Shown piece by piece: positions 1 to 64,000 of a DNA stretch of 64,000 bases. Source of the DNA: Patescibacteria group bacterium (GTDB lineage: Bacteria > Patescibacteriota > CPR2 > UBA1875). The DNA is taken from positions 66,658-130,657 of the forward strand of contig JBGSRK010000011.1 of NCBI GenBank assembly GCA_041737595.1. The letters are read 5' to 3'. Positions within the stretch are counted from its first letter, which is position 1, and each line of letters begins with the position of its first letter. The notes under the pieces were generated by a model. The model was not told where the DNA came from, made no database searches, and saw only the letters and a list, made by a program, of their open reading frames with translations. Both the position numbers and the translations under genes were made by a program.

Positions 1-78
1 AAAACCAAAAGTAAAATTAAAAACAAGAAATCAAAAAAAAAGTCATTAAATAAAAATAATTCAATTCCTTATATCTTT

Positions 79-1584
79 TTGGTTGTTGTAAGAACTTTCA
101 CTTTAGTAATTTTTGCCGCATGTAGCATTTTTGCAAGCGGAGTTTATGCTTACAAAGATAACTTTCGTGAAAAGGCATATTTTGGAACAAAAATATTTGG
201 AGAAGAGGTTGGTGGAAAGACAGAAAAAGAAATAAAGGAAATAATAATTAAAAAAACATCTGAAGTTCGTTTTAATTTTTTAATAGATGGCCAAGAGATT
301 ATAGTAAGACCAGAAGAAGCCGGAATTTTATTTAAAACAGAAAATAGTGCCAGAGTAGCTATTATTGAAGGTAAAAACGAAGGGTGGTATAAATCATTTT
401 TAAAAGCAGGAGCATCTCTAATATTAAAAACTGGTCAGGTAGTATCAGCCGAGAGTTTTGATGATTATTTATCGGGAAATATACCAATAGATTATGAAAT
501 AGATGACGAAATTCTTACTAATTTTACTCAAAATCTTTCAGAAAGATTTAACGTAGAATCTCAAAATGCAGGGCTTGTAATGAATGGGACAGAAGTTCAA
601 GTTATCCCAGCAATATTTGGAAAAAAAATTATTACAGAGTCAGTAAAAAAACAGATTGATGAAGCAATTAAAAATAGCAAAGCTACTACTGTCAAAATAT
701 CTGTTGAAGAAATCCACCCAGATATTGTGGAATCTGATACCAAAGAAACTATTGATTCAGCAAAAAAACTAATAAGTATTCCTATAAAATATCACTATAA
801 AGACAAATATTTTCTTCCTGAACAAAAAAATGTTGCTTCTTGGGTAGTTTTTAACGAGCAAGATGTTGATGGAAAAAAGAAATTAATTCCAGTATTTGAT
901 TCTGAAAAAATGGCTCAATTTATCTTTGGTATTTCTCAATCAATAAACATTCCTGCCGTAAATACAAAAGTAACAATAAAAAATGGGGCAGAAAGAATTG
1001 TAGAAAGAGAAGGAGTTGATGGACTTGCAGTTGATTATAAAAAAGCTGCAGGGCTAACAATTGATAAGTTAAATGCTGGTGTGCCTGTTGATTTAGAATT
1101 GCCAACTTATGTTGTTAAATCTAAAACGCAAGTAAATAATATATTTGTAGCTGATTGGTCTAAATATATAGAAATTAATATTTCTACTCAAACAATGTGC
1201 GCCTATCTTGCAGGCGGTGAAAAAGTTAATTGCTGGGCTGTCACTACTGGGCAAAATAATGTCATTAATGGTGTTAGTACAAAAACTCCTGTCGGAACTT
1301 TTTTAATAACTAGAAAATCTGGTGCCGGGGGTGCTCCTGGTTCGTCTGGCGGTGGAGTTTGTATGCCAAACCCACCTTCAACAACACCACTTTGTGGAAT
1401 AAACTATGTTAGTACTTTTACACCTCAAGGTCATGCAATCCATGAAGCATGGTGGAGAAGTTCTTTTGGTGGTCAGGATTATAAATGGAACGGATCACAT
1501 GGGTGTATTAATGCTACTTATTCAATTGCTCAATTTATTTATTATTGGGCACCAATTGGGACACCAGTTATTACACATTATTAA
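79..1584 (+). CDS. L,D-transpeptidase (YkuD) family protein with N-terminal membrane anchor
   Basis: C-terminal 'GSHGCINATYSIAQFIY' matches the L,D-transpeptidase catalytic His-Gly-Cys motif; hydrophobic N-terminus; TTG/alternative start. Confidence 0.6.
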   Translation: MVVVRTFTLVIFAACSIFASGVYAYKDNFREKAYFGTKIFGEEVGGKTEKEIKEIIIKKTSEVRFNFLIDGQEIIVRPEEAGILFKTENSARVAIIEGKNEGWYKSFLKAGASLILKTGQVVSAESFDDYLSGNIPIDYEIDDEILTNFTQNLSERFNVESQNAGLVMNGTEVQVIPAIFGKKIITESVKKQIDEAIKNSKATTVKISVEEIHPDIVESDTKETIDSAKKLISIPIKYHYKDKYFLPEQKNVASWVVFNEQDVDGKKKLIPVFDSEKMAQFIFGISQSINIPAVNTKVTIKNGAERIVEREGVDGLAVDYKKAAGLTIDKLNAGVPVDLELPTYVVKSKTQVNNIFVADWSKYIEINISTQTMCAYLAGGEKVNCWAVTTGQNNVINGVSTKTPVGTFLITRKSGAGGAPGSSGGGVCMPNPPSTTPLCGINYVSTFTPQGHAIHEAWWRSSFGGQDYKWNGSHGCINATYSIAQFIYYWAPIGTPVITHY

Positions 1585-1603
1585 AATAATTTAAGGAGAT
1601 TTA

Positions 1604-2023
1604 ATGCCACCACAAAATACACCAATACCAAGCCCGGAAATACCAACTTCAGATCAAAAAACTGGAGAAACAGTTAAAATACCTTTAGAAATTAAACCAG
1701 AGGCATCTCCTGCCCCAATATCACCAGAAGCACCAAGAACAGAAACTTATCAAGATCAAGCTACCACTACTCAGCCTATACACCCTGATCCTGCTCCCAT
1801 TGTAGAACCAGTAGATATTAAACCGACTCCAGAACTTGAAGCGGAAGAGCAAAAAGAAGCTGATAAATCAGTTGATATAGATAAAGCTTGGGTTGAAGCA
1901 GCTGATAATATTATTGAAAAAGATAAAGATAAACCTTATGAAGAAGAAGAAGATTCTGAAAAACTAAATATTAATTATCAAAAGAAAGCTTTTGGTAAAG
2001 ATATTGCCAAGGATACTGAATAG
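1604..2023 (+). CDS. hypothetical Pro/Glu-rich acidic protein
   Basis: ORF with AGGAG RBS immediately upstream; low-complexity P/E/T-rich composition. Confidence 0.4.
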   Translation: MPPQNTPIPSPEIPTSDQKTGETVKIPLEIKPEASPAPISPEAPRTETYQDQATTTQPIHPDPAPIVEPVDIKPTPELEAEEQKEADKSVDIDKAWVEAADNIIEKDKDKPYEEEEDSEKLNINYQKKAFGKDIAKDTE

Positions 2024-2105
2024 CTAGAATAAAAATGCGTAAAATATAAAGTGTATTCAAACTATCATTTTATCTGTTAAAATATTTGTATAAAGAGAGG
2101 GTTAA

Positions 2106-4634
2106 TTGATCGAACTTATTATTATAATATTACTCTCAACTATTTTAGCAATTGGGCTAATTATTGTTTCACTTACTACATATAGAAAGAGTAGATACCA
2201 TAAAAAACAAGTAGAGCGTTCTTTGAATATGGTCCCATTTATGATTACTATTCCAAAAGATACTGGTCAGGAAAAAATAGAATCCGGGACCAGAAATCAG
2301 GTTGAAGTTGCTCGTGAAATGATTGCAGTAGCAGAAAATATGTATAATTCATTTTTTGCACTTTATTCAGGTGGAATAAAAAATGCGATTAAAAATTTTA
2401 TTTATCGCCCGATGCATATTTCGCTTGAAATAGTTGCTCATAAAAAAGAAATTTGTTTTTATGTTGCTGTACCATATTTACTTTCTTCAATGATTGAAAA
2501 ATCTATTAGCTCAGCTTACCCAGAAGCTCAAGTTAAAGAAGTTGAAGAACACAATATATTTGATCCAAAAAGAGAAATGGTTGGGGTTAGGGGAGGATAT
2601 GCCTATGGTTATAAAGATCATAGATATCCAATAAAAACATATCAATCAATAGAAAATGAACCACTTGAAACTCTAACAAATGCACTTTCGATGCTTGAAG
2701 AAGATGAAGGAGCAGCAATCCAAATATTAATTAGACCAGTTAACCCAAAGAAGATGCTCGCATCTAAATCACTGGTCCAAAAAATTCAAAAAGGTCCAAG
2801 TAATAAAACAACAGCGATGGATATTGCGGGTGAAATAATAAACCCCAAATCAAAAGAAGATCAAAAACCACCAGAAGCATATAGAACAACTCCTCTAGAA
2901 GAACAGGTAATGAAAGAGGTAGATAGAAAAGCATCTAAATTTGGTTTTGAAACTAGATTTAGGGTTGTTCTTGCTGCACAAACCGATATGAGAGCCGATC
3001 TTTTATGGAAACAGATAAAAAGTTCATTAACTCAATATTCAGATCTTTCTATTAGTGGGTTTAAGTTAAAAAAAGATAAAAATATAAATAGGCTTGTAAC
3101 AAATTATATATTTAGATTTTTTGATGATTCTTTATTTGATTTTGAAAGATTTATGCCAAAACAGAGAGGTTTTGAGTTGATATTAAATTCTGAAGAGCTG
3201 GCATCAATATTCCATCTACCTAACGCACTAGTTCAAACACCAGGGATAAAATGGCTACCCGCAAAGACACAACAGATACCAATTAATCTTCCTAAAGATG
3301 GTATTAAATTTGCTAAAGCAACATTTAGAGGTGAAGAAGAGGATGTTAAAATTACGGATTATGACAAAATGCGGCATGTATATATTATCGGACAAACTGG
3401 TACAGGTAAAACTGTCTTAATGAAAAATATGATGGAATCTGACATAAAAGCTGGAAACGGTCTTTGTTTTATAGACCCACATGGTGACGGGGTTGAAGAT
3501 TTACTTTCAAGAATTCCAAAAGAAAGAGCGGAAGATGTAGTAATCTTTGATGCTTCTGATGTTGAGCGTCCATTAGGGCTTAATCTTTTTGAAGCAAAAT
3601 CAACAGAACAAAAAGACCTTGTTATACAAGAAGCGATTACAATGCTTTATCGTTTATATGATCCAGGCCATCAAGGGATAATGGGGCCAAGATTTGAACA
3701 TTGGTTTAGAAATGCTGCTCTTGCATTGATGGCTGACCCAGAAGGGGGAACATTTATCGAGGTTCCAAGAATTTTTACTGATGATGCATATTTAGCTCAA
3801 AAATTAAAACATGTGACAGATCCAGTTGTTCGTAATTTTTGGGTTAATGAAATGGGACAAACAGCAGATTTCCATAAATCAGAAGTTTTAGGTTGGTTTG
3901 TTGGTAAATTTGGTGCATTTATGACAAACACGACAATGAGAAATATTTTAGGCCAGGTCAAATCTTCCTTAAATCTCAGAGATATTATGGATAATAAAAA
4001 AATCCTTTTAGTAAATCTTTCGAAGGGGTTAATTGGTGAAATGAATATGCAACTTTTAGGTATGATTTTTATTTCAAAAATACAGATGGCAGCAATGAGT
4101 AGAGCGGAACTACCAGATGAAGAACGTATTCCATTTGCTTTATATATTGATGAGTTTCAAAATTTTGTGACAGATAATATTTCAGGGATTCTTTCTGAAT
4201 CGAGAAAATATAAATTATCACTTATTATGGCTAACCAATTTATTGGACAGCTTAGAGATGATATTAAACTAGCAGTTTTTGGTAATGTTGGGACAATGAT
4301 ATCGTTTAGAGTTGGGTCTGAAGATGGGGAGTTTGTTGAAAAACAATTTCAACCAGAATTTAGTTCTCAAGATTTAATTAACCAGGAAAATTTACATGCT
4401 ATAGCTAAGATGACAATAAATGGGTTACCATCAAGACCCTTCACCTTAATTGATTATTTCCCTCCTAAACCAACCGAAGAGGATAAGGAAAGAGCAAAAT
4501 CAATTAAAGAGTTAGCTCGTTTAAAACATGGCCGAGCTCGTGAATCAGTAGACGCTGAAATACAATCTAAAATGAATCTAACTATACCACAAACTCCTAA
4601 AGAGAATATTCCTAGAGAGACAGCAAGGGGTTAA
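2106..4634 (+). CDS. VirD4/TraG-like (TraD/FtsK-superfamily) type IV secretion coupling ATPase with N-terminal TM segment
   Basis: Walker A 'IIGQTGTGKT', 'FIDPHGDG', Walker B-like 'LYIDEFQNF'; N-terminal hydrophobic helix; paralog of 24316-26970. Confidence 0.6.
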   Translation: MIELIIIILLSTILAIGLIIVSLTTYRKSRYHKKQVERSLNMVPFMITIPKDTGQEKIESGTRNQVEVAREMIAVAENMYNSFFALYSGGIKNAIKNFIYRPMHISLEIVAHKKEICFYVAVPYLLSSMIEKSISSAYPEAQVKEVEEHNIFDPKREMVGVRGGYAYGYKDHRYPIKTYQSIENEPLETLTNALSMLEEDEGAAIQILIRPVNPKKMLASKSLVQKIQKGPSNKTTAMDIAGEIINPKSKEDQKPPEAYRTTPLEEQVMKEVDRKASKFGFETRFRVVLAAQTDMRADLLWKQIKSSLTQYSDLSISGFKLKKDKNINRLVTNYIFRFFDDSLFDFERFMPKQRGFELILNSEELASIFHLPNALVQTPGIKWLPAKTQQIPINLPKDGIKFAKATFRGEEEDVKITDYDKMRHVYIIGQTGTGKTVLMKNMMESDIKAGNGLCFIDPHGDGVEDLLSRIPKERAEDVVIFDASDVERPLGLNLFEAKSTEQKDLVIQEAITMLYRLYDPGHQGIMGPRFEHWFRNAALALMADPEGGTFIEVPRIFTDDAYLAQKLKHVTDPVVRNFWVNEMGQTADFHKSEVLGWFVGKFGAFMTNTTMRNILGQVKSSLNLRDIMDNKKILLVNLSKGLIGEMNMQLLGMIFISKIQMAAMSRAELPDEERIPFALYIDEFQNFVTDNISGILSESRKYKLSLIMANQFIGQLRDDIKLAVFGNVGTMISFRVGSEDGEFVEKQFQPEFSSQDLINQENLHAIAKMTINGLPSRPFTLIDYFPPKPTEEDKERAKSIKELARLKHGRARESVDAEIQSKMNLTIPQTPKENIPRETARG

Positions 4635-4714
4635 TTTCCCTCTTTATTTTGGCTCTTAATATGGTACAATTTATGTATAAATATGTAATAAAGTTCGGAG
4701 GGGAACTGTTTTAG

Positions 4715-6763
<2,049 letters not shown>

Positions 6764-7090
6764 ATGGATACAGAATCACAAAAACCTTATATAGATGAAA
6801 CAAGTAACCCTGATGTTCTTGTTGGTTGGTTTCAAGAAGTAAAAAGAGTTTTAGGCGAAGGTTTTGAATTTCAATATGGGCTTTTAGAAAAAGATCTTAC
6901 ACTCGATAAATGTCAAGAATATGATCGAATAATAGAACGAACATTGGCGAGTGATGAATCAAAAGACTTATCTGAAGATGTTTTTAATAAGGTTATTAGA
7001 TATATGAAATTACGAAACAAAGTAAGAGAAATATTAGGGGAAGCATTCACTGCGATGCCTCAAGAAAAAACAGAGGAAGAAAATGACTAA
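6764..7090 (+). CDS. hypothetical small protein inserted between gyrB and gyrA
   Basis: 108-aa ORF; start overlaps gyrB stop (TAAATGG) and end overlaps gyrA start. Confidence 0.4.
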
Positions 7091-9833
7091 AAAAGAATTA
7101 AACGAAAAAGATAAATTGTTCGAAGAAGGGTCAATTGGTAAAGTTGAACTTCGAGATATAAATACTGAAATGCAAGAATCTTATCTTGATTATGCAATGA
7201 GTGTTATTGTTGCTCGTGCTCTTCCTGACGTTCGTGATGGCCTTAAACCAGTCCATCGTCGTATTCTTTTTGCTATGGATTCTGTAGGTCTTCGTTCAAA
7301 TACAAAATATAGAAAATCTGCTACTGTGGTTGGTGAAGTTTTAGGTAAATATCACCCACACGGTGATAGTGCCGTATATGATTCTATGGTTCGTATGGCT
7401 CAAGATTTCTCGATGAGATACCCACTGGTTGATGGTCAAGGTAACTTTGGTTCAATTGATGGTGATAATGCAGCTGCAATGAGATATACAGAAGCTCGTA
7501 TGACAAAAATGGCAGAAGAAATCCTTTCTGATATTGATAAAGATACAGTCGATTTTGTTCCTAACTATGATGGTTCACAAAAAGAACCTGTCGTTTTACC
7601 ATCACGACTTCCTAACTTACTTTTAAACGGGTCAGAGGGTATTGCTGTTGGTATGGCAACTAAAATTCCGCCTCATAATCTTTCTGAGGTTGTTGATGGT
7701 CTTATTTGTGTTATTGAAAATCCGGAATCAACAGTTGAAGATTTAATGAAACATATAAAGGGCCCAGATTTTCCTACTAGCGCTACGATTTATGATAATG
7801 GAGAAATTAAGTCTGCTTACGGTACAGGTAAGGGTAGTATTTTAATGCGGGCAGTTGCAGAAATAGAAGAAGAAAAACGTGGGTTTAGAATAGTTGTTAC
7901 AGAAATCCCTTATCAGGTTAATAAATCATCGTTAATTGAAAAAATGTCAGATTTAGTTCGGGACAAAAAAATTATTGGGATTTCAGATATACGCGATGAA
8001 TCAGATAGAAAACATGCCGTTCGAATTGTTGTTGAACTTAAAAAAGATGCTTATCCAAACAAGGTTTTAAATCAGCTTTATAAGATGACACAAATGCAAT
8101 GTTCTTTTTACATGAACATGATTGCTCTTATAGATCAAATACACCCACAGGTTTTAACCCTCAGAACAATATTAGATGAGTTTATAAAACATAGAAAAAT
8201 TGTTGTACGACGTAGAGCAGAATTTGAACTTAAAAAAGCTAAAGATAGAGCCCATATTTTAGAAGGTCTTTTAATTGCTCTAAATAAAATTGATGAAGTA
8301 ATAGCAACGATTAAAAAGTCAAAAAATCAAGAAGAAGCAAAAAATAATTTAATTAAGAAATTCAAACTAACAGAAATCCAAACTCTTGCTATTCTTGCAA
8401 TGCAACTTCGAACCCTAGCTGGTCTTGAGCGTCAAAAAATCAAAAATGAATATGATGAATTAATGAAAAGGATTAAAGAGCTTGAAGATTTACTTGCATC
8501 TGAAGCCAAGATTCTACAAGTTGTTAAAGACGAACTAATCGAAATTAAAGAAAAATATGGTGATGATCGTAAATCCAAAATCATAAAACAGGCTATTGGT
8601 AAATTTAATGAAGTTGATCTTATCCCAAATGAACAAGTAGTACTTACAATTACAAGTGGTAATTATATTAAAAGAGTTCTTTCTAGTGCATATAGAGCGC
8701 AAGCTCGTGGAGGGAAAGGCGTTCTTGGTATGGCAACCAAAGATGAGGATGCTGTAGACCAAATGGCAGAAGCAATGAACCATGATGATGTATTGTTCTT
8801 TACAAATCAGGGAAGAGTATTTCAGACTAAAGCGTATGAGATTGCTGCATCATCAAGAATTGCAAAAGGCCAACCAATTGTTAATTTATTACAACTTGCA
8901 CCAGAAGAAAATGTTACAGCGTTTGTAACAATCCCAGACATGGAAAACTCTGAAGGTTTCCTAGTTATGTCAACAAAAAACGGAACAATAAAAAAGACCC
9001 AAGTTAAATCATTTGCAAATATTAGAAAAACAGGAATAATCGCGATTGGGATTGATAAAGGAGACGAACTTGGTTGGGTAAAAGAAACAAAAGGTAAAGA
9101 TGAAGTGGTTATTGTTACAGAAATGTCACAAGCAATCCGTTTTGGCGAAAAAGAAATACGACCAATGGGAAGATCAGCTCGTGGTGTTAGAGGAATAAAA
9201 CTTCGAAAAGGTGATAGGGTAATTGGAATGGATATTGTTATCCCTGGTTCAGAGCTTGTTGTTATCACAGAAAATGGATATGGGAAAAGAACAAGTATTG
9301 ATCAATTCACTCCACATCACCGAGGTGGGGTTGGAATAAAAGCAGGTGTTGTTACCCAAAAAACCGGAAAAACTGTTGATATTAAAACCATCACCGAAAT
9401 AAAAGATGATCTTGTTGTTATCTCTAAACAAGGAACAATTATAAGAATACCTTTGAAAAATATTTCAAAAATTGGTAGAGCGACTCAAGGTGTTAGAATT
9501 ATGAAGGTTTCTGATGGGGATAATATTTCTTCTATTGCCAGTATCCCTAAAATAAAAGATCCAGAAGAAAATCAAGAATTAGATAATGCAAAACAACCAG
9601 AATTAAATCTTGGTACAAAAAAGAAAGTAATAGTAAGCAAGAAAAAAACTGAAAAAAAGCCAAATGTTAATAAAAAACCGGTTGTCTCATTATCTACTAA
9701 AACAGAAAAAAAACCTGTTAAAACTAAACAAAATGATTTTAAAAAACAAAAAAAATCTGGTTTTATAGTTAAGAAAATATCAGATAAAAAATCGAATCAA
9801 AAATCTGGCTTTAAAATAAAAAAAATAAAATAG
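7083..9833 (+). CDS. gyrA: DNA gyrase subunit A with ~100-aa lysine-rich C-terminal extension
   Basis: '[21 protein letters not shown]', active-site region '[12 protein letters not shown]', GyrA-box-like 'QAR(GG)KGV' region; tail '[21 protein letters not shown]...KIKKIK'. Confidence 0.95.
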
Positions 9834-9871
9834 TCATTAATATCATTCTATAATTAGAGATATAACAAAAA

Positions 9872-9894
9872 AGAGACCGGTAATGTCTCTTTTT
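9872..9894 (+). terminator. rho-independent terminator after gyrA
   Basis: hairpin 'agagac cggtaat gtctct' followed by tttt. Confidence 0.4.
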
Positions 9895-10107
9895 GATTGC
9901 AAAAATATCCCCAACAATCTATTTATAATAATATATAAGCATAAGTACATTATGTACTTCACTTTAGGGGAGTATCTATTATTTATTTTTTTATATATAT
10001 GTTTTATTTTCTGGGCTGATTGAAAGTTTTTTGTTTTAGATATATAATATTCAGTTCGGCAAATGCCGGGTAACTTATACATCGAATACAGGAAGAGGGT
10101 GTTTTAG

Positions 10108-11232
10108 ATGAAGATCGATCATGTGACCTTCTTTCTGAGGGTCCATAAGGTGTCGATTGAAACAGAGATAGATGTCGAAGAGATTGGTTACGGAATCAAA
10201 CTCTATCGTGTTCCAACATTCAATATTGTTCGTGATGGTGAACGATCTCGAGAAATCCGTCCAGGGTCAATCATCAGTGTCTTTTCGAAGGCAGGGAAAG
10301 TTGCTCAGGTCTATGATCTTTCTACTGCCATTCGGGCCTTCAGAGACCATATCCCAAAATCAGCTCAAACGGATTGGGAATGGGTCGAGGCTTGGGTGCC
10401 GAAACTTACACACGCTCAGGTTATTCTCGATTCTTGGTCCAAAGGCGGTCGAGAACATCAAGACGAGGTTCACAGAATCCTTTCTGAGTTCGTGTCAGAT
10501 ACAGCCAAGATGAACTCAAAGGGGAAGAAAGAAGCCAGAGATCTAGTGCGGAAGTTCGAGAACTTGCGCGACAAACTTGATCGCGTAAATCCGCCAGCAG
10601 CCGCAACAGTTGTTGCAACTGCGATTCGTCGGCTCAGAGTACATCGAGTGAAGATCGGGAAAACCGGGGTAAGAGCAGAACGTTGCTATTATTCCTTGGT
10701 CGAGATCAGAGCTCAGTATAGCGAATCACTTGAGCACATTCGATCTGAATCGAAGTACATTGGTTCAAACCCAACAGCTGCGATGAGAGCATTTGATCGG
10801 ATCGATCGGGAGCTTGCAACTCTCAAAATTGCACCTTATCTGCGTCCGGCACAGGAAGCACATAAGATGCTCGATCAGGCCAAGAAAGTCTATCGTGAGG
10901 TTGGCTGGAAACCGGCGAGGGATATTATGCATGATGTGATGTTTCCGTTCTCGGTCGAAAAAACCCTGACGGAGATTACAGAACTTTCTCATCGACTACC
11001 CGCAAAGGATGATCTTATTGGTCTTGAGAAGTTCGCAGAACTCCTCGTCAAATACCAAAAGCGTCTCGAACCTGTAACGAAGCTTCAGACTTCTAACTAC
11101 CAGTGTCTTGCATCGGCGGTTTGTGTTCTTCTCGGAGAAGTCACAAATGCACTCAGCGAAGGACAGTGGTATCTCACTCGTAGGAAGCTTGAAGCTGTTG
11201 ACATTCGTATTCGATTCGAACCTAGGGGGTGA
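10108..11232 (+). CDS. hypothetical protein encoded on a GC-rich (~50%) single-gene island
   Basis: 374-aa ORF with GGAAGAGGG RBS; local GC far above flanks; no recognisable motifs; ends with TGA. Confidence 0.5.
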   Translation: MKIDHVTFFLRVHKVSIETEIDVEEIGYGIKLYRVPTFNIVRDGERSREIRPGSIISVFSKAGKVAQVYDLSTAIRAFRDHIPKSAQTDWEWVEAWVPKLTHAQVILDSWSKGGREHQDEVHRILSEFVSDTAKMNSKGKKEARDLVRKFENLRDKLDRVNPPAAATVVATAIRRLRVHRVKIGKTGVRAERCYYSLVEIRAQYSESLEHIRSESKYIGSNPTAAMRAFDRIDRELATLKIAPYLRPAQEAHKMLDQAKKVYREVGWKPARDIMHDVMFPFSVEKTLTEITELSHRLPAKDDLIGLEKFAELLVKYQKRLEPVTKLQTSNYQCLASAVCVLLGEVTNALSEGQWYLTRRKLEAVDIRIRFEPRG

Positions 11233-11237
11233 TTTTC

Positions 11238-11278
11238 GGCCCCGCACATAGATTTATGTGCGGGGCTTTCATTTTTAT
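11238..11278 (+). terminator. rho-independent terminator
   Basis: GC hairpin 'ggccccgcacata gattt atgtgcggggc' followed by a T-rich tract. Confidence 0.5.
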
Positions 11279-11489
11279 ATTTTATCTAAATTAATTATGA
11301 TTTTTTTGTGGATAAAATGCTCTTGACGTTTATAATCATGGGAGTAATATTGTAAATGTAATCTTTCGGGTAAAGCTCGAAGGGTGGATATAAAAACAAA
11401 AACCAGTATTCTATGGGCACAAGTCTATGGAAAGAAACAATGTTTTCTTTCTTTTGGCATGTGCCTAATTTGTTTAAATAATTAATTAG

Positions 11490-14400
11490 GTGAGGGTAAA
11501 GGAGTATATGATGAAGTTAAAATGGTTAGAAAAAGCTAAAAAAATTGTCTCAAGTGTTTTATTTTTACAAATGTTATTTGCATTACTGGTACCAGCGATG
11601 ACATTTGCAGCAGCTCCGACAATTTTTTATATTGATAAAAATGATTCTGCGATTCCTATTTTTCGCACTTCTGATAGTACACCAACAATTACGGGGGGAG
11701 TTGACACATCGGCAACCTCTATAACCATAACGATAAATACATATTCTTGTACAACAACACCAGTTTCTGGTGGTTGGTCATGTGATGGCGCCTTTATTAC
11801 AACACCCCTAACAGCGAATGTAGTATATCCAATTTCTTGGGTAGCCTCAAATGCAGATGGCTTTATATCTGGGACAGACGCAACAGGGGTTGTTTACGAT
11901 ACTATTGCTCCTGTAATTTCTGAAAATATGCCAGTTATCACACCCACAAACGATACTACTCCAAGATATGAGTTTAATGTCGATAGTACTAGTGCAATTA
12001 CCTATGGTGGAGATTGTTCTTCCCCAGAGGGTCAAGCTTATGCCACTAGACAACAGGTAGACTTCAATACACTGTCAGATGGTTTATATAGTAATTGTAC
12101 AATCTTTGTTACAGATCGAGCCGGTAATGTTAGTAATACTATAACTGTTTCTCCATTTACGGTAGATACTACGGGTCCAACGCTTGATCCTGTGGGGTTT
12201 AAATATGCGACACCAACAAATACTGATTGGGTGGGCCCACTCACTGGTGATCTTGCATCTGGTTGGAACTTAGACAGAGATGGGAATGCATCCACAAATT
12301 ACTATCTTGATTTCACAGACACTACAGTTGCAGATGAAAATATAATGAATCAGTATTTTCCATTGTACATTTCGGATTTAGTAGGAGTAACTGCCCCCGA
12401 GTTGGTTGTTTATTATGTTAACCGTGGAGTTCCAGAACCATTTTTGACTTATCTTACAGATGCTGCAAACAATGCTGGACCATTTGCATATATAAAGGGA
12501 ATAGGGTCGAGTAGCCACCCTACTCTTATAGATGGTGCGAAACACGACATACTGGCTATAGATGAACCAATGGCTATACCTGGAGATTTTCCAGAAGGTG
12601 AATACACGGTTAGTGGTGTTATTGGTGATGTCTTGGGAAATGCATCAACCACTTATGATTTCAAACTAATTATAGGTGACATCACGGCTCCAGTTATTTC
12701 TGGGCTTACCACAATCTCGACTCCTTCTGCAAATACTACTCCATCATTCGATTTTGACTCTGACGAAGAGGGCACACTAAATATTTCAGGGTCAGGATGT
12801 ACTGTATCCAGCTTTTCTGTAGTTGCTGGTTCTAATACATTTACTTTTGATTCTTTATCAGATGGTACTTATGATTGTAGTATTACAGTTACAGACGATG
12901 CTGATAATGTAAGTAATTCACTATCTCTTGATCAATTTGTGGTAGATACCACCGCTCCAGCAACAACATACGCTATTACTGGCGGTACAGCAGGTAATAG
13001 TGGTTGGTACAAGGGTGTAACTCCTCCTACTATTACTCTTTCAACAGAATCAACGGCTACAATCCACTGGCAATGGGAAAGTGAAGGCTGGAACTCTGGT
13101 TTGACTGATCAAACACCTGCAGTTACTGAAGGCGAAAGAACTATAGAATATTATTCAGTAGATATTGCTACCAATGAAGAATCTCCACATAAGACCGCAA
13201 CTGTAAAATATGACGCTACAGCTCCAACTGGTACTGTTGTAATAAACAGCGATGCAACCTGGGCAAAAAGCGTTGATGCAACACTTACGCTATCAGCAAG
13301 TGACGGTTTATCGGGTGTTTCACAGATGCTTATAGCAAATAATACAAGCTACCAAGGTCCATTTACTTATGTACCTGGATCTTATGCTTGGACACTGAAC
13401 TCAAACGAGGGTACAAAAACCGTAAGGGTAAAATATATTGATGCGGCTGGTAACGAAATGGCTGTAGGTACACCTGATACTATAAAACTTGATACAACTG
13501 CACCAAGAGTAACTAATCTTGAGGTTGTAGACCCTGACGCTGGTCTTATACCTTATCCAGACATGGATCCATATGCTGTGGGTGATCACATGATTCGCGT
13601 GCGTGCGGAAGTATATGATGACTTGGGAATAAACGATTCAGGTCTGAATATCTCTAGTTGTCAAATAACAGTAGACGGTTCAAACTGGACACAGTTCAGT
13701 GCTTGGTATAACGCTGGGAAAAATAGGTGTGTCGGTGATATTCCTGCAAACTATTTCTCTGATGGACAGTTAGTTAGTGGATTCAATGTTCGTGTCAGTG
13801 ACGTTGCCGGAAATATTGGGGTTGGTGTAGGAACAGGTAGAATTATAGATTCATTGGCTCCCGTACTTGACACGATGACAGTTACACCTAGATATATGGA
13901 CACAGTAGCTGGAACTATAAATGCAGAATCTGTAGTTACCGAGAATCCATCAGCTTCTGGTGTTGCAAATTGTGAACAAAGGTATTGGCTCAATCTATAT
14001 GACGGTGACTCTAGTGATGACTGGTCAGACTGGGTTACTACTACGTATGCTGACGGTAAATGTCAAATAAGTATGGGCGGACTTCAAGACGGACGAATCT
14101 ATCAATTCGAGTTCCGTGCAACAGATAATGTTGGTCATGTAAGTAATATTGCTTCAAGTGGGCCAGTATTAGTTGACGATATAGCACCGACGGTTACATT
14201 TGTTGATCCCACTCTGGCTGACGGTGTTTCAACCGCTCAAAACAGTCAAACTTTTAAAATTGAAACGGATAGTGACGCCGATTCTTGTTCAATTGACCTT
14301 GGATTGGGCTCAGGGACATTTGAAGATGGAACACTTACCGGTTGGACAACGGGTGGAACTGTCCCATGGGTAATAAGCTCAGACGCATATACTGGCAGTT

Positions 14401-16496
14401 ATTCCGCGAAGAGCGGCAATCTAGCATGGCGTAATGGCGTTAACTCGTGGATTTATAAAACAGTAGATGTCCCCTTTAACACTACAATAGATTTTGACTG
14501 GAAGGTTAGTTCTGAGTCGGGTTATGATTATCTCAGCTTTTATCTAGACAACAACCAACTCAACGCAATGAGTGGCGAAATAGGTTGGACGCACTTATCA
14601 TATCCGATATCAGCGGGTTCCCACACGATAAAATGGTATTATTCTAAAGATGGTAGCGTTACATCCGAGCAGGACTCTGGTTGGATTGATAATGTCGCAA
14701 TTAGTGGGGTAGATCTTGGTCTTCTGAATGGAGACATGGTAGACAATGGTGACGGTACTTGGTCTTATGGGCCAGTAACCTTACCTGACGGTCCAAGAAG
14801 CTACACTGTAACCTGTGTTGATCAGGTCGGTAATACAACAACGACTGGATCACGAAGCCTAACAATCGACACAACCGCACCATCTATTCCTGGGACACCA
14901 ACACCAAACAGGACAGATCCTACTAAAAATCAGTGGGTAACATGGTCATGGGGCGCTTCGACCGACCTATATTCTGGCATTGACCATTATGAATGGGTTA
15001 TTCAGAAAGATAGAGTTCAGGTCGCAAGTGGGAATGTTGCCAGTGATGTTACTAATAAAAACAAGTCACTTACTTGGGGTGACGGTGAATATGTGTTCCT
15101 AGTACGTGCTGTTGATGGGCTGGGTAATACTTCTGAATACTCCTTCTCTGACCCATTAACATTAGATCAAACCTCCCCTGTTGCGCCAAGTCTTGATTGG
15201 CCATATGATCCATACTATACACAAGATCAAACGATTACCTTCGACTGGGTTTCAGTTGACGATGCATACAGATATCGCATTGAATTCTGTGCCGAGGATC
15301 CAGGTGACGCGGGTGATGTATGTAATAGTGTTATCGATGAAAAGATGGGGGTATCAAACACATACAAGACTTATACTTTTAGTTCGTCAGATATGAACGT
15401 TTGGTGGAGAGTTCGTACCCGAGATGAAGCTGGTAACCTAAGCCCATGGGGCGAATCTAGGAAGGTTGTAATCGATAACACTGCACCAGTTTCTTCGGTA
15501 GATACTCTCGCACAATATATTAATACCGAGAAATTCAATATAAATATTACCGCGAATGATCTAGCCCCAACTCTTAATATTAATAATTTAGTAAAAGCTA
15601 ATGGTCTAATAGAAAATCAAGGTAGTGGAGTAGATTATATTGAACTTTGGTACCGAAAAGATAAAACTGATGTTAATATTGCTGATCTAAGTAGATTTGC
15701 AGAGATGCCAGCAAATGGTTACACCAGATATTGTACTGGGACACCTGAGGCTGCACTTTATGCAGAAGATATTGTCGTTGATGATGGCAGTCCGTGTTAT
15801 TTTGATCCAACTCAACCTATAGAATTTGATACTACATTAACTGGTGGAGACGGTTTCTATGAGTTCTATTCAATTGCAGTCGATAATGCTGGTAATCGAG
15901 AAATAGTACCAATGACAGGTCTCCCTGGACTTTACCCATTATTAGAAGAAGGTGTAATAATAGGGGCAGAAGTTCTCCCAGATACATCTACTACTGTTGA
16001 TACTAAATCGCCCGTGATTACATTAATTGGCAACAGCCCAATGACTGTTACCCAAGGAACAATATTTACAGACCCTGGAGCATCAACAGATGATGGTACA
16101 GCAGTTGTCCAATCTGGTTCTGTAGATACTAATGTAGTTGGTTCATACTTAAGATATTATGACGCCACAGATCTTGCTGGTAATGTCGCAGATCAAGTTA
16201 CTCGAACCGTAAATGTAATAGCGGCACCAGTTCTTTTGAGCCCACTTGCTACAACAGTTGGGGGAGATACTGGTCTTACTGAAGAGGTTCTTGGGGCTAC
16301 TGACGAAAATGTAGATGGACAAGAAAAAGAAGTAAAAGGGTCAGAAGATACTAATACTGAAGATAAAAATAGTGATACTAAAACCGATGGAACATTTCTT
16401 GGTCTTATGTGGTATTGGTGGGTATTAATAGTTGCTGGGCTAGTTGGTGGATGGTGGTGGTTTGCTGCCTGGCGTAGACGTAGAGAAGAAGACTAA
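11490..16496 (+). CDS. giant (1668 aa) secreted cell-surface protein with signal peptide, repeated Ig-like/beta-rich modules and C-terminal TM anchor plus basic tail
   Basis: N-terminal signal 'LFLQMLFALLVPAMTFAAAP'; recurring 'DTTAP/DxTAP...V(T/S)D(x)AGN(V/I)S' modules; C-terminus 'WYWWVLIVAGLVGGWWWFAAWRRRREED'. Confidence 0.7.
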   Translation: MRVKEYMMKLKWLEKAKKIVSSVLFLQMLFALLVPAMTFAAAPTIFYIDKNDSAIPIFRTSDSTPTITGGVDTSATSITITINTYSCTTTPVSGGWSCDGAFITTPLTANVVYPISWVASNADGFISGTDATGVVYDTIAPVISENMPVITPTNDTTPRYEFNVDSTSAITYGGDCSSPEGQAYATRQQVDFNTLSDGLYSNCTIFVTDRAGNVSNTITVSPFTVDTTGPTLDPVGFKYATPTNTDWVGPLTGDLASGWNLDRDGNASTNYYLDFTDTTVADENIMNQYFPLYISDLVGVTAPELVVYYVNRGVPEPFLTYLTDAANNAGPFAYIKGIGSSSHPTLIDGAKHDILAIDEPMAIPGDFPEGEYTVSGVIGDVLGNASTTYDFKLIIGDITAPVISGLTTISTPSANTTPSFDFDSDEEGTLNISGSGCTVSSFSVVAGSNTFTFDSLSDGTYDCSITVTDDADNVSNSLSLDQFVVDTTAPATTYAITGGTAGNSGWYKGVTPPTITLSTESTATIHWQWESEGWNSGLTDQTPAVTEGERTIEYYSVDIATNEESPHKTATVKYDATAPTGTVVINSDATWAKSVDATLTLSASDGLSGVSQMLIANNTSYQGPFTYVPGSYAWTLNSNEGTKTVRVKYIDAAGNEMAVGTPDTIKLDTTAPRVTNLEVVDPDAGLIPYPDMDPYAVGDHMIRVRAEVYDDLGINDSGLNISSCQITVDGSNWTQFSAWYNAGKNRCVGDIPANYFSDGQLVSGFNVRVSDVAGNIGVGVGTGRIIDSLAPVLDTMTVTPRYMDTVAGTINAESVVTENPSASGVANCEQRYWLNLYDGDSSDDWSDWVTTTYADGKCQISMGGLQDGRIYQFEFRATDNVGHVSNIASSGPVLVDDIAPTVTFVDPTLADGVSTAQNSQTFKIETDSDADSCSIDLGLGSGTFEDGTLTGWTTGGTVPWVISSDAYTGSYSAKSGNLAWRNGVNSWIYKTVDVPFNTTIDFDWKVSSESGYDYLSFYLDNNQLNAMSGEIGWTHLSYPISAGSHTIKWYYSKDGSVTSEQDSGWIDNVAISGVDLGLLNGDMVDNGDGTWSYGPVTLPDGPRSYTVTCVDQVGNTTTTGSRSLTIDTTAPSIPGTPTPNRTDPTKNQWVTWSWGASTDLYSGIDHYEWVIQKDRVQVASGNVASDVTNKNKSLTWGDGEYVFLVRAVDGLGNTSEYSFSDPLTLDQTSPVAPSLDWPYDPYYTQDQTITFDWVSVDDAYRYRIEFCAEDPGDAGDVCNSVIDEKMGVSNTYKTYTFSSSDMNVWWRVRTRDEAGNLSPWGESRKVVIDNTAPVSSVDTLAQYINTEKFNINITANDLAPTLNINNLVKANGLIENQGSGVDYIELWYRKDKTDVNIADLSRFAEMPANGYTRYCTGTPEAALYAEDIVVDDGSPCYFDPTQPIEFDTTLTGGDGFYEFYSIAVDNAGNREIVPMTGLPGLYPLLEEGVIIGAEVLPDTSTTVDTKSPVITLIGNSPMTVTQGTIFTDPGASTDDGTAVVQSGSVDTNVVGSYLRYYDATDLAGNVADQVTRTVNVIAAPVLLSPLATTVGGDTGLTEEVLGATDENVDGQEKEVKGSEDTNTEDKNSDTKTDGTFLGLMWYWWVLIVAGLVGGWWWFAAWRRRREED

Positions 16497-16520
16497 AAAT
16501 TATTAGTAGTCATAACAAAA

Positions 16521-16552
16521 GATGGACCTTCGCGAAGGTCCATCTTTGTTCT
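16521..16552 (+). terminator. rho-independent terminator
   Basis: hairpin 'gatggaccttcgcgaaggtccatc' followed by 'tttgttctcttt'. Confidence 0.5.
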
Positions 16553-17023
16553 CTTTATCCTAAATATTAAAACGTATGTACTTCACTTTAGCGAAGTATA
16601 AAAACAAATTTTTTAAAGTTGATGTTCAATTAAAAAATCTATAATTATTCCTATTGAATAAAAGTCTGGTTGTGATATATTTTATATACTCTTTCGGGTA
16701 AAAGCTTTGGCCACCTGTGACGATATAACGAGACCAAAAAGCTTCTGAAGGGGAAAGAAACAAATAGCTTACGAAAAGACTTGTAGGCAAAATCAAAAAT
16801 AAAACTTAGTTACAATCGGAGGGATTGTATTTTTTTGTTTTCTTTTTTCGCTGCAGAAAAAGAGAGAATAACAAATCAATCCATAAAATTAAATCTAAAA
16901 TAAAGTACAAAAAAATATGGTAATCAAAATATCCGATCACACAATTTGGTTAAAAAAATTGTACTAATAAAAAATTATTAAAATTATAAATTTCTTTCGG
17001 GGGAAGAAGGGGAAATATATCCT

Positions 17024-18628
17024 ATGTTCAGAAAATTCAAGAAATGTATTTCTGTTTTTATGGCAACTCTTATCCTTGTTAATGTTTTTGTTCCCTCAAT
17101 TGCTTTTGCTGGAACAGATGAAATTATCATTGAAAAGACACAACAAACAGAACAAGTACAATTGGTTGAAGAACCAGTTGTAGAAGAAGAAGTAACTCCA
17201 GAAATCATTTCTTTATCAATCGAATCAAATAACCCAAATTCAAAATGGGCGAAAAAAGACAATATTGTCACTATTAATTTTGTGTCAAATATAGAATTGA
17301 TTTCTCCAACTGTTGTTGTAGATAGTATCCCTATTGGAGGGGATAACGCAACAGTTCGAGATAATAACCCATTAATAGTTGAGCCTGAATATCAATTTAC
17401 TTATGTTGTTGGCGGTATAGCAGAAATAAATGATGATTCATTTGACTTTACTATTTCAGATGATAGCACGGAATTAGCCGATCAATCTGACCTAGAGGTT
17501 GGGCAAAATGTTACCATAGATAATACAAGTCCTGTTATTACATTATATTCAGATTATATGACTGCCGAAGAACTTAAAAAATCTATAAGTTTAACAGAAT
17601 CACAAAAATTAGTAGATGATGGAGTTTTTGTCGATGAATCAACTGGAGAAGTTGTTTTAAAGACAACTTGGGACGTTCCAATTAAAAATGTTGATGGTAG
17701 TTATACATATAATGTAACTTACACTGCAGAAGATAATGCTGGAAATGTAACAGAAAAAATTGGGGTTTTAGTTAGTTTAGAACCAAATTTTACTGACAAA
17801 AGAATCACAAGCACAGTTCTAGAAATAGAACTTTTGGGTGACGCAACTACACAAGCTGAGCTTGGTAAAATATATGAAGATTTAGGTGCTAAATATACTT
17901 GGGATGGAGTTAAGCCAGTTTACGCCTGGGTAACTGGTGATTTAAACACCCTAGTTTCTAAAGACGATTATTCACTTACTTATAATGGGAATATTGAGTC
18001 TGAATATGCTCCATTAGAATCAGTAAGCACACTTGACCCTATTAATGTAACAAGAACAATTAAAGTATCTGACACCGTTGCCCCAGGGCAGGTGAAAGAT
18101 TTTTATCTTGTCTCAGGGAACGGGTATATCGATCTTCACTGGGTGAACCCAACAGATGATGATTTCGCAGGTGTTCAAATATGGAAAAGCACAACCGAAG
18201 GTCAAATGGGCGAAATGATACTTTTTACATCAAAAGTAACAGTATCATACGAAGATGCTAATGTGTTAAATGGTACCACTTATTATTACACCTTAGTTGC
18301 AGTTGATTTATCTGCCAATTCAGGCAGTCCAACAAATCAGTTATCTGCTACTCCAATAGCCCCACAAATTGTTTCTGCTGACACTTCATTTGGTTATGAT
18401 TCGTATTCTTATCAGGAAATAACCGATGAAAAAGATGGAGAAGTAAAATCAGGAGAATCAAATGACAAAAAAGTAGAAACAGAAAACAGCGTATTACCAC
18501 TTCTTGGTTTTATTGCACTTCTTATTCTTCTTGCAACTGGTTTGTACTTGATATATCTTCAAAATCCAGAATGGTTTACATGGCTTTTCTTTTGGAGAAA
18601 AAAGAAAATAAAAAACGGTAAAAAATAA
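17024..18628 (+). CDS. secreted cell-surface protein (534 aa) with FN3-like domain and C-terminal TM anchor plus basic tail
   Basis: signal peptide 'MATLILVNVFVPSIAFAG'; FN3-like 'APGQVKDFYLVSGNGYIDLHWVNP...YYYTLVAVD'; C-terminus 'LPLLGFIALLILLATGLYLIYL...WRKKKIKNGKK'; same architecture as the 1668-aa neighbour. Confidence 0.6.
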   Translation: MFRKFKKCISVFMATLILVNVFVPSIAFAGTDEIIIEKTQQTEQVQLVEEPVVEEEVTPEIISLSIESNNPNSKWAKKDNIVTINFVSNIELISPTVVVDSIPIGGDNATVRDNNPLIVEPEYQFTYVVGGIAEINDDSFDFTISDDSTELADQSDLEVGQNVTIDNTSPVITLYSDYMTAEELKKSISLTESQKLVDDGVFVDESTGEVVLKTTWDVPIKNVDGSYTYNVTYTAEDNAGNVTEKIGVLVSLEPNFTDKRITSTVLEIELLGDATTQAELGKIYEDLGAKYTWDGVKPVYAWVTGDLNTLVSKDDYSLTYNGNIESEYAPLESVSTLDPINVTRTIKVSDTVAPGQVKDFYLVSGNGYIDLHWVNPTDDDFAGVQIWKSTTEGQMGEMILFTSKVTVSYEDANVLNGTTYYYTLVAVDLSANSGSPTNQLSATPIAPQIVSADTSFGYDSYSYQEITDEKDGEVKSGESNDKKVETENSVLPLLGFIALLILLATGLYLIYLQNPEWFTWLFFWRKKKIKNGKK

Positions 18629-18736
18629 AATCTAAATATAAAATAAAAATAAAAAAAGATGCAGCGCAAGGTCTTATGGTTATAAACTATAGAAACACAC
18701 CTTGCGCTGTTTCTTATAAAAAATTACAATATATAT

Positions 18737-19315
18737 ATGGCAATAATAAATCCTTATGATTTAAGAAAAAAGTTTTTTTTAAACCCTCAAAAAGTTGTAG
18801 ACGAACTCGAAATTGAAACAGGCAAGATAGTTTTAGATTTTGGTGCAGGTTCTGGATTTTGGACCTTGCCCCTTGCTCGTAAAGTAGGTGCAAAAGGGAT
18901 GGTTATTGCAGTTGATAGATCAGAAGAAAATCTTTCTATAATAAGAAGAAAAGCTGAACAATTTGGTTTTTCGAATATAAAACTTTTAAGAGCGCCATAT
19001 AACAGTAAAATTATTACAGTTGATGAAAAGGTAGACTATATAATTATTTCAAACATATTAACATTAATTGGGAAGACAAAAAGTTTAATTGCAGCAACAA
19101 AAAAAGTTGCAAATATTGGAACAAAATTAATAATTATAGACTGGAAACAGGGTACAATGTTTGGGACAGACCCTGGGTTTAATATTAATGAGCAAGAAAT
19201 TATACAATCGGCAAATGAATCTGGATATGAGTTTATTAAATTATTAGATGCTGGGTCATTCCATTTCGCTTTATATTTAAACTATACGGGAGAGATTTAT
19301 GAAAAAAGAAAATAA
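18737..19315 (+). CDS. class I SAM-dependent methyltransferase
   Basis: motif I 'VLDFGAGSGFWT'. Confidence 0.6.
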   Translation: MAIINPYDLRKKFFLNPQKVVDELEIETGKIVLDFGAGSGFWTLPLARKVGAKGMVIAVDRSEENLSIIRRKAEQFGFSNIKLLRAPYNSKIITVDEKVDYIIISNILTLIGKTKSLIAATKKVANIGTKLIIIDWKQGTMFGTDPGFNINEQEIIQSANESGYEFIKLLDAGSFHFALYLNYTGEIYEKRK

Positions 19316-19442
19316 AGAAGAAATAAACGAAGGCGATCCAATTTGTGAAAAATGTGGTAACATTAAGACTTTGGAGGGGGATGATTGGGTATGCTCTCAT
19401 TGTGATGCTAAAATAGATTTTTTTGGAGACGATAATGAATAA
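19299..19442 (+). CDS. small zinc-ribbon protein (47 aa), unlisted ORF
   Basis: 'MKKENKEEINEGDPICEKCGNIKTLEGDDWVCSHCDAKIDFFGDDNE' with CxxC...CxxC; overlaps end of upstream gene. Confidence 0.25.
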   Translation: MKKENKEEINEGDPICEKCGNIKTLEGDDWVCSHCDAKIDFFGDDNE

Positions 19443-19514
19443 AATTAAAATGTTTTTTTCTAGTGATTATCTTTTTACAGCTACTACTGGTACAAAATTC
19501 GAATATATATATAT

Positions 19515-19835
19515 TTGTATTTATCTGTTTTTATTTTATTTGCGATTATTGGTTATAAAATATATCTAAAAATTAAAGGAGACAGGCCTAAGGTTTATAA
19601 AAAATTTGATAGAATATGGTTTTGGGGTTATCTAACTACTGGAGTAATTGGTTTATTTGTATGGTTTTCTAGAACTCAGAATTTACCAATATTTTCAACA
19701 AGATTTATTTCTTATTCATTTTTATTAATATTTATATTATTTACTGCATATCTTATTTACTTATTTACCGAAAAGACACCGAAAGAATTAAATAAATATT
19801 ACGAAAAAAAACGCAAAGAAAAATATTTAAAATAA
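19515..19835 (+). CDS. small integral membrane protein
   Basis: three predicted TM helices and a K-rich tail. Confidence 0.4.
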   Translation: MYLSVFILFAIIGYKIYLKIKGDRPKVYKKFDRIWFWGYLTTGVIGLFVWFSRTQNLPIFSTRFISYSFLLIFILFTAYLIYLFTEKTPKELNKYYEKKRKEKYLK

Positions 19836-19869
19836 TAAGCTGATTTTAAATAAATAGTGAATTTTATTG

Positions 19870-19898
19870 TTGACATTATTCGTAACTTTAGATAGAAT
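19870..19898 (+). promoter_or_regulatory. sigma70-like promoter upstream of 16S rRNA
   Basis: TTGACA - 17 nt - TAGAAT, ~225 nt upstream of the 16S 5' end. Confidence 0.4.
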
Positions 19899-20121
19899 CT
19901 TAAAGCACATAAAGTAATTTTAACAAAAAGAACTAAACACTCTAACCCGCCAATTGGCGGAGGTGGTTAAATTTGCTCTTATGTAATAGAAATTTGAAAA
20001 TTGAATAGTGTTGATAGTATGTACACAAAAAAATCATGTTCTTGTTAATTCGAGAAAAAAAGCTCGACTACAGCTTTATAAATGTAGTCAATTGAATGTC
20101 AGTTTCATACTGAACAATCAA

Positions 20122-21612
<1,491 letters not shown>

Positions 21613-21912
21613 TAAAGGAAATTAATGCTATATGCATTCAAATCAAGTTTGTCATTCTGAGCGGAAGCGAAGAATCTACTTGAGGGTTCCTTAGGTCGTG
21701 GATCTCGACGTTACGTTGAGATGGCTGTGCATACTTCAACACTATTCAGTTTTTAAAACACTACCTGCCAGTTGGCAGGTTTTTGTTTAGGAAATGATTG
21801 AAATTTTAGAGAAAATAAAGTAAAATTGTCAAGCAAAGTATCTTTGATATTTTTATATTAGTTAAAATATGTTAATTTTAACTCAAGAAAAAGAATGAAC
21901 TTTTTCTAATGA

Positions 21913-21989
<77 letters not shown>

Positions 21990-22007
21990 AAATAAAAGAG
22001 GGATTGT

Positions 22008-22256
22008 ATGTTACAAGCAATTTTATGGGGAGTTATATTTATAGCTTCAGGTATCGGTCTAGTTGTTTATGCAAGAAAGCTAGTTGAATGGTTTGGTACA
22101 ATGGCAACAGCTGAGAAATATCTTGGTTCGGGCGGTACTTATTCGGCCTTAAGAATAATGGGTATTTTATCAATAATTATAGGGATACTCGTAATGACTG
22201 GTTTTTTGGATGATGCACTTTTCAGTGTTGTGAAATTGTTTGGCGTTGAAAGATAG
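22008..22256 (+). CDS. small two-TM membrane protein encoded between tRNA-Ile and tRNA-Ala
   Basis: 82-aa ORF with AGAGGG RBS; hydrophobic helices. Confidence 0.4.
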   Translation: MLQAILWGVIFIASGIGLVVYARKLVEWFGTMATAEKYLGSGGTYSALRIMGILSIIIGILVMTGFLDDALFSVVKLFGVER

Positions 22257-22335
22257 TTTTTGCTAGTTTTTTTTCAGTTGGAATTAATAGATTCCAACTG
22301 CAGAGAAAGCAGAGTAGAAGAGTGAAATCCGCCGT

Positions 22336-22412
22336 GGGCCTGTAGCTCAGTTGGCTAGAGCGCCTCGCTTGCACCGAGGAGGTCGCAGGTTCGATTCCTG
22401 TCAGGTCCACCA
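22336..22412 (+). tRNA. tRNA-Ala (anticodon TGC)
   Basis: 'gggcctgtagctcagttggctagagcgcctcgcttgcaccgagg...ggttcgattcctgtcaggtccacca'; G3:U70 Ala identity pair; encoded CCA. Confidence 0.95.
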
Positions 22413-22413
22413 T

Positions 22414-23922
22414 ATTACCATCAGAGTCAGAAATATGCTCTTTTATCCTGAAGGGAAGGGATAAACTGGGTGTTCCAAATCCCGTCGCCAAGGAGTATTC
22501 AGGGTTCTGAGTAAAGATCATATTGTGCAAAATGATTTTGGCTTCAGGACTGGCTTTCACCCACGTTTCAGCCGGTGTTCCGATGAATCTAAATACTAGC
22601 ATAAGAGCTTCCTGTATATCAGGGAGTTTTTTAGTTTCTGATTCTTTTTCGAATTCCCTTAATTGTCTGTCTACTTCCTCAATTTTTGTTTCATATCGGA
22701 CTCTTAGTCCTTCAGAGCGAGCCTTACGCACAAGATCAACATAGTCCTCAAGTGCCTGCTCAAGCTCCTTCTTTTCGTTTTCCTTGGCGTCATAGCCAAC
22801 ACTTAAATCCTTAACTTTTTCATCTCAAACCATTGTTGCCATAGCCATACCCATCTCAAGGACTTCTGGCCCAGCATTAATACTTTCAAGAAGTTGTATG
22901 TAATCACTCTCTAATTTAATGGGATCGATATTCTTTGGGTTAGCACTACATCCTTTATTATTACAGGTATAGTGGGGGTAGTATTTGTATTTGCCTTTAC
23001 ATACACTTCCAGTCATCTTTTTACCACAAACGGCGCAAGTGATAATTCTTCTCAAGGGAAATTCATAATTATCAGTTAATCGTGTTCTCTTTTCTGGCTT
23101 TGCTATTTTTGCCTGAATCTTATAATAGGTTTCTTCAGAGATAATAGCTTTGTGATGTCCGGGTCTTTTCGTGATTTCCCACTTATCAAACTCAATAATG
23201 CCTGCATAAAGCGGCTCTGTTAGTAATCTCTTGATAAGGTCAAAATTCACTTGCTTACTATTTCGTCCTATAAGAACATGAAAGTTCTTTGATATTAGAT
23301 AATTCATGAGATCTGTCTGACTCAATAAGCGGTTTTCTGCAAATGCATTTAATCCTTCTGATAGTACACTTGCTATAGACTTAATGGGGACAAGCAGCTT
23401 GCCGTGCTCCTTATCTTTCTGATACTCATAACCACAGGGTGCCATAAAACACCAATAACCACGCTCAATCCTTGCTTTCATTTTCTGGCAAACTTGTCTT
23501 CGGTTTTGCTTGCGTTCAAGCTGATTCTGGGCAGCAAAGATTGTTTCAACGAATTCACCCTCAGCACTGTCGTCAAAGTTATAATTCAGACATCGAAGTT
23601 TGGCTTCTCTAGCTCTTAGCTCTGACTTTAGTTTTATGTGGACTTCTACATCTCTTGCAAATCTCTTTAGGTCATCAAAAATAACAAAATACTTAGTCTG
23701 CCAGTTAATGTCTAAAAACCCGATTAATGATTGCATTGCTGGCCGATCAAATAGCCCCCCTGATATTCCCTCGTCTTTGAACACTTTTTCAACCTGTAGA
23801 CCAAGTGAGCGGGCATATTCTCTACACCTATGTTCCTGGCTATCCAAACCACTGCCTTCTCTGACTTGTTTTTCAGAGGAGACCCGGCAGTATATAACAG
23901 CTTTTGTGTAGTTTGCTTCCAT
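22414..23922 (-). pseudogene. large serine recombinase interrupted by one in-frame TGA; C-terminal coding runs into the tRNA-Ala 3' end
   Basis: N-terminal resolvase motif 'AVIYCRVSSEKQ'. ORF 22825-23922 and ORF 22222-22731 are in the same frame, separated only by TGA at 22825-22827. The tail 'NPEYSLATGFGTPSLSLPFRIKEHISDSDGN' aligns with the C-terminus of the intact paralog 37290-38906. Confidence 0.6.
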
Positions 23923-23926
23923 TATA

Positions 23927-24139
23927 TTACCTGAAATCGTCTAAATAATAATTAATTGATTTATCAATTATCCCAATCAGATAATTTCGGATTTCGGCAA
24001 CCTTCTCGTCACTTAAATTGAATTTCCCTAAATATTCTTTACACTCCTCAACACTAATAACCTTAGAGTCGGGAGTTTCGTGAGCACGAAAGGAACCTTG
24101 ACCAAGACCGTTAACGGCACTACCATGTGAGTTTTTCAT
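23927..24139 (-). CDS. small conserved protein upstream of the recombinase
   Basis: 70 aa; 'LSDEKVAEIRNYLIGIIDKSI' resembles 'ISDGDAEILRDSVRSLVDIIF' of ORF 40080-40262 upstream of the second recombinase. Confidence 0.35.
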   Translation of the reverse strand: MKNSHGSAVNGLGQGSFRAHETPDSKVISVEECKEYLGKFNLSDEKVAEIRNYLIGIIDKSINYYLDDFR

Positions 24140-24315
24140 ATTCCCTCCTATCTGTATATAGATAACTATATACTAATAATATATCTGTATACAGATAGTG
24201 TCAAGAGTAATTTACAAACAAACCGATATATTGTGATTCACCATAAAATGATTGACTTTTCTAATAAATTTGACTAACATTACGCTTAAACTAATGGAGG
24301 GTAGGAGTATGACTA

Positions 24316-26970
24316 ATGGATCTTCTCCAAGCCCACCTTGCCCCTACAACACTAAATGAGTTTCTTGCGGAAGTCAGACCGCTATGGTCTGCTCTGTTGG
24401 TTCTCTTGCCTCGTTTGGTTTACTTGTCGATCGGCGTCAGTACCATCTACGCCGTTGTTTACTTTCTTTTGAAATACCTTCGGCCACTAGCTACCAAAAG
24501 GGAGCCGTTTGTATTTTTAGAGCTGACCTTCCCCTCAAATACCAGCAAGAGCCCTTATTCGACCGAACAGCTATTTTCCCAGCTTCATGCATTAGCCAAA
24601 CAAAATAAGTTCTTTAGTAAAAAGGGTTATTCACTAGAAATAGCCGCTTCAAAAGAACAGGGAATCAGATATATCCTTGGAGCATCAGAAGACGATGCTG
24701 AGATTATTGAGAAGGGCCTTCTTTCTTACTTGCCAGGTTTAAAGATTAAGGAGATTAAAGACTATCTGCCCGCTGATCTTAAGCTCGACAAAAAGAGCAG
24801 TTTAATCGAATTCAAGTTGAAAGGCGACATTGCATTTCCTCTTCAGAAGCATCTCAAGCTTACCGAGCATGACCCAATCTCGTTTCTAACTGGCAATATG
24901 ACTAAGTTAAACAAAAATGATCTAATGGTTTTTCAGGCGATTATCACTCCACTAAGGCACCAAAGCCAGGAAGGTAGGCACATCTTCGATGTTAGACATA
25001 AGATTTATGGCCAAGAGGCCTTAATCGAGGAACTGTCCCAAAGGCAGTGGCGAAAACAGTGGTCTGATTCGCCTTTCGTCGTAATAAAATGGATCCTGAA
25101 AGCTTTTGGCTTTGTTATGAGTTTTCTTTTAAGCATGGTTCAAGCTTTTATGGACCATCGGAGTAGTAATATCTCTTATCTCCAGAATAAGCCGTCAGGA
25201 GTAAATAAAGAAGCGACCCAGAACCCTTATGAAGAAGAGCTAAAGCAGGAGGTCAAGGGTAAAGTTGAACAACCGTTATTTGAAACTTCTTTGCGGCTGT
25301 TCATTAAAACTAGCGAACATGCTCAAGTAAGGGTAAGGACTGCGGGATTTTTAGCCTCTTTTAACTCACTTGGTACCTCGTTTCAGTCCCTAGTTCTAAA
25401 AAAGGATAAACGATTACAGTTTCCAACTAGACTCAACCAGTTTTTAGTAAGACAGGTTTCTCCCGAGGGCAACCCAGTTCTTTCGATCACTGAACTTGCC
25501 GACATCTACCATTTCCCATTTACTAGCACTACTAAGACTGAAGACCTTGTAAAGAGCCACAGCCAAGAATTGCCAGCTCCTTTATCTCTTAAAAATAACG
25601 ATAACCTTGATGTTGTCTTTGGCATTAATAATTATGGTAATGCAGCTAGCGATATCGGCCTCACAGATGATGATCGGTCCCGTCACATGTATTTGATTGG
25701 ACAGACCGGCTCCGGTAAATCAACAATCATTTACCACATGGCATCTGACGATATTAGGAAGGGTCGAGGCGTTTGTGTCGTCGATCCTCATGGTGACTTA
25801 GCCGAAGGACTTTTAGAAGAAGTTCCCGATTCAAGGATAAACGACGTTATCTACCTAAATCCATTTGATATCAAACATCCCATCGGTATTAACCTTTTAG
25901 AGCTAACTCCAGGGCTAGAACCAGACGAAGCGGAGCTAGAGAAGGAAATTGTTTGTGAAAGCGTGATATCTATCCTACGAAGAATCTTTAGAAAAGATGA
26001 GAACACTGATTCACACAGAATTGAATATATCCTAAGAAATGCTATCTATACCGCCTATACCGTCCCAGATGCGACCATCTTCACCGTTTACGACCTTTTG
26101 AATGAGCCAAGCTTTAGAAAACAAGTAACACGGGACCTTGCTGACCCTAATCTCAAGAAGTTTTGGAAAAACGAGTTTGGTAAAGCTGGTGACTATCAAG
26201 TTGTTAAGATGGCAGGTGGTGTCACGGCTAAAATCGGTAGATTTTTGTTCTCGCCAATCGCTAAAAGAATCCTAGAGCAAAAACACTCAACGATAGATTT
26301 CGACGAGATTGTTGATAATGAAAAGATTCTGCTTTGTAACCTTGCCGAAGGTAAGCTAGGTGAAGATACGGCTCAGCTTCTAGGCACGGCCATTATCGCG
26401 AAGATCCATCTAGCCATGACTAGGCGCGCTCAGATGGACGCGACCAAAAGAAAACCTTTTTATCTCTTCGTTGATGAGTTCCAAAACTTTGCTACCAGTT
26501 CCTTTACTCGATTGCTTTCCGGAGGCAGAAAGTACGGGCTTAGAGTTACTATCGCAGAACAATCAACCGCCCAGCAAGATGATCGAAACATTATCAATGT
26601 TATTCTCGCTAACGTTGGCACAGTGGTATGCTTTAGGACGGCTAGTCCACTAGACGAGGGACTGATGATGCCTCAGTTTGCACCGCTTGTCGATGTAGGT
26701 GACATCGCCAATCTACCTCGGCACCATTTCTACATTAGACTAGCCGCTCTCGAGCCAGAGGATGCCTTTTCTGGTGAAACCCTCCCAATTCCTACAAGGA
26801 ACGACAAAGAACGAGTAATGAGGGTTATAAAGGCCTCAAGGAAGAACTATGCTATTACCTATGAGAAGCCAGTAGCAGAAACAAAGACACCAGAGGTACT
26901 AGAGAAAAAACCCAAAGTTAAAAAAGAGAAGGAAAAGGACTTGCCACAGGAGGTTAATGCACTCAGCTAG
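24316..26970 (+). CDS. VirD4/TraG-like coupling ATPase (element-borne paralog) with N-terminal TM helix
   Basis: Walker A 'LIGQTGSGKST', 'VVDPHGDLAE', 'LFVDEFQNFATSSF'; same motif order as 2106-4634. Confidence 0.6.
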   Translation: MDLLQAHLAPTTLNEFLAEVRPLWSALLVLLPRLVYLSIGVSTIYAVVYFLLKYLRPLATKREPFVFLELTFPSNTSKSPYSTEQLFSQLHALAKQNKFFSKKGYSLEIAASKEQGIRYILGASEDDAEIIEKGLLSYLPGLKIKEIKDYLPADLKLDKKSSLIEFKLKGDIAFPLQKHLKLTEHDPISFLTGNMTKLNKNDLMVFQAIITPLRHQSQEGRHIFDVRHKIYGQEALIEELSQRQWRKQWSDSPFVVIKWILKAFGFVMSFLLSMVQAFMDHRSSNISYLQNKPSGVNKEATQNPYEEELKQEVKGKVEQPLFETSLRLFIKTSEHAQVRVRTAGFLASFNSLGTSFQSLVLKKDKRLQFPTRLNQFLVRQVSPEGNPVLSITELADIYHFPFTSTTKTEDLVKSHSQELPAPLSLKNNDNLDVVFGINNYGNAASDIGLTDDDRSRHMYLIGQTGSGKSTIIYHMASDDIRKGRGVCVVDPHGDLAEGLLEEVPDSRINDVIYLNPFDIKHPIGINLLELTPGLEPDEAELEKEIVCESVISILRRIFRKDENTDSHRIEYILRNAIYTAYTVPDATIFTVYDLLNEPSFRKQVTRDLADPNLKKFWKNEFGKAGDYQVVKMAGGVTAKIGRFLFSPIAKRILEQKHSTIDFDEIVDNEKILLCNLAEGKLGEDTAQLLGTAIIAKIHLAMTRRAQMDATKRKPFYLFVDEFQNFATSSFTRLLSGGRKYGLRVTIAEQSTAQQDDRNIINVILANVGTVVCFRTASPLDEGLMMPQFAPLVDVGDIANLPRHHFYIRLAALEPEDAFSGETLPIPTRNDKERVMRVIKASRKNYAITYEKPVAETKTPEVLEKKPKVKKEKEKDLPQEVNALS

Positions 26971-27100
26971 GTCATGAAAATAGTGTACACTTACGTCCAC
27001 TAAATAAGCTGATTTTCGTGCTTAAATCTTATAAAACTACTACGTTAATATTTATATACTATATATATCTGACTAGCCAACTAACTAACTTACAAAAACT

Positions 27101-27883
27101 ATGAAGCAAACAACAACACAACCTACAATCAAACAAAGACAAATCGAAATACTTATCCTACTCTATCGGTTCCGCTATTTAAATAGAGCTCACATTCAAG
27201 CAATACTAGAACATAAATCAAGAAGTAAAATACTAGAATGGTTAAATGAACTAAAAGAAGAGAACTACATTGAGTGTGAGTTTGACAAGAAAATAGCATC
27301 GTCTCCTTCTGTATACTCATTAGCCCCCAAGTCTCGCAGTATCTTAAAAGATAACCCAATGATCAAACCCAGGCTTCTTGGTCATATTTGGAGGGATAAA
27401 ACATATTCTGATGAGTTCCGCGATCACTGTCTTTTCTTAGGCGATATCTACCTCTCGCTGATTACACTCACTAACAAGATCGGAGCAGAACTACATTATT
27501 ACACCAAGCCAGACCTACATGGTATGGGACACTTGATTACGCCTATCCCTGACGGCTACTTTGCCATTGAAGAAAACAGCGGGCGAACCAAACGATATTT
27601 TCTCGAACTCTTTGACGATCTGCCCCCTAGGTTTTTAAGAACTCGTCTCAATAGCTACTTTAAGTACTATGATTCGGATGAATGGCAATATAATACCGAC
27701 AAACCGTTTCCTGAAATCATTATTGTCTGTCCGAGTGATAGAATTAAAAGCCACCTTAGCTATTATATTCAGAGCAAGCTCGAAGAAGATTCAGAAATTG
27801 TTTTCCTCCTAACTACCAAAGAGATCATAAAAGTCCATGGATTGAGTAGTAAAGCATTACAAAAGATTGCACCGAAGGCATGA
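27101..27883 (+). CDS. replication-relaxation family-like wHTH protein
   Basis: N-terminal 'IKQRQIEILILLYRFRYLNRAHIQAIL' resembles the Replic_Relax signature; sits next to the coupling ATPase. Confidence 0.35.
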   Translation: MKQTTTQPTIKQRQIEILILLYRFRYLNRAHIQAILEHKSRSKILEWLNELKEENYIECEFDKKIASSPSVYSLAPKSRSILKDNPMIKPRLLGHIWRDKTYSDEFRDHCLFLGDIYLSLITLTNKIGAELHYYTKPDLHGMGHLITPIPDGYFAIEENSGRTKRYFLELFDDLPPRFLRTRLNSYFKYYDSDEWQYNTDKPFPEIIIVCPSDRIKSHLSYYIQSKLEEDSEIVFLLTTKEIIKVHGLSSKALQKIAPKA

Positions 27884-27923
27884 AAAAAGGCCCGAGAAGT
27901 TAAACACTTCCCGAGCCTCTTTT

Positions 27924-28247
27924 CTAGTACTCATCTGCGAGCATCACCGTCATCGCTCTTTTACAGTCATGAAATAGTGGATCAGCACCATATTCCATGT
28001 TCTGATCGTAGTAATCAATCTTCCAGAAGACTTTATCATCTTCCCACTTCAAACTTCCGAAGTCGTGTTCGCCGTAGGGATCATTATCTTCGTTAAAGTC
28101 ATTGAACAGTCTAATCCTACCCAATAGACTCTCTAGGTTTCTGATAGCTTGAACCCCTTGAGTCAAGATGACACCAAACCCTGACTCTCGAAACCGATCA
28201 TTTAAGACCGCTATGCTTGCAGCCTGAACATCTAACGCACTTACCAT
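27924..28247 (-). CDS. DUF3768-like small protein (plasmid/ICE-associated)
   Basis: 'NDPYGEHDFGSLKWEDDKVFWKIDYYD' resembles the conserved core of DUF3768 as I recall it. Confidence 0.3.
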   Translation of the reverse strand: MVSALDVQAASIAVLNDRFRESGFGVILTQGVQAIRNLESLLGRIRLFNDFNEDNDPYGEHDFGSLKWEDDKVFWKIDYYDQNMEYGADPLFHDCKRAMTVMLADEY

Positions 28248-28506
28248 TTCTTTTCTCCTTTCTTTTATTTTTTCTGGGCAAGTCGACCTCTTGCCTCAAG
28301 AAGGAGGGAAGAACAGCACTCTGGGCATGTCAAGGTGGAGCCCATCCGATTAAAAGCAATAGAAAAAGGGATCACCTTGATGTGCTCAGAACTGTTCTTA
28401 TAATGAGAAGGAATGGCAGGAGGTCGTTGCACCACACCGAAAACCAGAAGCTCTTTATTTTTACTCTTAAAAATGCTAGGATTAAGCCAAAGTAAGGAGA
28501 TTTTTA

Positions 28507-28928
28507 TGGCAGACGAAACCGAAAAGCCTGATGGTAGCAAAACTACTTTTAGTCATCAACTAAAGCCGGATCAGCCAGAATCGACAGAAGAACCGGTTGA
28601 TCCTGAAGCTCTTGCTAAAATTGAGAATAGAAAACAGAGAGTCAGTGCTAATGAGCGCCGACTAGCTGAGAGAAAAGAGCATGGCGAACTATCTGAAGCT
28701 GATTTTGGATTTAATGAAGTAAGCCAGCTAGACTCGGCCGGAATTCCTTTATCACGCAAAGCCGTGGGTAATAGAGCTGTTGTAATAACGCAAGAGGATC
28801 TTGAATACCTCGGGGGCATCGAAATGGTTACGGACAATGGAGAAACCGTGCTATTTTCCCCCGAAGTCACCGGGTATGACCTAGACGAAAGAATTATTAT
28901 CTGGCCAGAAGAACTTGGCGACATTTAA
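28507..28928 (+). CDS. hypothetical acidic protein
   Basis: ORF with AAGGAG RBS 8 nt upstream of ATG at 28507 (the track ORF begins at 28413). Confidence 0.35.
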
Positions 28929-28955
28929 ATCATGAAATAGTGAGGCAGTATATTT

Positions 28956-29582
28956 ATGAAGATACACATACTTGAATCCGAAGACTGGGCAAAGTGCACC
29001 CTTAGCAAAGAGGATGTCTCAAAATGGATCACCGAATCAGCTGAAGAAGCCTCTGCTTTACTTTTGGATGTCATGCCGACCTTAAATATTATCGTTAAGC
29101 CAAGTTTACCTCATATATCCAACAACAAGGGCGTTGGTGGTTCTACTTACGATTATGAGCTAGTAGACATTACTTTTGATACTGCGATTCCGTTGGGGGT
29201 TGATAAGTTTCGTAAATATCTTAGGGAAGCCATCTTTCACGAAATGAACCATGCAATGTATTCACGTTTCTTTCCTCGCGAGGGCAGGCAACTTTACTGG
29301 ACGGTTCTAGAAGGTCTAGGCACCGTTTTCGACCGAGACTACGCCGATGGCGAACACTTCACTAATGTCGAGACGGCCACCGATAAAGAAAAGCTGGGAT
29401 GGCTAAACAAATATATAGTTACTTCTACCAGGTATAGTGATGTTCCTGATGACTCGCAAGGTATGGTGTACCAAGTTGGGGTTTGGTTAGTTGATCGGGC
29501 AATAAAAAACTCTGGTAATAACGTCGTTGAACTTACACATTTATCGCCAGACGAGATATTGCAGATGGCTGATATTATATAG
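28956..29582 (+). CDS. putative zinc metallopeptidase-like protein (HExxH)
   Basis: 'IFHEMNHAMY' HExxH motif; no other recognisable domain. Confidence 0.3.
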   Translation: MKIHILESEDWAKCTLSKEDVSKWITESAEEASALLLDVMPTLNIIVKPSLPHISNNKGVGGSTYDYELVDITFDTAIPLGVDKFRKYLREAIFHEMNHAMYSRFFPREGRQLYWTVLEGLGTVFDRDYADGEHFTNVETATDKEKLGWLNKYIVTSTRYSDVPDDSQGMVYQVGVWLVDRAIKNSGNNVVELTHLSPDEILQMADII

Positions 29583-29674
29583 CTATTTACCAATACCATA
29601 ATATAATCTGTTCTTATAATTAGAATGATGGCAGGAGGTCAACACACTTATTACACTTATTCGGATATAATCAT

Positions 29675-30781
29675 TTGATTATTCGTATCAATGTGATACG
29701 ATTACATAGGAGAAATGATACGAATATGATTACACAAACACAATTACAACAAAAAATTATCTCTATCCTAATTAGGAATGATTCAGTACAATCGTCTGGT
29801 GTTTATGACGCCCTTGTATTGGAGGGTCATGAAACGTCTCTTGTGTCCGTAAAGAGAAATCTGACAGAGATGGTCAGAAATGGGACAATTACCATCCATG
29901 GTGGTGGACGCTCAACCTTCTATAAGGTGACTACACTCGGGAGGATATTTTTTGAAATTGACTCGAATAAGTATATCGCTATAGAGCCAGATAGACGCTA
30001 TGGACTTACTGAGTACAATTTTGATTTATTTCCCGATTTTCCTAATGAAATCTTTGCTACTAATGAACTTAGTCAGTTAGAGTCTGCCACAAAAGATTAC
30101 CACCAAAGAACAAGGGACATCTCTGCTACTATCGAGGATAAAGAGCTGCAACGCCTAGTCATAGAGCTTTCTTGGAAGTCCTCAAAGATTGAAGGGAATA
30201 CATATACTCTCTTAGATACAGAGAAACTGATATTAGAAGGCAAAGAGGCACCTGGACACACCAAAAATGAGGCCAGAATGATTTTAAATCACAAGGATGC
30301 CTTTAACTTTGTGCGGGAGAACAAGGAGTTGTATCGGAATTTGACCGAGGCAAATATTGAGAAATTACACTCAATTTTGATAAAAGAACTTGGAGTAACC
30401 ACCGGGTATCGAAAATCGCTTGTCGGCATTACAGGTTCAAAGTACAAACCTCTCGATAATATATATCAGATCAATGAAGCAATAAGGCAACTTATCCAAG
30501 CTGTTTCCGGAGCAAAAGACCCCTATACTAAGGCGCTACTTGCCCTTATTGGAGTTAGTTATATACAGCCGTTTGAGGACGGGAATAAGCGTACAGGTAG
30601 ACTGCTCGCCAACGCAATACTCTTGGCACACAGTTGCGCCCCACTTTCATATAGAAGTGTAGAGGAAGGTGATTATCGAAGTGCGGTCTTAGTATTCTAC
30701 GAGCTTAACTCAGTTGTACCGATAAAGAAAATATTCATTGATCAATATTTGTTTGCTGCTAAGAACTATGCGGTTAATTAG
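29675..30781 (+). CDS. Fic/DOC family protein with degenerate Fic motif and N-terminal wHTH
   Basis: 'QPFEDGNKRTGRLLAN' versus canonical HPFx(D/E)GNGRxxR. Confidence 0.5.
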   Translation: MIIRINVIRLHRRNDTNMITQTQLQQKIISILIRNDSVQSSGVYDALVLEGHETSLVSVKRNLTEMVRNGTITIHGGGRSTFYKVTTLGRIFFEIDSNKYIAIEPDRRYGLTEYNFDLFPDFPNEIFATNELSQLESATKDYHQRTRDISATIEDKELQRLVIELSWKSSKIEGNTYTLLDTEKLILEGKEAPGHTKNEARMILNHKDAFNFVRENKELYRNLTEANIEKLHSILIKELGVTTGYRKSLVGITGSKYKPLDNIYQINEAIRQLIQAVSGAKDPYTKALLALIGVSYIQPFEDGNKRTGRLLANAILLAHSCAPLSYRSVEEGDYRSAVLVFYELNSVVPIKKIFIDQYLFAAKNYAVN

Positions 30782-31040
30782 TAATCGGTTCGTTTTTTTA
30801 CTCTTTAATTAAAACATTGTTTCTGAATCCATAAAGTGCAGTATATCAGGAGAAACTTTGTACTTGTTTTGCATTTTCTGATACAATAAACATAAGCTAT
30901 TTACGGGGGGACAAGAGTGTTCAGACAAGAACAATTTGTACAATTCTATAAAACTACAAAAGAATCGCTCCAGGCGGGTCTCCTTAGCTTTGCCTATATA
31001 ACAAACAGGAGGGACAATATATGTCTATATCAGAACAAAC

Positions 31041-31058
31041 CTCTCTCTCTCTCTCTCT
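31041..31058. repeat. (CT)9 dinucleotide microsatellite
   Basis: 'ctctctctctctctctct' inside a 20-codon mini-ORF (31021-31083) upstream of gene 31169. Confidence 0.9.
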
Positions 31059-31168
31059 GTAAGAATCCGAAATTTATGTAAATATTTCCGCTACTTAGAA
31101 GCAAGTATACGATCAGTAGGGACGATTTTGTCGTCTCCTTTTGTAATAAATAAACGCATGGGGGTATT

Positions 31169-31837
31169 ATGAAAATCATAAAGAAGTTACGTTACGTCTG
31201 GATGCGACTCAGGTACCGTGTTCATCTACTGGTGAGGCGGATGCACGATAGATTATTCGCTAGGAAAAAGCGCTATTACAAGTTTCACCAGAAGCCGTAT
31301 GCCAAGCATGTAGTACGAGGGCTAAAGGCAATATCGGTAGTACTGATACTGGTCGGTGCTATAGGGCTGTTCAATATGTTTAAGCCAGGTAACGCTTGGG
31401 CTGCCAGTGTCTACTCTTGGACCCAAACAGACTGGACCTGTGGTGCCGATACTAGTAACTTTCCTGTACACCCCACGAACCAAGCAACATGGTGTAAATA
31501 CTTCTCGAAGGATAGCAGTGTCAGTACTAGTACAGCGGGTACGGTAACGCTAAACTCTGGCTCTAGTGCCTTCACCGACAATACTACGGCCGGCTTCAAT
31601 GCAGGGACCACGAACAATGTTGGGGTAAATGCCAATCAGGCCTTGCTTTTGAAACCTCTAGGAGCCACGGCCGCAAATGCTTGGGAGTGTGCCAGCGCGT
31701 TTGTCTCGGGAGGTGTCTGTTTTAATGCGTGGTTAACGATCACACTGAAGCGGACAGTTTCACCGATCACGTTCAAAGTCTCACTGAAATTATCTCACTT
31801 ATGGCTGAGGGACTTTCAGCCGAAGAAAAATCGGTAG
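31169..31837 (+). CDS. membrane-anchored S/T/N-rich secreted protein; true 3' end uncertain because it overlaps the VirB4 fragment
   Basis: basic N-terminus, TM 'AISVVLILVGAIGLF', then T/S/N/G-rich region. Confidence 0.3.
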   Translation: MKIIKKLRYVWMRLRYRVHLLVRRMHDRLFARKKRYYKFHQKPYAKHVVRGLKAISVVLILVGAIGLFNMFKPGNAWAASVYSWTQTDWTCGADTSNFPVHPTNQATWCKYFSKDSSVSTSTAGTVTLNSGSSAFTDNTTAGFNAGTTNNVGVNANQALLLKPLGATAANAWECASAFVSGGVCFNAWLTITLKRTVSPITFKVSLKLSHLWLRDFQPKKNR

Positions 31838-32550
31838 TTGATAGCGCCATTATTAAAACTTATCAGAAATCCGGTTTCACCAGAAGGAAGACCACTAAAA
31901 AGAACGATAAACCATATCCAAAACTAACCGATCTCTACTCGACCCTAAAAACAATGAAACAACTGAAACTTTGTCGAAGGCTTGAGAAATACACTAAAGG
32001 CTCACTGGCTGAGGTATTTGATACCCAAACCAATATAGAGCTCAATAACCGCCTGGTCGTCTTTGACACGAAAGACCTGCCAGAGTCACTCCGTCAGTTA
32101 ATGCACCTAATTATCGCTCAATATGTTCAAAACCAAGTCAAAAATGATATCTGTAAGCGCATCCTTGTCATAGATGAAGCGTGGTTAATGCTAGAGCACG
32201 AAGAAAGCGCTAGATTCATCGCTGGACTAGTTAGAAGGGCAAGAAAGTACTATCTAGGAGTCAGTATCATCTCCCAGCAAGCTAATGACTTTCTCTCAAA
32301 TAGTTATGGGAGAGCGATTGCTTCTCAAAGCGCCCTAAGAATCCTAATGCGCCAAGATACCACTACAATCAAGAACGTGGGGATTGAGTTCGGGCTTTCT
32401 GAATATGAAGAGAAGTTTCTCCTGACCTGTGAACGAGGAGAGGCTTTAATTATTGCCGATCAGCATCATGTAGCGGTTAAGGTAACAGCTTCAGAAGATG
32501 AGCATCCATTAATTACAACGGACCCCGCGGAGCTCTCAAGGGCTAAATAA
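31729..32550 (+). pseudogene. VirB4/TrbE/TraC-type conjugative ATPase, C-terminal fragment only
   Basis: Walker B region 'RILVIDEAWLMLEHEE' and 'GVSIISQQANDF' typical of the VirB4 C-terminus; N-terminal ~500 aa including Walker A absent. Confidence 0.55.
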
Positions 32551-33188
32551 TGGATCCGGCAACTATTAAAGTTATTGCCGCCGCATACTCAATGCGGAAA
32601 GAGTTAAAAACAATCTTCTTTACGCTGATTGCTCTTTTAATGATTCCAGTTGTTGGGGTTATTCTACTTACGCAAGCAGGCATAAACATTATCTCTGACT
32701 CTCTTGTTACCCAAGGCAGTAGCCAGACACCCCAGACGGTTAATGTTGACATTCATGACCCTAGAACCGGAGCGGTGATCGATAATATCACGGGGCCGGG
32801 GATGTGGCCCACTCCGGGAATTGTTACTCTAGAATTTGGACAATCAGACCTGCCATATCAAGTTTCCCACACAGGGATTGATATTGCTGATCCAATGGGA
32901 TAAGTAGGAGCACCGCTTGCAGCCTTTATGGCCGGCAAGGTAACTTATGCCGACTCAGACAATTGGGGGTATGGTACTCACGTTATTATTGACCATGGCC
33001 ACGGTGTTGTTTCGCTATATGGGCATATGGAGTCGCTGAGCGTAACAAAAGGCCAGCTAGTTGAAGCAGGGACGACAATCGGCCAGGAAGGCTCGACCGG
33101 TTGGTCAACTGGACCCCACGTTCATTTTCAAATCACAGTATTTAGTATTCCAGTTAACCCGAGGGTATTTCTGGCTGGGAATCCTTAA
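32550..33188 (+). pseudogene. M23 (LytM-type) peptidase interrupted by in-frame TAA at 32901-32903
   Basis: 'SHTGIDIADPMG*VGAPLAAFMAGKVTYAD...HVIIDHGHGVVSLYGHM' gives the HxxxD and HxH motifs split across two same-frame ORFs; N-terminal TM. Confidence 0.6.
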
Positions 33189-33302
33189 GGGTCTGATATA
33201 ATCTTTAAGAGCAGGCAGCCACAAAAGTATTGACAAAAGGCAATAAACCATGATATAGTAGCTTGTTATTGTACCTTGTAAATAAATTAGAACTACTCAC
33301 TA

Positions 33303-34082
33303 TTGGGGTGGCAAAGAGTTTATGAATTTCGTAATTTCTTTGCTGCTCCAATAAGGGAGCACCGCCGGGAGGCGGATTTGATCGAAAGGGGAGCACCCAT
33401 GAATGGGAACACCCCGGATCGCAAGTTGCTGAAGCAGATCAATGGGATTCAGTCCCGGGTGGGCAGTGCCCTCCTGAACACTGATCTCACCGCAGAGGAG
33501 GTCGCGACCTTCCCGGTCAAGAACCTCGGCGAGATTACCGCGGAAGCTGCCATGTTCATCGTTGCCCGCATCCGTGGTATAGAGCCCGGTCAGCAGGCCA
33601 ACGCAGTCATCCAGAAGAACCCCGACGGATCTATCAGTGTCGTGAAGACCGTTCGCGGTCGCTCCGATGAGGACCTCGTTGCTAGGGTCAAGGAAATGGG
33701 CTGGAATTACATCAACCCAGCCATCCGTACTGAGCGTCGCATCAAGGTCTCAGGCAAGCCCGAGATCGAGACTGGCTCTGAGCGGACTCTGACGATCGAG
33801 CAGGTTGTGCCCCAGGATTCGACTTGGAAGTTCAAGAAAGCGGTGGCCGCTACAAGGCCCACGCCTCTTGGCTTCGACCTCGAGGACATGGTCGACATGC
33901 TCGAGCACCGCGACGAACTACTAGCCCTCGGTGTTCGCTGGATCGTTGCACCTGCTGCGCGTTTCCGTAACGGCAATGGCCACGGGTGCGTCGTCTACGC
34001 GAACCTCGAGGACCGCAAGCTCTGCCTGTTTTGGGTCGGGAGCGACTGGGACGACAACGATTGGTTCGGCTCCAGCAAGTAG
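33303..34082 (+). CDS. DGR target protein (variable region at C-terminus); GC-rich (~60%)
   Basis: The 3' 126 bp equals the TR except at TR adenines. Likely start is ATG 33399 (MNGNTPDRK). C-terminus '...CVVYANLEDRKLCLFWVGSDWDDNDWFGSSK'. Confidence 0.6.
   Translation: MGWQRVYEFRNFFAAPIREHRREADLIERGAPMNGNTPDRKLLKQINGIQSRVGSALLNTDLTAEEVATFPVKNLGEITAEAAMFIVARIRGIEPGQQANAVIQKNPDGSISVVKTVRGRSDEDLVARVKEMGWNYINPAIRTERRIKVSGKPEIETGSERTLTIEQVVPQDSTWKFKKAVAATRPTPLGFDLEDMVDMLEHRDELLALGVRWIVAPAARFRNGNGHGCVVYANLEDRKLCLFWVGSDWDDNDWFGSSK
33953..34078 (+). repeat. DGR variable region (VR)
   Basis: 115/126 identical to TR; all 11 mismatches fall at TR adenines. Confidence 0.7.
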
Positions 34083-34128
34083 CTCTTTGCACCTTGGGGT
34101 CTTTGTACTTCTTAGTACTTGGACCCTT

Positions 34129-34164
34129 GTCCCGCGAAGCGGGACTCGACGCACATTTTGCGTC
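34129..34164 (+). promoter_or_regulatory. tandem GC hairpins downstream of VR (candidate DGR hairpin/cruciform)
   Basis: 'gtcccgc gaa gcgggac' and 'gacgca ttttt tgcgtc'-like inverted repeats 50-85 nt past the VR. Confidence 0.35.
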
Positions 34165-34457
34165 ACCATCTCTGCCTCTGGGCCGGTCAATCCGGCTCGG
34201 GGGCTTCTTCTTTTGTGGATAAAATGTTAGTCTTAAAGCGGAAAGTAAATTAATATGCTTGCGGTCACGGCTACAAGCGATTGAAATCTGGGATAACAAA
34301 CTCCGGAATGGCGATAGATACGTCTTTTGCTAGTGTGAGCTGTTACTCTCTAATAGATAAAGATACTTGGTGCAAGATACTGGTGGGAAATCCCCCAGAT
34401 AAAATACAGCCCAGAGAGAATTCAATGGGCAGTGGAACAGATGGTATTTTGTGCAAT

Positions 34458-34583
34458 TTGCTGCGCGTTTCCGTAACGACAATGGCAACGAGTGCGTCGT
34501 CTACGCGAACCTCGAGAACCGCAAGCTCAACCTGAATTGGGTCGAGAACGACTGGAACGACAACGATTGGTTCGGCTCCAGCA
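34458..34583 (+). repeat. DGR template region (TR)
   Basis: Asn-codon (AAC/AAT)-rich non-coding copy of the VR; A at every VR-variable position. Confidence 0.7.
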
Positions 34584-34590
34584 ACTATCT

Positions 34591-34989
34591 TTATTTAAGG
34601 GGTGGGGCTAGACAGGTTTTTATCTGTTTGGCCCAGCCACCGAGCATGCGTCCGACTTCATCTAGTTGCTCCGAGATGGCAGCATATTTTTTGTTATCTA
34701 ACGCCTTTATTTCCCAAGCAATCCTTAGAAAAAACTTCACAAGGTCAAGTTTAACCCCTGCTTCAAATACTTGTTCGTATTTTTGATCTCCTCTCAAGTG
34801 AGAAGCGTTAAAGGTTAATTCGATTACTATGAGAAGCGCCGAATCGATATTTGCTCCAAGCGAGTACCTTGAGGTTTTAGGAAAGTTAACAAGAAGTTCT
34901 TGCCACGATTTGTATGCCTTAACTTGTTTTTGAATTACTGGGAGATCTATGCTGGAATTTGTTTTTTCCTTATGAAAATTGCTTTGCAT
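34591..34989 (-). CDS. avd: Avd-like accessory variability determinant (four-helix-bundle / 23S rRNA-IVS protein family)
   Basis: 132 aa; C-terminal 'SEQLDEVGRMLGGWAKQIK' resembles BPP-1 Avd 'AEVGRILGSWIARV'; adjacent to RT and TR. Confidence 0.65.
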   Translation of the reverse strand: MQSNFHKEKTNSSIDLPVIQKQVKAYKSWQELLVNFPKTSRYSLGANIDSALLIVIELTFNASHLRGDQKYEQVFEAGVKLDLVKFFLRIAWEIKALDNKKYAAISEQLDEVGRMLGGWAKQIKTCLAPPLK

Positions 34990-35979
34990 GATATTTACTC
35001 CAAAGTTATAAGTGTTGATAATCTCCTTGAGGCGTGGAAGGAATTTCGAGTTCGCAAGTCAAACAAACCGGATGTGCAAGAGTTTGAAGTCAAACTGATA
35101 GATGATATTTTAGCATTGCATCGGTCTTTAATGCAAAGTAGATATAAGCATGGCGGGTACAAAGAATTTGTCATACACGATCCAAAGCAAAGGTTAATTC
35201 ACAAAGCTATCGTGCGCGACCGGCTACTGCATCACGCTGTTTTTCGAGTTTTGTATCCATTTTTTGATAAAACATTTATTTGCGATTCATACTCATCAAG
35301 AAAAGGCAAAGGCACACATAAGGCCGTTCAGAGATTCAGGGTATTTATTAACAAGGTCAGCATTAACAACACTAAAACATGTTGGGTCTTAAAATGTGAT
35401 ATCAAGAAGTTCTTTGCTAGTATTGATCATTCAGTTTTGATTGAAATACTCAAAGGTTACATTGATGACGACAAAACCATGCGCTTGCTCACCGAAATTA
35501 TCTCCAGCTATAACTCCGCGGAAAATATCGGACTACCCCTAGGTAATCTAACGTCTCAGTTGCTTGTGAATATTTACATGAATGAGTTCGATCAATTTAT
35601 GAAGCATAAGATGAAGGTAAAATATTATGTCCGTTATGCTGACGATTTTGTTATTTTGTCTGATGATGAGGATTATTTGCTACAACTTAAACAAACCATC
35701 GGGAACTTCTTAGGGATGCATCTAATGCTTGAGCTTCACCCAAAGAAAACCGTAATCAGAACCGTTGCTTCAGGTGTTGATTTTCTGGGCTATGTTGTTT
35801 TTCCAAAATTTATAGTACTTAGAACGGAGACAAAAAGACGAATGCTAAAGAAGGTCTCAAAACGGAATATAGACTCTTACCACGGAATCATGAAGCATTG
35901 TAACGGATACGGCTTAGAGCAAAAAGTCAGAAAGATTGTGGATAATCAAGAACTCCAAGAGAGAGGCCCAAAGACGTAA
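34972..35979 (+). CDS. DGR-type reverse transcriptase
   Basis: N-terminus 'VISVDNLLEAWKEFRVRKSNK', 'LKCDIKKFFASIDH', DGR-like motif 4 'LPLGNLTSQLLVNIYMNEF' (SQ rather than the group II QGxxxSP), 'YVRYADDFVIL'. No maturase/X domain. The track ORF starts at 34900. Confidence 0.8.
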   Translation: MKIALHDIYSKVISVDNLLEAWKEFRVRKSNKPDVQEFEVKLIDDILALHRSLMQSRYKHGGYKEFVIHDPKQRLIHKAIVRDRLLHHAVFRVLYPFFDKTFICDSYSSRKGKGTHKAVQRFRVFINKVSINNTKTCWVLKCDIKKFFASIDHSVLIEILKGYIDDDKTMRLLTEIISSYNSAENIGLPLGNLTSQLLVNIYMNEFDQFMKHKMKVKYYVRYADDFVILSDDEDYLLQLKQTIGNFLGMHLMLELHPKKTVIRTVASGVDFLGYVVFPKFIVLRTETKRRMLKKVSKRNIDSYHGIMKHCNGYGLEQKVRKIVDNQELQERGPKT

Positions 35980-36000
35980 AAGCGGTACCGTGGAACAACG

Positions 36001-36363
36001 TTACTGATCGATTAGGCCTTTAATCTCGTCGTTGATTCTAACCTTCTCAAGCATGATTGCCGTAAGCAATGACTTTTCTGCTTCAAGGTAGGCCTGTTTC
36101 ATGGTTACGTCTTTACCGCACTTCTTCTCAAGGAATTCTTGTGCCTCTTTCGCCATATTTCTAGTAACGCCATTCTTTTCGTACTCTTTCTCGACTGTAA
36201 GCCAATATCCTAATCCGTTTCTTAAAGTAGCGTACTTAACCGCATCAGTTTTTGTTAGTTCCTTGCCGAACTTTACCTTAAACTCGTTTGTCGCTTTTAC
36301 GATTTCTTCTTCGGTCGGTTTGGGTAATTGAGGTTTTAAATTTGTAATTTCTTGTTCTTTCAT
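36001..36363 (-). CDS. hypothetical protein
   Basis: 120-aa K/E-rich ORF with GGAAGAG RBS. Confidence 0.35.
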   Translation of the reverse strand: MKEQEITNLKPQLPKPTEEEIVKATNEFKVKFGKELTKTDAVKYATLRNGLGYWLTVEKEYEKNGVTRNMAKEAQEFLEKKCGKDVTMKQAYLEAEKSLLTAIMLEKVRINDEIKGLIDQ

Positions 36364-36372
36364 GACTCTTCC

Positions 36373-37005
36373 TTACCTTAATATTACATCCACAATATTA
36401 AACACAGCCAGAATACTTTTCAACAGTACTATCATAACTTGAAAAATAGCCGTAAGCGACCATCTAATAGCAAAAGCTACTGGTTCAATCAGAAATATTT
36501 TGATCTTTTGTCTGAAATCTAGTTTTAGATTATGAGGTTGGCTCATGAGTTTGTATCCGTTTATCAGTTTTTGATTCAGAGTTAAGTTTGACAAAACTTG
36601 AGCAGTGAAATCCTCGTCTGCTATCCTTATCATAAGTTCCTTACTTCTTTTTTGGGAAAGAATGTTGAGACTACCTTCCCAAAGGATTTTACGATCTATC
36701 ATGGCCACTTTTTCATGAATGGAACCGTCGATATATGTAATGTGAGCTCCAAGTTTTTTGTAAATCTGAATTGCTGTTCTGATCTCATCTTGAACATATT
36801 CTTCATGTTCTAAAACTGGGCGAGTGAATATAAAGACATGGACATTTTTCCGTTTAAGTTTAAGTAGGGCCCTCCTAAAGAAATCAGCCCTATATTGACT
36901 TATAAAGGGACTATAAATAATAACTTCTTTTTCGGCATTTAACATATCTTTAATCAAAGCGGGGTAAAAAGTAACTTCGTTATATAGGGTGCTTGTTTGA
37001 TCCAT
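36373..37005 (-). CDS. PLD-family (HKD) nuclease-like protein
   Basis: single HKD motif 'HEKVAMIDRKILWEGSLN' (HxK(x)4D(x)6GSxN); hydrophobic C-terminus. Confidence 0.5.
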   Translation of the reverse strand: MDQTSTLYNEVTFYPALIKDMLNAEKEVIIYSPFISQYRADFFRRALLKLKRKNVHVFIFTRPVLEHEEYVQDEIRTAIQIYKKLGAHITYIDGSIHEKVAMIDRKILWEGSLNILSQKRSKELMIRIADEDFTAQVLSNLTLNQKLINGYKLMSQPHNLKLDFRQKIKIFLIEPVAFAIRWSLTAIFQVMIVLLKSILAVFNIVDVILR

Positions 37006-37056
37006 GTTTTCTCCTTTGTTTATTTAATCTAGAAGTTTTTATTATAATTTGATAGA

Positions 37057-37284
37057 ATGATGCTTGTTATGGTAAGTAAAGATGAAAAACCTTTTATAAA
37101 ACTTGGGAACCAGCTCAAGAAGGCGAGAGAAGACGCTATGCTTAGTCAATCCGAGCTAGCGAAGAAATCCGGAGTAAGTCCTAATTACTACGCCGTAGTT
37201 GAGCGAGGTGAGGGTAATCTCTCTTATGAAAAACTACAGCGTATTCTAAAGGTACTTAAAATTAAATCACTTGACGTCAATTAA
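37057..37284 (+). CDS. XRE-family helix-turn-helix transcriptional regulator
   Basis: 'LSQSELAKKSGVSPNYYAVVERGEGNLSYEKLQRILKVL'. Confidence 0.6.
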   Translation: MMLVMVSKDEKPFIKLGNQLKKAREDAMLSQSELAKKSGVSPNYYAVVERGEGNLSYEKLQRILKVLKIKSLDVN

Positions 37285-37289
37285 TCGTC

Positions 37290-38906
37290 TTAGCAATCTG
37301 GGTTATCTAGAGAATCGTAAATAATCCTTAATTTTGGCTCCCACTCTAGAGCAATTTTGACAAAGGTGTTCCAATATTTCTGGTTACGGTCCACCATAGA
37401 AAATTTATTCAGCCCGATGTCCCTGTTTATCGCATAGATAAGCCCTAAAGTGAAGGTTCCAAAACCTTCGCTTTTTTGGTAGGAAATTCCGTTTGGAAAT
37501 ACTAACTTTTGGAACCGAGGCTTGATAACATCTGGCATATCTTGCCATTGTCTTCCCATATCTGTAATAAACTGTCTGGCATAGTCTAGTGCTGTTTCTA
37601 GGTCATATTGTTCAATGCGAGCTTCGCTTAGAGATACCTTGGTAGCAACGATTTCATTCTCAACCTCGGCTTTTCTCTCTAGGAATTCTTCCTTATCGTA
37701 AGAACCATCTTCCCGCATCTCTTTTACTCGCTTAAGCTTGGCCTTAAGCCCCTCTAGAGCTTTCTCCACCCTTTCTGCTTCCTGCTCGTAGCTTTTACCC
37801 TTTTCTTTCCATACGTCAAGCACAGTGGCTTTGAATAGATTTAGGAACTTATCGTTTGGGGTAATTTCTGCAAGCAGCTCAATAAAGTCTTTTTCAAGCT
37901 CATCCTTCTTAATTGATTTGCCGTAGAGTGCGCAACTCTTGGTATAGCAGTGATAGTTTGAATAGATTCCCCCGTGACCACGTGAATTACTTCCCGTTAA
38001 TGGCTTACCACATTCTGAGCAAAGAACGGTCTTTCTCAGAGAGAATTGAGGATTGTAACGCTGTCTCTTCGCCTGTACTCTATTCCCGCTTAATATGTAG
38101 TTGATTGTATCCATTTCATCTTTTGTTATCATCGGTTTATGTTTTCCACGTATCTCCTCACCAGTCCACGGGTTTACGATTATACCTGCATAAAAATGCA
38201 AACTTTTATGAAGAATCCGATAGGCAAGGGAGGAAGTGGCTTCTTTACCATTAATAGATTTGTAACCAAGACTGTTAAGCTTTCTCGCTATCTCAGATTG
38301 AGAATAGATTCCTTTAGCAAATTCCTTCAAAGCAGTTTGTATAATCGGGAACAGTTCTTTATCAGGTGGTGATGGCATTGTCATCTTTTCACCGTGTTTT
38401 TTAGCGTTTAGGCACCTGTATCCTAATGGTGGCTTCCACGGGTATAGTCCTTGGTTAATCCTTGAACTCATCCCTTCACTACACATCTTTTTCCGAATAC
38501 CATTATCGTATTCAGCAATTGCGGCTAAAACAGCCTCCATTAGTTTTCCGCTGGTGCTGTCATCAATCATTGGCTCTTCTACACAGTGAAGGGTTATCCC
38601 ATAACCAGTTAGAATTTTCTTCACTGCATAGTGGTCTTCTAAATTACGAGCGAATCTGTTCACGCGTAGAACAGTGAAGACATCAATAGTATCTTTGTTC
38701 TTTCTACAAAATTCTAGGGCTTCTAGAAAGGCTTCTCTGTTATTCTTATCTAAGCTCTTTGCGCTTTCGCCTTTTTCAATAAAAACTTTTATTACATCAA
38801 TATTCTTCTGCTTACAATAACGCCTGCAGTAATCCTCTTGGTGCTCTAGGCTAGTGCCTTTGACTTGTTCGCCAGAGCTGACTCTTGTGTAAATTATACC
38901 TTTCAT
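37290..38906 (-). CDS. large serine recombinase (integrase)
   Basis: 'GIIYTRVSSGEQ' resolvase catalytic-Ser region, recombinase and zinc-ribbon Cys region, coiled-coil tail; 538 aa, intact. Confidence 0.8.
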   Translation of the reverse strand: MKGIIYTRVSSGEQVKGTSLEHQEDYCRRYCKQKNIDVIKVFIEKGESAKSLDKNNREAFLEALEFCRKNKDTIDVFTVLRVNRFARNLEDHYAVKKILTGYGITLHCVEEPMIDDSTSGKLMEAVLAAIAEYDNGIRKKMCSEGMSSRINQGLYPWKPPLGYRCLNAKKHGEKMTMPSPPDKELFPIIQTALKEFAKGIYSQSEIARKLNSLGYKSINGKEATSSLAYRILHKSLHFYAGIIVNPWTGEEIRGKHKPMITKDEMDTINYILSGNRVQAKRQRYNPQFSLRKTVLCSECGKPLTGSNSRGHGGIYSNYHCYTKSCALYGKSIKKDELEKDFIELLAEITPNDKFLNLFKATVLDVWKEKGKSYEQEAERVEKALEGLKAKLKRVKEMREDGSYDKEEFLERKAEVENEIVATKVSLSEARIEQYDLETALDYARQFITDMGRQWQDMPDVIKPRFQKLVFPNGISYQKSEGFGTFTLGLIYAINRDIGLNKFSMVDRNQKYWNTFVKIALEWEPKLRIIYDSLDNPDC

Positions 38907-39021
38907 ATTTTCTCCTTAAATCAAATGGGGACAACCCTGCTGTACACAGACCCTTGCGGATACTGAACAGGATTGCCCCCAAATGGCAATATCCGCAATA
39001 TGAATCTGTGTACGCTTTAAA

Positions 39022-39744
39022 TTATAACACATTTATGCCTAGTTTCTTCATTCGTTTTTGTAGAATGTTAAGTTCATCCATCATCTCTTCTGGAGATTTT
39101 TCAACAGGTCTGTTATAACGAATTCTTGCTTTTGTAATTTTGAGTAAATCCTCTAGGGTATTAGATAGAGCCTTCAGTCTTTTCCCAGTGAAATCTTCTC
39201 CCTCAAGTTCATTAACGAAACCAAAGTCCGTAATTTCATTTATTCTTTCTAACTCGTTGAGGCTTAAAGCGTCAACGGAGGGTATTGTCGGGCTAGTTGT
39301 ATCCATTTCTATTGCTTTTAGGTATTTAGTTATGCCTTCTGTTGATTTCTTCATAGCTTCTTGATGAGAAATAGCAAGTAGTATACTCATCTCACGGCGT
39401 GCATTATGGTTATAAAGAACATTTAGCGAATACATTAATTCGGGTAAGTTTTTTTGATTAATTTGTTTGATTGAAGACTCCAACGCTTCTAGTACCAGTT
39501 TGTCTTCGCGTTCTGCTTCTTGGTACTGCCACTTAATTTCAGTAAGGTCAGTTGAAACGCAATAGATGGCAAAACGAATCTGGCACAAGGCAAGTTGTTG
39601 CTCTATAGGCATTTTTACAATATAGAGTTCTTCATTTCCTCTTGTCGTTCTGTTCATTGCAAGATTAAGTATGAAGATGGCTTTTTCTTCAAAAGACATA
39701 AAGTCAAAAATGTTGTTAATCTTCTTGTCGTCTTTGGATTGCAT
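39022..39744 (-). CDS. hypothetical protein (recombinase-module accessory)
   Basis: 240-aa ORF in an operon-like array with the recombinase. Confidence 0.35.
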   Translation of the reverse strand: MQSKDDKKINNIFDFMSFEEKAIFILNLAMNRTTRGNEELYIVKMPIEQQLALCQIRFAIYCVSTDLTEIKWQYQEAEREDKLVLEALESSIKQINQKNLPELMYSLNVLYNHNARREMSILLAISHQEAMKKSTEGITKYLKAIEMDTTSPTIPSVDALSLNELERINEITDFGFVNELEGEDFTGKRLKALSNTLEDLLKITKARIRYNRPVEKSPEEMMDELNILQKRMKKLGINVL

Positions 39745-40090
39745 TTGTAATCTCCTCTAATTTAATTTCTATTTGTGATTCCTTTATTGAGGCAAGCATT
39801 ATATTTGCTAGATAGCCTATGGTATTTGCCTCCTTAGGAGACAGCTCACCTTGTCTAATTTCATTGATGCACCTGTTCAGGAGCCTTGTAACGTCTTTTG
39901 AGTTACTAACATTGATGCTATCCTGCTCAACTCGGGGCTTCTTTATTTGTTGCCCGCCTTTTCTTACGGCTTCATATTTTTTATCGCTTAATTCTGGCTC
40001 GTGTGAAAAGCAGTAATCATACCCATTTACGGCGTAGGCACAGCATTTTTGACCATTCGGTTTAATATATTCACAGTGCTTACTCATCAC
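39716..40090 (-). CDS. Cys-rich small protein (putative zinc finger)
   Basis: 'CEYIKPNGQKCCAYAVNGYDYCFSH'. Confidence 0.35.
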   Translation of the reverse strand: MMSKHCEYIKPNGQKCCAYAVNGYDYCFSHEPELSDKKYEAVRKGGQQIKKPRVEQDSINVSNSKDVTRLLNRCINEIRQGELSPKEANTIGYLANIMLASIKESQIEIKLEEITNAIQRRQED

Positions 40091-40262
40091 GGCCTCCCTT
40101 ATCTAGTAAGTAAAGCTTATGGGGGGTTCCTTGTTTTTCTGCCAGCCACTTTTCAAAGATAATGTCTACTAATGAACGAACTGAATCTCTAAGAATCTCT
40201 GCATCCCCATCAGATATGGAGGAGTCCCCCAATAATCGTTTTGTTCGCTCAAGACTAATCAT
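40080..40262 (-). CDS. small conserved protein, homolog of 23927-24139
   Basis: shared 'SD..AEI......D.I' region. Confidence 0.3.
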   Translation of the reverse strand: MISLERTKRLLGDSSISDGDAEILRDSVRSLVDIIFEKWLAEKQGTPHKLYLLDKGGRDE

Positions 40263-40264
40263 TA

Positions 40265-40411
40265 TTATTTACCTATCTGTTCCTCAATAATCTCTTCAAG
40301 TAAAAATTTGACGCTTACCCCCTTCTCTGCTGAAGCTAGCTTCATTTTTTTATGTAGTTCAGAATTGATTCTTACTTGTTTTGATGTTGTTTTGTAAACT
40401 TGTCGCTTCAT
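40265..40411 (-). CDS. ribbon-helix-helix (CopG/Arc-like) small DNA-binding protein, unlisted ORF
   Basis: 'MKRQVYKTTSKQVRINSELHKKMKLASAEKGVSVKFLLEEIIEEQIGK' (49 codons) with GGAGAG RBS. Confidence 0.4.
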   Translation of the reverse strand: MKRQVYKTTSKQVRINSELHKKMKLASAEKGVSVKFLLEEIIEEQIGK

Positions 40412-40630
40412 AATTCTCTCCTTTCAGCCTTAGTATCCTCTCCCTCCCACCAGCCGTTTTCCTTCCTCTGAGCAGTAGACTTCACTTAGTGTGTTTATCT
40501 ACTGGCCTGCTCGTCGTTAAGGTATCCGTGTGGACTTATAGGTCGGGCTAGCAATCCTGATATATTTCTTTTAAGTCGCATATCACACTTGCTAGTAGTA
40601 TCTTCCACGACTGTAATTATTATAAAACGA

Positions 40631-40665
40631 AAAAAATCACCTTAAATTCTAGGATTCAAGGTGAC
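40631..40665 (-). terminator. rho-independent terminator of gene 40693-41628
   Basis: minus-strand hairpin 'tcaccttgaatcctagaatttaaggtga' followed by ttttttt. Confidence 0.45.
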
Positions 40666-40692
40666 AGTTAAACTATATTTTATGAAGCGAGA

Positions 40693-41628
40693 TTATTTAC
40701 CAATTAATCTTTTTCTGATAGCTGATTTAGTAACTCCTGTTTTCTTTCCAACCATTTCGTATATTTCGGCTTTGCTTCTATACTCACCACTATTGCTAGA
40801 GCTAGTCTTTAGCTCACTGAACATCTGGGTTGTTTTTTCTGCCTTGTTTCTGTCTTTGTAATCACGCTTGACAGCACCTCTTAAGAAGCCCTGAAATCTA
40901 TCAAGGTTAGAGTCAACTAGGTCCATTATTTCTGATTTAGTTGTATCTTTATCAAAGACAATGCTACATTCCCAAGAAGCATCGTCATCGCTCCAATTTA
41001 ATCTAAGGGACGTGCTATTGTTTGCTGGTACTAGTCGATTAAAAAGAATCAGCTCAATGATTGCTTTTTTATATCTGTTGGGTAGGTCCCATCTTCTAAG
41101 AACGCTGTAAGCCACGGAACCTATTTCCTTATTTGCCTTTGCGATTGCCCCACCACGGTGAAGTGCCAGCTCTTTTGCCTCTTTGTAATCATTCATAAAC
41201 CTGCCTATAAACCATTTTTCAAACGCGGGACTTATAGGGTTTTCTTGAGAAGAATTCAAGAAAATGTAATCAATCGTATATTGAAACTTCTCTGGCAGGT
41301 CATTTGATAGAGCAAACCCTGTATTTGGTCTAGGCATTCCAAGCGCTTTTCTTGCCTCAATCATTGTATTTTTATCTTGTGTAGACAGCTTGTTATGAGC
41401 TAGGTCTTTTGCTCTTTCTTTGTAGGGGTAGCTTCCTTTTGATGTTAGCAATGGCACAACATTATCGGTCAGCATTCTTTTGAAAACGTTTAACTCCCCA
41501 ATCATATAGTAATCTTTTTCAAAACCAAAGGTTTCCAGTGTCTTTCGAGTAAAATTACCATTCTCTTGACGATAATCCTCAAAGATACCTGACCTGTTAA
41601 GTTGTTCAATAAATCCATTTATATCCAT
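40693..41628 (-). CDS. hypothetical protein divergent from the Dcm methyltransferase (candidate R-M partner)
   Basis: 311-aa ORF; no recognisable motif; position. Confidence 0.3.
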   Translation of the reverse strand: MDINGFIEQLNRSGIFEDYRQENGNFTRKTLETFGFEKDYYMIGELNVFKRMLTDNVVPLLTSKGSYPYKERAKDLAHNKLSTQDKNTMIEARKALGMPRPNTGFALSNDLPEKFQYTIDYIFLNSSQENPISPAFEKWFIGRFMNDYKEAKELALHRGGAIAKANKEIGSVAYSVLRRWDLPNRYKKAIIELILFNRLVPANNSTSLRLNWSDDDASWECSIVFDKDTTKSEIMDLVDSNLDRFQGFLRGAVKRDYKDRNKAEKTTQMFSELKTSSSNSGEYRSKAEIYEMVGKKTGVTKSAIRKRLIGK

Positions 41629-41706
41629 AATTATATTCTAATCCTATAGGTGTATGTGTGACAAGTCGCTTTGTACACTATCATTTAAGGAGCAAAATGG
41701 TTTATA

Positions 41707-42765
41707 ATGACAGTAATGAAAACACCAAGCTTATTTAATAAGATTGAGGAAAAATCAGGGGATTTTACATTTATTGACCTTTTCGCAGGCATCGGAGGGA
41801 TTCGGCTTGGCTTTGAACAAAACGGTGGTGAATGTGTTTACTCATCAGAATGGGATAAATTTGCGCAACTAACATATCAGGCTAATTTTCAAGAATTGCC
41901 AAGTGGTGACATTACAAAAATAGACCCGAAAGTAATTCCTCCTTTTGATGTGCTAATGGCTGGTTTTCCTTGCCAACCATTCTCTATGGCCGGTAAGAAA
42001 CGAGGGTTTGAAGATACTCGAGGAACAATGTTCTTTTATATCGCTAAGATTATTGAGAAACACAAGCCTAAAGCTATTTTACTTGAGAATGTAAAAAACT
42101 TCAGGTCTCACGATAAAGGAAATACATTAAAGACCGTGGTGAGTGTTCTTGAAGACCTAGGATATTCAATCCAGTACAAGGTTCTAAATGCCAAGGATTT
42201 TGGGGTACCTCAGAACAGAGAAAGAATCTATATAGTAGGGTTTAGGGGCAAGACAAATTTCGAGTTTCCTGAGTCAGTGGGAACAGTGACAAGACTTGGA
42301 GATATTCTTGAAAATAATGTTGACTCTAAGTACACCATATCTGATAAACTCTGGGCGGGACATCAGAGAAGAAAGGAAATGCATAAAATCAAAGGTAACG
42401 GTTTTGGGTACTCCCTTTTTAATGAGGACAGTGTTTATACAAGTACTATTTCTGCTAGGTATTATAAGGATGGTTCAGAAATTCTGATTGAACAAAAGGG
42501 TAAGAATCCAAGAAAGCTCACCCCAAGAGAGGCTGGGAGGCTACAGGGGTTCCCAGATAGCTACCTGATACCAGTAAGCGATAATCAGGCTTATAAACAA
42601 TTCGGTAATAGTGTGGCTGTCCCAGTTATTAATGCAGTTGCTTGTAATATGGTAAAGGGAATGAATGATTTGGCTGAGTCAAAGAATAAAGCCCGTATAA
42701 GCGCGGTTGATATAGATGCTATTATGGTTAACAAGGCGGAAGGTGATGTTTGCTATGAAAATTAA
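41707..42765 (+). CDS. dcm: DNA (cytosine-5)-methyltransferase
   Basis: motif I 'FIDLFAGIGGIRLGF', motif IV 'GFPCQPFS', 'ENV' motif VI, 'QFGNSVAVPVI' motif X. Confidence 0.85.
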   Translation: MTVMKTPSLFNKIEEKSGDFTFIDLFAGIGGIRLGFEQNGGECVYSSEWDKFAQLTYQANFQELPSGDITKIDPKVIPPFDVLMAGFPCQPFSMAGKKRGFEDTRGTMFFYIAKIIEKHKPKAILLENVKNFRSHDKGNTLKTVVSVLEDLGYSIQYKVLNAKDFGVPQNRERIYIVGFRGKTNFEFPESVGTVTRLGDILENNVDSKYTISDKLWAGHQRRKEMHKIKGNGFGYSLFNEDSVYTSTISARYYKDGSEILIEQKGKNPRKLTPREAGRLQGFPDSYLIPVSDNQAYKQFGNSVAVPVINAVACNMVKGMNDLAESKNKARISAVDIDAIMVNKAEGDVCYEN

Positions 42766-43780
42766 TGATTTAGAAATTACACAAACAAAGTTAGACGTAA
42801 ATTATAAACTATACCTATTTTTAAAAGAGCTAAATGGCGGTAATGGCCTCACGGAAGCAATGCTTTCATTTTTTTTAGAACTCATCAGTTCTTTTAAGGA
42901 CGCGGACTATGAAAATGCTAGAAGATTATTTATTGATAAGATTAATAATTGGCCTAAGCTGAGCGATAGTAAGAAAGAAAATATACTATCCCTATTTTAT
43001 GAGATTGATGAAGAAAACGACTTTGTGCTTTTAAAGTTTGCCTTGAAAATTCTTGCCGTGAAACCATTGTTACTTGAAGAGGCAAAATTGGCTCAAACAT
43101 CAAAACTAGTAAACACCGACGGGCTACACCTTCTTTCTCTAGAATTTGATAGAATAAGTAAAAGCAAACCATATTATACGCGAGTAAATGGAGCATTGGT
43201 TTCATTAGTATTTTTTGAGAAGATTGAAAGTGGCAAAGATGGCTTTCTTTTGGGAGTTAATGCTGATTTTACAAAATCGCTGATTGAAGAAGCAAAAACA
43301 ATTTGTAGTATGGGAGTTGAGCCTAATCAGATATTTATGATTATGTTTATGGAATGTATCAACCAATCCATAGTATCTGATGCAGGTGGTAGTTATGAGG
43401 ATAGGATTGAAGATGTTCTCGTTTCAATGGGAATACCAAGAGAAAGTATAAAGAAGATTCACGATAAAGATGATAATGCGACAGAATTTGACTTTTTCTT
43501 TGAGTTAAATGGTAAAACTATTGGAATTGGAGCTAAAAGAACTTTAAGAGAACGATATAAGCAATTTATTAAAACAGCTCAAATGTCACAGATAGACATT
43601 ATGATTGAGGTAACCCTAGGACTTGACCTGACACAAAATAAGGTTGAGGCAATCGCAAATCACGGCGTCTACCTATTTGTAGCAGATGAGATTTATAATT
43701 CACTTGAATACTTACACAAATTTGATAAGGTTTATCCCGTATCAAAGTTTACTATGGATGTTTTTAAGTCACTCAAATAA
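42755..43780 (+). CDS. hypothetical protein downstream of, and overlapping, the m5C MTase (candidate type II restriction endonuclease)
   Basis: Position only. ATG at 42755 has a GGAAGGTG RBS; the track ORF starts at 42716. Confidence 0.3.
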   Translation: MKINDLEITQTKLDVNYKLYLFLKELNGGNGLTEAMLSFFLELISSFKDADYENARRLFIDKINNWPKLSDSKKENILSLFYEIDEENDFVLLKFALKILAVKPLLLEEAKLAQTSKLVNTDGLHLLSLEFDRISKSKPYYTRVNGALVSLVFFEKIESGKDGFLLGVNADFTKSLIEEAKTICSMGVEPNQIFMIMFMECINQSIVSDAGGSYEDRIEDVLVSMGIPRESIKKIHDKDDNATEFDFFFELNGKTIGIGAKRTLRERYKQFIKTAQMSQIDIMIEVTLGLDLTQNKVEAIANHGVYLFVADEIYNSLEYLHKFDKVYPVSKFTMDVFKSLK

Positions 43781-43835
43781 TTACTTAGACAAAGGATGAA
43801 CAGCACGGTTAAAAACTGAGGTATGGGGCAAAATT

Positions 43836-44300
43836 ATGAACGATTCGATGTATTATGAGATAGCTAGGTATATAAAAACGAAAGGCTGGAAAGATTCTCC
43901 AGAATCAAATACTTTTTGCGAAGGTAAAAAGATTATTAACAACACCTGTATTTGTGTCAGTGGATGTGTCGGGAATTGTTCAACTGGTGAGCAACTCAGT
44001 GCTAAAGAAACCTTTTTGAATGTAATAGTTAACCACGATATTGAAAGTAGAGAAATCCATTCAATTACCTTTGGTGTTTTGGCTGGAAAGGATTTCGAGA
44101 ATAGGAGGGATTGTTTTCGTGTTGATTTTGATAAAAAGGGCTGGCATATTGATGCAGAAGGCTATAAGCCACATATGAAGATAAACGCTGATTTAGAAGC
44201 TGAGGACCCTAATGAATATACAAAAATAATCGACCTTATAGTGGCATATGGCCAAGGATTACCCAGAATGAATGACACTGGTTTGCAACTCGTTTATTAG
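43836..44300 (+). CDS. hypothetical Cys-containing protein
   Basis: 154-aa ORF. Confidence 0.3.
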   Translation: MNDSMYYEIARYIKTKGWKDSPESNTFCEGKKIINNTCICVSGCVGNCSTGEQLSAKETFLNVIVNHDIESREIHSITFGVLAGKDFENRRDCFRVDFDKKGWHIDAEGYKPHMKINADLEAEDPNEYTKIIDLIVAYGQGLPRMNDTGLQLVY

Positions 44301-44382
44301 CGTTAATTATAAGAGAGCTGACAATTTGGACCGCTTGAAGTAGGATTTAGCAAATAGCTTAAGGTTTTTCCCTAGGTAGAGT

Positions 44383-45495
44383 ATGATTATGCAAATAGTA
44401 TATTTCCCATATCTTAATATGCAACAAAAGGACGAATATCTTTTTAATGATGGCTATATTAAAATATGGAATTTCAAGCTAAAGGGAAAAGATTATATTA
44501 AAGATGTAGAGCTGTACAAAAAAATTAAGGCGTTAGTTTGCTCCAATATACACGGAGGAAGAGCAATTGAAGATGTTGGTATCCTAGCTATCGGCAACTG
44601 TGATTTTCGTGAGTTTAGCAAAGGCGAAATGGATACCGCCGAAGAACTGAAGTTTCTTCTTTTTATCTCACACGTATCAAACAACGCAAAACTTGGGCAG
44701 GATGTGAATGCTGGTCATTATGCATATACATCAGAAAACTTTGATTTAGTAATTCAAAACTTCAGGATGGATAACGAATACTTTGGCATTCAGGATGGCT
44801 TTATAGTAAGAATGTCAATCGGTGGCTATCAGATTGGAAAGAAAACATTCCAAACCCCTGCTTATCTCTTGAAACCAATGGGAATTTCTATGGATGAGAA
44901 CCTATTAAACTCATTGTTTGAATTGAAGAAAAAGAAACCAACGTTATATAACAGAGTTATGGAAGCTATTAAAATATTCTTTCTTAGCTACTATAATTCT
45001 CCTGCTTTAAGTCAGAACGCAAGAATACTTTTACAGGTGTCAGCATTTGAAGTTTTACTTAAAATTCCAAACAGTGAGCAAAGGAGGCATTTCAGAGAAA
45101 CAATAGAAAGACTGTGCTCTTCATCTAATGAAAAACAAGTATCTTACTGGTCGGAGGCTTATGGTAGAAAAAAAATAAGAAGAATGGGAACATTGAAGGC
45201 CCGCTGGGCTGACGGTTTTTACCTTCTAAGAAATCACATTATTCACGGAAATAAGATTAAGTCTAAAGAATATCTTTTCTGTAATAAACAAAATTATTTT
45301 GATACTTGTCTTCTGTTTTTTATATTATCTATAAAGAGACTTATAGAGAACGCATTAAAGAAACCCGTCTTTTATGATGCGATAAAATGGTCGAAGCGAA
45401 AGGATGATTTCGGCAACATTATTGAGGGCTTTATTTATGAAAATGGTACTCTACAGCTTATTGTTGAAAAGGAGCTCTCTAAGTGGGGAATGTAA
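44383..45495 (+). CDS. hypothetical protein with HEPN-like Rx4-6H motif (Abi-like?)
   Basis: 'FYLLRNHIIHGNKI' near the C-terminus; context next to DUF4238 and R-M. Confidence 0.3.
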   Translation: MIMQIVYFPYLNMQQKDEYLFNDGYIKIWNFKLKGKDYIKDVELYKKIKALVCSNIHGGRAIEDVGILAIGNCDFREFSKGEMDTAEELKFLLFISHVSNNAKLGQDVNAGHYAYTSENFDLVIQNFRMDNEYFGIQDGFIVRMSIGGYQIGKKTFQTPAYLLKPMGISMDENLLNSLFELKKKKPTLYNRVMEAIKIFFLSYYNSPALSQNARILLQVSAFEVLLKIPNSEQRRHFRETIERLCSSSNEKQVSYWSEAYGRKKIRRMGTLKARWADGFYLLRNHIIHGNKIKSKEYLFCNKQNYFDTCLLFFILSIKRLIENALKKPVFYDAIKWSKRKDDFGNIIEGFIYENGTLQLIVEKELSKWGM

Positions 45496-45527
45496 TTACA
45501 ACAAACTAACAGAGGAGAACTTGTTAT

Positions 45528-46385
45528 ATGAGAGCTAAAGCTCAGCATTATGTGCCAAGATTTTATTTAAAAAACTTTTCTAAAAAAAAGGGCTCAAAGT
45601 ACATTACTCAGTGCTATAGCAAACAAGATGGCAAGGTCTTTTCTGTAAATATTACAAAAATCTGTCAAGAAAATGGGTTCTACGACGTGAAGACGGATGA
45701 TTATCTGTTTTCAATTGAAGAAAACTTAGCTGAATTTGAGTCAAAGGTGGCTCCTGTCTATAAAAAACTCGTAGACAGCAAAAAGTTGTCTGTGTTAGAC
45801 AACGAAGGAAAGATTGCAATTGCTACCTTTGTAATTTTACAAATGCTTCGGACTCCTGAACAAAGAATATCATTTCGGCATATGGAGCAACAACTTGCTG
45901 ATAGGTTCCCTGGTTTTGAAAAGAACTTTGTGGGTGAGAGAAACAAAGAAAATTCAATTTCTCATATTACTTTTTTAAACGAAAATGTTAATGAGTTCGT
46001 GTTTATACTAATGCAACTGAAATGGGTGCTAATTTTGGCACCAGACCATTCTTTTTGGACTTCAGACAACCCCGTTTATAAACATAACGAACTTAAGTCA
46101 AAGTTCCGTGGCACTCTAGGTCTAGCGTGTAAGAGTATTCAGGTTATTCTTCCTCTGTCACACAATTTGCTGTTAATGATATTTGATGGCGATACCTACA
46201 CGAATATTAAAACTGATGAGGTTACTGCAAATTCAGAAAATATAAAACACTATAACTTTGGACAAATAGTTTGTTCGATTAGGCATATTTTCGGTGAAAA
46301 ACCGAACTTTACTCTTGCAGAAAAAATCCTTAGAGAATCTCCTGAATATATGAATCCCGATAGGATAAGAACAAAAATGTCTTAG
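45528..46385 (+). CDS. DUF4238-family protein
   Basis: N-terminal 'QHYVPRFYLKNF' resembles the DUF4238 signature. Confidence 0.45.
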   Translation: MRAKAQHYVPRFYLKNFSKKKGSKYITQCYSKQDGKVFSVNITKICQENGFYDVKTDDYLFSIEENLAEFESKVAPVYKKLVDSKKLSVLDNEGKIAIATFVILQMLRTPEQRISFRHMEQQLADRFPGFEKNFVGERNKENSISHITFLNENVNEFVFILMQLKWVLILAPDHSFWTSDNPVYKHNELKSKFRGTLGLACKSIQVILPLSHNLLLMIFDGDTYTNIKTDEVTANSENIKHYNFGQIVCSIRHIFGEKPNFTLAEKILRESPEYMNPDRIRTKMS

Positions 46386-46519
46386 CTTTTAAATTCAAAA
46401 TTAAGAGAGAATGTGTTAATATTTATATAGAAAATTGAATATTCGCCTAACCCTTGTGACTCGTCATAAGGTATGGCATAAAAATCCGTTCAAAGTATAA
46501 AGCTCTTCGTCAGAGCACT

Positions 46520-47074
46520 TTGAACGGTCGTGTCCCGAAAGGGATGTGGGTGACTTCGGTCATCGCTGGCGGGGAGCTTTTTGATACTCCGTACAAAGGA
46601 GAACTTGTGAAATCATTTTGTGTAAAATGCGATAAGCAACAGGAAATGCTGAACGTAAAAGACAAATACTACCCGAAAGTTGGAAAGCCTGGTTTTGAGG
46701 GTATATGTTTGATTTGTGGTAGGAAATTGTATAGAGTAGGTTCTGAAAAGGAAATAAAGAAAGACGATATTGAGAGTCAATATAGCAAGATAGAGGAAAT
46801 AAAGAATACTTGTATGGCTTGTAAAAATGTATGGTTTTATGGAGTAAATGAAAAGCCTAAGGAGTTAAGTATTTCAGACAAGCTTCATAATTTATCGGTG
46901 TCGTATGAGAATACAGCAAAAACTGGCTTAGCAATTACTGGATTTTTACCAGCTTTTTTACTCCCTGACAAAGAAAAAAGGAAAGCGCCAGAAAACCCAG
47001 ATAGAAGTAGGTGCCCTAAATGTGGCTCAAAAGCAATAAAGACTAAAAAGGTTGTCCATAAGTTTAAGAAATAG
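46520..47074 (+). CDS. multi-zinc-ribbon protein
   Basis: 'CVKCDKQQ', 'CLICGRK', 'CMACKNVW', 'CPKCGSK' CxxC pairs. Confidence 0.35.
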   Translation: MNGRVPKGMWVTSVIAGGELFDTPYKGELVKSFCVKCDKQQEMLNVKDKYYPKVGKPGFEGICLICGRKLYRVGSEKEIKKDDIESQYSKIEEIKNTCMACKNVWFYGVNEKPKELSISDKLHNLSVSYENTAKTGLAITGFLPAFLLPDKEKRKAPENPDRSRCPKCGSKAIKTKKVVHKFKK

Positions 47075-47260
47075 TCAATTCTAAGCTTTGCCAAGCCCAG
47101 AGTTCCGTGATAATTCCGTTCCAACTATTTTTCACGTAGTCCACCATAAATTTAATGGCTAAATAGAGCCATTATTTTTATTATGATATAATACATTTAT
47201 CAGTATAAAATATGGTTTATTGATAGTAAAAAATATTTATAAACGTAAAAAAAAGGGTCC

Positions 47261-47506
47261 ATGAAAAAAGGGTTAAAAAAGAAAATATATTTAATACTTT
47301 GGGTTGTCACAGGAATTTTATCAGGAGTTTTAGTTGCTGGGATTATCGAACTTAACTATATAAACCAAAGCGACACAACTAATTATATGTTTTTTGTTGT
47401 TTATAGTTTAATGATTCTTATCGGGGTTATGTTAGGACTTTGGGTTGGACCCAAGGCGTGGCAAAAAATATATATTGAGGGTAAAAGAGGAAAGAAATAT
47501 ATATAA
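47261..47506 (+). CDS. small membrane protein
   Basis: two TM helices. Confidence 0.3.
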   Translation: MKKGLKKKIYLILWVVTGILSGVLVAGIIELNYINQSDTTNYMFFVVYSLMILIGVMLGLWVGPKAWQKIYIEGKRGKKYI

Positions 47507-47571
47507 ATTTTCTAAAGGTTTATATAACTATAATAAAAGAGACCCATTTTAGTCCCTTTTATTAATTGTGG

Positions 47572-47772
47572 TTATTTTTTTGTACTGAAATCGCCGAACA
47601 GTTTATAAAGTAGACAAAATCCAGATAGACCAGTGAATAATGCAATTACTCCTAAAACATCTAGAATTATCCCTAGAGTGCTATTCCCTAAATAAAACCA
47701 TCCAAGCCAAATTAAAACTATTCCTAAAACAACTCGTATTCCTCTATCAACAGTGCTTTCATTTTGTTTCAT
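47572..47772 (-). CDS. DUF2892 (YgaP-like) small membrane protein
   Basis: 'DRGIRVVLGIVLIWLGWFYLG...LGVIALFTGLSGFCLLYKLFG'. Confidence 0.45.
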   Translation of the reverse strand: MKQNESTVDRGIRVVLGIVLIWLGWFYLGNSTLGIILDVLGVIALFTGLSGFCLLYKLFGDFSTKK

Positions 47773-47960
47773 AAATTCCTCCTTATAATCATTATACTCC
47801 TTTTTTAACTCTATTACGCAGTTAATAAATTTGTTAAGATATAAGCATGATAAAAGGATCGCAAATGACTATACTTGGGGGTAGGAAATCTCAGGAATTC
47901 AAAACAAAAGTTTTTAATAATATAAAAAATAAAGATAATTTATTGCAGAGAATGTAAAAT

Positions 47961-49361
47961 ATGACTTTTAATAAAATAAATGAAGAGTGTGGTGTTTTTG
48001 GAATTTTTGACCCTGGAGAAGATGTTGCGAGAGTAGCATTTTTCGCGCTTTATTCACTCCAACATAGAGGCCAAGAAAGTGCAGGGATTGCAACTTTTTG
48101 TGGTAAAAAAATAAAAATGATAAAAAGGCTTGGGCTTGTCTCACAAATTTTTGATGAAGAAAAACTAAGTTTGCTTGATGGGGATATTGCAATTGCACAT
48201 AATAGATATTCGACAACAGGTTCAGATGATGTTAAAAATGCTTCTCCATTTATTTTTGAATCAGATTTAGGTGAATTCGCAATTGCACATAATGGGAATT
48301 TGACAAATACAATTGAGCTAAAGGCGCTTCTTCCTAAAAATATCCACCTTACTTCAACAACAGATAGTGAAATCCTAGGATACTTAATTGCGAATACAAG
48401 TGGTACTACTTTTGAAGAACGAATTAAAAAAGTAATGGTAGACATAAAAGGGGCATATTCTGTTACATTACTTGCGAAAGATGTTCTTTATGCTTTTAGA
48501 GACCCTTTAGGGTTCCGTCCGCTTAGCCTTGCAAAAATAAATTCTGGTTATGCAGTTGCTTCAGAAACTTGTACTTTTGGAACAATTGGGGCAAAAAGAA
48601 TCCGTGATATTGGTCCTGGAGAAATTGTCAAAATTAATAGAGATGGTATTAAATCTTTTAAATGTCCTTCAAAAAAGAAGGCTTTTTGTATTTTTGAATT
48701 TGTATATTTTTCTCGTCCTGATTCGATTTTAAATGGTCAATCTGTTTATTCGGTACGGGAAAATCTTGGTAATTTACTTGCTAAATATCATCCAGTAAAA
48801 GCAGATATGGTCATTGGAGTCCCAGATTCTGGAATCCCTGCAGCTATTGGTTATTCGATAGAAAGTGGGATTCCATATAGAGAGGGACTGATAAAAAATC
48901 GATATATTGGGAGGACATTCATTAACCCCGACCAAATTGAAAGATTAAAAACAATAGGGCTAAAGTTGAATGCCCTAAGAAGTGTAATAACTGGTAAAGA
49001 TATAGTTTTAGTGGATGATTCTATTGTGCGCGGGAATACAATGAAAAAAATTGTTAAACTTCTTAAAGATAAGGGGGCAAAAAAAGTCCATGTTCGAATT
49101 ACTTGCCCACCAATCATGCATCCTTGTTTTTTTGGTGTCGACTTTCCGAGTTATGATGAACTGACTGCAGATTTAAACTCTATTGAAGAAATAAGGAAAA
49201 TAATTAACGCTGATACATTGGAATTTGTTTCTCTTGATAATTTAGTTAAGGCAACTAATTTATCTAAAAATGGATTTTGTCTGGCTTGTTTTGACGGTAA
49301 TTATCCTTGTGAATTAAAAAAGAATGAAAATTTAAAGCTGAAATTAGAAGAAACAAACTAA
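47961..49361 (+). CDS. purF: amidophosphoribosyltransferase
   Basis: propeptide then 'ECGVFGIF' N-terminal nucleophile Cys, 'HNRYSTTG', PRTase 'DIVLVDDSIVRGNT', C-terminal Fe-S Cys ligands. Confidence 0.85.
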   Translation: MTFNKINEECGVFGIFDPGEDVARVAFFALYSLQHRGQESAGIATFCGKKIKMIKRLGLVSQIFDEEKLSLLDGDIAIAHNRYSTTGSDDVKNASPFIFESDLGEFAIAHNGNLTNTIELKALLPKNIHLTSTTDSEILGYLIANTSGTTFEERIKKVMVDIKGAYSVTLLAKDVLYAFRDPLGFRPLSLAKINSGYAVASETCTFGTIGAKRIRDIGPGEIVKINRDGIKSFKCPSKKKAFCIFEFVYFSRPDSILNGQSVYSVRENLGNLLAKYHPVKADMVIGVPDSGIPAAIGYSIESGIPYREGLIKNRYIGRTFINPDQIERLKTIGLKLNALRSVITGKDIVLVDDSIVRGNTMKKIVKLLKDKGAKKVHVRITCPPIMHPCFFGVDFPSYDELTADLNSIEEIRKIINADTLEFVSLDNLVKATNLSKNGFCLACFDGNYPCELKKNENLKLKLEETN

Positions 49362-49365
49362 TTTT

Positions 49366-50223
49366 TTGTATGAGACCGATGAACTATTCTTTAGTATAAT
49401 AACTATTATGAGATCAAAAAAAATAGGTATATTTGATTCAGGGTTTGGTGGTTTAACTATTCTTTCGGGAATAAAAAAAATACTACCAGATTATGATTAT
49501 ATATATCTTGGCGATACTGCAAGAGCTCCTTATGGTTCACGTCCTCAAAATGAAATATATAAATTTTCTTCACAAGCTGTAGATTACTTATTTAAAGAAG
49601 GCTGTGAAATTATTATTTTTGCCTGTAATACAGCATCGGCTGAAGCACTTAGAAAAATTCAACAAGAATATCTACCGAAAAAATATCCAGAAAAAAAAGT
49701 CTTAGGAGTAATAATCCCTGCCGCAGAATGGATTTTTGAGAACTATAAACCAAAATCTATAGGTGTTATTGGAACTCAAGGTACGATTGAATCAAATTCT
49801 TTTTTTTCTGAAATTAAAAAAATAAATAATTCTGTGAATATAATTCAAAGCGCTTGCCCTCTTTTAGTTCCAATTATTGAAAATGGGGAATATAAATCTC
49901 CAAAAACTAATGTTTTATTAAAAAAATATTTAGTTGATATGATAGACAATGTAGATATCTTAATTTTAGGTTGTACTCATTACGAAATTATTATTGATGA
50001 AATTTCTAAAATTATGGGTCCACAAGTTATTATTGCCAAACAGTCGGTTATAATAGGGGATAAATTAAAAAAATATTTTGATAAACATCCTGAAATAGAA
50101 AATTTAATAAATAAAAATAATAAAATAGATATTCTAACAACTGGTAAAATAAGAGAATTTAAATTTTTTAGTGAAAATATTTTAGATTTTGAAACCAATC
50201 CTAAAAAAGTAAAAATAGGTTAA
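49366..50223 (+). CDS. murI: glutamate racemase
   Basis: 'IGIFDSGFGGLT', 'LGDTARAPYG', 'ACNTASA', 'GCTHY'; true start may be the Met at ~49408. Confidence 0.8.
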   Translation: MYETDELFFSIITIMRSKKIGIFDSGFGGLTILSGIKKILPDYDYIYLGDTARAPYGSRPQNEIYKFSSQAVDYLFKEGCEIIIFACNTASAEALRKIQQEYLPKKYPEKKVLGVIIPAAEWIFENYKPKSIGVIGTQGTIESNSFFSEIKKINNSVNIIQSACPLLVPIIENGEYKSPKTNVLLKKYLVDMIDNVDILILGCTHYEIIIDEISKIMGPQVIIAKQSVIIGDKLKKYFDKHPEIENLINKNNKIDILTTGKIREFKFFSENILDFETNPKKVKIG

Positions 50224-50232
50224 AATATAATT

Positions 50233-51117
50233 ATGAGTAATATTTATATCGGATATATATTAGCAATTATCACATCTTTAACATTTGCTGTTTATGTGAT
50301 TCCCAGAAAAATTTCTAAAATTGATTCTGTAAGGTATCTTTTGTGGTTTAGTTTAGGTCTATTATTTACTGTATTAATTTTTTATATTACTCAAGCTATA
50401 TTATTAAAAAATCCTGAAGTTATATCTTTGAAGAATTTTATATATTCTGCGCCAATGGGAGTGATGTGGGCCTTTGGTTCATATGCACTTATTAAAGGGA
50501 TAGATTCAGTTGGGATATCAAAATCAAATCAATGGAAAAATCTACAGGGTCCAATTTCTCTTATATTGAGTTTATTTTTATTAAGAGAATTAGCAGAAAT
50601 CAAAATTATTTTTGTTATTTTAGCCGGTCTTGCAATATTTGGTTCAGCTTTGGCTATAAATATTGTTACGGAAAAAAAATCAGTTAATAATTCTGGGATA
50701 CTTTATAGTTTTTTAGCAGCAATATTTTTTGGATCGGCTGCAACATACGGAAAATTTTTAGTTAATAGCAATTATTTTTTCACTCAACTTTTTAGCATAG
50801 GAATATTTTTTTTAGTAAGTGCTTTTATAATATATACTTTAAAAAAACCAAAGATAAAAGGAACTCAAAAAGAAATATATCTACCTATTTTAGGTGGATT
50901 TTTGTTTGCCATATCTGCTCTAATGATGTTTCTGACTTATAAATATTTACCAGCATCTATCGGGTATACTATTATTCAATTAAATGCTTTATGGGTGGTT
51001 CTTGCTGGTATAATAATTTTTAAAGAAATAGATTACAAAAAAAATATGCTTAGAATAAATATTGGTTTATTTTTGGCTATATTTTCTGTTGTTACTTTAT
51101 TTTTTGCAAATAAATAA
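50233..51117 (+). CDS. EamA/DMT-superfamily transporter
   Basis: ~10 TM helices in two repeats. Confidence 0.5.
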   Translation: MSNIYIGYILAIITSLTFAVYVIPRKISKIDSVRYLLWFSLGLLFTVLIFYITQAILLKNPEVISLKNFIYSAPMGVMWAFGSYALIKGIDSVGISKSNQWKNLQGPISLILSLFLLRELAEIKIIFVILAGLAIFGSALAINIVTEKKSVNNSGILYSFLAAIFFGSAATYGKFLVNSNYFFTQLFSIGIFFLVSAFIIYTLKKPKIKGTQKEIYLPILGGFLFAISALMMFLTYKYLPASIGYTIIQLNALWVVLAGIIIFKEIDYKKNMLRINIGLFLAIFSVVTLFFANK

Positions 51118-51122
51118 AAAAA

Positions 51123-52487
51123 CTATTTAAAATATTTTTTTACTAATTTATTAAACTGAGCACCACGATCAAACTCATTTTTAAATTTTTCAAAACTAGA
51201 ACCTCCTGGGGAAAATATTATTGTACCTTTATATTTTAATTGAGCAACAACCTTAATGATATCTTCTAAATTTTTGTAAGGGACTGAATCAATTTTCATT
51301 TCTTTTAAAAGTTTAGTAGTAGCACTCCCTTCTAAAAAGAATGTTTTTTCTGGTTTTAAATTATTCTTAATCGATTTAGCTATTTTAGTAAAATCCAAAT
51401 TTTTATCAGTACCACCTGTGATTAAAATTACATTATCATTTTTGTACTTTTCAATGGCAGCCATAGTTGCTTCTGGCATTGTGCTTGTTGAATCGTTAAT
51501 AATTTTTAGACTGTTTTTTATATAGATAACCTGTTGCCTGAAAACTGGATTTTCTAATTCTTTAATTTTTCCAAATATTTTATTCCAACTTATACCATAT
51601 AGATATGAAGCAAGTGCAGCAAACATAAAATTTGTTTTTTCGTGTGGAGCAAAATTTGGGAGTTCTCCAATTTTTTTAGTGGTCTTACCTTTTTTAAAAT
51701 AAACTTTGTTTTTTTTTGTAAATAGCCCATCTTTATTTTTAGGTAGCTCTTTCAAAGAAATGTACAATAATTGACTTTTTGGTTTGTCTTTTTCAATATC
51801 TTTTCTAATATTTTCATCATTACTAATAATTAAATAATCACTTTCTTTTTGATTTGCATAAATTAGTTTTTTTATCCTTGAATATCTTTTAATTGTCTTA
51901 TATCTGTTTAAATGATCGCTATAGATATTAGTTAAAATTGCAATATTAGGTGAACGATCTTTTTTGGAGATATGTTCTAGTTGGAATGAGGATAGTTCTA
52001 AAACAAAAGTATTTGTTTTTTTATCTTGAATCTTAAAAAGAGCTGCTTCTTGGACATTACCTCCTAAAATAGCATCATCAATAAGTTTTTTTGTCCAAGT
52101 AGAAACCGTTGTTTTCCCTCTTGTCCCTGTTATCCCAATAATTTTTACGGTTGGATTTTTTTTCTCTATATTTTTTAAGAAAAAAGTGTAGTCACTATAA
52201 TACTCTTTTTTCAGTTCTTTTAATCTTTTAACAAGTGGTGAAAAATTTGAAACAGCAGGGTTAAGTATTACGATATCAGCCTTTTTAATGTCTGAAATTC
52301 TATTTTTACCAAGAATATAAGTAATATTTTTTGGTAGTTTATCTATCATTGGCTGTAGTAAATCTTTGTTACGTAGGTCAGTGATAGTTAGTATGGCACC
52401 TTTTTTAATTAGATATTTAGCCATTGCTAAACCACCGCCAATTATCCCGAGTCCAATTAATAATACTTTTTTGTTTTTTAATTCCAT
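51123..52487 (-). CDS. murD: UDP-N-acetylmuramoylalanine--D-glutamate ligase
   Basis: N-terminal Rossmann 'KKVLLIGLGIIGGGLAMAKYL', Mur ligase P-loop 'GITGTRGKTTV'. Confidence 0.7.
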   Translation of the reverse strand: MELKNKKVLLIGLGIIGGGLAMAKYLIKKGAILTITDLRNKDLLQPMIDKLPKNITYILGKNRISDIKKADIVILNPAVSNFSPLVKRLKELKKEYYSDYTFFLKNIEKKNPTVKIIGITGTRGKTTVSTWTKKLIDDAILGGNVQEAALFKIQDKKTNTFVLELSSFQLEHISKKDRSPNIAILTNIYSDHLNRYKTIKRYSRIKKLIYANQKESDYLIISNDENIRKDIEKDKPKSQLLYISLKELPKNKDGLFTKKNKVYFKKGKTTKKIGELPNFAPHEKTNFMFAALASYLYGISWNKIFGKIKELENPVFRQQVIYIKNSLKIINDSTSTMPEATMAAIEKYKNDNVILITGGTDKNLDFTKIAKSIKNNLKPEKTFFLEGSATTKLLKEMKIDSVPYKNLEDIIKVVAQLKYKGTIIFSPGGSSFEKFKNEFDRGAQFNKLVKKYFK

Positions 52488-52543
52488 GATCTTTATAATT
52501 TTACCTTACTTTATATTTTTCTCAATCAGATTTATAATAAGGT

Positions 52544-52762
52544 ATGAGAAAATTATTACAGTTTATAATATCAGTTGTATTTTTATTCTCATTAGTTTGG
52601 AATTTTATTAATATAGACTCAAAGTCTCATTCGGTTTCAGATACTTTGATAGGTTTTATACCATTAATGGCTTTAATTGCTATAATATATTTATTGGCTT
52701 TTATTATTATAAATGATCTAGATTTAATTTTTTCAAAAGATCGTAAATTTAAAAGGAGATAG
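52544..52762 (+). CDS. small membrane protein
   Basis: 72 aa, two TM. Confidence 0.3.
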   Translation: MRKLLQFIISVVFLFSLVWNFINIDSKSHSVSDTLIGFIPLMALIAIIYLLAFIIINDLDLIFSKDRKFKRR

Positions 52763-52763
52763 G

Positions 52764-53345
52764 ATGAAAAAAATATTAAAAAATGTATGGTTCTGGATAG
52801 GAATAATAGTATTAATATTGGTTCTTTCTGGCGGTGGATATTATTTTTATAAAAACCAATCGAAATTTAAAACTGAAACAAATAATTCTGAGGAGATATC
52901 TAATAATGATCAGGCTACAGAAAAAACTGATGCAGGGGCCACAGAAACTGTTATAAACCCAAACGAAGGAGGACCAACCCCGGAAGTTAATACCGCACTA
53001 TCTGAACTTTCAAATGTAACTTTGACTGCTTATTTGATGACCTTGAATACTACATCTGCAGATGGTAAAACACAAATACCCGCAAATAGTATTCAACCAT
53101 ATTTTTTCCCTTCTGGTTCTGGAGTTTTTAGTATCCAAAAATTAGTTGGAGTAAATTGGACAGATATTGCTTCAAACATTAGTTATCCCGGCCATGGTGG
53201 GATAGCAGGTTCTTATACCACAACTACAGAAGATAATATAAATTACCGTGTTATCAAAATAGAAAATAATAAGGCCGTATCAGTTTCGAAAATTTTTGTA
53301 GTTAAAAGGGCCGATCTTTCTGATGGCTTTAAAACATATAATTAG
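52764..53345 (+). CDS. membrane-anchored secreted hypothetical protein
   Basis: N-terminal TM 'VWFWIGIIVLILVLSGGGYYFY'; T/N-rich. Confidence 0.4.
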   Translation: MKKILKNVWFWIGIIVLILVLSGGGYYFYKNQSKFKTETNNSEEISNNDQATEKTDAGATETVINPNEGGPTPEVNTALSELSNVTLTAYLMTLNTTSADGKTQIPANSIQPYFFPSGSGVFSIQKLVGVNWTDIASNISYPGHGGIAGSYTTTTEDNINYRVIKIENNKAVSVSKIFVVKRADLSDGFKTYN

Positions 53346-53358
53346 GGAATGGGGTTAA

Positions 53359-53622
53359 TTGAATTTAGAAAAATTTAAAACTGACACAAAATTATTTAGT
53401 TATCTTCTAATGGGGCTTGCGATAATCTTTGTATTAATATTTCTCTTTGTATTTGGTTTTGCAATAATCTTTTTTGTTATTTTAGTTGGATGGGTAATTT
53501 TAGTTTTTTATTATCTAAAATTTTTAGTTAAATATAATTTTACAGCAAGAATTATAGCAATTATAGTAGCTATATTGTTAACAATCGGAATATTCTTTTT
53601 GGCTTATAACCTTTTGTTATAA
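53359..53622 (+). CDS. small membrane protein
   Basis: 87 aa, three TM. Confidence 0.3.
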   Translation: MNLEKFKTDTKLFSYLLMGLAIIFVLIFLFVFGFAIIFFVILVGWVILVFYYLKFLVKYNFTARIIAIIVAILLTIGIFFLAYNLLL

Positions 53623-53712
53623 AATAGATAATTAAGATAGCATTGACATAAGAATTTTTTAATATATAATAATATTTGTGTCCAAACGGACAGTAACTCA
53701 AATTGTCGAAAG

Positions 53713-54090
53713 GTGGTGTTTGGTGTGAGCCGAAAAATTGTGCTTGTAATTGAGGATGACCAGATGATAGCTTTGCTTCATCAAACGATCCTTTCTCACA
53801 ATGGGTACAAGGTGGTTCATGTAATGAGCATTGAAGAAGCGAAGAAAGTCATTTCTTCGAGTCAAAAAATCGATGCTTTCATCATTGATGGGAACATCAT
53901 TGGCGGGAAAACGACCGAACTTGTGAAGGATATCAGAAAAAGATATCCAGATGCAAAATTGGTCGCTGCCTCTAGTGATGATGACATTCAGCGCGAGCTA
54001 CTTGAAGTCGGTGCCGATACTTCGGCCCAGAAACATGAAGCCGCAACTCATCTTGTAACCATCATCGAAGACAATACCCACCCCGTGTAA
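53713..54090 (+). CDS. single-domain response regulator receiver (CheY-like)
   Basis: 'KIVLVIEDDQMIA...IDAFIIDGNI...KLVAASS'. Confidence 0.55.
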   Translation: MVFGVSRKIVLVIEDDQMIALLHQTILSHNGYKVVHVMSIEEAKKVISSSQKIDAFIIDGNIIGGKTTELVKDIRKRYPDAKLVAASSDDDIQRELLEVGADTSAQKHEAATHLVTIIEDNTHPV

Positions 54091-54155
54091 TGCAACCATT
54101 TCGTGTATTCTACGGGGTGTTTGCTTTATTATTAAAAAACAATTAAAGTTTATAT

Positions 54156-54755
54156 ATGAACTTATACATTCTTCTTACAAATACAGGGACTATTCTTACC
54201 CGGATAATTGGTCTTTTCACTGGTTATAAATATAATCATGTTTCTTTTGGTTTTGATAAAAATCTTGAATGTATATATAGTTTTGGTCGCCTTAAACCTA
54301 GAAATCCTTTTATCGGCGGTTTTGTAGAAGAAAATATTAACGAAGGGTTATATAAAATAAAAAAAAATACAAGAGGGTTAGTATTAAAAATTAAAATAGA
54401 CAAAAATTTAAAATCAAAAATAGAAGAAAATTTAAAACCATTTATTACTGAAAAACATTTATATGGCTATAATACATATGGTCTTATTAATAATGCACTT
54501 GGCAGAAATAATAAAAAAAATCATAGAAATTATTTCTGTTCTGAATTTGCGGCTAAAATTTTTAGTGAAAGTAAAGTCTATGATTTTAAAAAACCTGATG
54601 TTTTAGTTAGGCCAGAAGATTTTCTAAAGATAAATAGAGTGGTTACTGTATATGAAGGATTGCTTATTAATTATAATAAAAAGCTAGTAAAAAAACCCTT
54701 GCATTTGTGGATAAGTTTTGTTACAATTTTGAAGCTAATAAAAGGTTCGGATTAA
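54156..54755 (+). CDS. putative permuted papain-fold (YiiX/LRAT-like) protein
   Basis: 'YNHVSFGF' His and C-terminal 'YFCSEFAAKIF' Cys in the order expected for permuted NlpC/P60-like enzymes; weak. Confidence 0.25.
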   Translation: MNLYILLTNTGTILTRIIGLFTGYKYNHVSFGFDKNLECIYSFGRLKPRNPFIGGFVEENINEGLYKIKKNTRGLVLKIKIDKNLKSKIEENLKPFITEKHLYGYNTYGLINNALGRNNKKNHRNYFCSEFAAKIFSESKVYDFKKPDVLVRPEDFLKINRVVTVYEGLLINYNKKLVKKPLHLWISFVTILKLIKGSD

Positions 54756-54832
54756 ATGAACGCACAACAAAACTCAATAACAGGAGGCGAGGCGTAGTAA
54801 TACAACCTATTTAATCTCTAGTTTTAGGTCGG

Positions 54833-54856
54833 CCCGCCGAATTGGCGGGATTTTTT
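54833..54856 (+). terminator. rho-independent terminator
   Basis: 'cccgccgaattggcggg' followed by atttttt. Confidence 0.5.
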
Positions 54857-55809
54857 ATTAATAATTCGAGAGTTCAAAAGAAGAAAAACTTAATTGAGCT
54901 CTGGAGTAATTGTGTAGAGTAAAGAATAATTAATCTGATATTCTGTATTTTTTATCTCAAATAATTATGGAGTTTCAGAAACTTAACAACTTAATAAAAG
55001 AAGGCAATTCAAAGCTTTAGATTAGTTATCTAAAGAAATCAAATTCTAATCCCAATTGAATTTGCAAGTATGAATTGCCGGTTAAGGGTAGAGTCGAGTC
55101 GTTGCAACTACGTTGCACCGAAATTCTAAAATCTTAATTCTAAATTATAAAAAAAATACTAAATTTAAATGTTTAAAGCATTAAGATTTAAAAATTATTT
55201 AAGATTTAAAAATTTAAAATTAGAGTTTCCGTGCAGCGTAGCTACACGGTTTGGCTCTTGCAATAAAACTAAATATTACGAGATTAAGTTGGGTAAGAGC
55301 ATATGATGGATGCCTTGGCGGCATAAGCCGAAGAAGGACGCGATAGGCTGCGATAAGCCTCGGGGAGCTGTCTAATAAGCTGTGATCCGGGGATTTCCGA
55401 ATGGGGCAACCCGATTGGATTCATCTCCAATCAACCATATCTGAATACATAGGATATGAGTAGGGCACTCGGTGAACTGAAACATCTAAGTAGCCGAAGG
55501 AAAAGAAAACAATAGTGAACGCCTTAGTAGTGGTGAGCGAACGGGCGCGAGTCGAAACTTTTTACATGTTAAAGCTTACAGGCGTTGTGTAAAAGGAGTT
55601 GTGAGGTAGATCGTCACTGAAACTTTGTTTCAGTGGGCTGAGATCAAAGAGTTGGATCTTTCCAATTCTCCGATTTCAGAAGTGTGGGCTGTAAACTACA
55701 CATAAGGTAAAAAAATAAAAGAATTAATAGAACGAGCCTGGAAAGGACGACCATAGAGGGTGATAGTCCCGTAAATGAAAATTCTTTTGTCCTTATAGAT
55801 TTATTCTCT

Positions 55810-55843
<34 letters not shown>

Positions 55844-55879
55844 CGGGAGGACCACCTCCCAAGACTAAATACTTATGTC

Positions 55880-55913
<34 letters not shown>

Positions 55914-56095
55914 AAAAAGAACCCCTGTTAGGGGAGTGAAATAGAACCTGAAATCATATGCTTACTAGGTGTAGGAGCGGATTTATTCCGTGACTGCGTG
56001 CCTTTTGTAGAATGAGCCAACGAGTTATCGTAACAAGCAAGGTTAAGTAGTTTAAAGCTACGGAGCCGAAGGGAAACCGAGTCTTAATAGGGCGT

Positions 56096-56256
56096 GGGCT
56101 ACTTCCCATTGAGTAAAATACTTTGTGAACGCATAGCACCAGTTCTGGCAAAGTGAAAATTTTTCGACGTATTCACAATACGTTTTAAAGTTTTCACAAA
56201 GTCATAACTAGGCGATCTGTGCCCACAAGTGCATTTTATCCAGTGGGAAGTAGCCA
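56096..56256 (+). other. 23S intervening/expansion sequence at the helix-25 site
   Basis: ~160 nt closed by the long stem 'gggctacttcccattg ... cagtgggaagtagcc' where standard 23S has ~10 nt. Confidence 0.5.
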
Positions 56257-56785
56257 CTAGTTTGTTATGATAGACCCGAAACCGGGTGACCTAACCATGG
56301 GCAGGCTGAAGCGGCGCTAAACCGTCGTGGAGGGCCGAACACACGTCAGTTACAAATGGCGGTGATGACCTGTGGTTAGCGGAGAAATTCCAATCGAACC
56401 CGGAGATAGCTGGTTCTCCTCGAAATAGCTTTAGGGCTAGCCGTATAAATTAACCTTCGGAGGTAGAGCACTGAATGGGCTAGGGGGCGCAAGCTTACCA
56501 AACCCAAATAAACTCCGAATGCCGAAGGATATTACTATACGAGTCAGAATGTGGGGGCTAAGCTCCATATTCAAAAGGGAAACAGCCCAGATCGCCATCT
56601 AAGGTCCCCAAATTTATACTAAGTGGAAAAGGATGTGAAGTCGCATAAACAACCAGGATGTTGGCTTAGAAGCAGCCATGCATTTAAAGAGTGCGTAACA
56701 GCTCACTGGTCGATTGTGATTTTGCGCCGAAAATATAACGGGGCTAAGTATAATACCGAAGATGCGGGCATTGTGCTCCGCACAG

Positions 56786-56893
56786 AGTTCTAAATTAATA
56801 GTTTCAAGTTCTAACTGAATGAATCCTTTGGAGGATTATAAAATCGCAAAGCGATACAATCAATTAAAATTTAAAACTTAAAATTAAAAATTC
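56786..56893 (+). other. 23S intervening/expansion sequence at the helix-45 site
   Basis: ~105 nt AT-rich insert between 'gatgcggg...' and '...gcggtagaggagcgttc'. Confidence 0.45.
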
Positions 56894-57869
56894 CGTGCGT
56901 AGCACGATGCGGTAGAGGAGCGTTCTTGTCTGCATTGAAGCTGACATGCGAGTGTTGGTGGAGCGTCAAGAAGTGAGAATGTTGGCATGAGTAACCCAAA
57001 TCACGATGAAAAATCGTGACACCGTAAGACCAAGGTTTCCTGGGCAACGTTGATCGTCCCAGGGTTAGTCGGGCCTAAGCCGAGGCTGAAAAGCGTAGGC
57101 GATGGACAACAGGTTGATATTCCTGTACTACTATTACGTTCCCGTGAATGACGCCGGGCACAAACTCAAGCAGATTTTTGGCTATATCTGTTTAACTCTG
57201 ATGTGAGTCAGAGGAATAAAATTAGGGTAAAACCTGAGATTTGAGTGAATGCACGGACCAGAAAAGTTCACGGTTAAAGAAAATGGTATCCGTACCGCAA
57301 ACCGACTCCGGTGGTCGAGGCGAGTAGCCTCAGGTGCTCGGGAGAACCCTCGTTAAGGAACTCGGCAAAAAAGCGGGCGTAACTTCGGGATAAGCCCTGC
57401 CTCTCTTTTTGAGAGGCCGCAGCAAATGAGTCCATGCGACTGTTTATCAAAAACACAGGTCTGTGCAAACACGCAAGTGGAAGTATACGGACTGACGCCT
57501 GCCCAGTGCTGGAAGGTTAACAGGAGGTGTGCAAGCACCGAATCGAAGCCCCAGTGAACGGCGGCGGTAACTATAACCGTCCTAAGGTAGCGAAATTCCT
57601 TGTCAGGTAAGTTCTGACCCGCACGAATGGCGCAACGGTATGGACACTGTCTCAACGAGGGACCCGGTGAAATTGCAATGGCGGTAAAGATGCCGTCTAC
57701 CCACGACAAGACGGAAAGACCCCGTGGAGCTTTACTACAGCTTGGCATTGGATTAGGTTTTGTTTTGTGTAGCATAGGTGGGAGACTTTGAAGCAGTGGC
57801 GTTAGCTATTGTGGAGTCGTTAGTGAAATACCACCCTTTATAAAACTTGGTTCTAACCAGCACCGCAAA

Positions 57870-57975
57870 TTGTTAGTAATTTAACATCTATAATCGAAAG
57901 ATTTATAGATATCGGTTGTAAAGCACACGTTTACTATTTATTAGTATTCTAGCTTTACGTCCAAGAAAAATTACT
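57870..57975 (+). other. 23S expansion insert (domain V, E. coli ~2200 region)
   Basis: ~105 extra AT-rich nt between 'ttctaacc' and 'ggaacagtgtctgg'. Confidence 0.4.
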
Positions 57976-58006
57976 ACCAGTTTCCGGTGTTGGAACAGTG
58001 TCTGGT

Positions 58007-58052
<46 letters not shown>

Positions 58053-58213
58053 TTCAAAGGTACGCTAAGTTCGGATGGAAATCGAACTGATAGTGCAAAC
58101 GCATAAGCGTGCTTGACTGCAAGACTTACAAGTCGAGCAGGTGCGAAAGCAGGAGTTAGTGATCCGATGCATGTTCTAGCCTTCGGGCTAGACAATCGAG
58201 TGGATGATGCATC

Positions 58214-58250
<37 letters not shown>

Positions 58251-58282
58251 GATTGAGCCCAATAGTTCACATAGACGGCTCA

Positions 58283-58322
<40 letters not shown>

Positions 58323-58353
58323 GAGCAGGTCCCAAGGGTTTGGCTGTTCGCCA

Positions 58354-58409
<56 letters not shown>

Positions 58410-58875
58410 TGTCGTGGGCGTCGAAATTTGAGGAAAGTTGCTTCTAGTACGAGAGGACCGAAGCGAACGCACCTCTGGTGTACCAGTTGTCCTGCCAAGG
58501 GCATCGCTGGGTAGCTATCGTGCGGACGGGATAAGCGCTGAAAGCATATAAGCGCGAAGCCTCTTCCAAGATAAGATTTCATTATAGGATCCATATAGAA
58601 CATGTGGTTGATAGGCTTCAGGTGTAAGCGTAGCAATATGTTGAGCCGAGAAGTACTAATAATCCGACAGCTTAAAAAACTCTATTTATAGAGACCTCAT
58701 TATTTGAGGCGTAATAGTTTTACTTAACCGGCGATTTGTACTTGTAAAATAACAAGTTATTAATACGGGCTTATATAATCACCCGGGGCCGTGTAGTCTC
58801 CCCCGCCCGCCTGGCCTAGCCACGCGAGGCCGGACTACACCCCTCGGTTGATTAACCTGTAATTTGAAGACAGTT

Positions 58876-58991
58876 TTCCCGGTGTCTTTAGCAAAGTGGC
58901 CACACCTGTTCCCATCTCGAACACAGAAGTTAAGCACTTTAGCGTCGATGGTACTTGGGCTTATGTCCTGGAAGAGTAGATCGATGCCGGG
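58876..58991 (+). rRNA. rrf: 5S ribosomal RNA
   Basis: 'gccacacctgttcccatctcgaacacagaagttaagc ... gtacttggg ... gagtag' 5S signature. Confidence 0.85.
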
Positions 58992-59145
58992 TAAATTGTT
59001 TTTAAATAAAAAGTGTTCCTTTTTTGGAGCGCTTTTTTGTTTTTAACCACAAGCAAAATTGAAAAAAATTGTGAGATTTTACGATGATTGTTTATATCAA
59101 ATAAAGTTATTATATATATAGTAAAGATAAAAGTAGGAGATTTAA

Positions 59146-59339
59146 TGTCAGGAACAAAAGATGGTGGTATAAAAGCAGCCGAAACCAACAAGTCAAGACA
59201 CGGTTCTGATTTTTATAAAAAAATCGGTGGCAAAGGTGGACTTGTGGTTGGTGTTAAAAAAGGGTTTGCAGCAAATCCAGAACTTGCAAGTAAAGCAGGT
59301 AAAAAGGGTGGAAAAATTTCTAAGAGAACAAAAAAATAG
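59146..59339 (+). CDS. KGG-repeat general stress-like small protein
   Basis: 'GGKGGLVVGVKKGFAANPELASKAGKKGGK'. Start is taken at ATG 59146 with a GTAGGAG RBS; the track ORF begins at 59088. Confidence 0.5.
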
Positions 59340-59381
59340 ATAAGACGAACAATGTTCTTATTATTTAAACGTGGAGGTGAA

Positions 59382-59528
59382 TATGAGATCAAAATCACCA
59401 AGACGAGTCGGGATGAAGAGAGATGTTGGGCATCCAGCCAATTTATACTTTCGTCTTATTGAAAAAGGTAGGGCACTTAGAAATAAGATTAAAAACCCTC
59501 ATCAAAAGTATAAGATAGTAGGCCAATA
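59382..59528 (+). CDS. small basic protein (48 aa), unlisted ORF
   Basis: 'MRSKSPRRVGMKRDVGHPANLYFRLIEKGRALRNKIKNPHQKYKIVGQ' with strong GGAGGTG RBS and terminator downstream. Confidence 0.3.
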
Positions 59529-59542
59529 GGCAATCAAAAAAA

Positions 59543-59567
59543 CCGGACCATGTGTCCGGTTTTTTTA
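59543..59567 (+). terminator. rho-independent terminator
   Basis: 'ccggaccatgtgtccgg' followed by ttttttt. Confidence 0.55.
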
Positions 59568-59677
59568 GTTAAAATTATTGACCAAAAAGCAAAGCTGTGT
59601 TATAATTAATTTGAAATCAAAAAAGTTATTTTTATTTAATATATTTATATCATAATAGTGAGGGAGGTAATTTAACT

Positions 59678-60334
59678 ATGAATTTAGCGCATTATTTAAT
59701 TTCAGGTGGGATCCCCCAAGAAACAATTTTTTTGCTTCTTTCTTTACCATTTATAGCACTTTTGGTAAGTTTTTTTAGACATTTTGTTGGCGTAAAAACA
59801 TTTGGTATGTATGAGCCGATTGTAATCGCATATTCTTTATATTTTGTTTCAACAGATTTTTTTGTTGGTTTAAAATTTGGACTACCTATTATATTTTTAG
59901 CGTGGATGGTTAGTGAAATTTTAAAAAGAGTATTCGAAAAATCCAAATTACATTATATTTCCAAAGTTTCACTCAAAATATCTATTGCTAGCATTGTTAT
60001 TTTAGGGTTACTGGCTCTTGCAGTATATTTCGGCAAAAATGGATACTTCACTGTTTCTGCACTTCCAATTGTTATTATTTTAACATTAGTAGAATCAATT
60101 AGCCTTTTTCAAATAAAGGCTGGGAGCATGAAAACAAATATTATTACACTGGAAACTTTAATTGTTGCGCTTTTAAGTTATGCTTTTATTTCAAGTAATT
60201 GGATTCAATTATATATTATTAACAATTATTATTTAATTCTTATCCCACTGCTTGGTAGTTATTATGTTGGTAAATGGAAAGGACTTCGAATTTCTGAATA
60301 TCTTAGATTCAAAAATTCATTAAAAGATGACTAG
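59678..60334 (+). CDS. polytopic membrane protein (7TM-like) preceding the ATP-grasp genes
   Basis: ~6-7 TM helices; gene overlaps the next ORF. Confidence 0.4.
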   Translation: MNLAHYLISGGIPQETIFLLLSLPFIALLVSFFRHFVGVKTFGMYEPIVIAYSLYFVSTDFFVGLKFGLPIIFLAWMVSEILKRVFEKSKLHYISKVSLKISIASIVILGLLALAVYFGKNGYFTVSALPIVIILTLVESISLFQIKAGSMKTNIITLETLIVALLSYAFISSNWIQLYIINNYYLILIPLLGSYYVGKWKGLRISEYLRFKNSLKDD

Positions 60335-61724
60335 TATTATATCATTTTTCCAAAATAGAAAAGATATTTTAGGGATGAATGACAGAAATTATTCCTATAA
60401 GATTTCTGATTCAAAAAAAATAAGAATAGCTGATAATAAACTGTTAACAAAAAAAATATTAAAAAAATCAGATATTCCAACTCCAGAGCTATATGGTGTT
60501 ATACGTAGTCGTGAACAACTTGAGGCTTTCGATTTTGAAAAACTTCCCAAAAGTTTTGTTTTAAAACCAGCACGAGGTCTTAAAGGTGCTGGTATTAATA
60601 TTTATTATAATAGAGGGAAAGATGGTCGCTGGATACTTGCAGATAGAAAAAAGCATAGTATAGATGATCTTAAGACACATATTGGGAATATATTAGATGG
60701 ACAATATTCTATTGGTGTAACTCCAAAACCTTCCGCCGCTATATTTGAAGAAAGAGTAAAAATTCATAATTCTTTTCGATTATATTCATACAGGGGGATA
60801 CCTGATATTAGGGTTATAGTCTATAAAGGAATTCCTGTAATGGCGATGTTAAGACTTTCAACCCATGAATCAGGTGGTAAGGCGAATATTTCTCTCGGAG
60901 CTATTGGAGTAGGGATTGATATGGCAACAGGGGTTACAACAACCGCAATTAAAAATAATTTTTTGATTGAAAATGCTCCTGGAACAAATTTAAAGTTGTC
61001 AGGCATAAGAATACCATATTGGACAAAAATTCTAAGAATGTCTAATCGATGTTCATCTGCATCTGGTATAAATTATTTAGGGGTTGATGTTATTATTGAC
61101 AAAGAAAAAGGTCCGCTTATTGTAGAATTAAATGCCAGGCCAGGTCTTGGTATCCAGTCTGCTAATCAAGCAGGGTTAAAAGAGCGATTATTGCGTGTAA
61201 AAAAATTAAAGAATATTACCGAAGACAGGGCTGTACGTCTTGCAAAGGATTTGTTTGGGGGTGAAATTGAAGAAGAAATTGAAGAAATTTCCGGTAGAGA
61301 AGTCATTGGTTTAAAAGAAAGTGTTATTTTTAAAGGTAAGAATGATGAAGAAATAAAAGTAGATTGTAAAATCGATACAGGGGCAGAATCTTCCTCTATT
61401 GATGAGAAGATTGCTGAATTACTCGGTTATTCGGACGCTGTTAGTGAATTTAAAAAAAATATTACAAACGAAATTATAGATCTTAATAAAGAAGATAGAA
61501 AAAAAATAATCAAAAAAATGAATATTCATAAAGATATAAGTGCTCTTGTCCCAATAAAATCAGCTTCTGGTTCTGATTATCGTATTAAGCTAGTGATTCC
61601 AGCGAAAATTGGCGAAAAGAATTTTTTAATGAGAGCTACAATTGCAGACCGAACAAATCTCACATATCCTGTTATTATAGGTAAAAAAGATTTACGAGAA
61701 TTTTTAATAGATCCAAGAAAGTAA
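60327..61724 (+). CDS. RimK-like ATP-grasp ligase fused to a retropepsin-like (putative ATP-dependent zinc protease, PF05618-like) domain
   Basis: ATP-grasp 'FVLKPARGLKGAGI', 'LGVDVIIDKEKGPLIVELNARPG'; C-terminal 'KIDTGAESSSID' DTGA aspartyl-protease-like motif. Confidence 0.5.
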   Translation: MTSIISFFQNRKDILGMNDRNYSYKISDSKKIRIADNKLLTKKILKKSDIPTPELYGVIRSREQLEAFDFEKLPKSFVLKPARGLKGAGINIYYNRGKDGRWILADRKKHSIDDLKTHIGNILDGQYSIGVTPKPSAAIFEERVKIHNSFRLYSYRGIPDIRVIVYKGIPVMAMLRLSTHESGGKANISLGAIGVGIDMATGVTTTAIKNNFLIENAPGTNLKLSGIRIPYWTKILRMSNRCSSASGINYLGVDVIIDKEKGPLIVELNARPGLGIQSANQAGLKERLLRVKKLKNITEDRAVRLAKDLFGGEIEEEIEEISGREVIGLKESVIFKGKNDEEIKVDCKIDTGAESSSIDEKIAELLGYSDAVSEFKKNITNEIIDLNKEDRKKIIKKMNIHKDISALVPIKSASGSDYRIKLVIPAKIGEKNFLMRATIADRTNLTYPVIIGKKDLREFLIDPRK

Positions 61725-61729
61725 ATATT

Positions 61730-62680
61730 ATGAAAAACATTGTAATTATATATAAGAGTGATAATTGGGCAAAGAACAGGCCTATAACCAATGATGTTGC
61801 AAGGTCCTCTTATGAAAACTGGCATGAATGGGGCATAGAAAATGATATTTCAATATATCATGCAAGTATTGGATGGTACGATTTAGATAAAAATATTTTT
61901 GAAAAAACATGGTCATATCGAAGTGGTAAATGGGTTAAAAACAAAAAACCGATTAAACCAGATTTAATTTTCGATAAAATAAAAGGTAGTCGGGATTATG
62001 AAATGTTCGATTATAAAATGAAAATTAACAAAAAAGTTAAAATCATTAATAGCCCCTTGTTTAGAGCATTAATAGATAATAAATTAAACCAATATATTTT
62101 ATTTTCAGATATTATGCCAGATACCAGATTAATTTCTAACAAAAATGAATTAGCTTCTAATTTGCTTGAATTTAGACAGTCAAAAGTTGTTCTAAAACCA
62201 TTTTATGGATCGGGTGGTTTTGGTATAACTATTTGTGAGAAAGAAGATGCTTTAAATATTGATATCGAATACCCAATTTTACTTCAAGAATTTATTAGTG
62301 GTGGCGGCATACCAAACTTTTCTAACAAAAATGAATTAGCCGATTTAAGATTAATATATGTGAATAATAAACTTATATATGCTTTATCAAGAATTGCTAA
62401 GGGAGAATCTTTATTTACTAACTTTCATCAAGGCGCTAGTGCAGTTTTAGTCCCAATAAATAAAATACCCAAAAATACTACATTATTAGCTAATAAGATT
62501 ATTAAAAAACTATCAATATTTCAAGAAACACATTATTCTTTGGATTTTATTTTTGATAAAAATGGTGAAACTATTTTTATGGAAATGAATTCAACCCCAG
62601 GGTTAGACTTACTGGGGATAGTCGGTACAAAAGATATAAAAAATAATTTTTATAAAAAGATAAGCAGGTTAATTGTATGA
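61730..62680 (+). CDS. ATP-grasp (RimK/glutathione-synthetase-like) ligase
   Basis: 'VVLKPFYGSGGFGI', 'LLQEFISGGG', 'IFMEMNSTPG'. Confidence 0.5.
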   Translation: MKNIVIIYKSDNWAKNRPITNDVARSSYENWHEWGIENDISIYHASIGWYDLDKNIFEKTWSYRSGKWVKNKKPIKPDLIFDKIKGSRDYEMFDYKMKINKKVKIINSPLFRALIDNKLNQYILFSDIMPDTRLISNKNELASNLLEFRQSKVVLKPFYGSGGFGITICEKEDALNIDIEYPILLQEFISGGGIPNFSNKNELADLRLIYVNNKLIYALSRIAKGESLFTNFHQGASAVLVPINKIPKNTTLLANKIIKKLSIFQETHYSLDFIFDKNGETIFMEMNSTPGLDLLGIVGTKDIKNNFYKKISRLIV

Positions 62681-63735
62681 AAAATAAAATAAAAATTGCG
62701 ATAGTTACTTCAGCATTTGGTGACACTGGTGGGCCAGAGGTTGCTACATTAAACCTCACGAATGCTTTGGTAAAAAAAAATATTAATGTCACACTATTTG
62801 CCCCAGCAGATTTTAATACAAATGCAAAACATGTTTCAACTTTAGAAAAAAGTATATGGAAAATGGATGATTTTAAGGATCAATCAAGATTTTTGAGAAG
62901 AAACTATATTATAGCAAGCCAAACAAAAGTACTGTCATTTAATGACTTTGATTTAATACACTTACATACCCAAAAATATGCATACTCAATCGGTGTTAAT
63001 GCTAAATGCCCCTGTATTTTAACTTATCACAGTAAAATTACTAAACCTGAATTTGAACAAATATCTAAAGGAGGTATATATACAGTTGCTCAGACTAAAA
63101 GCCATAGAAATGGGAACAAAACAACCGCGGTTATACCAAATGGTATAGATACCTCAAAAATATCTCCATGCTTTGATAAGGGGAAATATTTAATTACTGC
63201 AGGAAGACTTAATAACAATAAAGGGATAGATATTGCAATTAAAATAGCTAAAAAGTCTCAAAAAAAATTAATAATTATTGGTAGAATAGGTATCTCTGAT
63301 GAAAGAAAAAAATATTATAATGATAAAATTTTACCTTTTTTAAATAAAAATATCATTCATATTGAAGAAATGCCTCAAAAGGAACTATTTGAATATATTA
63401 AAAAAGCTGAAGCACTTTTAATCCCAATTAGACCAGCTAGTGGTTTTGGTATCAAGATATGCCCACTTTTAGTTATGGAAGCACTTGCATGTGGAACCCC
63501 AATAATTGGGACACCTATAAACTCTATGGGGGATCAATTTGATAAAAATTCTATAGGTATGCTTTCAAATAATATCAATGATTTAATACAATCTGCAAAA
63601 AATACAGATAAATTTGATCGTAAAAAATGTAGAGAGTATGCTGAAAAATATTTTGATTCATCAATTATGGCAGAAAAATATTTAAAGTTATACCAAAAAA
63701 TTTTACAAAATAAAAAATCTAAGTTTCATTTATAA
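62677..63735 (+). CDS. glycosyltransferase family 4 (GT-B)
   Basis: 'IAIVTSAFGDTGGPEVATLNL' N-terminus, C-terminal 'EALACGTPIIGT' GT1/GT4 signature. Confidence 0.65.
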   Translation: MKNKIKIAIVTSAFGDTGGPEVATLNLTNALVKKNINVTLFAPADFNTNAKHVSTLEKSIWKMDDFKDQSRFLRRNYIIASQTKVLSFNDFDLIHLHTQKYAYSIGVNAKCPCILTYHSKITKPEFEQISKGGIYTVAQTKSHRNGNKTTAVIPNGIDTSKISPCFDKGKYLITAGRLNNNKGIDIAIKIAKKSQKKLIIIGRIGISDERKKYYNDKILPFLNKNIIHIEEMPQKELFEYIKKAEALLIPIRPASGFGIKICPLLVMEALACGTPIIGTPINSMGDQFDKNSIGMLSNNINDLIQSAKNTDKFDRKKCREYAEKYFDSSIMAEKYLKLYQKILQNKKSKFHL

Positions 63736-64000
63736 AACTATTTTAATTCTCTTATAAAGGATTCGGGAACTAAATTTTTATTAGTCTTGATATAAACTTT
63801 CTTATCTTTTTCGCCTGGGTTTACTTCTTCTATTATTAAATTTTTGTCAGATATTATTTCTGTAATTTTTATTTTTTCGATTCCAATGGGTGAAATGACT
63901 TCATAAGATTTATTAATCATAAATTTATTTTTAACAATAATTTCAGCGATATTATCTTTAACTGATAAAACATACCCTAAATATCTTGGACCATAAATTG

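Follow-up and report, generated by a model that had tools for sequence, protein, structure and literature searches.

Two tandem mobile elements behind a tRNA-Ala gene in a Patescibacteria bacterium, very probably inserted by large serine recombinases with attP inside their own genes

Introduction

What inserted a 24.7-kb block of foreign composition behind a tRNA-Ala gene of a Patescibacteria (CPR) bacterium, and is the block one element or several? The window, comprising 64,000 nucleotides of contig JBGSRK010000011.1, contains this block next to the 16S rRNA gene locus. The initial annotation had described it as one conjugative-type element of about 25 kb, bounded by two copies of a 10-mer. 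Very probably, the block consists of two tandem mobile elements, A and B, each carrying the gene of the large serine recombinase (LSR) that inserted it, with attP located inside this gene. The features are compiled in Table 1.

Table 1. Features of the tRNA-Ala locus, with positions in the window
Feature	Position	Strand	Evidence and remarks
tRNA-Ala(TGC)	22336-22412	+	ARAGORN; Rfam tRNA 70.9 bits
attL core GTCCACCATA	22405-22414		tRNA acceptor end, CCA, then TA
Element A	22415-37388		15.0 kb; GC 0.417
LSR1 body	22413-23922	-	Pfam Resolvase, Recombinase, Zn_ribbon_recom (domain-bearing ORF 22825-23922)
70-aa ORF	23927-24139	-	directly upstream of LSR1
T4CP-like ATPase	24316-26970	+	884 aa; Pfam TrwB_AAD_bind, TraG-D_C; NCBIfam VirD4-like/TraD partial matches
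Replic_Relax protein	27101-27883	+	Pfam Replic_Relax
A cargo	27924-30781		includes a 171-aa ORF and a DUF2268-like protein; Pfam
DUF3768	27924-28247	-	Pfam
Fic protein	29675-30781		Pfam; within A cargo
VirB4 fragment	31729-32550	+	only C-terminal ~275 aa
M23 hydrolase	32550-33188	+	in-frame TAG at 32901-32903
DGR	33303-35979		target gene, VR, TR, avd, RT
DGR target gene	33303-34082		VR at 33953-34084
DGR TR	34459-34590		
DGR avd	34591-34989	-	Pfam bAvd
DGR RT	34900-35979	+	Pfam RVT_1
Right-end module of A	36001-37284		120-aa ORF (-), PLD, XRE
PLD-family nuclease	36373-37005	-	Pfam
XRE regulator	37057-37284	+	Pfam
Detached LSR1 tail RNQKYWNTFVKIALEWEPKLRIIYDSLDNPDC*	37290-37388	-	now the final 32 codons of the annotated 'LSR2' ORF (538 aa)
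Middle core GTCCACCATA	37389-37398		A/B junction, inside second LSR ORF
Element B	37399-47138		9.7 kb; GC 0.369
LSR2 body	37399-38906	-	Pfam; intact, fused to LSR1-type tail
B cargo	39022-47074		
B early ORFs	from 39022		240, 124 and 311 aa, plus small ORFs
Small-ORF group	40080-40411		includes a 48-aa ORF, possibly ribbon-helix-helix-like
C5 DNA methylase	41707-42765		Pfam; PADLOC Type II MTase
EcoRII-C-like nuclease	42716-43780		
ORFs of 154 and 370 aa	between EcoRII-C-like nuclease and DUF4238		element B
DUF4238	45528-46385		PADLOC DUF4238-Pers
LOOT RNA	46444-46564		Rfam LOOT 90.3 bits
Zn-ribbon ORF	46520-47074		
Detached LSR2 tail YVKNSWNGIITELWAWQSLELTIS*	47064-47138	-	translation
attR core GTCCACCATA	47139-47148		exact copy of the 10-mer
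Hairpin and T-run	47153-47184	+	terminator-like site 47153-47174, then TTTTTATTAT

Results

Target site and junctions

The 24.7-kb block was identified as a genuine insertion by window sequence, junctions and composition. Behind tRNA-Ala, A is followed by B. [quoted passage not shown] Three exact copies of GTCCACCATA were observed, with about 0.05 expected per window and three copies reached in 0 of 100 shuffles. The duplicated part of the tRNA comprised 8 nt only. Serine recombinases need a 2-bp crossover; the core found here is longer, with 10 bp. The reconstructed att sites showed weak dyad symmetry (9-11 of 24 matches), a level that favours none of the models. Downstream of the attR core, a hairpin folded with -14 kcal/mol (z = -4.5). 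It represents the right arm of attB and is the terminator that natively ended the 16S-tRNA-Ile-tRNA-Ala unit, now displaced. Equivalent hairpins were present 3' of the far-end core in the related loci L029 and L074.

Four flanking reference segments had GC contents of 0.288-0.332, lower than A and B (Table 1) and in the range of the host (about 0.29-0.33). The tetranucleotide distance to the host was 0.41 for A and 0.30 for B, compared with 0.11-0.16 among host segments. The compositional contrast with the flanks and the acquisition of horizontally transferred DNA at the tRNA-Ala 3' end, both claimed in the initial annotation, were supported. Its two 10-mers coincided with the outer boundaries of the block, and every feature that it listed was found again at the same coordinates.

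Both outer junctions were reproduced at 100% identity in independent Logan assemblies of run SRR28170473, in which contig L028 corresponded to window 22340-25922 and L116 to window 45989-48107. The middle junction at 37389 was supported by a single MAG assembly, and neither the XRE protein nor P0121 had a record when looked up for this junction. It is scarcely conceivable that the block arose as an artefact, with foreign contigs joined to the host at conserved tRNA/rRNA sequence during metagenome assembly or binning. Chimeric joins typically occur in such regions, and GC shifts at the junctions. However, the junctions share only 10 nt, which is too short for assembler overlap, and attL and attR recurred in the independent assembly. 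In addition, the same architecture was present in dozens of unrelated metagenome contigs and at the orthologous tRNA in L029, and each LSR tail lay precisely where integration predicts it.

Two elements in tandem

Since a third core copy is located at 37389, the genuine insertion was divided into two tandem elements in place of the one that had been annotated. The 'second serine-recombinase module', previously listed as cargo, is the integrase of element B. The related genome L029 had only a B-type element at this tRNA-Ala, in the order 16S, tRNA-Ile, tRNA-Ala, B-type element and murI. The L029 16S was about 88-91% identical to that of the window host, GyrB 74% and the adjoining tRNA-Ala 91%. 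DNA homology of L029 to the window began exactly at 37388 and ended at 47150. Sequence common to both elements was limited to the LSR, the tail end and a segment of 430 nt, and the cargo differed. The LSR2 region (window 37388-39026) showed 78.8% DNA identity, LSR2 was 88% identical to P0122, the gene of which abuts tRNA-Ala(tgc) in L029, and a 34-nt stretch ending at 47150 was 97% identical.

A single integrative conjugative element of about 25 kb, with attL at 22405, attR at 47139 and the second recombinase as internal cargo or resolvase, is unlikely. Both the outer repeats and the compositional block do exist, and accretion can mobilise tandem elements jointly, as proposed for Dehalococcoides islands (PMC3146451); if attL and attR were recombined by LSR2, A and B could therefore act as a single unit. 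Yet the identical third core lies exactly between both gene sets, and the tail left of it is LSR1-type, whereas the tail at 47.1 kb is LSR2-type. The solitary B-type element of L029, with homology from 37388 onwards, and the higher GC content of A compared with B also argue against one element.

Split recombinase genes

In agreement with the initial annotation, the first recombinase gene ran into the tRNA. The LSR1 frame was interrupted by a premature in-frame TGA at 22825-22827, on the codon of a Trp (W366) that was invariant in 26 homologues. The same TGA was present in Logan contig L028. Past it, the frame arrived at the CCA end of the tRNA precisely with ...GNMVD and then read the antisense tRNA as far as 22222. 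The LSR1 body was without its native tail. LSR1 is probably a pseudogene. The premature stop and the third copy of the 10-mer had been missed before. Among the at least 120 matches listed, LSR1 homologues were 41-75% identical, and those longer than about 480 aa had 95-100% query coverage.

The detached tail at the right end of A matched the native tails of the LSR1-family proteins P0055, P0076, P0080 and P0013. Across 26 sequences with native tails, V505, W512, N513 and W522 showed no or almost no variation. Because A lies between the tRNA and B, the annotated second recombinase ORF is chimeric and joins the body of LSR2 to the tail of LSR1. The tail at the far end of B matched native tails of the LSR2 family (..SWNQIIxELxAWQxL..; P0130, P0133, P0156 and P0198), and the far end of L029 encoded MVDYVKNSWNDLIKEI... 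LSR1 and LSR2 were about 30% identical to each other, and the middle core fell at homologous M-V-D codons of both. The motif GTTCCAA-N14-TCCACCA was confined, in the window, to the two tail arms.

Directly adjacent to LSR1, the 70-aa ORF gave no match in Pfam and NCBIfam searches. It had tblastn matches in 49 fetched loci, LSR-adjacent in every one, and its counterpart was called as a gene of 68-70 aa in L030, L031, L032 and L033. This ORF is a candidate accessory or directionality factor.

Contents of element A

T4CP and Replic_Relax were the only intact conjugation-module genes in the window and represent the portion of the A transfer module that was kept. The T4CP was 52% identical over about 815 aa to that of L038 and other loci. 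In L038, genes for pilin, VirB6/TrbL, PrgI, VirB4, M23 hydrolase, T4CP and Replic_Relax are located next to the LSR. Pilin, VirB6 and PrgI genes were missing from A, and VirB4 was without its N-terminal part: in alignments, the ORF covered positions 498-735 in a VirB4-like model of 752 positions and, with 82% identity, residues 320-595 of the 596-aa L038 VirB4. The M23 region aligned with the L038 protein over its full length of 208 aa, and the stop lay opposite a Glu. A canonical MOB relaxase was not detected in the window.

The cargo order given in the initial annotation, from T4CP, Replic_Relax, DUF3768, Fic, VirB4, M23 and DGR to PLD, XRE and LSR, was borne out. DUF3768 recurred in 12 related loci. 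The 171-aa ORF and the DUF2268-like protein were not common to related loci, and the Fic protein had one weak match there (27% identity, L089). The TR and VR of the DGR formed a 132-nt repeat with 90% identity, in which 11 of 13 mismatches were located at TR adenines. A is a decayed member of a conjugative-type family, carrying a DGR. The label 'conjugative-type' thus fits the family of A, as represented by L038, but not the window copy, which lost or broke most of these genes, nor B, which has no transfer genes.

The degradation of LSR1, VirB4 and M23 suggests that at least A is probably immobile now and would no longer move on its own. Among the sequences available for comparison, an empty site, with tRNA-Ala joined directly to 47149 onwards, was not found, nor was an excised circle; terminal overlaps were absent from all fetched native-tail contigs. 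These observations would suit an old, fixed and non-mobile region of the lineage, with domesticated recombinase genes and 10-mers that are chance or tRNA-derived repeats. Such a region is very unlikely, however, given the differing cargo of L029 at the same site and a composition not ameliorated to the host. LSR1 and M23 are conserved ORFs apart from one nonsense codon each, and this implies that the decay is recent. Moreover, LSR1 was 75% and the VirB4 fragment 81-83% identical to genes on other metagenome contigs.

Contents of element B

B is an R-M/defence island of about 10 kb with an R-M system, DUF4238 and LOOT RNA. The R-M and defence-like cargo of the initial annotation was thus present as a C5 methylase, an EcoRII-C-like nuclease and DUF4238. 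Window 40146-40578 shared 70% identity with the small-ORF region of L029, in which one ORF had a weak Omega_Repress match. Together with reading of the sequence, this match suggests a possible ribbon-helix-helix-like protein for the 48-aa ORF.

Proposed integration mechanism

In the proposed mechanism, A would have been inserted by LSR1 and B by LSR2, the two recombinases catalysing their own insertions. For both LSR families, the attP of the circular element would sit within the recombinase gene. The shared core, complementary in sequence to GTCCACCA at the end of the tRNA, specifies a conserved (L/M)-V-(D/E) triplet in either family, located about 25-35 codons ahead of the natural stop. By recombination with the end of the tRNA or tmRNA, the tRNA would be restored and the LSR body left reading into the antisense tRNA. 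The last ~25-32 codons, encoding a W-N...W tail, would be moved to the far end of the element, beside the displaced tRNA terminator. Since the LSR gene spans the attachment site, insertion would remove the last ~25-32 residues of the enzyme. A presumably arrived after B, via the regenerated tRNA end.

The targeting of tRNA-Ala and tmRNA was family-wide. The LSR 3' end overlapped an antisense tRNA or tmRNA gene in 45 of the 75 metagenome loci analysed (tmRNA 26, tRNA-Ala 18, tRNA-Leu 1), and native LSR tails were found in about six of the 75. Most database homologues of the LSRs terminated in antisense tRNA/tmRNA peptides. A far-end core with tail was found in L029, L074, L105 and L033. An unsplit LSR1-type gene with native tail, followed directly by the three genes of the right-end module of A (XRE, PLD and a 118-aa ORF), was present in L033, L034 and L036. 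This arrangement corresponds to the junction predicted by circularising A and mirrors the two ends of A.

Comparison with known systems

The LSRs of A118/LI, TP901-1, phiC31, Bxb1 and CcrB (SCCmec) have the same domain order of Resolvase NTD, Recombinase and Zn ribbon with coiled coil, and also integrate site-specifically at a short common core. Among solved structures, the TP901-1 NTD (E 1.9e-14) and the C-terminal domain of A118 (E 1.6e-5) matched best. No phage or plasmid LSR was more than 28.4% identical, and none of these aligned across the tail. To our knowledge, characterised large serine integrases target protein-coding or intergenic sites and have attP outside the integrase ORF. In archaeal fuselloviruses of the SSV1 type, attP is located inside the integrase gene and tRNA integration partitions the ORF to both provirus ends. 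SSV integrases are tyrosine recombinases, and their gene loses an N-terminal piece in the split and is inactivated. In contrast, the enzyme here is a serine recombinase and the exchange is limited to the last ~25-32 residues.

Tyrosine-integrase islands of the Islander type likewise target tRNA/tmRNA 3' ends, regenerate the gene, leave a displaced 3' fragment at the far end and accrete in tandem (PMC4383910). The 'classic signature' assigned to this locus belongs to tyrosine integrases, none of which was found in the block with Pfam; here, the integrase is an LSR whose own ORF is split by integration, and the tRNA repeat has 8 nt only. According to PMC4383910, no serine integrase was known to target tRNAs. 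The gene set of L038 is similar to minimal ICE modules of the Firmicutes type (VirB4 CD1110, VirD4 CD1115, PrgI, TrbL-like, cell-wall hydrolase), and the window VirB4 fragment matched the CD1110-family model best. We know of no demonstration of conjugation in Patescibacteria.

The closest precedent is provided by the Dehalococcoides ssrA islands with the recombinase DsiB (2011, BMC Genomics 12:287; PMC3146451), likened to LSR1 and LSR2 by published layout. As here, a large serine recombinase of ~540 aa on the reverse strand directly adjoins attL, and tandem arrays are bounded by direct repeats of the 3' end of the target, with a conserved integration module and variable cargo. Among the fetched LSR1 relatives, 26 target tmRNA, as these islands do. 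Differences are the target (tRNA-Ala(TGC) behind the 16S rRNA gene versus ssrA), the core repeat (10 bp versus 20 bp), the host (Patescibacteria versus Chloroflexi) and the absence of a DsiA-like small serine recombinase and of a RecF, ParB or Mom module. The family of A carries a T4SS-like module, whereas the ssrA islands were judged non-conjugative (PMC3146451). An LSR gene spanning its own attachment site had earlier been noted only at the Dehalococcoides tmRNA gene. Its authors proposed that the gene is perhaps complete only on the circle or behind a neighbouring island (PMC3146451), and LSR2 is exactly their second case. New beyond that work is that the displaced fragment encodes the conserved W-N...W tail.

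Host setting of the locus

The host genome had a GC content of ~29-33%. Its GyrB was 70-75% identical to proteins labelled 'Patescibacteria group bacterium' at NCBI, and proteins carrying the labels candidate division WS5 and Howlettbacteria were close to it as well. On this basis, the host is regarded as a member of the CPR/Patescibacteria. On contig L117, which encodes the closest GyrB relative (86%), the sequence stops short of the 16S gene. The 23S and 5S genes of the window were located 33 kb beyond tRNA-Ala (Table). Ordinary host genes occupy the last part of this interval, so the rRNA genes would be unlinked even without the insertion. The 23S rRNA match comprised 3396 nt against a 2925-position model, and the ~470 nt of extra sequence held no Rfam intron or other family at E <= 0.01. 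In the related contig L029, a GIY-YIG ORF and small ORFs were present between tRNA-Ile and tRNA-Ala (L029 11855-12559), with further ORFs between the 16S and tRNA-Ile genes.

Upstream of gyrB, the host chromosome encodes its own 842-aa T4CP/VirD4-like ATPase, which is syntenic in L117 (7364-9895). In this lineage, a T4CP-like gene by itself therefore does not indicate a mobile element. A second high-GC stretch carried a 374-aa ORF and a 1668-aa Big_13/cadherin-like surface protein. The matching place in L117 is occupied by large ORFs and one of 376 aa, which argues that this stretch is probably native and not an island.

Features of the window with coordinates and composition (distance, tetranucleotide distance to host)
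Feature	Position	GC	Distance	Remark
T4CP/VirD4-like ATPase	2106-4634			host-chromosomal
Second high-GC stretch	10001-16500	0.417	0.45	probably native
16S rRNA gene	20124-21611
tRNA-Ile	21913-21989			downstream of 16S
82-aa ORF	22008-22256			membrane-like, protein-coding; between tRNA-Ile and tRNA-Ala, within the 16S-tRNA unit
tRNA-Ala(TGC)	22336-22412
Core, attL copy	22405
Element A	22415-37388	0.417	0.41	15.0 kb
First recombinase ORF (-)	22825-23922			Resolvase, Recombinase, Zn_ribbon_recom domains
TAG in M23 hydrolase gene	32901-32903			in frame
DGR variable repeat (VR)	33953-34084			132-nt pair with TR
DGR template repeat (TR)	34459-34590			11/13 differences at TR adenines
avd/RT part of DGR	34459-35979
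LSR1-type tail	37290-37388			RNQKYWNTFVKIALEWEPKLRIIYD
'Second recombinase' ORF (-)	37290-38906			538 aa, P0121
Core, middle copy	37389-37398
Element B	37399-47138	0.369	0.30	9.7 kb
LOOT RNA	46444-46564			RF03000, 90.3 bits
Zn-ribbon ORF, probable GTG start	46608
LSR2-type tail	47064-47138
Core, attR copy	47139
purF, murI, EamA transporter, murD, response regulator	47.2-54.8 kb			ordinary host genes
23S rRNA match	55283-58678
23S and 5S genes	55283-58992
Host reference segments		0.288-0.332	0.11-0.16

Two tandem elements with split integrase genes

The initial annotation had described a single conjugative element behind tRNA-Ala. All features listed in it were present, the cargo list was correct, and GC and tetranucleotide distance confirmed a block distinct from the host. 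The outer boundaries proposed at the 10-mers 22405 and 47139 were also right: both outer junctions, as well as an in-frame TGA in the first recombinase gene, were found at 100% identity in Logan assemblies of run SRR28170473. The reading as a single element had to give way to a tandem pair of serine-recombinase elements, A and B, whose integrase genes are split, since a third copy of the core GTCCACCATA was located at 37389. About 0.05 copies were expected by chance and no shuffle reached three. The middle junction is known from one assembly only.

Each large serine recombinase (LSR) body was located immediately right of a core copy, LSR1 in element A and LSR2 in element B, and the same was observed in the related loci L029, L074 and L105. 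Both LSRs contained PF00239, PF07508 and PF13408, and the alignment of their N-terminal domain to the TP901-1 integrase covered the RVS(S/T) catalytic motif. The frame of LSR1 runs into antisense tRNA-Ala, that of LSR2 into the end of element A. Past its TGA, the LSR1 frame continued as ...MATMV*DEKVKD...SDSDGNMVD and then on through the antisense tRNA, with the codons ATG-GTG-GAC being the reverse complement of GTCCACCAT at the tRNA CCA end. The middle core fell inside the 'second recombinase' ORF at codons M504-V505-D506; in the alignment, this position corresponds to the NMVD encoded by the first recombinase gene where it meets the tRNA. Left of the 47139 core, the minus strand encodes MVD-YVKNSWNGIITELWAWQSLELTIS-stop. 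The motif GTTCCAA-N14-TCCACCA occurred in the window only left of the cores 37389 and 47139, where the DNA is related. This relatedness, together with the position of the middle core, points to an attP inside the recombinase genes, with integration splitting off their C-terminal tails.

TGA recoding as the cause of the LSR1 stop was rejected because host genes were intact under code 11 and the other broken gene is interrupted by TAG; 2 of 22 host ORFs ended in TGA. The reconstructed empty-site (attB) junction reads CGAGGAGGTCGCAGGTTCGATTCCTGTCAG-GTCCACCATA-AATTTAATGGCTAAATAGAGCCATTATTTT, the attP of A GACAAAGGTGTTCCAATATTTCTGGTTACG-GTCCACCATA-TTACCATCAGAGTCAGAAATATGCTCTTTT and the attP of B GATAATTCCGTTCCAACTATTTTTCACGTA-GTCCACCATA-GAAAATTTATTCAGCCCGATGTCCCTGTTT. 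The dyad symmetry of the reconstructed sites amounted to 9-11 matches of 24, which does not separate the models.

A related chromosome carrying a B-type element without element A

The JGI contig L029 originates from a related host (16S ~88-91%, GyrB 74% and murI 54% identical) and shares the gyrA...methyltransferase...16S synteny with the window. Its order was 16S, tRNA-Ile, tRNA-Ala(TGC), LSR, a ~9.8-kb element, a far-end tail (MVDYVKNSWNDLIKEI...), a terminator and murI. The tRNA-Ala matched window 22335-22412, homology resumed exactly at 37388 with 78.8% identity over 1639 nt, and the far-end match stopped at 47150. The LSR was 88% identical to LSR2, and the cargo, an N6 methylase, a helicase and an RT, was wholly different from that of B. 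By these alignments, L029 shows this site occupied by a B-type element, with A absent. A syntenic, non-mobile context in relatives, named in the initial annotation as the observation that would speak against mobility, is thereby ruled out as the origin of the block. Only 8 bp, GTCCACCA, were common to both L029 junctions.

An extra 15-nt tRNA-Ala 3' fragment, TTTGGTGGACCCGAC, was present at L029 1590-1604, ~110 nt past the far end of the element, with a second terminator hairpin next to it; an element inserted earlier may have left this fragment as a scar.

A fully empty attB was not found in a scan of genome contigs with purF, where matches reached <=51% identity and were scattered over phyla. 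No excised circle was found, the fetched native-tail contigs being without terminal overlaps. Exact look-ups of purF, T4CP, the 82-aa ORF, XRE and P0121 matched no record.

Recombinase families and tail classes

LSR1, read through its TGA, retrieved ~2000 database relatives; the best 120, which were examined, were 41-75% identical. They shared a conserved GFGTPxLSLPF...(L/M)V(D/E) region followed by C-termini of two classes, assigned as for LSR2 by manual counts and a simple rule. Most ended in peptides such as PTGFEPATSSVQTRRST or VRGVAPLSKR, which are antisense tRNA/tmRNA translations, and ~10 kept a conserved native tail, e.g. P0055 LDLEIWNTFCEIALEWEPKLRQVYD and P0076 LSRKFWNTFFEIALEWEPTLRLIYD. 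Among the 120 matches listed for the LSR2 family, 65 had antisense-tRNA-like ends and 47 native tails of the form ..SWNQIIxELxAWQxL.., e.g. P0198 DYIVNSWNSIIAELQAWQEL. The tail left of the middle core was of LSR1 type and that left of the attR core of LSR2 type. The tail beside the LSR2 body thus belongs to LSR1 and the LSR2 tail lies at the right end of the block, as expected for the tandem order tRNA, A, B, host. The annotated 538-aa ORF P0121 is a chimera.

In an alignment of 26 native-tail proteins of both families, V505, W512, N513 and W522 were invariant or nearly so. W366 was invariant as well, and the same codon is the TGA in LSR1. At codon positions 1-3 of the tail DNA, the entropy was 1.06, 0.86 and 1.12, respectively, values that do not separate protein- from DNA-level constraint. 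In the AlphaFold model of the homologue P0013 (mean pLDDT 84), the tail was predicted as one long helix at residues 510-539; the block-mean pLDDT was 83-86 for residues 511-530, and the model was used for per-residue confidence and secondary structure only.

LSRs of phage and plasmid collections were <=28.4% identical to the window LSRs and none aligned across the tail. A scan of IMG/VR gave one irrelevant 30% match. Based on these two results, a phage origin of the elements is unlikely. Four LSR2-type recombinases with native tails (P0151, P0157, P0210 and P0223) were encoded on large contigs labelled Omnitrophota/Ignavibacteriales, one of 2.5 Mb, extending the LSR2 family beyond Patescibacteria.

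Targets and far ends of related loci

A metagenome scan gave 80 loci, of which 75 with a near-complete LSR were analysed. The LSR 3' end lay over an antisense tmRNA gene in 26 of the 75 and over antisense tRNA-Ala (GGC, TGC or CGC) in 18. About six had a native tail and no tRNA, and apart from one tRNA-Leu case the remainder were contigs cut at the junction. The tRNA-Leu case, an LSR1-family member adjoining antisense tRNA-Leu(gag) (L041 3219-3305), suggests an occasional target switch. Since the acceptor/T-arm of tmRNA resembles tRNA-Ala, the LSR family appears to read the tRNA-Ala-like shape of the 3' end.

The far end, a core followed by the in-frame W-N...W tail, was found in L029, L074, L105 and L033. 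A terminator hairpin after the far-end core in L029, L074 and the window represents the displaced terminator of the tRNA/tmRNA gene. Two tail-type arms were present in L033 (1601, 11510) and L105 (2979, 4777), which look tandem too. Tandem arrays of this kind therefore seem to be widespread, and some of the database LSR ORFs that look 'intact' are probably chimeric in the way P0121 is. In L033, L034 and L036, an unsplit LSR1-type gene was followed by XRE, the PLD nuclease and a ~118-aa ORF. This gene order is the attP-type junction formed when the two ends of A are joined.

Cargo of the elements

Element A is a member of a family that has a compact type IV secretion-like module. In L038, a T4SS pilin, a TrbL/VirB6-like protein, PrgI, a 596-aa VirB4, a 208-aa M23 hydrolase, an 874-aa T4CP and Replic_Relax were encoded beside an LSR and tRNA-Ala. 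The T4CP-like ATPase of A (52% identical to that of L038) and its Replic_Relax were full length. The mating-pore set was incomplete: VirB4 was a C-terminal fragment of residues ~320-595, the M23 gene was interrupted, and the L038 genes for the pilin, the TrbL-like, the PrgI-like and a 205-aa protein (weak TraC/TraC-N-like match) had no counterpart in the window. The VirB4-M23 block was inverted relative to L038. Domain searches of the block detected no canonical MOB relaxase family. The lost and broken transfer genes, together with the TGA in LSR1, make A a decaying and probably immobile copy of a conjugative-type element.

The DGR claimed in the initial annotation was genuine, with RVT_1 and bAvd matches and TR/VR mismatches concentrated at TR adenines; the VR forms the end of a 259-aa ORF. 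RT and Avd matches in 5-6 fetched loci identify the DGR as recurrent cargo of the family. The avd gene was located between TR and RT on the strand opposite to RT, with TR abutting its 3' end, and the same divergent avd/RT layout was present in L046 and L062.

No transfer genes were present in element B. It carried LSR2 and small conserved ORFs, one of which is possibly ribbon-helix-helix-like, based on a weak Omega_Repress match of a neighbouring L029 ORF and on sequence reading. The cargo comprised a type II C5 methylase with an EcoRII-C-like nuclease, a DUF4238 protein (PADLOC candidate), a LOOT RNA and a Zn-ribbon ORF. The LOOT RNA, a strong match, was located ~40 nt upstream of the probable start of the Zn-ribbon ORF and was absent from L029, L030 and L033.

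Proposed mechanism and implications

In LSR1 and LSR2 alike, the core falls on the same codons. The tRNA is regenerated and the tails are located at the far ends, and this pattern holds across the family. The LSRs would catalyse attP x attB recombination somewhere in the 8 bp common to both L029 junctions. Element A probably arrived after B, via the tRNA end regenerated at the left junction of B, since A adjoins the tRNA, its composition is further from the host and the tRNA half is the sole part of attB conserved across hosts. Transcription of the rRNA/tRNA unit would now run antisense into LSR1, with the terminator moved 24.7 kb away, and might silence the integrase.

TTGG(A/C)AC was present at a fixed distance from the core in all 11 tail arms, 22 nt from the T of TGG. 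The T-loop motif TTCGAAC of tRNA-Ala was located at 18 nt in most arms listed (11 of 19 TCGAAC, the rest TTGAAC). A structural model of serine integrases reportedly predicts that attP and attB half-sites carry a similar motif, offset by ~4-5 bp. As a lead, the displacement observed here would fit that model.

A more speculative reading, which we consider rather unlikely, is that tail exchange serves as an inherent switch that sets recombination directionality or senses the state of the element. If it were true, only the circle, or a copy behind another element, would encode an LSR with the conserved ~30-residue C-terminal helix (W-N...W), and this native-tail form would be competent for integration. 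The antisense-tRNA-ended enzyme of the integrated copy would differ in activity, being excision-prone or inert. Directionality would be set by gene topology and not by a separate directionality factor alone. As a corollary, the tail-coding DNA would double as an attP arm, mimicking the T-loop TTCGAAC with a displacement of 4 bp.

The annotation is corrected: the block comprises two elements, its 'second recombinase' ORF is chimeric and the first integrase is dead. Database LSR relatives with an attP-spanning gene number hundreds to thousands in Patescibacteria and in a small number of other phyla; of those examined, the majority ended in antisense tRNA or tmRNA. These enzymes target tRNA-Ala/tmRNA 3' ends, sites previously ascribed to tyrosine integrases alone. 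A swap of the C-terminal tail as directionality control and the reading of a tRNA end by a serine integrase have become testable. The elements are compact, conjugative-type, DGR-carrying and defence-carrying, and belong to the CPR, where mobile elements and genetic tools are scarce. Integrases for the near-universal tRNA-Ala/tmRNA ends could serve genome engineering.

Comparison with known systems

When archaeal SSV1-type integrases insert their element into a tRNA gene, the integrase gene is itself split. The elements described here share this splitting, but the SSV1-type enzymes are tyrosine recombinases and the present ones serine recombinases. Islander-type islands also differ in using a tyrosine integrase; no Phage_integrase-type domain was found in the ~38 ORFs scanned.

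The closest precedent, likened by layout from the published description, appears to be the Dehalococcoides ssrA islands with their recombinase DsiB, which form tandem arrays behind the tmRNA gene (McMurdie et al. 2011, PMC3146451). In both systems, the reverse-strand LSR overlaps attL at its 3' end and has its stop in the target gene or the neighbouring island, and tandem islands have direct repeats of the target 3' end at their borders, here at 22405, 37389 and 47139. McMurdie et al. (2011, PMC3146451) had raised the possibility that a complete dsiB exists only in the circular form or where the gene follows an adjacent island, and the present elements would work alike. The Dehalococcoides islands differ in their ssrA target with a 20-bp repeat, whereas tRNA-Ala(tgc) and a 10-bp repeat are used in the window; 26 related loci do use tmRNA. 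They also carry a six-gene module of DsiB, the small serine recombinase DsiA, RecF-, ParB- and Mom-like proteins and a large protein. No second small resolvase, ParB, RecF or Mom domain was found in any ORF at 22.2-47.1 kb, and the published ssrA-repeat primer was absent from all fetched loci. Literature searches returned no description of such elements in Patescibacteria. The elements are a newly described variant of a known but barely studied kind, extending the little-noticed 2011 observation on Dehalococcoides ssrA islands.

Follow-up and report, generated by a model that had tools for sequence, protein, structure and literature searches.

An apparently intact CPR diversity-generating retroelement with B3 architecture and the conserved structured leader that precedes its TR

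The closest described relatives of the locus reported here are the diversity-generating retroelements (DGRs) of CPR bacteria and the DGR of Bordetella phage BPP-1. Among CPR DGRs, 90% have the B3 architecture, with the gene order target-TR-(avd)-RT (Wu et al. 2018, PMC5758913). DGR clade 2 is confined to CPR, and the targets of its members have no recognisable domains (Roux et al. 2021, PMC8144416). The BPP-1 element is arranged as mtd-avd-TR-brt, and a 140-nt RNA element, Sp, is located 3' of TR, between TR and brt (Handa et al., bioRxiv 10.1101/2023.10.23.563531; RT-10 motif, Weinberg 2017, PMC5737381). In addition, phage DGRs carry a hairpin/cruciform with a GRNA tetraloop 4-34 bp from VR (Guo 2011, PMC3240598).

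The window analysed here, a stretch of 64,000 nt from a contig of a Patescibacteria group bacterium (JBGSRK010000011.1), contains a locus that is very probably an intact DGR of the CPR-specific B3 architecture, composed of target, TR, opposite-strand avd and reverse transcriptase (RT). All features examined as marks of a DGR were found, namely TR/VR differences confined to A, a DGR-type RT, a C-terminal VR, Avd and an IMH-like boundary, and the cassette is real and apparently intact. Its TR-(avd)-RT order, the reverse-strand avd and the Patescibacteria host place it in B3/clade 2. Like the CPR B3 DGRs it has the same gene order and orientation, overlapping 5' ends of avd and RT, a short target without recognisable domain, signal peptide or transmembrane segment, A-specific mutation and an RT of about 60% identity; it differs from them in being carried on a conjugative-element remnant, not in an ordinary chromosomal context, and in its very small target family. 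The DGR call of the initial annotation was supported, and every refutation check that could be run favoured it. This is the standard CPR B3 type (PMC5758913; clade 2, PMC8144416). The DGR itself is one further example of a type already common in CPR bacteria, and hence not rare. Its components are as follows.

33230..33259, plus strand: promoter-like site TTGACA-18-TATAGT, with TG, upstream of the target (consensus scan 11/12; a pattern match only)
33399..34082, plus strand: DGR target gene, 227 aa; residues 1-65 low-confidence helical, about 70-227 a predicted C-type-lectin-like domain
33953..34078, plus strand: VR, 115/126 identical to TR, with 11 differences, all at TR adenines
34051..34078, plus strand: IMH-like 3' end of VR, 28 nt equal to TR with unmutated A's included, ending in a clade-invariant GCAA
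34459..34584, plus strand: TR, with 33 A, an A-free third codon position and 12 AAY codons
34591..34989, minus strand: avd, accessory variability determinant, 132 aa (PF22296 bAvd, NF033474)
34972..35979, plus strand: DGR reverse transcriptase, 335 aa (RVT_1 1e-25; best solved-structure match 8ub7_A, 5.7e-42)

The cassette is carried by a degraded integrative conjugative element that adjoins tRNA-Ala in a Patescibacteria chromosome. The host's housekeeping genes are Patescibacteria-like, and the relatives of its MurD are from Patescibacteria. A decayed element had been proposed as the setting, and this is borne out by the upstream genes: only the C-terminal 276 residues of VirB4 are left, and an in-frame TAA interrupts the gene for the M23 peptidase at 32901-32903. 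Both are intact in L001, a related locus that is also syntenic with the genes on the other side of the cassette.

31729-32550, plus strand: VirB4/TraG-type ATPase fragment, decayed, directly upstream
32550-33188, plus strand: M23 peptidase with an in-frame stop, decayed
within 36001..38906, minus strand: 120-aa ORF and PLD-like nuclease of the element, syntenic with L001
37057-37284, plus strand: HTH protein, syntenic with L001
37290-38906, minus strand: large serine recombinase, syntenic with L001

The TR/VR pair carries the signature of adenine mutagenesis. VR, which forms the last 42 codons of the target ORF, matches TR at 115 of 126 positions in an ungapped comparison at an offset of 506, the identity initially reported; the position of TR had been given one nucleotide off (34458-34583), and the corresponding offset of 505 yields only 32/126. 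Tabulation of the mismatches reproduced the earlier result: all 11 are changes from A in TR to G (seven), T (three) or C (one) in VR, with none at a non-A position of TR, and the probability that 11 random differences would all land on A is 9.5e-8. All 11 fall at codon positions 1 or 2, and the adenines of TR are distributed over the three codon positions as 13, 20 and 0. At the 3' boundary, the 28-nt block is identical although A's are present, and the final 26 nt of VR/TR occur exactly twice in the window, in VR and TR, against 0 expected. Sequence entropy in the 24-member target family reaches 2.62 bits at A-templated codons, compared with 1.21 bits at those free of A (p = 1e-6), a family-wide rather than read-level proxy for VR variability. 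The same layout, with its own TR/VR pair mismatched wholly or mainly at A, was found at seven related loci: L001 (11/11 mismatches at A), L006 (24/24), L008 (16/16), L009 (11/11), L010 (6/8), L014 (25/26) and L016 (23/23).

For the RT, an ORF of 335-359 aa had been proposed, and the start at ATG 34972 gives the lower figure; this start overlaps that of avd by 18 nt, as it does in related loci. The motifs LGNLTSQ ([I/L]GxxxSQ) and YADD are present and a maturase domain is absent, as originally described. Against the Bordetella phage DGR RT (PDB 8ub7) the RT reaches 147 bits, and against group II intron and retron RTs at most 67 bits, which agrees with the DGR assignment, one made from motifs and solved-structure scores. 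Catalytic and adenine-mutagenesis residues are retained, with equivalents of bRT K29, F66, R74, I76, D138, I181 (here L), Q187 and D215/D216. Identity is 35-40% to phage DGR RTs and about 60% to thousands of Patescibacteria RTs. The divergent 132-aa ORF was correctly taken for Avd: it matches PF22296 (5.1e-17; 62.7 bits, cutoff 40) and NF033474 (1.4e-21; 76.7 bits, slightly below the 80-bit cutoff), and a PDB sequence search with it gave no match.

For the target, ATG 33399 is the most likely start, not TTG 33303 as first annotated, because its homologues and database protein P0001 begin there. Its family is small: 1.84 billion proteins yielded about 29 clusters when grouped at 50% identity. 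A related-locus search with 10 target sequences re-found only the L001 contig, and a genome scan returned fragments in one Ca. Howlettbacteria MAG, plus L006. An HMM search gave no Pfam or NCBIfam match, so the target is not recognisable by HMM as CLec/DUF1566, and its CLec likeness lies only in the predicted fold. The target was modelled confidently as a divergent C-type-lectin fold; the model came from AF2 with a 24-sequence alignment, and AF2 with 5 sequences only gave a pLDDT of 46. The predicted fold had no significant Foldseek match in PDB or BFVD, the target profile had no match in a PDB sequence search, and tblastn against phage genomes found none. As in Mtd, TvpA (PDB 2y3c), archaeal AvpA and TaqVP, VR is predicted to form the C-terminal strands of the CLec-like domain, and as in DGR variable proteins of this fold, scaffold residues come from A-free codons and variable ones from AAY or A-containing codons. 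A surface role is not evident, because inspection found neither a signal peptide nor a transmembrane segment. The position of the target behind VirB4 and M23 raised the possibility of a T4SS adhesin, which is not supported as a general role, since the same family occurs with the same DGR in ordinary chromosomal contexts at L006 and L009. The GC content of the target is high; A-to-N erosion was dismissed as the cause, as T is depleted along with A and the depletion also reaches beyond VR.

Downstream of VR, four stem-loops were found 19-126 nt past its end, where three hairpins at 40-85 nt had been noted previously. Folding of the region as a whole gives a z-score of -6.05, and the conserved hairpins follow VR only.

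34097..34126, plus strand: hairpin 1, from RNAalifold on 4 loci; here and in hairpin 2 the stems show compensatory changes
34129..34145, plus strand: hairpin 2, GTCCCGC-GAA-GCGGGAC, with C-G replaced by T-A in L001 and L009
34148..34165, plus strand: extra, window-specific hairpin, missing from L001 and L009
34174..34204, plus strand: intrinsic terminator of the target gene, a 13-bp stem followed by a T-run, kept in L001 and L009

By analogy with the element of Guo et al. 2011 (PMC3240598), hairpin 2 is a candidate target-recognition hairpin/cruciform: both have a GC-rich 7-bp stem downstream of VR, conserved in structure, not in sequence. Hairpin 2, however, is located 51 nt from VR (versus 4-34), has a 3-nt GAA loop in place of the GRNA tetraloop, and comes after another conserved hairpin that is richer in AT. 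This geometry lies outside the phage DGR pattern and was counted against the DGR explanation.

Between the target terminator and TR lies a structured leader of roughly 200 nt, a clade-level property and, as far as Rfam 15 and the searchable papers show, the sole feature of the locus for which no published description was found. Its elements and those just past TR are listed below.

34251..34256, plus strand: near-invariant TAATAT on the 5' border of the conserved block; perhaps the -10 box for transcription of the template RNA
34257..34454, plus strand: structured leader of the DGR RNA, kept in nine loci
34257-34264/34271-34278, plus strand: P1
34299-34303/34337-34341, plus strand: P3
34309-34318/34323-34332, plus strand: P4
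34355-34363, plus strand: P5, 5' strand; its 3' strand, 34588-34596, is in the TR tail
34364-34370, plus strand: invariant UACUUGG
34370-34381/34443-34454, plus strand: P6, enclosing P7 and P8
34385-34388/34392-34395, plus strand: P7
34409-34417/34422-34430, plus strand: P8
34586..34597, plus strand: 3' tail of the TR RNA, pairing with the leader; overlaps the avd stop codon
34599..34641, plus strand: strong stem-loop directly past the tail (-28.4 kcal/mol, z -4.17), inside the avd 3' coding region; possibly an Avd-binding or terminator-like hairpin

The leader is conserved in all nine distinct loci compared (nhmmer E 1e-31 to 1e-59), and the copy in this locus scores 195 bits, on par with any relative. 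Across its helices 97.1% of cells are paired, versus 43-49% in slid controls, and 36 of 54 pairs show compensatory changes, versus 8-12; none of 500 shuffles reached the observed values. P5 joins the leader to the far side of TR: the tail is complementary at 12/12 positions to 34354-34365, uniquely the best site in the leader, and five of the nine P5 pairs show compensatory changes, while in more distant loci 9-10/12 positions are complementary and other sites tie. The end of P6 lies 4-7 nt before the start of TR/VR homology. A conserved structure on the minus strand, as a 3' UTR of avd, was rejected, since several invariant G·U pairs would turn into C·A mismatches. Covariance models of the Rfam RT-associated motifs (RT-1 to RT-19, including RT-10) gave no match in the window at E<=10 or in six related loci at E<=1, and a scan of viral contigs with the leader motif returned 0 matches.

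Comparison with BPP-1 suggests what the leader may do. The two systems have homologous RT and Avd proteins, a C-terminal VR and A-unmutated 3' homology, and differ in that avd is co-oriented in BPP-1, whereas here it is antisense and immediately 3' of TR. The structured RNA here is 5' of TR, relatives end their RNA about 15-40 nt past TR, and Rfam RT-10 matches the BPP-1 Sp and not this locus. A long downstream Sp as in BPP-1 is unlikely, since antisense avd follows and five relatives have a terminator-like hairpin, with a U-run, at the same place past the tail. In both RNAs, two neighbouring duplexes form on one continuous non-template strand with TR looped out. Here the 5'-P5a-UACUUGG-P6a-3' strand of the leader forms its first duplex with the tail 3' of TR and its second with the sequence directly 5' of TR, so that TR is looped out between P5 and P6, an arrangement that reproduces the template:primer-duplex and stop-duplex geometry of the BPP-1 cryo-EM structure. 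The leader may therefore be a permuted equivalent of Sp, and it is quite possible, though proposed tentatively and by analogy, that the template RNA of B3-type (CPR) DGRs corresponds to the Bordetella phage DGR RNA in circularly permuted form, with the scaffold for protein binding and priming, equivalent to Sp, 5' of TR. Should the analogy be right, the RT would begin the cDNA opposite position 34581, the invariant G of GCAA, and would stop at P6, a few nucleotides before the start of TR/VR homology.

On the model of the Bordetella phage element, a plus-strand RNA from about 34257 would comprise the folded leader of about 200 nt, the 126-nt TR and the short 3' tail. RT and Avd would copy TR into cDNA, misincorporating opposite template adenines, and the cDNA would replace the 42 codons at the 3' end of the target gene, a recipient site marked by the A-unmutated 28-nt 3' homology and the conserved hairpins just downstream. 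The outcome would be variation of up to 21 codons on the C-type-lectin-like binding domain of the 227-aa protein. The RNA ends, priming site and ligand in this scheme are putative, as is the current activity of the DGR.

Other explanations of the locus differ in how well they account for these data. That it is a chance or decaying duplication beside a group II intron or retron RT is effectively refuted: the top NCBIfam match of the RT is indeed a group II RT/maturase model (150 bits), NCBIfam apparently having no DGR-RT model, but this is far under the 300-bit cutoff of that model, the RT has no maturase domain, and its best solved relative is the Bordetella DGR RT. Mismatches at A only (P about 1e-7), the presence of Avd and the recurrence of the cassette elsewhere with independent A-biased VRs also oppose it. 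A fossil DGR, which diversified VR in the past but has since become inactive on the dying mobile element that carries it, leaving VR frozen, would fit the truncated or stop-bearing conjugation genes nearby and the 11/33 adenines that differ here, below several relatives (24/30 in L006, 25/33 in L014). We consider it improbable, given that the protein components are all full-length with catalytic residues intact, the leader matches any relative in score, TR keeps its A-free third positions and AAY codons, and the target has an open frame flanked by a promoter-like site and a terminator.

The leader could also act outside the reverse-transcription machinery. It might be a 5' UTR that regulates or stabilises the TR transcript, a small RNA in its own right, or an element at the 3' end of the target mRNA. 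Its role in priming is drawn from analogy, the proposed UUG:CAA contact consists of invariant bases and so has no covariation support, and P5 is imperfect in distant loci, with tying sites. These points leave a role outside that machinery conceivable but rather unlikely, because the leader is contiguous with TR in 9/9 loci even with unrelated targets, a terminator lies between it and the target gene, and compensatory changes support P5 as a link to the 3' flank of TR. The distance from P6 to TR/VR homology also matches the Bordetella stop-duplex geometry, and several relatives terminate the RNA straight after the tail, leaving no downstream Sp.

The locus adds incrementally to the known CPR DGRs, and its rare target family is now open to modelling; it also shows that conjugative elements can carry such DGRs, which is likewise useful but incremental. 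The leader may have wider meaning. If it is the scaffold of the template RNA, the phage RNP logic of two adjacent duplexes and a looped-out template would be kept under a different RNA connectivity, and preserved in the largest environmental DGR clade. A minimal RNA of about 34257-34641 would then be defined for reconstitution of a CPR DGR, and a sequence-plus-structure signature would be available to find B3 TRs in fragmentary metagenomes. The position of the leader also suggests that surveys confined to the 40 nt before and the 100 nt after TR would miss the main RNA element of this clade.

The variable repeat (VR) at 33953-34078 and the template repeat (TR) at 34459-34584 are identical at 115 of 126 positions in an ungapped comparison with an offset of 506. 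The repeat described in the initial annotation is therefore real, but its register was 1 nt off, as an offset of 505 leaves only 32/126 identities. All 11 differences fall on TR adenines, as had been claimed, with G (seven), T (three) or C (one) in the VR; the probability that 11 random differences would all fall on A is 9.5e-8. These differences all lie at codon position 1 or 2, where the 33 TR adenines themselves are found (13 and 20, respectively, and none at position 3), and the TR contains 12 AAY codons. The 3' 28 nt of the VR match the TR exactly, adenines within notwithstanding, and end in GCAA, which is invariant clade-wide. The 64 kb hold exactly two copies of the final 26 nt of the repeat, so the window contains one VR and one TR. 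The cassette of this diversity-generating retroelement (DGR) runs target (+), TR (+), avd (-) and reverse transcriptase (RT) (+), with the genes placed as follows.

33399-34082, plus strand: target gene, ATG at 33399, 227 aa
34591-34989, minus strand: avd
34972-35979, plus strand: DGR RT, preferred start, 335 aa

The target begins at ATG 33399 in its homologues and in its database protein (P0001), not at 33303 as initially annotated. No Pfam or NCBIfam model matched the target protein. A search of 5.8 billion sequences found five relatives; in a set of 1.84 billion representatives the family amounts to 29 clusters (50% identity), some of them spurious ORFs reading through TRs. Across the family, mean entropy is 2.62 bits at A-containing TR codons versus 1.21 at A-free ones (p = 1e-6), and the near-invariant residues of the scaffold, R188, F189, G194, C197, V198, L203, R206, L210, W217, F223 and G224, all come from A-free codons.

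The divergent ORF proposed as Avd-like matches Pfam bAvd (5e-17) and NCBIfam DivGenRetAVD (1.4e-21), the latter at 76.7 bits, slightly below the 80-bit cutoff. The start of the RT overlaps that of avd by 18 nt, likewise in related loci. Among solved structures, the top match to the RT is chain A of PDB 8ub7 (5.7e-42, 147 bits), which contains IGSLTSQ; group II intron and retron RTs reach at most 67 bits, which bears out the assignment to the DGR type. The window RT keeps the equivalents of bRT K29, F66, R74, I76, D138, I181 (here L), Q187 and D215/D216, residues that act in catalysis, template contact or dNTP contact according to the cryo-EM preprint on the Bordetella phage bRT-Avd-RNA complex, which describes 8ub7 chain A (bioRxiv 10.1101/2023.10.23.563531). 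Neither a maturase domain, whose absence had been noted, nor an endonuclease domain was found in the RT ORF. Thousands of relatives at ~60% identity exist in a large protein database, the named ones being Parcubacteria or Patescibacteria, and phage DGR RTs are 35-40% identical. The NCBI-derived database protein of the RT (P0006) has 282 aa, 84% of the 335-aa ORF; judging from homologues, which start at ATG 34972, its start was probably set too far downstream.

The same gene order and overlapping avd/RT starts occur in every related locus fetched: L001/L002 (a JGI metagenome contig), L006 (MAG DS4.bin43), L008 (complete genome CP066687, its RT named by NCBI as Ca. Giovannonibacteria), L009, L010, L014 and L016. 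Each has its own TR/VR pair, with mismatches wholly or mainly at A (L001 11/11, L006 24/24, L008 16/16, L009 11/11, L010 6/8, L014 25/26, L016 23/23). L006 also carries a second target paralog (3215-3793), whose VR (~3614-3736) differs from the TR by a 1-nt indel and has, in its 3' half, 13/13 mismatches at TR adenines; it looks like a DGR-diversified but frameshifted copy. In all eight loci (the window, L001, L006, L008, L009, L010, L014 and L016) the target is far richer in GC than avd/RT, outside the VR too, although weakly so in L010; in the window (33399-34082 versus 34591-35979) GC3 is 0.72 versus 0.40 and overall GC 59% versus 37.5%. Erosion of A to N was ruled out as the cause, since A and T are both depleted.

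The order TR-(avd)-RT is that of the B3 architecture, which makes up 90% of the CPR DGRs and is almost missing elsewhere (Wu et al. 2018, PMC5758913). DGR clade 2 is restricted to Patescibacteria, with targets that typically lack recognisable domains or transmembrane segments (Roux et al. 2021, PMC8144416). GyrA, rRNA genes, PurF-like and MurD mark the window as chromosomal, and its MurD relatives belong to Patescibacteria, Paceibacterota and Wolfebacteria. The DGR is therefore a typical representative of a class that is both known and abundant. The initial annotation was thus correct in observation and interpretation apart from small coordinate errors, but rated too highly an element of a well-known kind.

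L001 preserves the intact form of the carrier element: T4SS pilins, PrgI, TraC-like, a 588-aa VirB4 and a 205-aa M23 peptidase, then the DGR (target, Avd, RT), then a 123-aa ORF, a PLD-like protein, an HTH protein and a serine recombinase. Over the target-to-RT block, the window and L001 share 73% DNA identity, but the window VirB4 is reduced to residues 313-588, its M23 gene is interrupted in frame by a TAA (32901-32903), and genes for pilins, PrgI and TraC are missing, in agreement with the decay reported earlier. Upstream, a second serine recombinase abuts tRNA-Ala and is accompanied by a T4 coupling protein as well as Replic_Relax and Fic proteins. This gene content indicates that the DGR is cargo of a degraded integrative conjugative element. 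No conjugation role was assigned to the target, since L006 and L009 have the same target family and DGR in ordinary chromosomal settings. Downstream of the RT, at 36001-37284 and likewise in L001/L002, come a 120-aa ORF (-), a PLD-like nuclease (-) and a small HTH protein; absent after the RT in chromosomal B3 DGRs, they are mobile-element genes, not DGR genes.

Elsewhere in the window, the rRNA genes are split, with 16S, tRNA-Ile and tRNA-Ala 33 kb from 23S and 5S (20124-22412 and 55283-58992), and a serine recombinase directly past tRNA-Ala (22825-23922, -) marks the start of mobile DNA. At 3396 nt, the 23S match exceeds its 2925-nt model by insertions amounting to ~470 nt. A LOOT RNA (Rfam RF03000, 90 bits) lies at 46444-46564 (+), flanked by a DUF4238 gene and a 184-aa ORF; a C5 cytosine methylase (41707-42765) is located upstream of it. 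At 11490-16496 (+), a stretch of 40-46% GC in surroundings of roughly 30% encodes a 1668-aa protein with bacterial Ig-like and cadherin-like domains, which may be a surface adhesin or part of a second island.

Past the VR there are four stem-loops (z = -6.05) rather than the three hairpins counted initially. The third is specific to the window, the fourth is an intrinsic terminator, and the first two show compensatory changes in 5/18 pairs among the four closest loci.

34097-34126: post-VR stem-loop 1, conserved in the four closest loci
34129-34145: post-VR stem-loop 2, conserved in the four closest loci

In Bordetella, efficient homing requires a GC-rich hairpin/cruciform just 3' of the VR (PMC3240598). 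Stem-loop 2 of the window can reasonably be regarded as a putative analogue, although it differs in distance (51 nt) and loop (GAA). By eye, repeated CTTRG/CTTGA-like pentamers are seen within the first 40-60 nt past the target stop (window 34083-34130; L006, L008, L010), throughout the clade and even where the target is unrelated.

When six loci were aligned, the ~230 nt between target terminator and TR proved unexpectedly strongly conserved, and this conservation extends to L008 and L010, whose targets are unrelated. A profile of this leader finds one plus-strand copy directly 5' of the TR in every B3 locus fetched (E 1e-28 to 1e-59). RNAalifold, run on nine loci aligned over the leader and the 3' flank of the TR, gives 56 predicted pairs; compensatory double changes occur in 36. 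In a 54-pair structure, the share of paired cells is 97.1% versus 43-49% in controls with partners slid by 1-3 columns, with 36 versus 8-12 compensated pairs and a covariation score of 0.70 versus 0.14-0.19; none of 500 shuffles reached the observed values. The structure is on the plus strand, because several G·U pairs are invariant.

34257-34264 / 34271-34278, plus strand: helix P1
34299-34303 / 34337-34341, plus strand: P3
34309-34318 / 34323-34332, plus strand: P4
34355-34363 / 34588-34596, plus strand: P5
34364-34370, plus strand: invariant UACUUGG, unpaired linker
34370-34381 / 34443-34454, plus strand: P6
34385-34388 / 34392-34395, plus strand: P7, inside P6
34409-34417 / 34422-34430, plus strand: P8, inside P6
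34599-34641: strong stem-loop past the tail, within the avd 3' coding region

P5 brackets the TR, since its 3' strand is the tail directly after the TR. In the window's subfamily, no other leader site complements the tail as well as the P5 segment does (12/12, 12/12, 11/12, 11/12), with compensation in L006. P6 ends 4-7 nt before the TR/VR homology, and five relatives have a hairpin and U-run directly past the tail. Rfam, including motifs RT-1 to RT-19, gave no match to the leader at permissive thresholds in the window and six relatives, and no published description was found in the literature searched, which did not include Paul et al. 2017.

In the Bordetella RNP, the Sp RNA 3' of the TR carries the strands of two neighbouring duplexes: the template:primer duplex consists of Sp47-56 and the 3' part of the TR, with priming from Sp A56 and TR G117 as first template base, and Sp59-70 forms the 'cPRT Stop' with a segment 5' of the TR; between the duplexes the TR loops out, and the cDNA ends 4-8 nt before the stop duplex (bioRxiv 10.1101/2023.10.23.563531). 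The B3 leader similarly offers P5a, pairing with the tail, a short linker, and P6a, pairing with the segment just 5' of the TR, although its strand sits 5' of the TR whereas Sp sits 3'. By this analogy, we put the chance that the leader functions as a permuted counterpart of Sp at slightly less than even. The UUG of UACUUGG could pair with the CAA of the invariant GCAA, extending P5, which would make G34581 the first template base; these bases are invariant and so lend no covariation support. Its chief rival is a leader that stabilises or regulates and has no part in priming.

The survey by Handa et al. took in just 40 nt on the 5' side and 100 nt on the 3' side of TRs (bioRxiv 10.1101/2023.10.23.563531), a span that would miss P5a and most of the leader structure. 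This undescribed leader bracketing the TR is the part of the element worth following, and it is a property of the whole B3 clade, not of the window alone.
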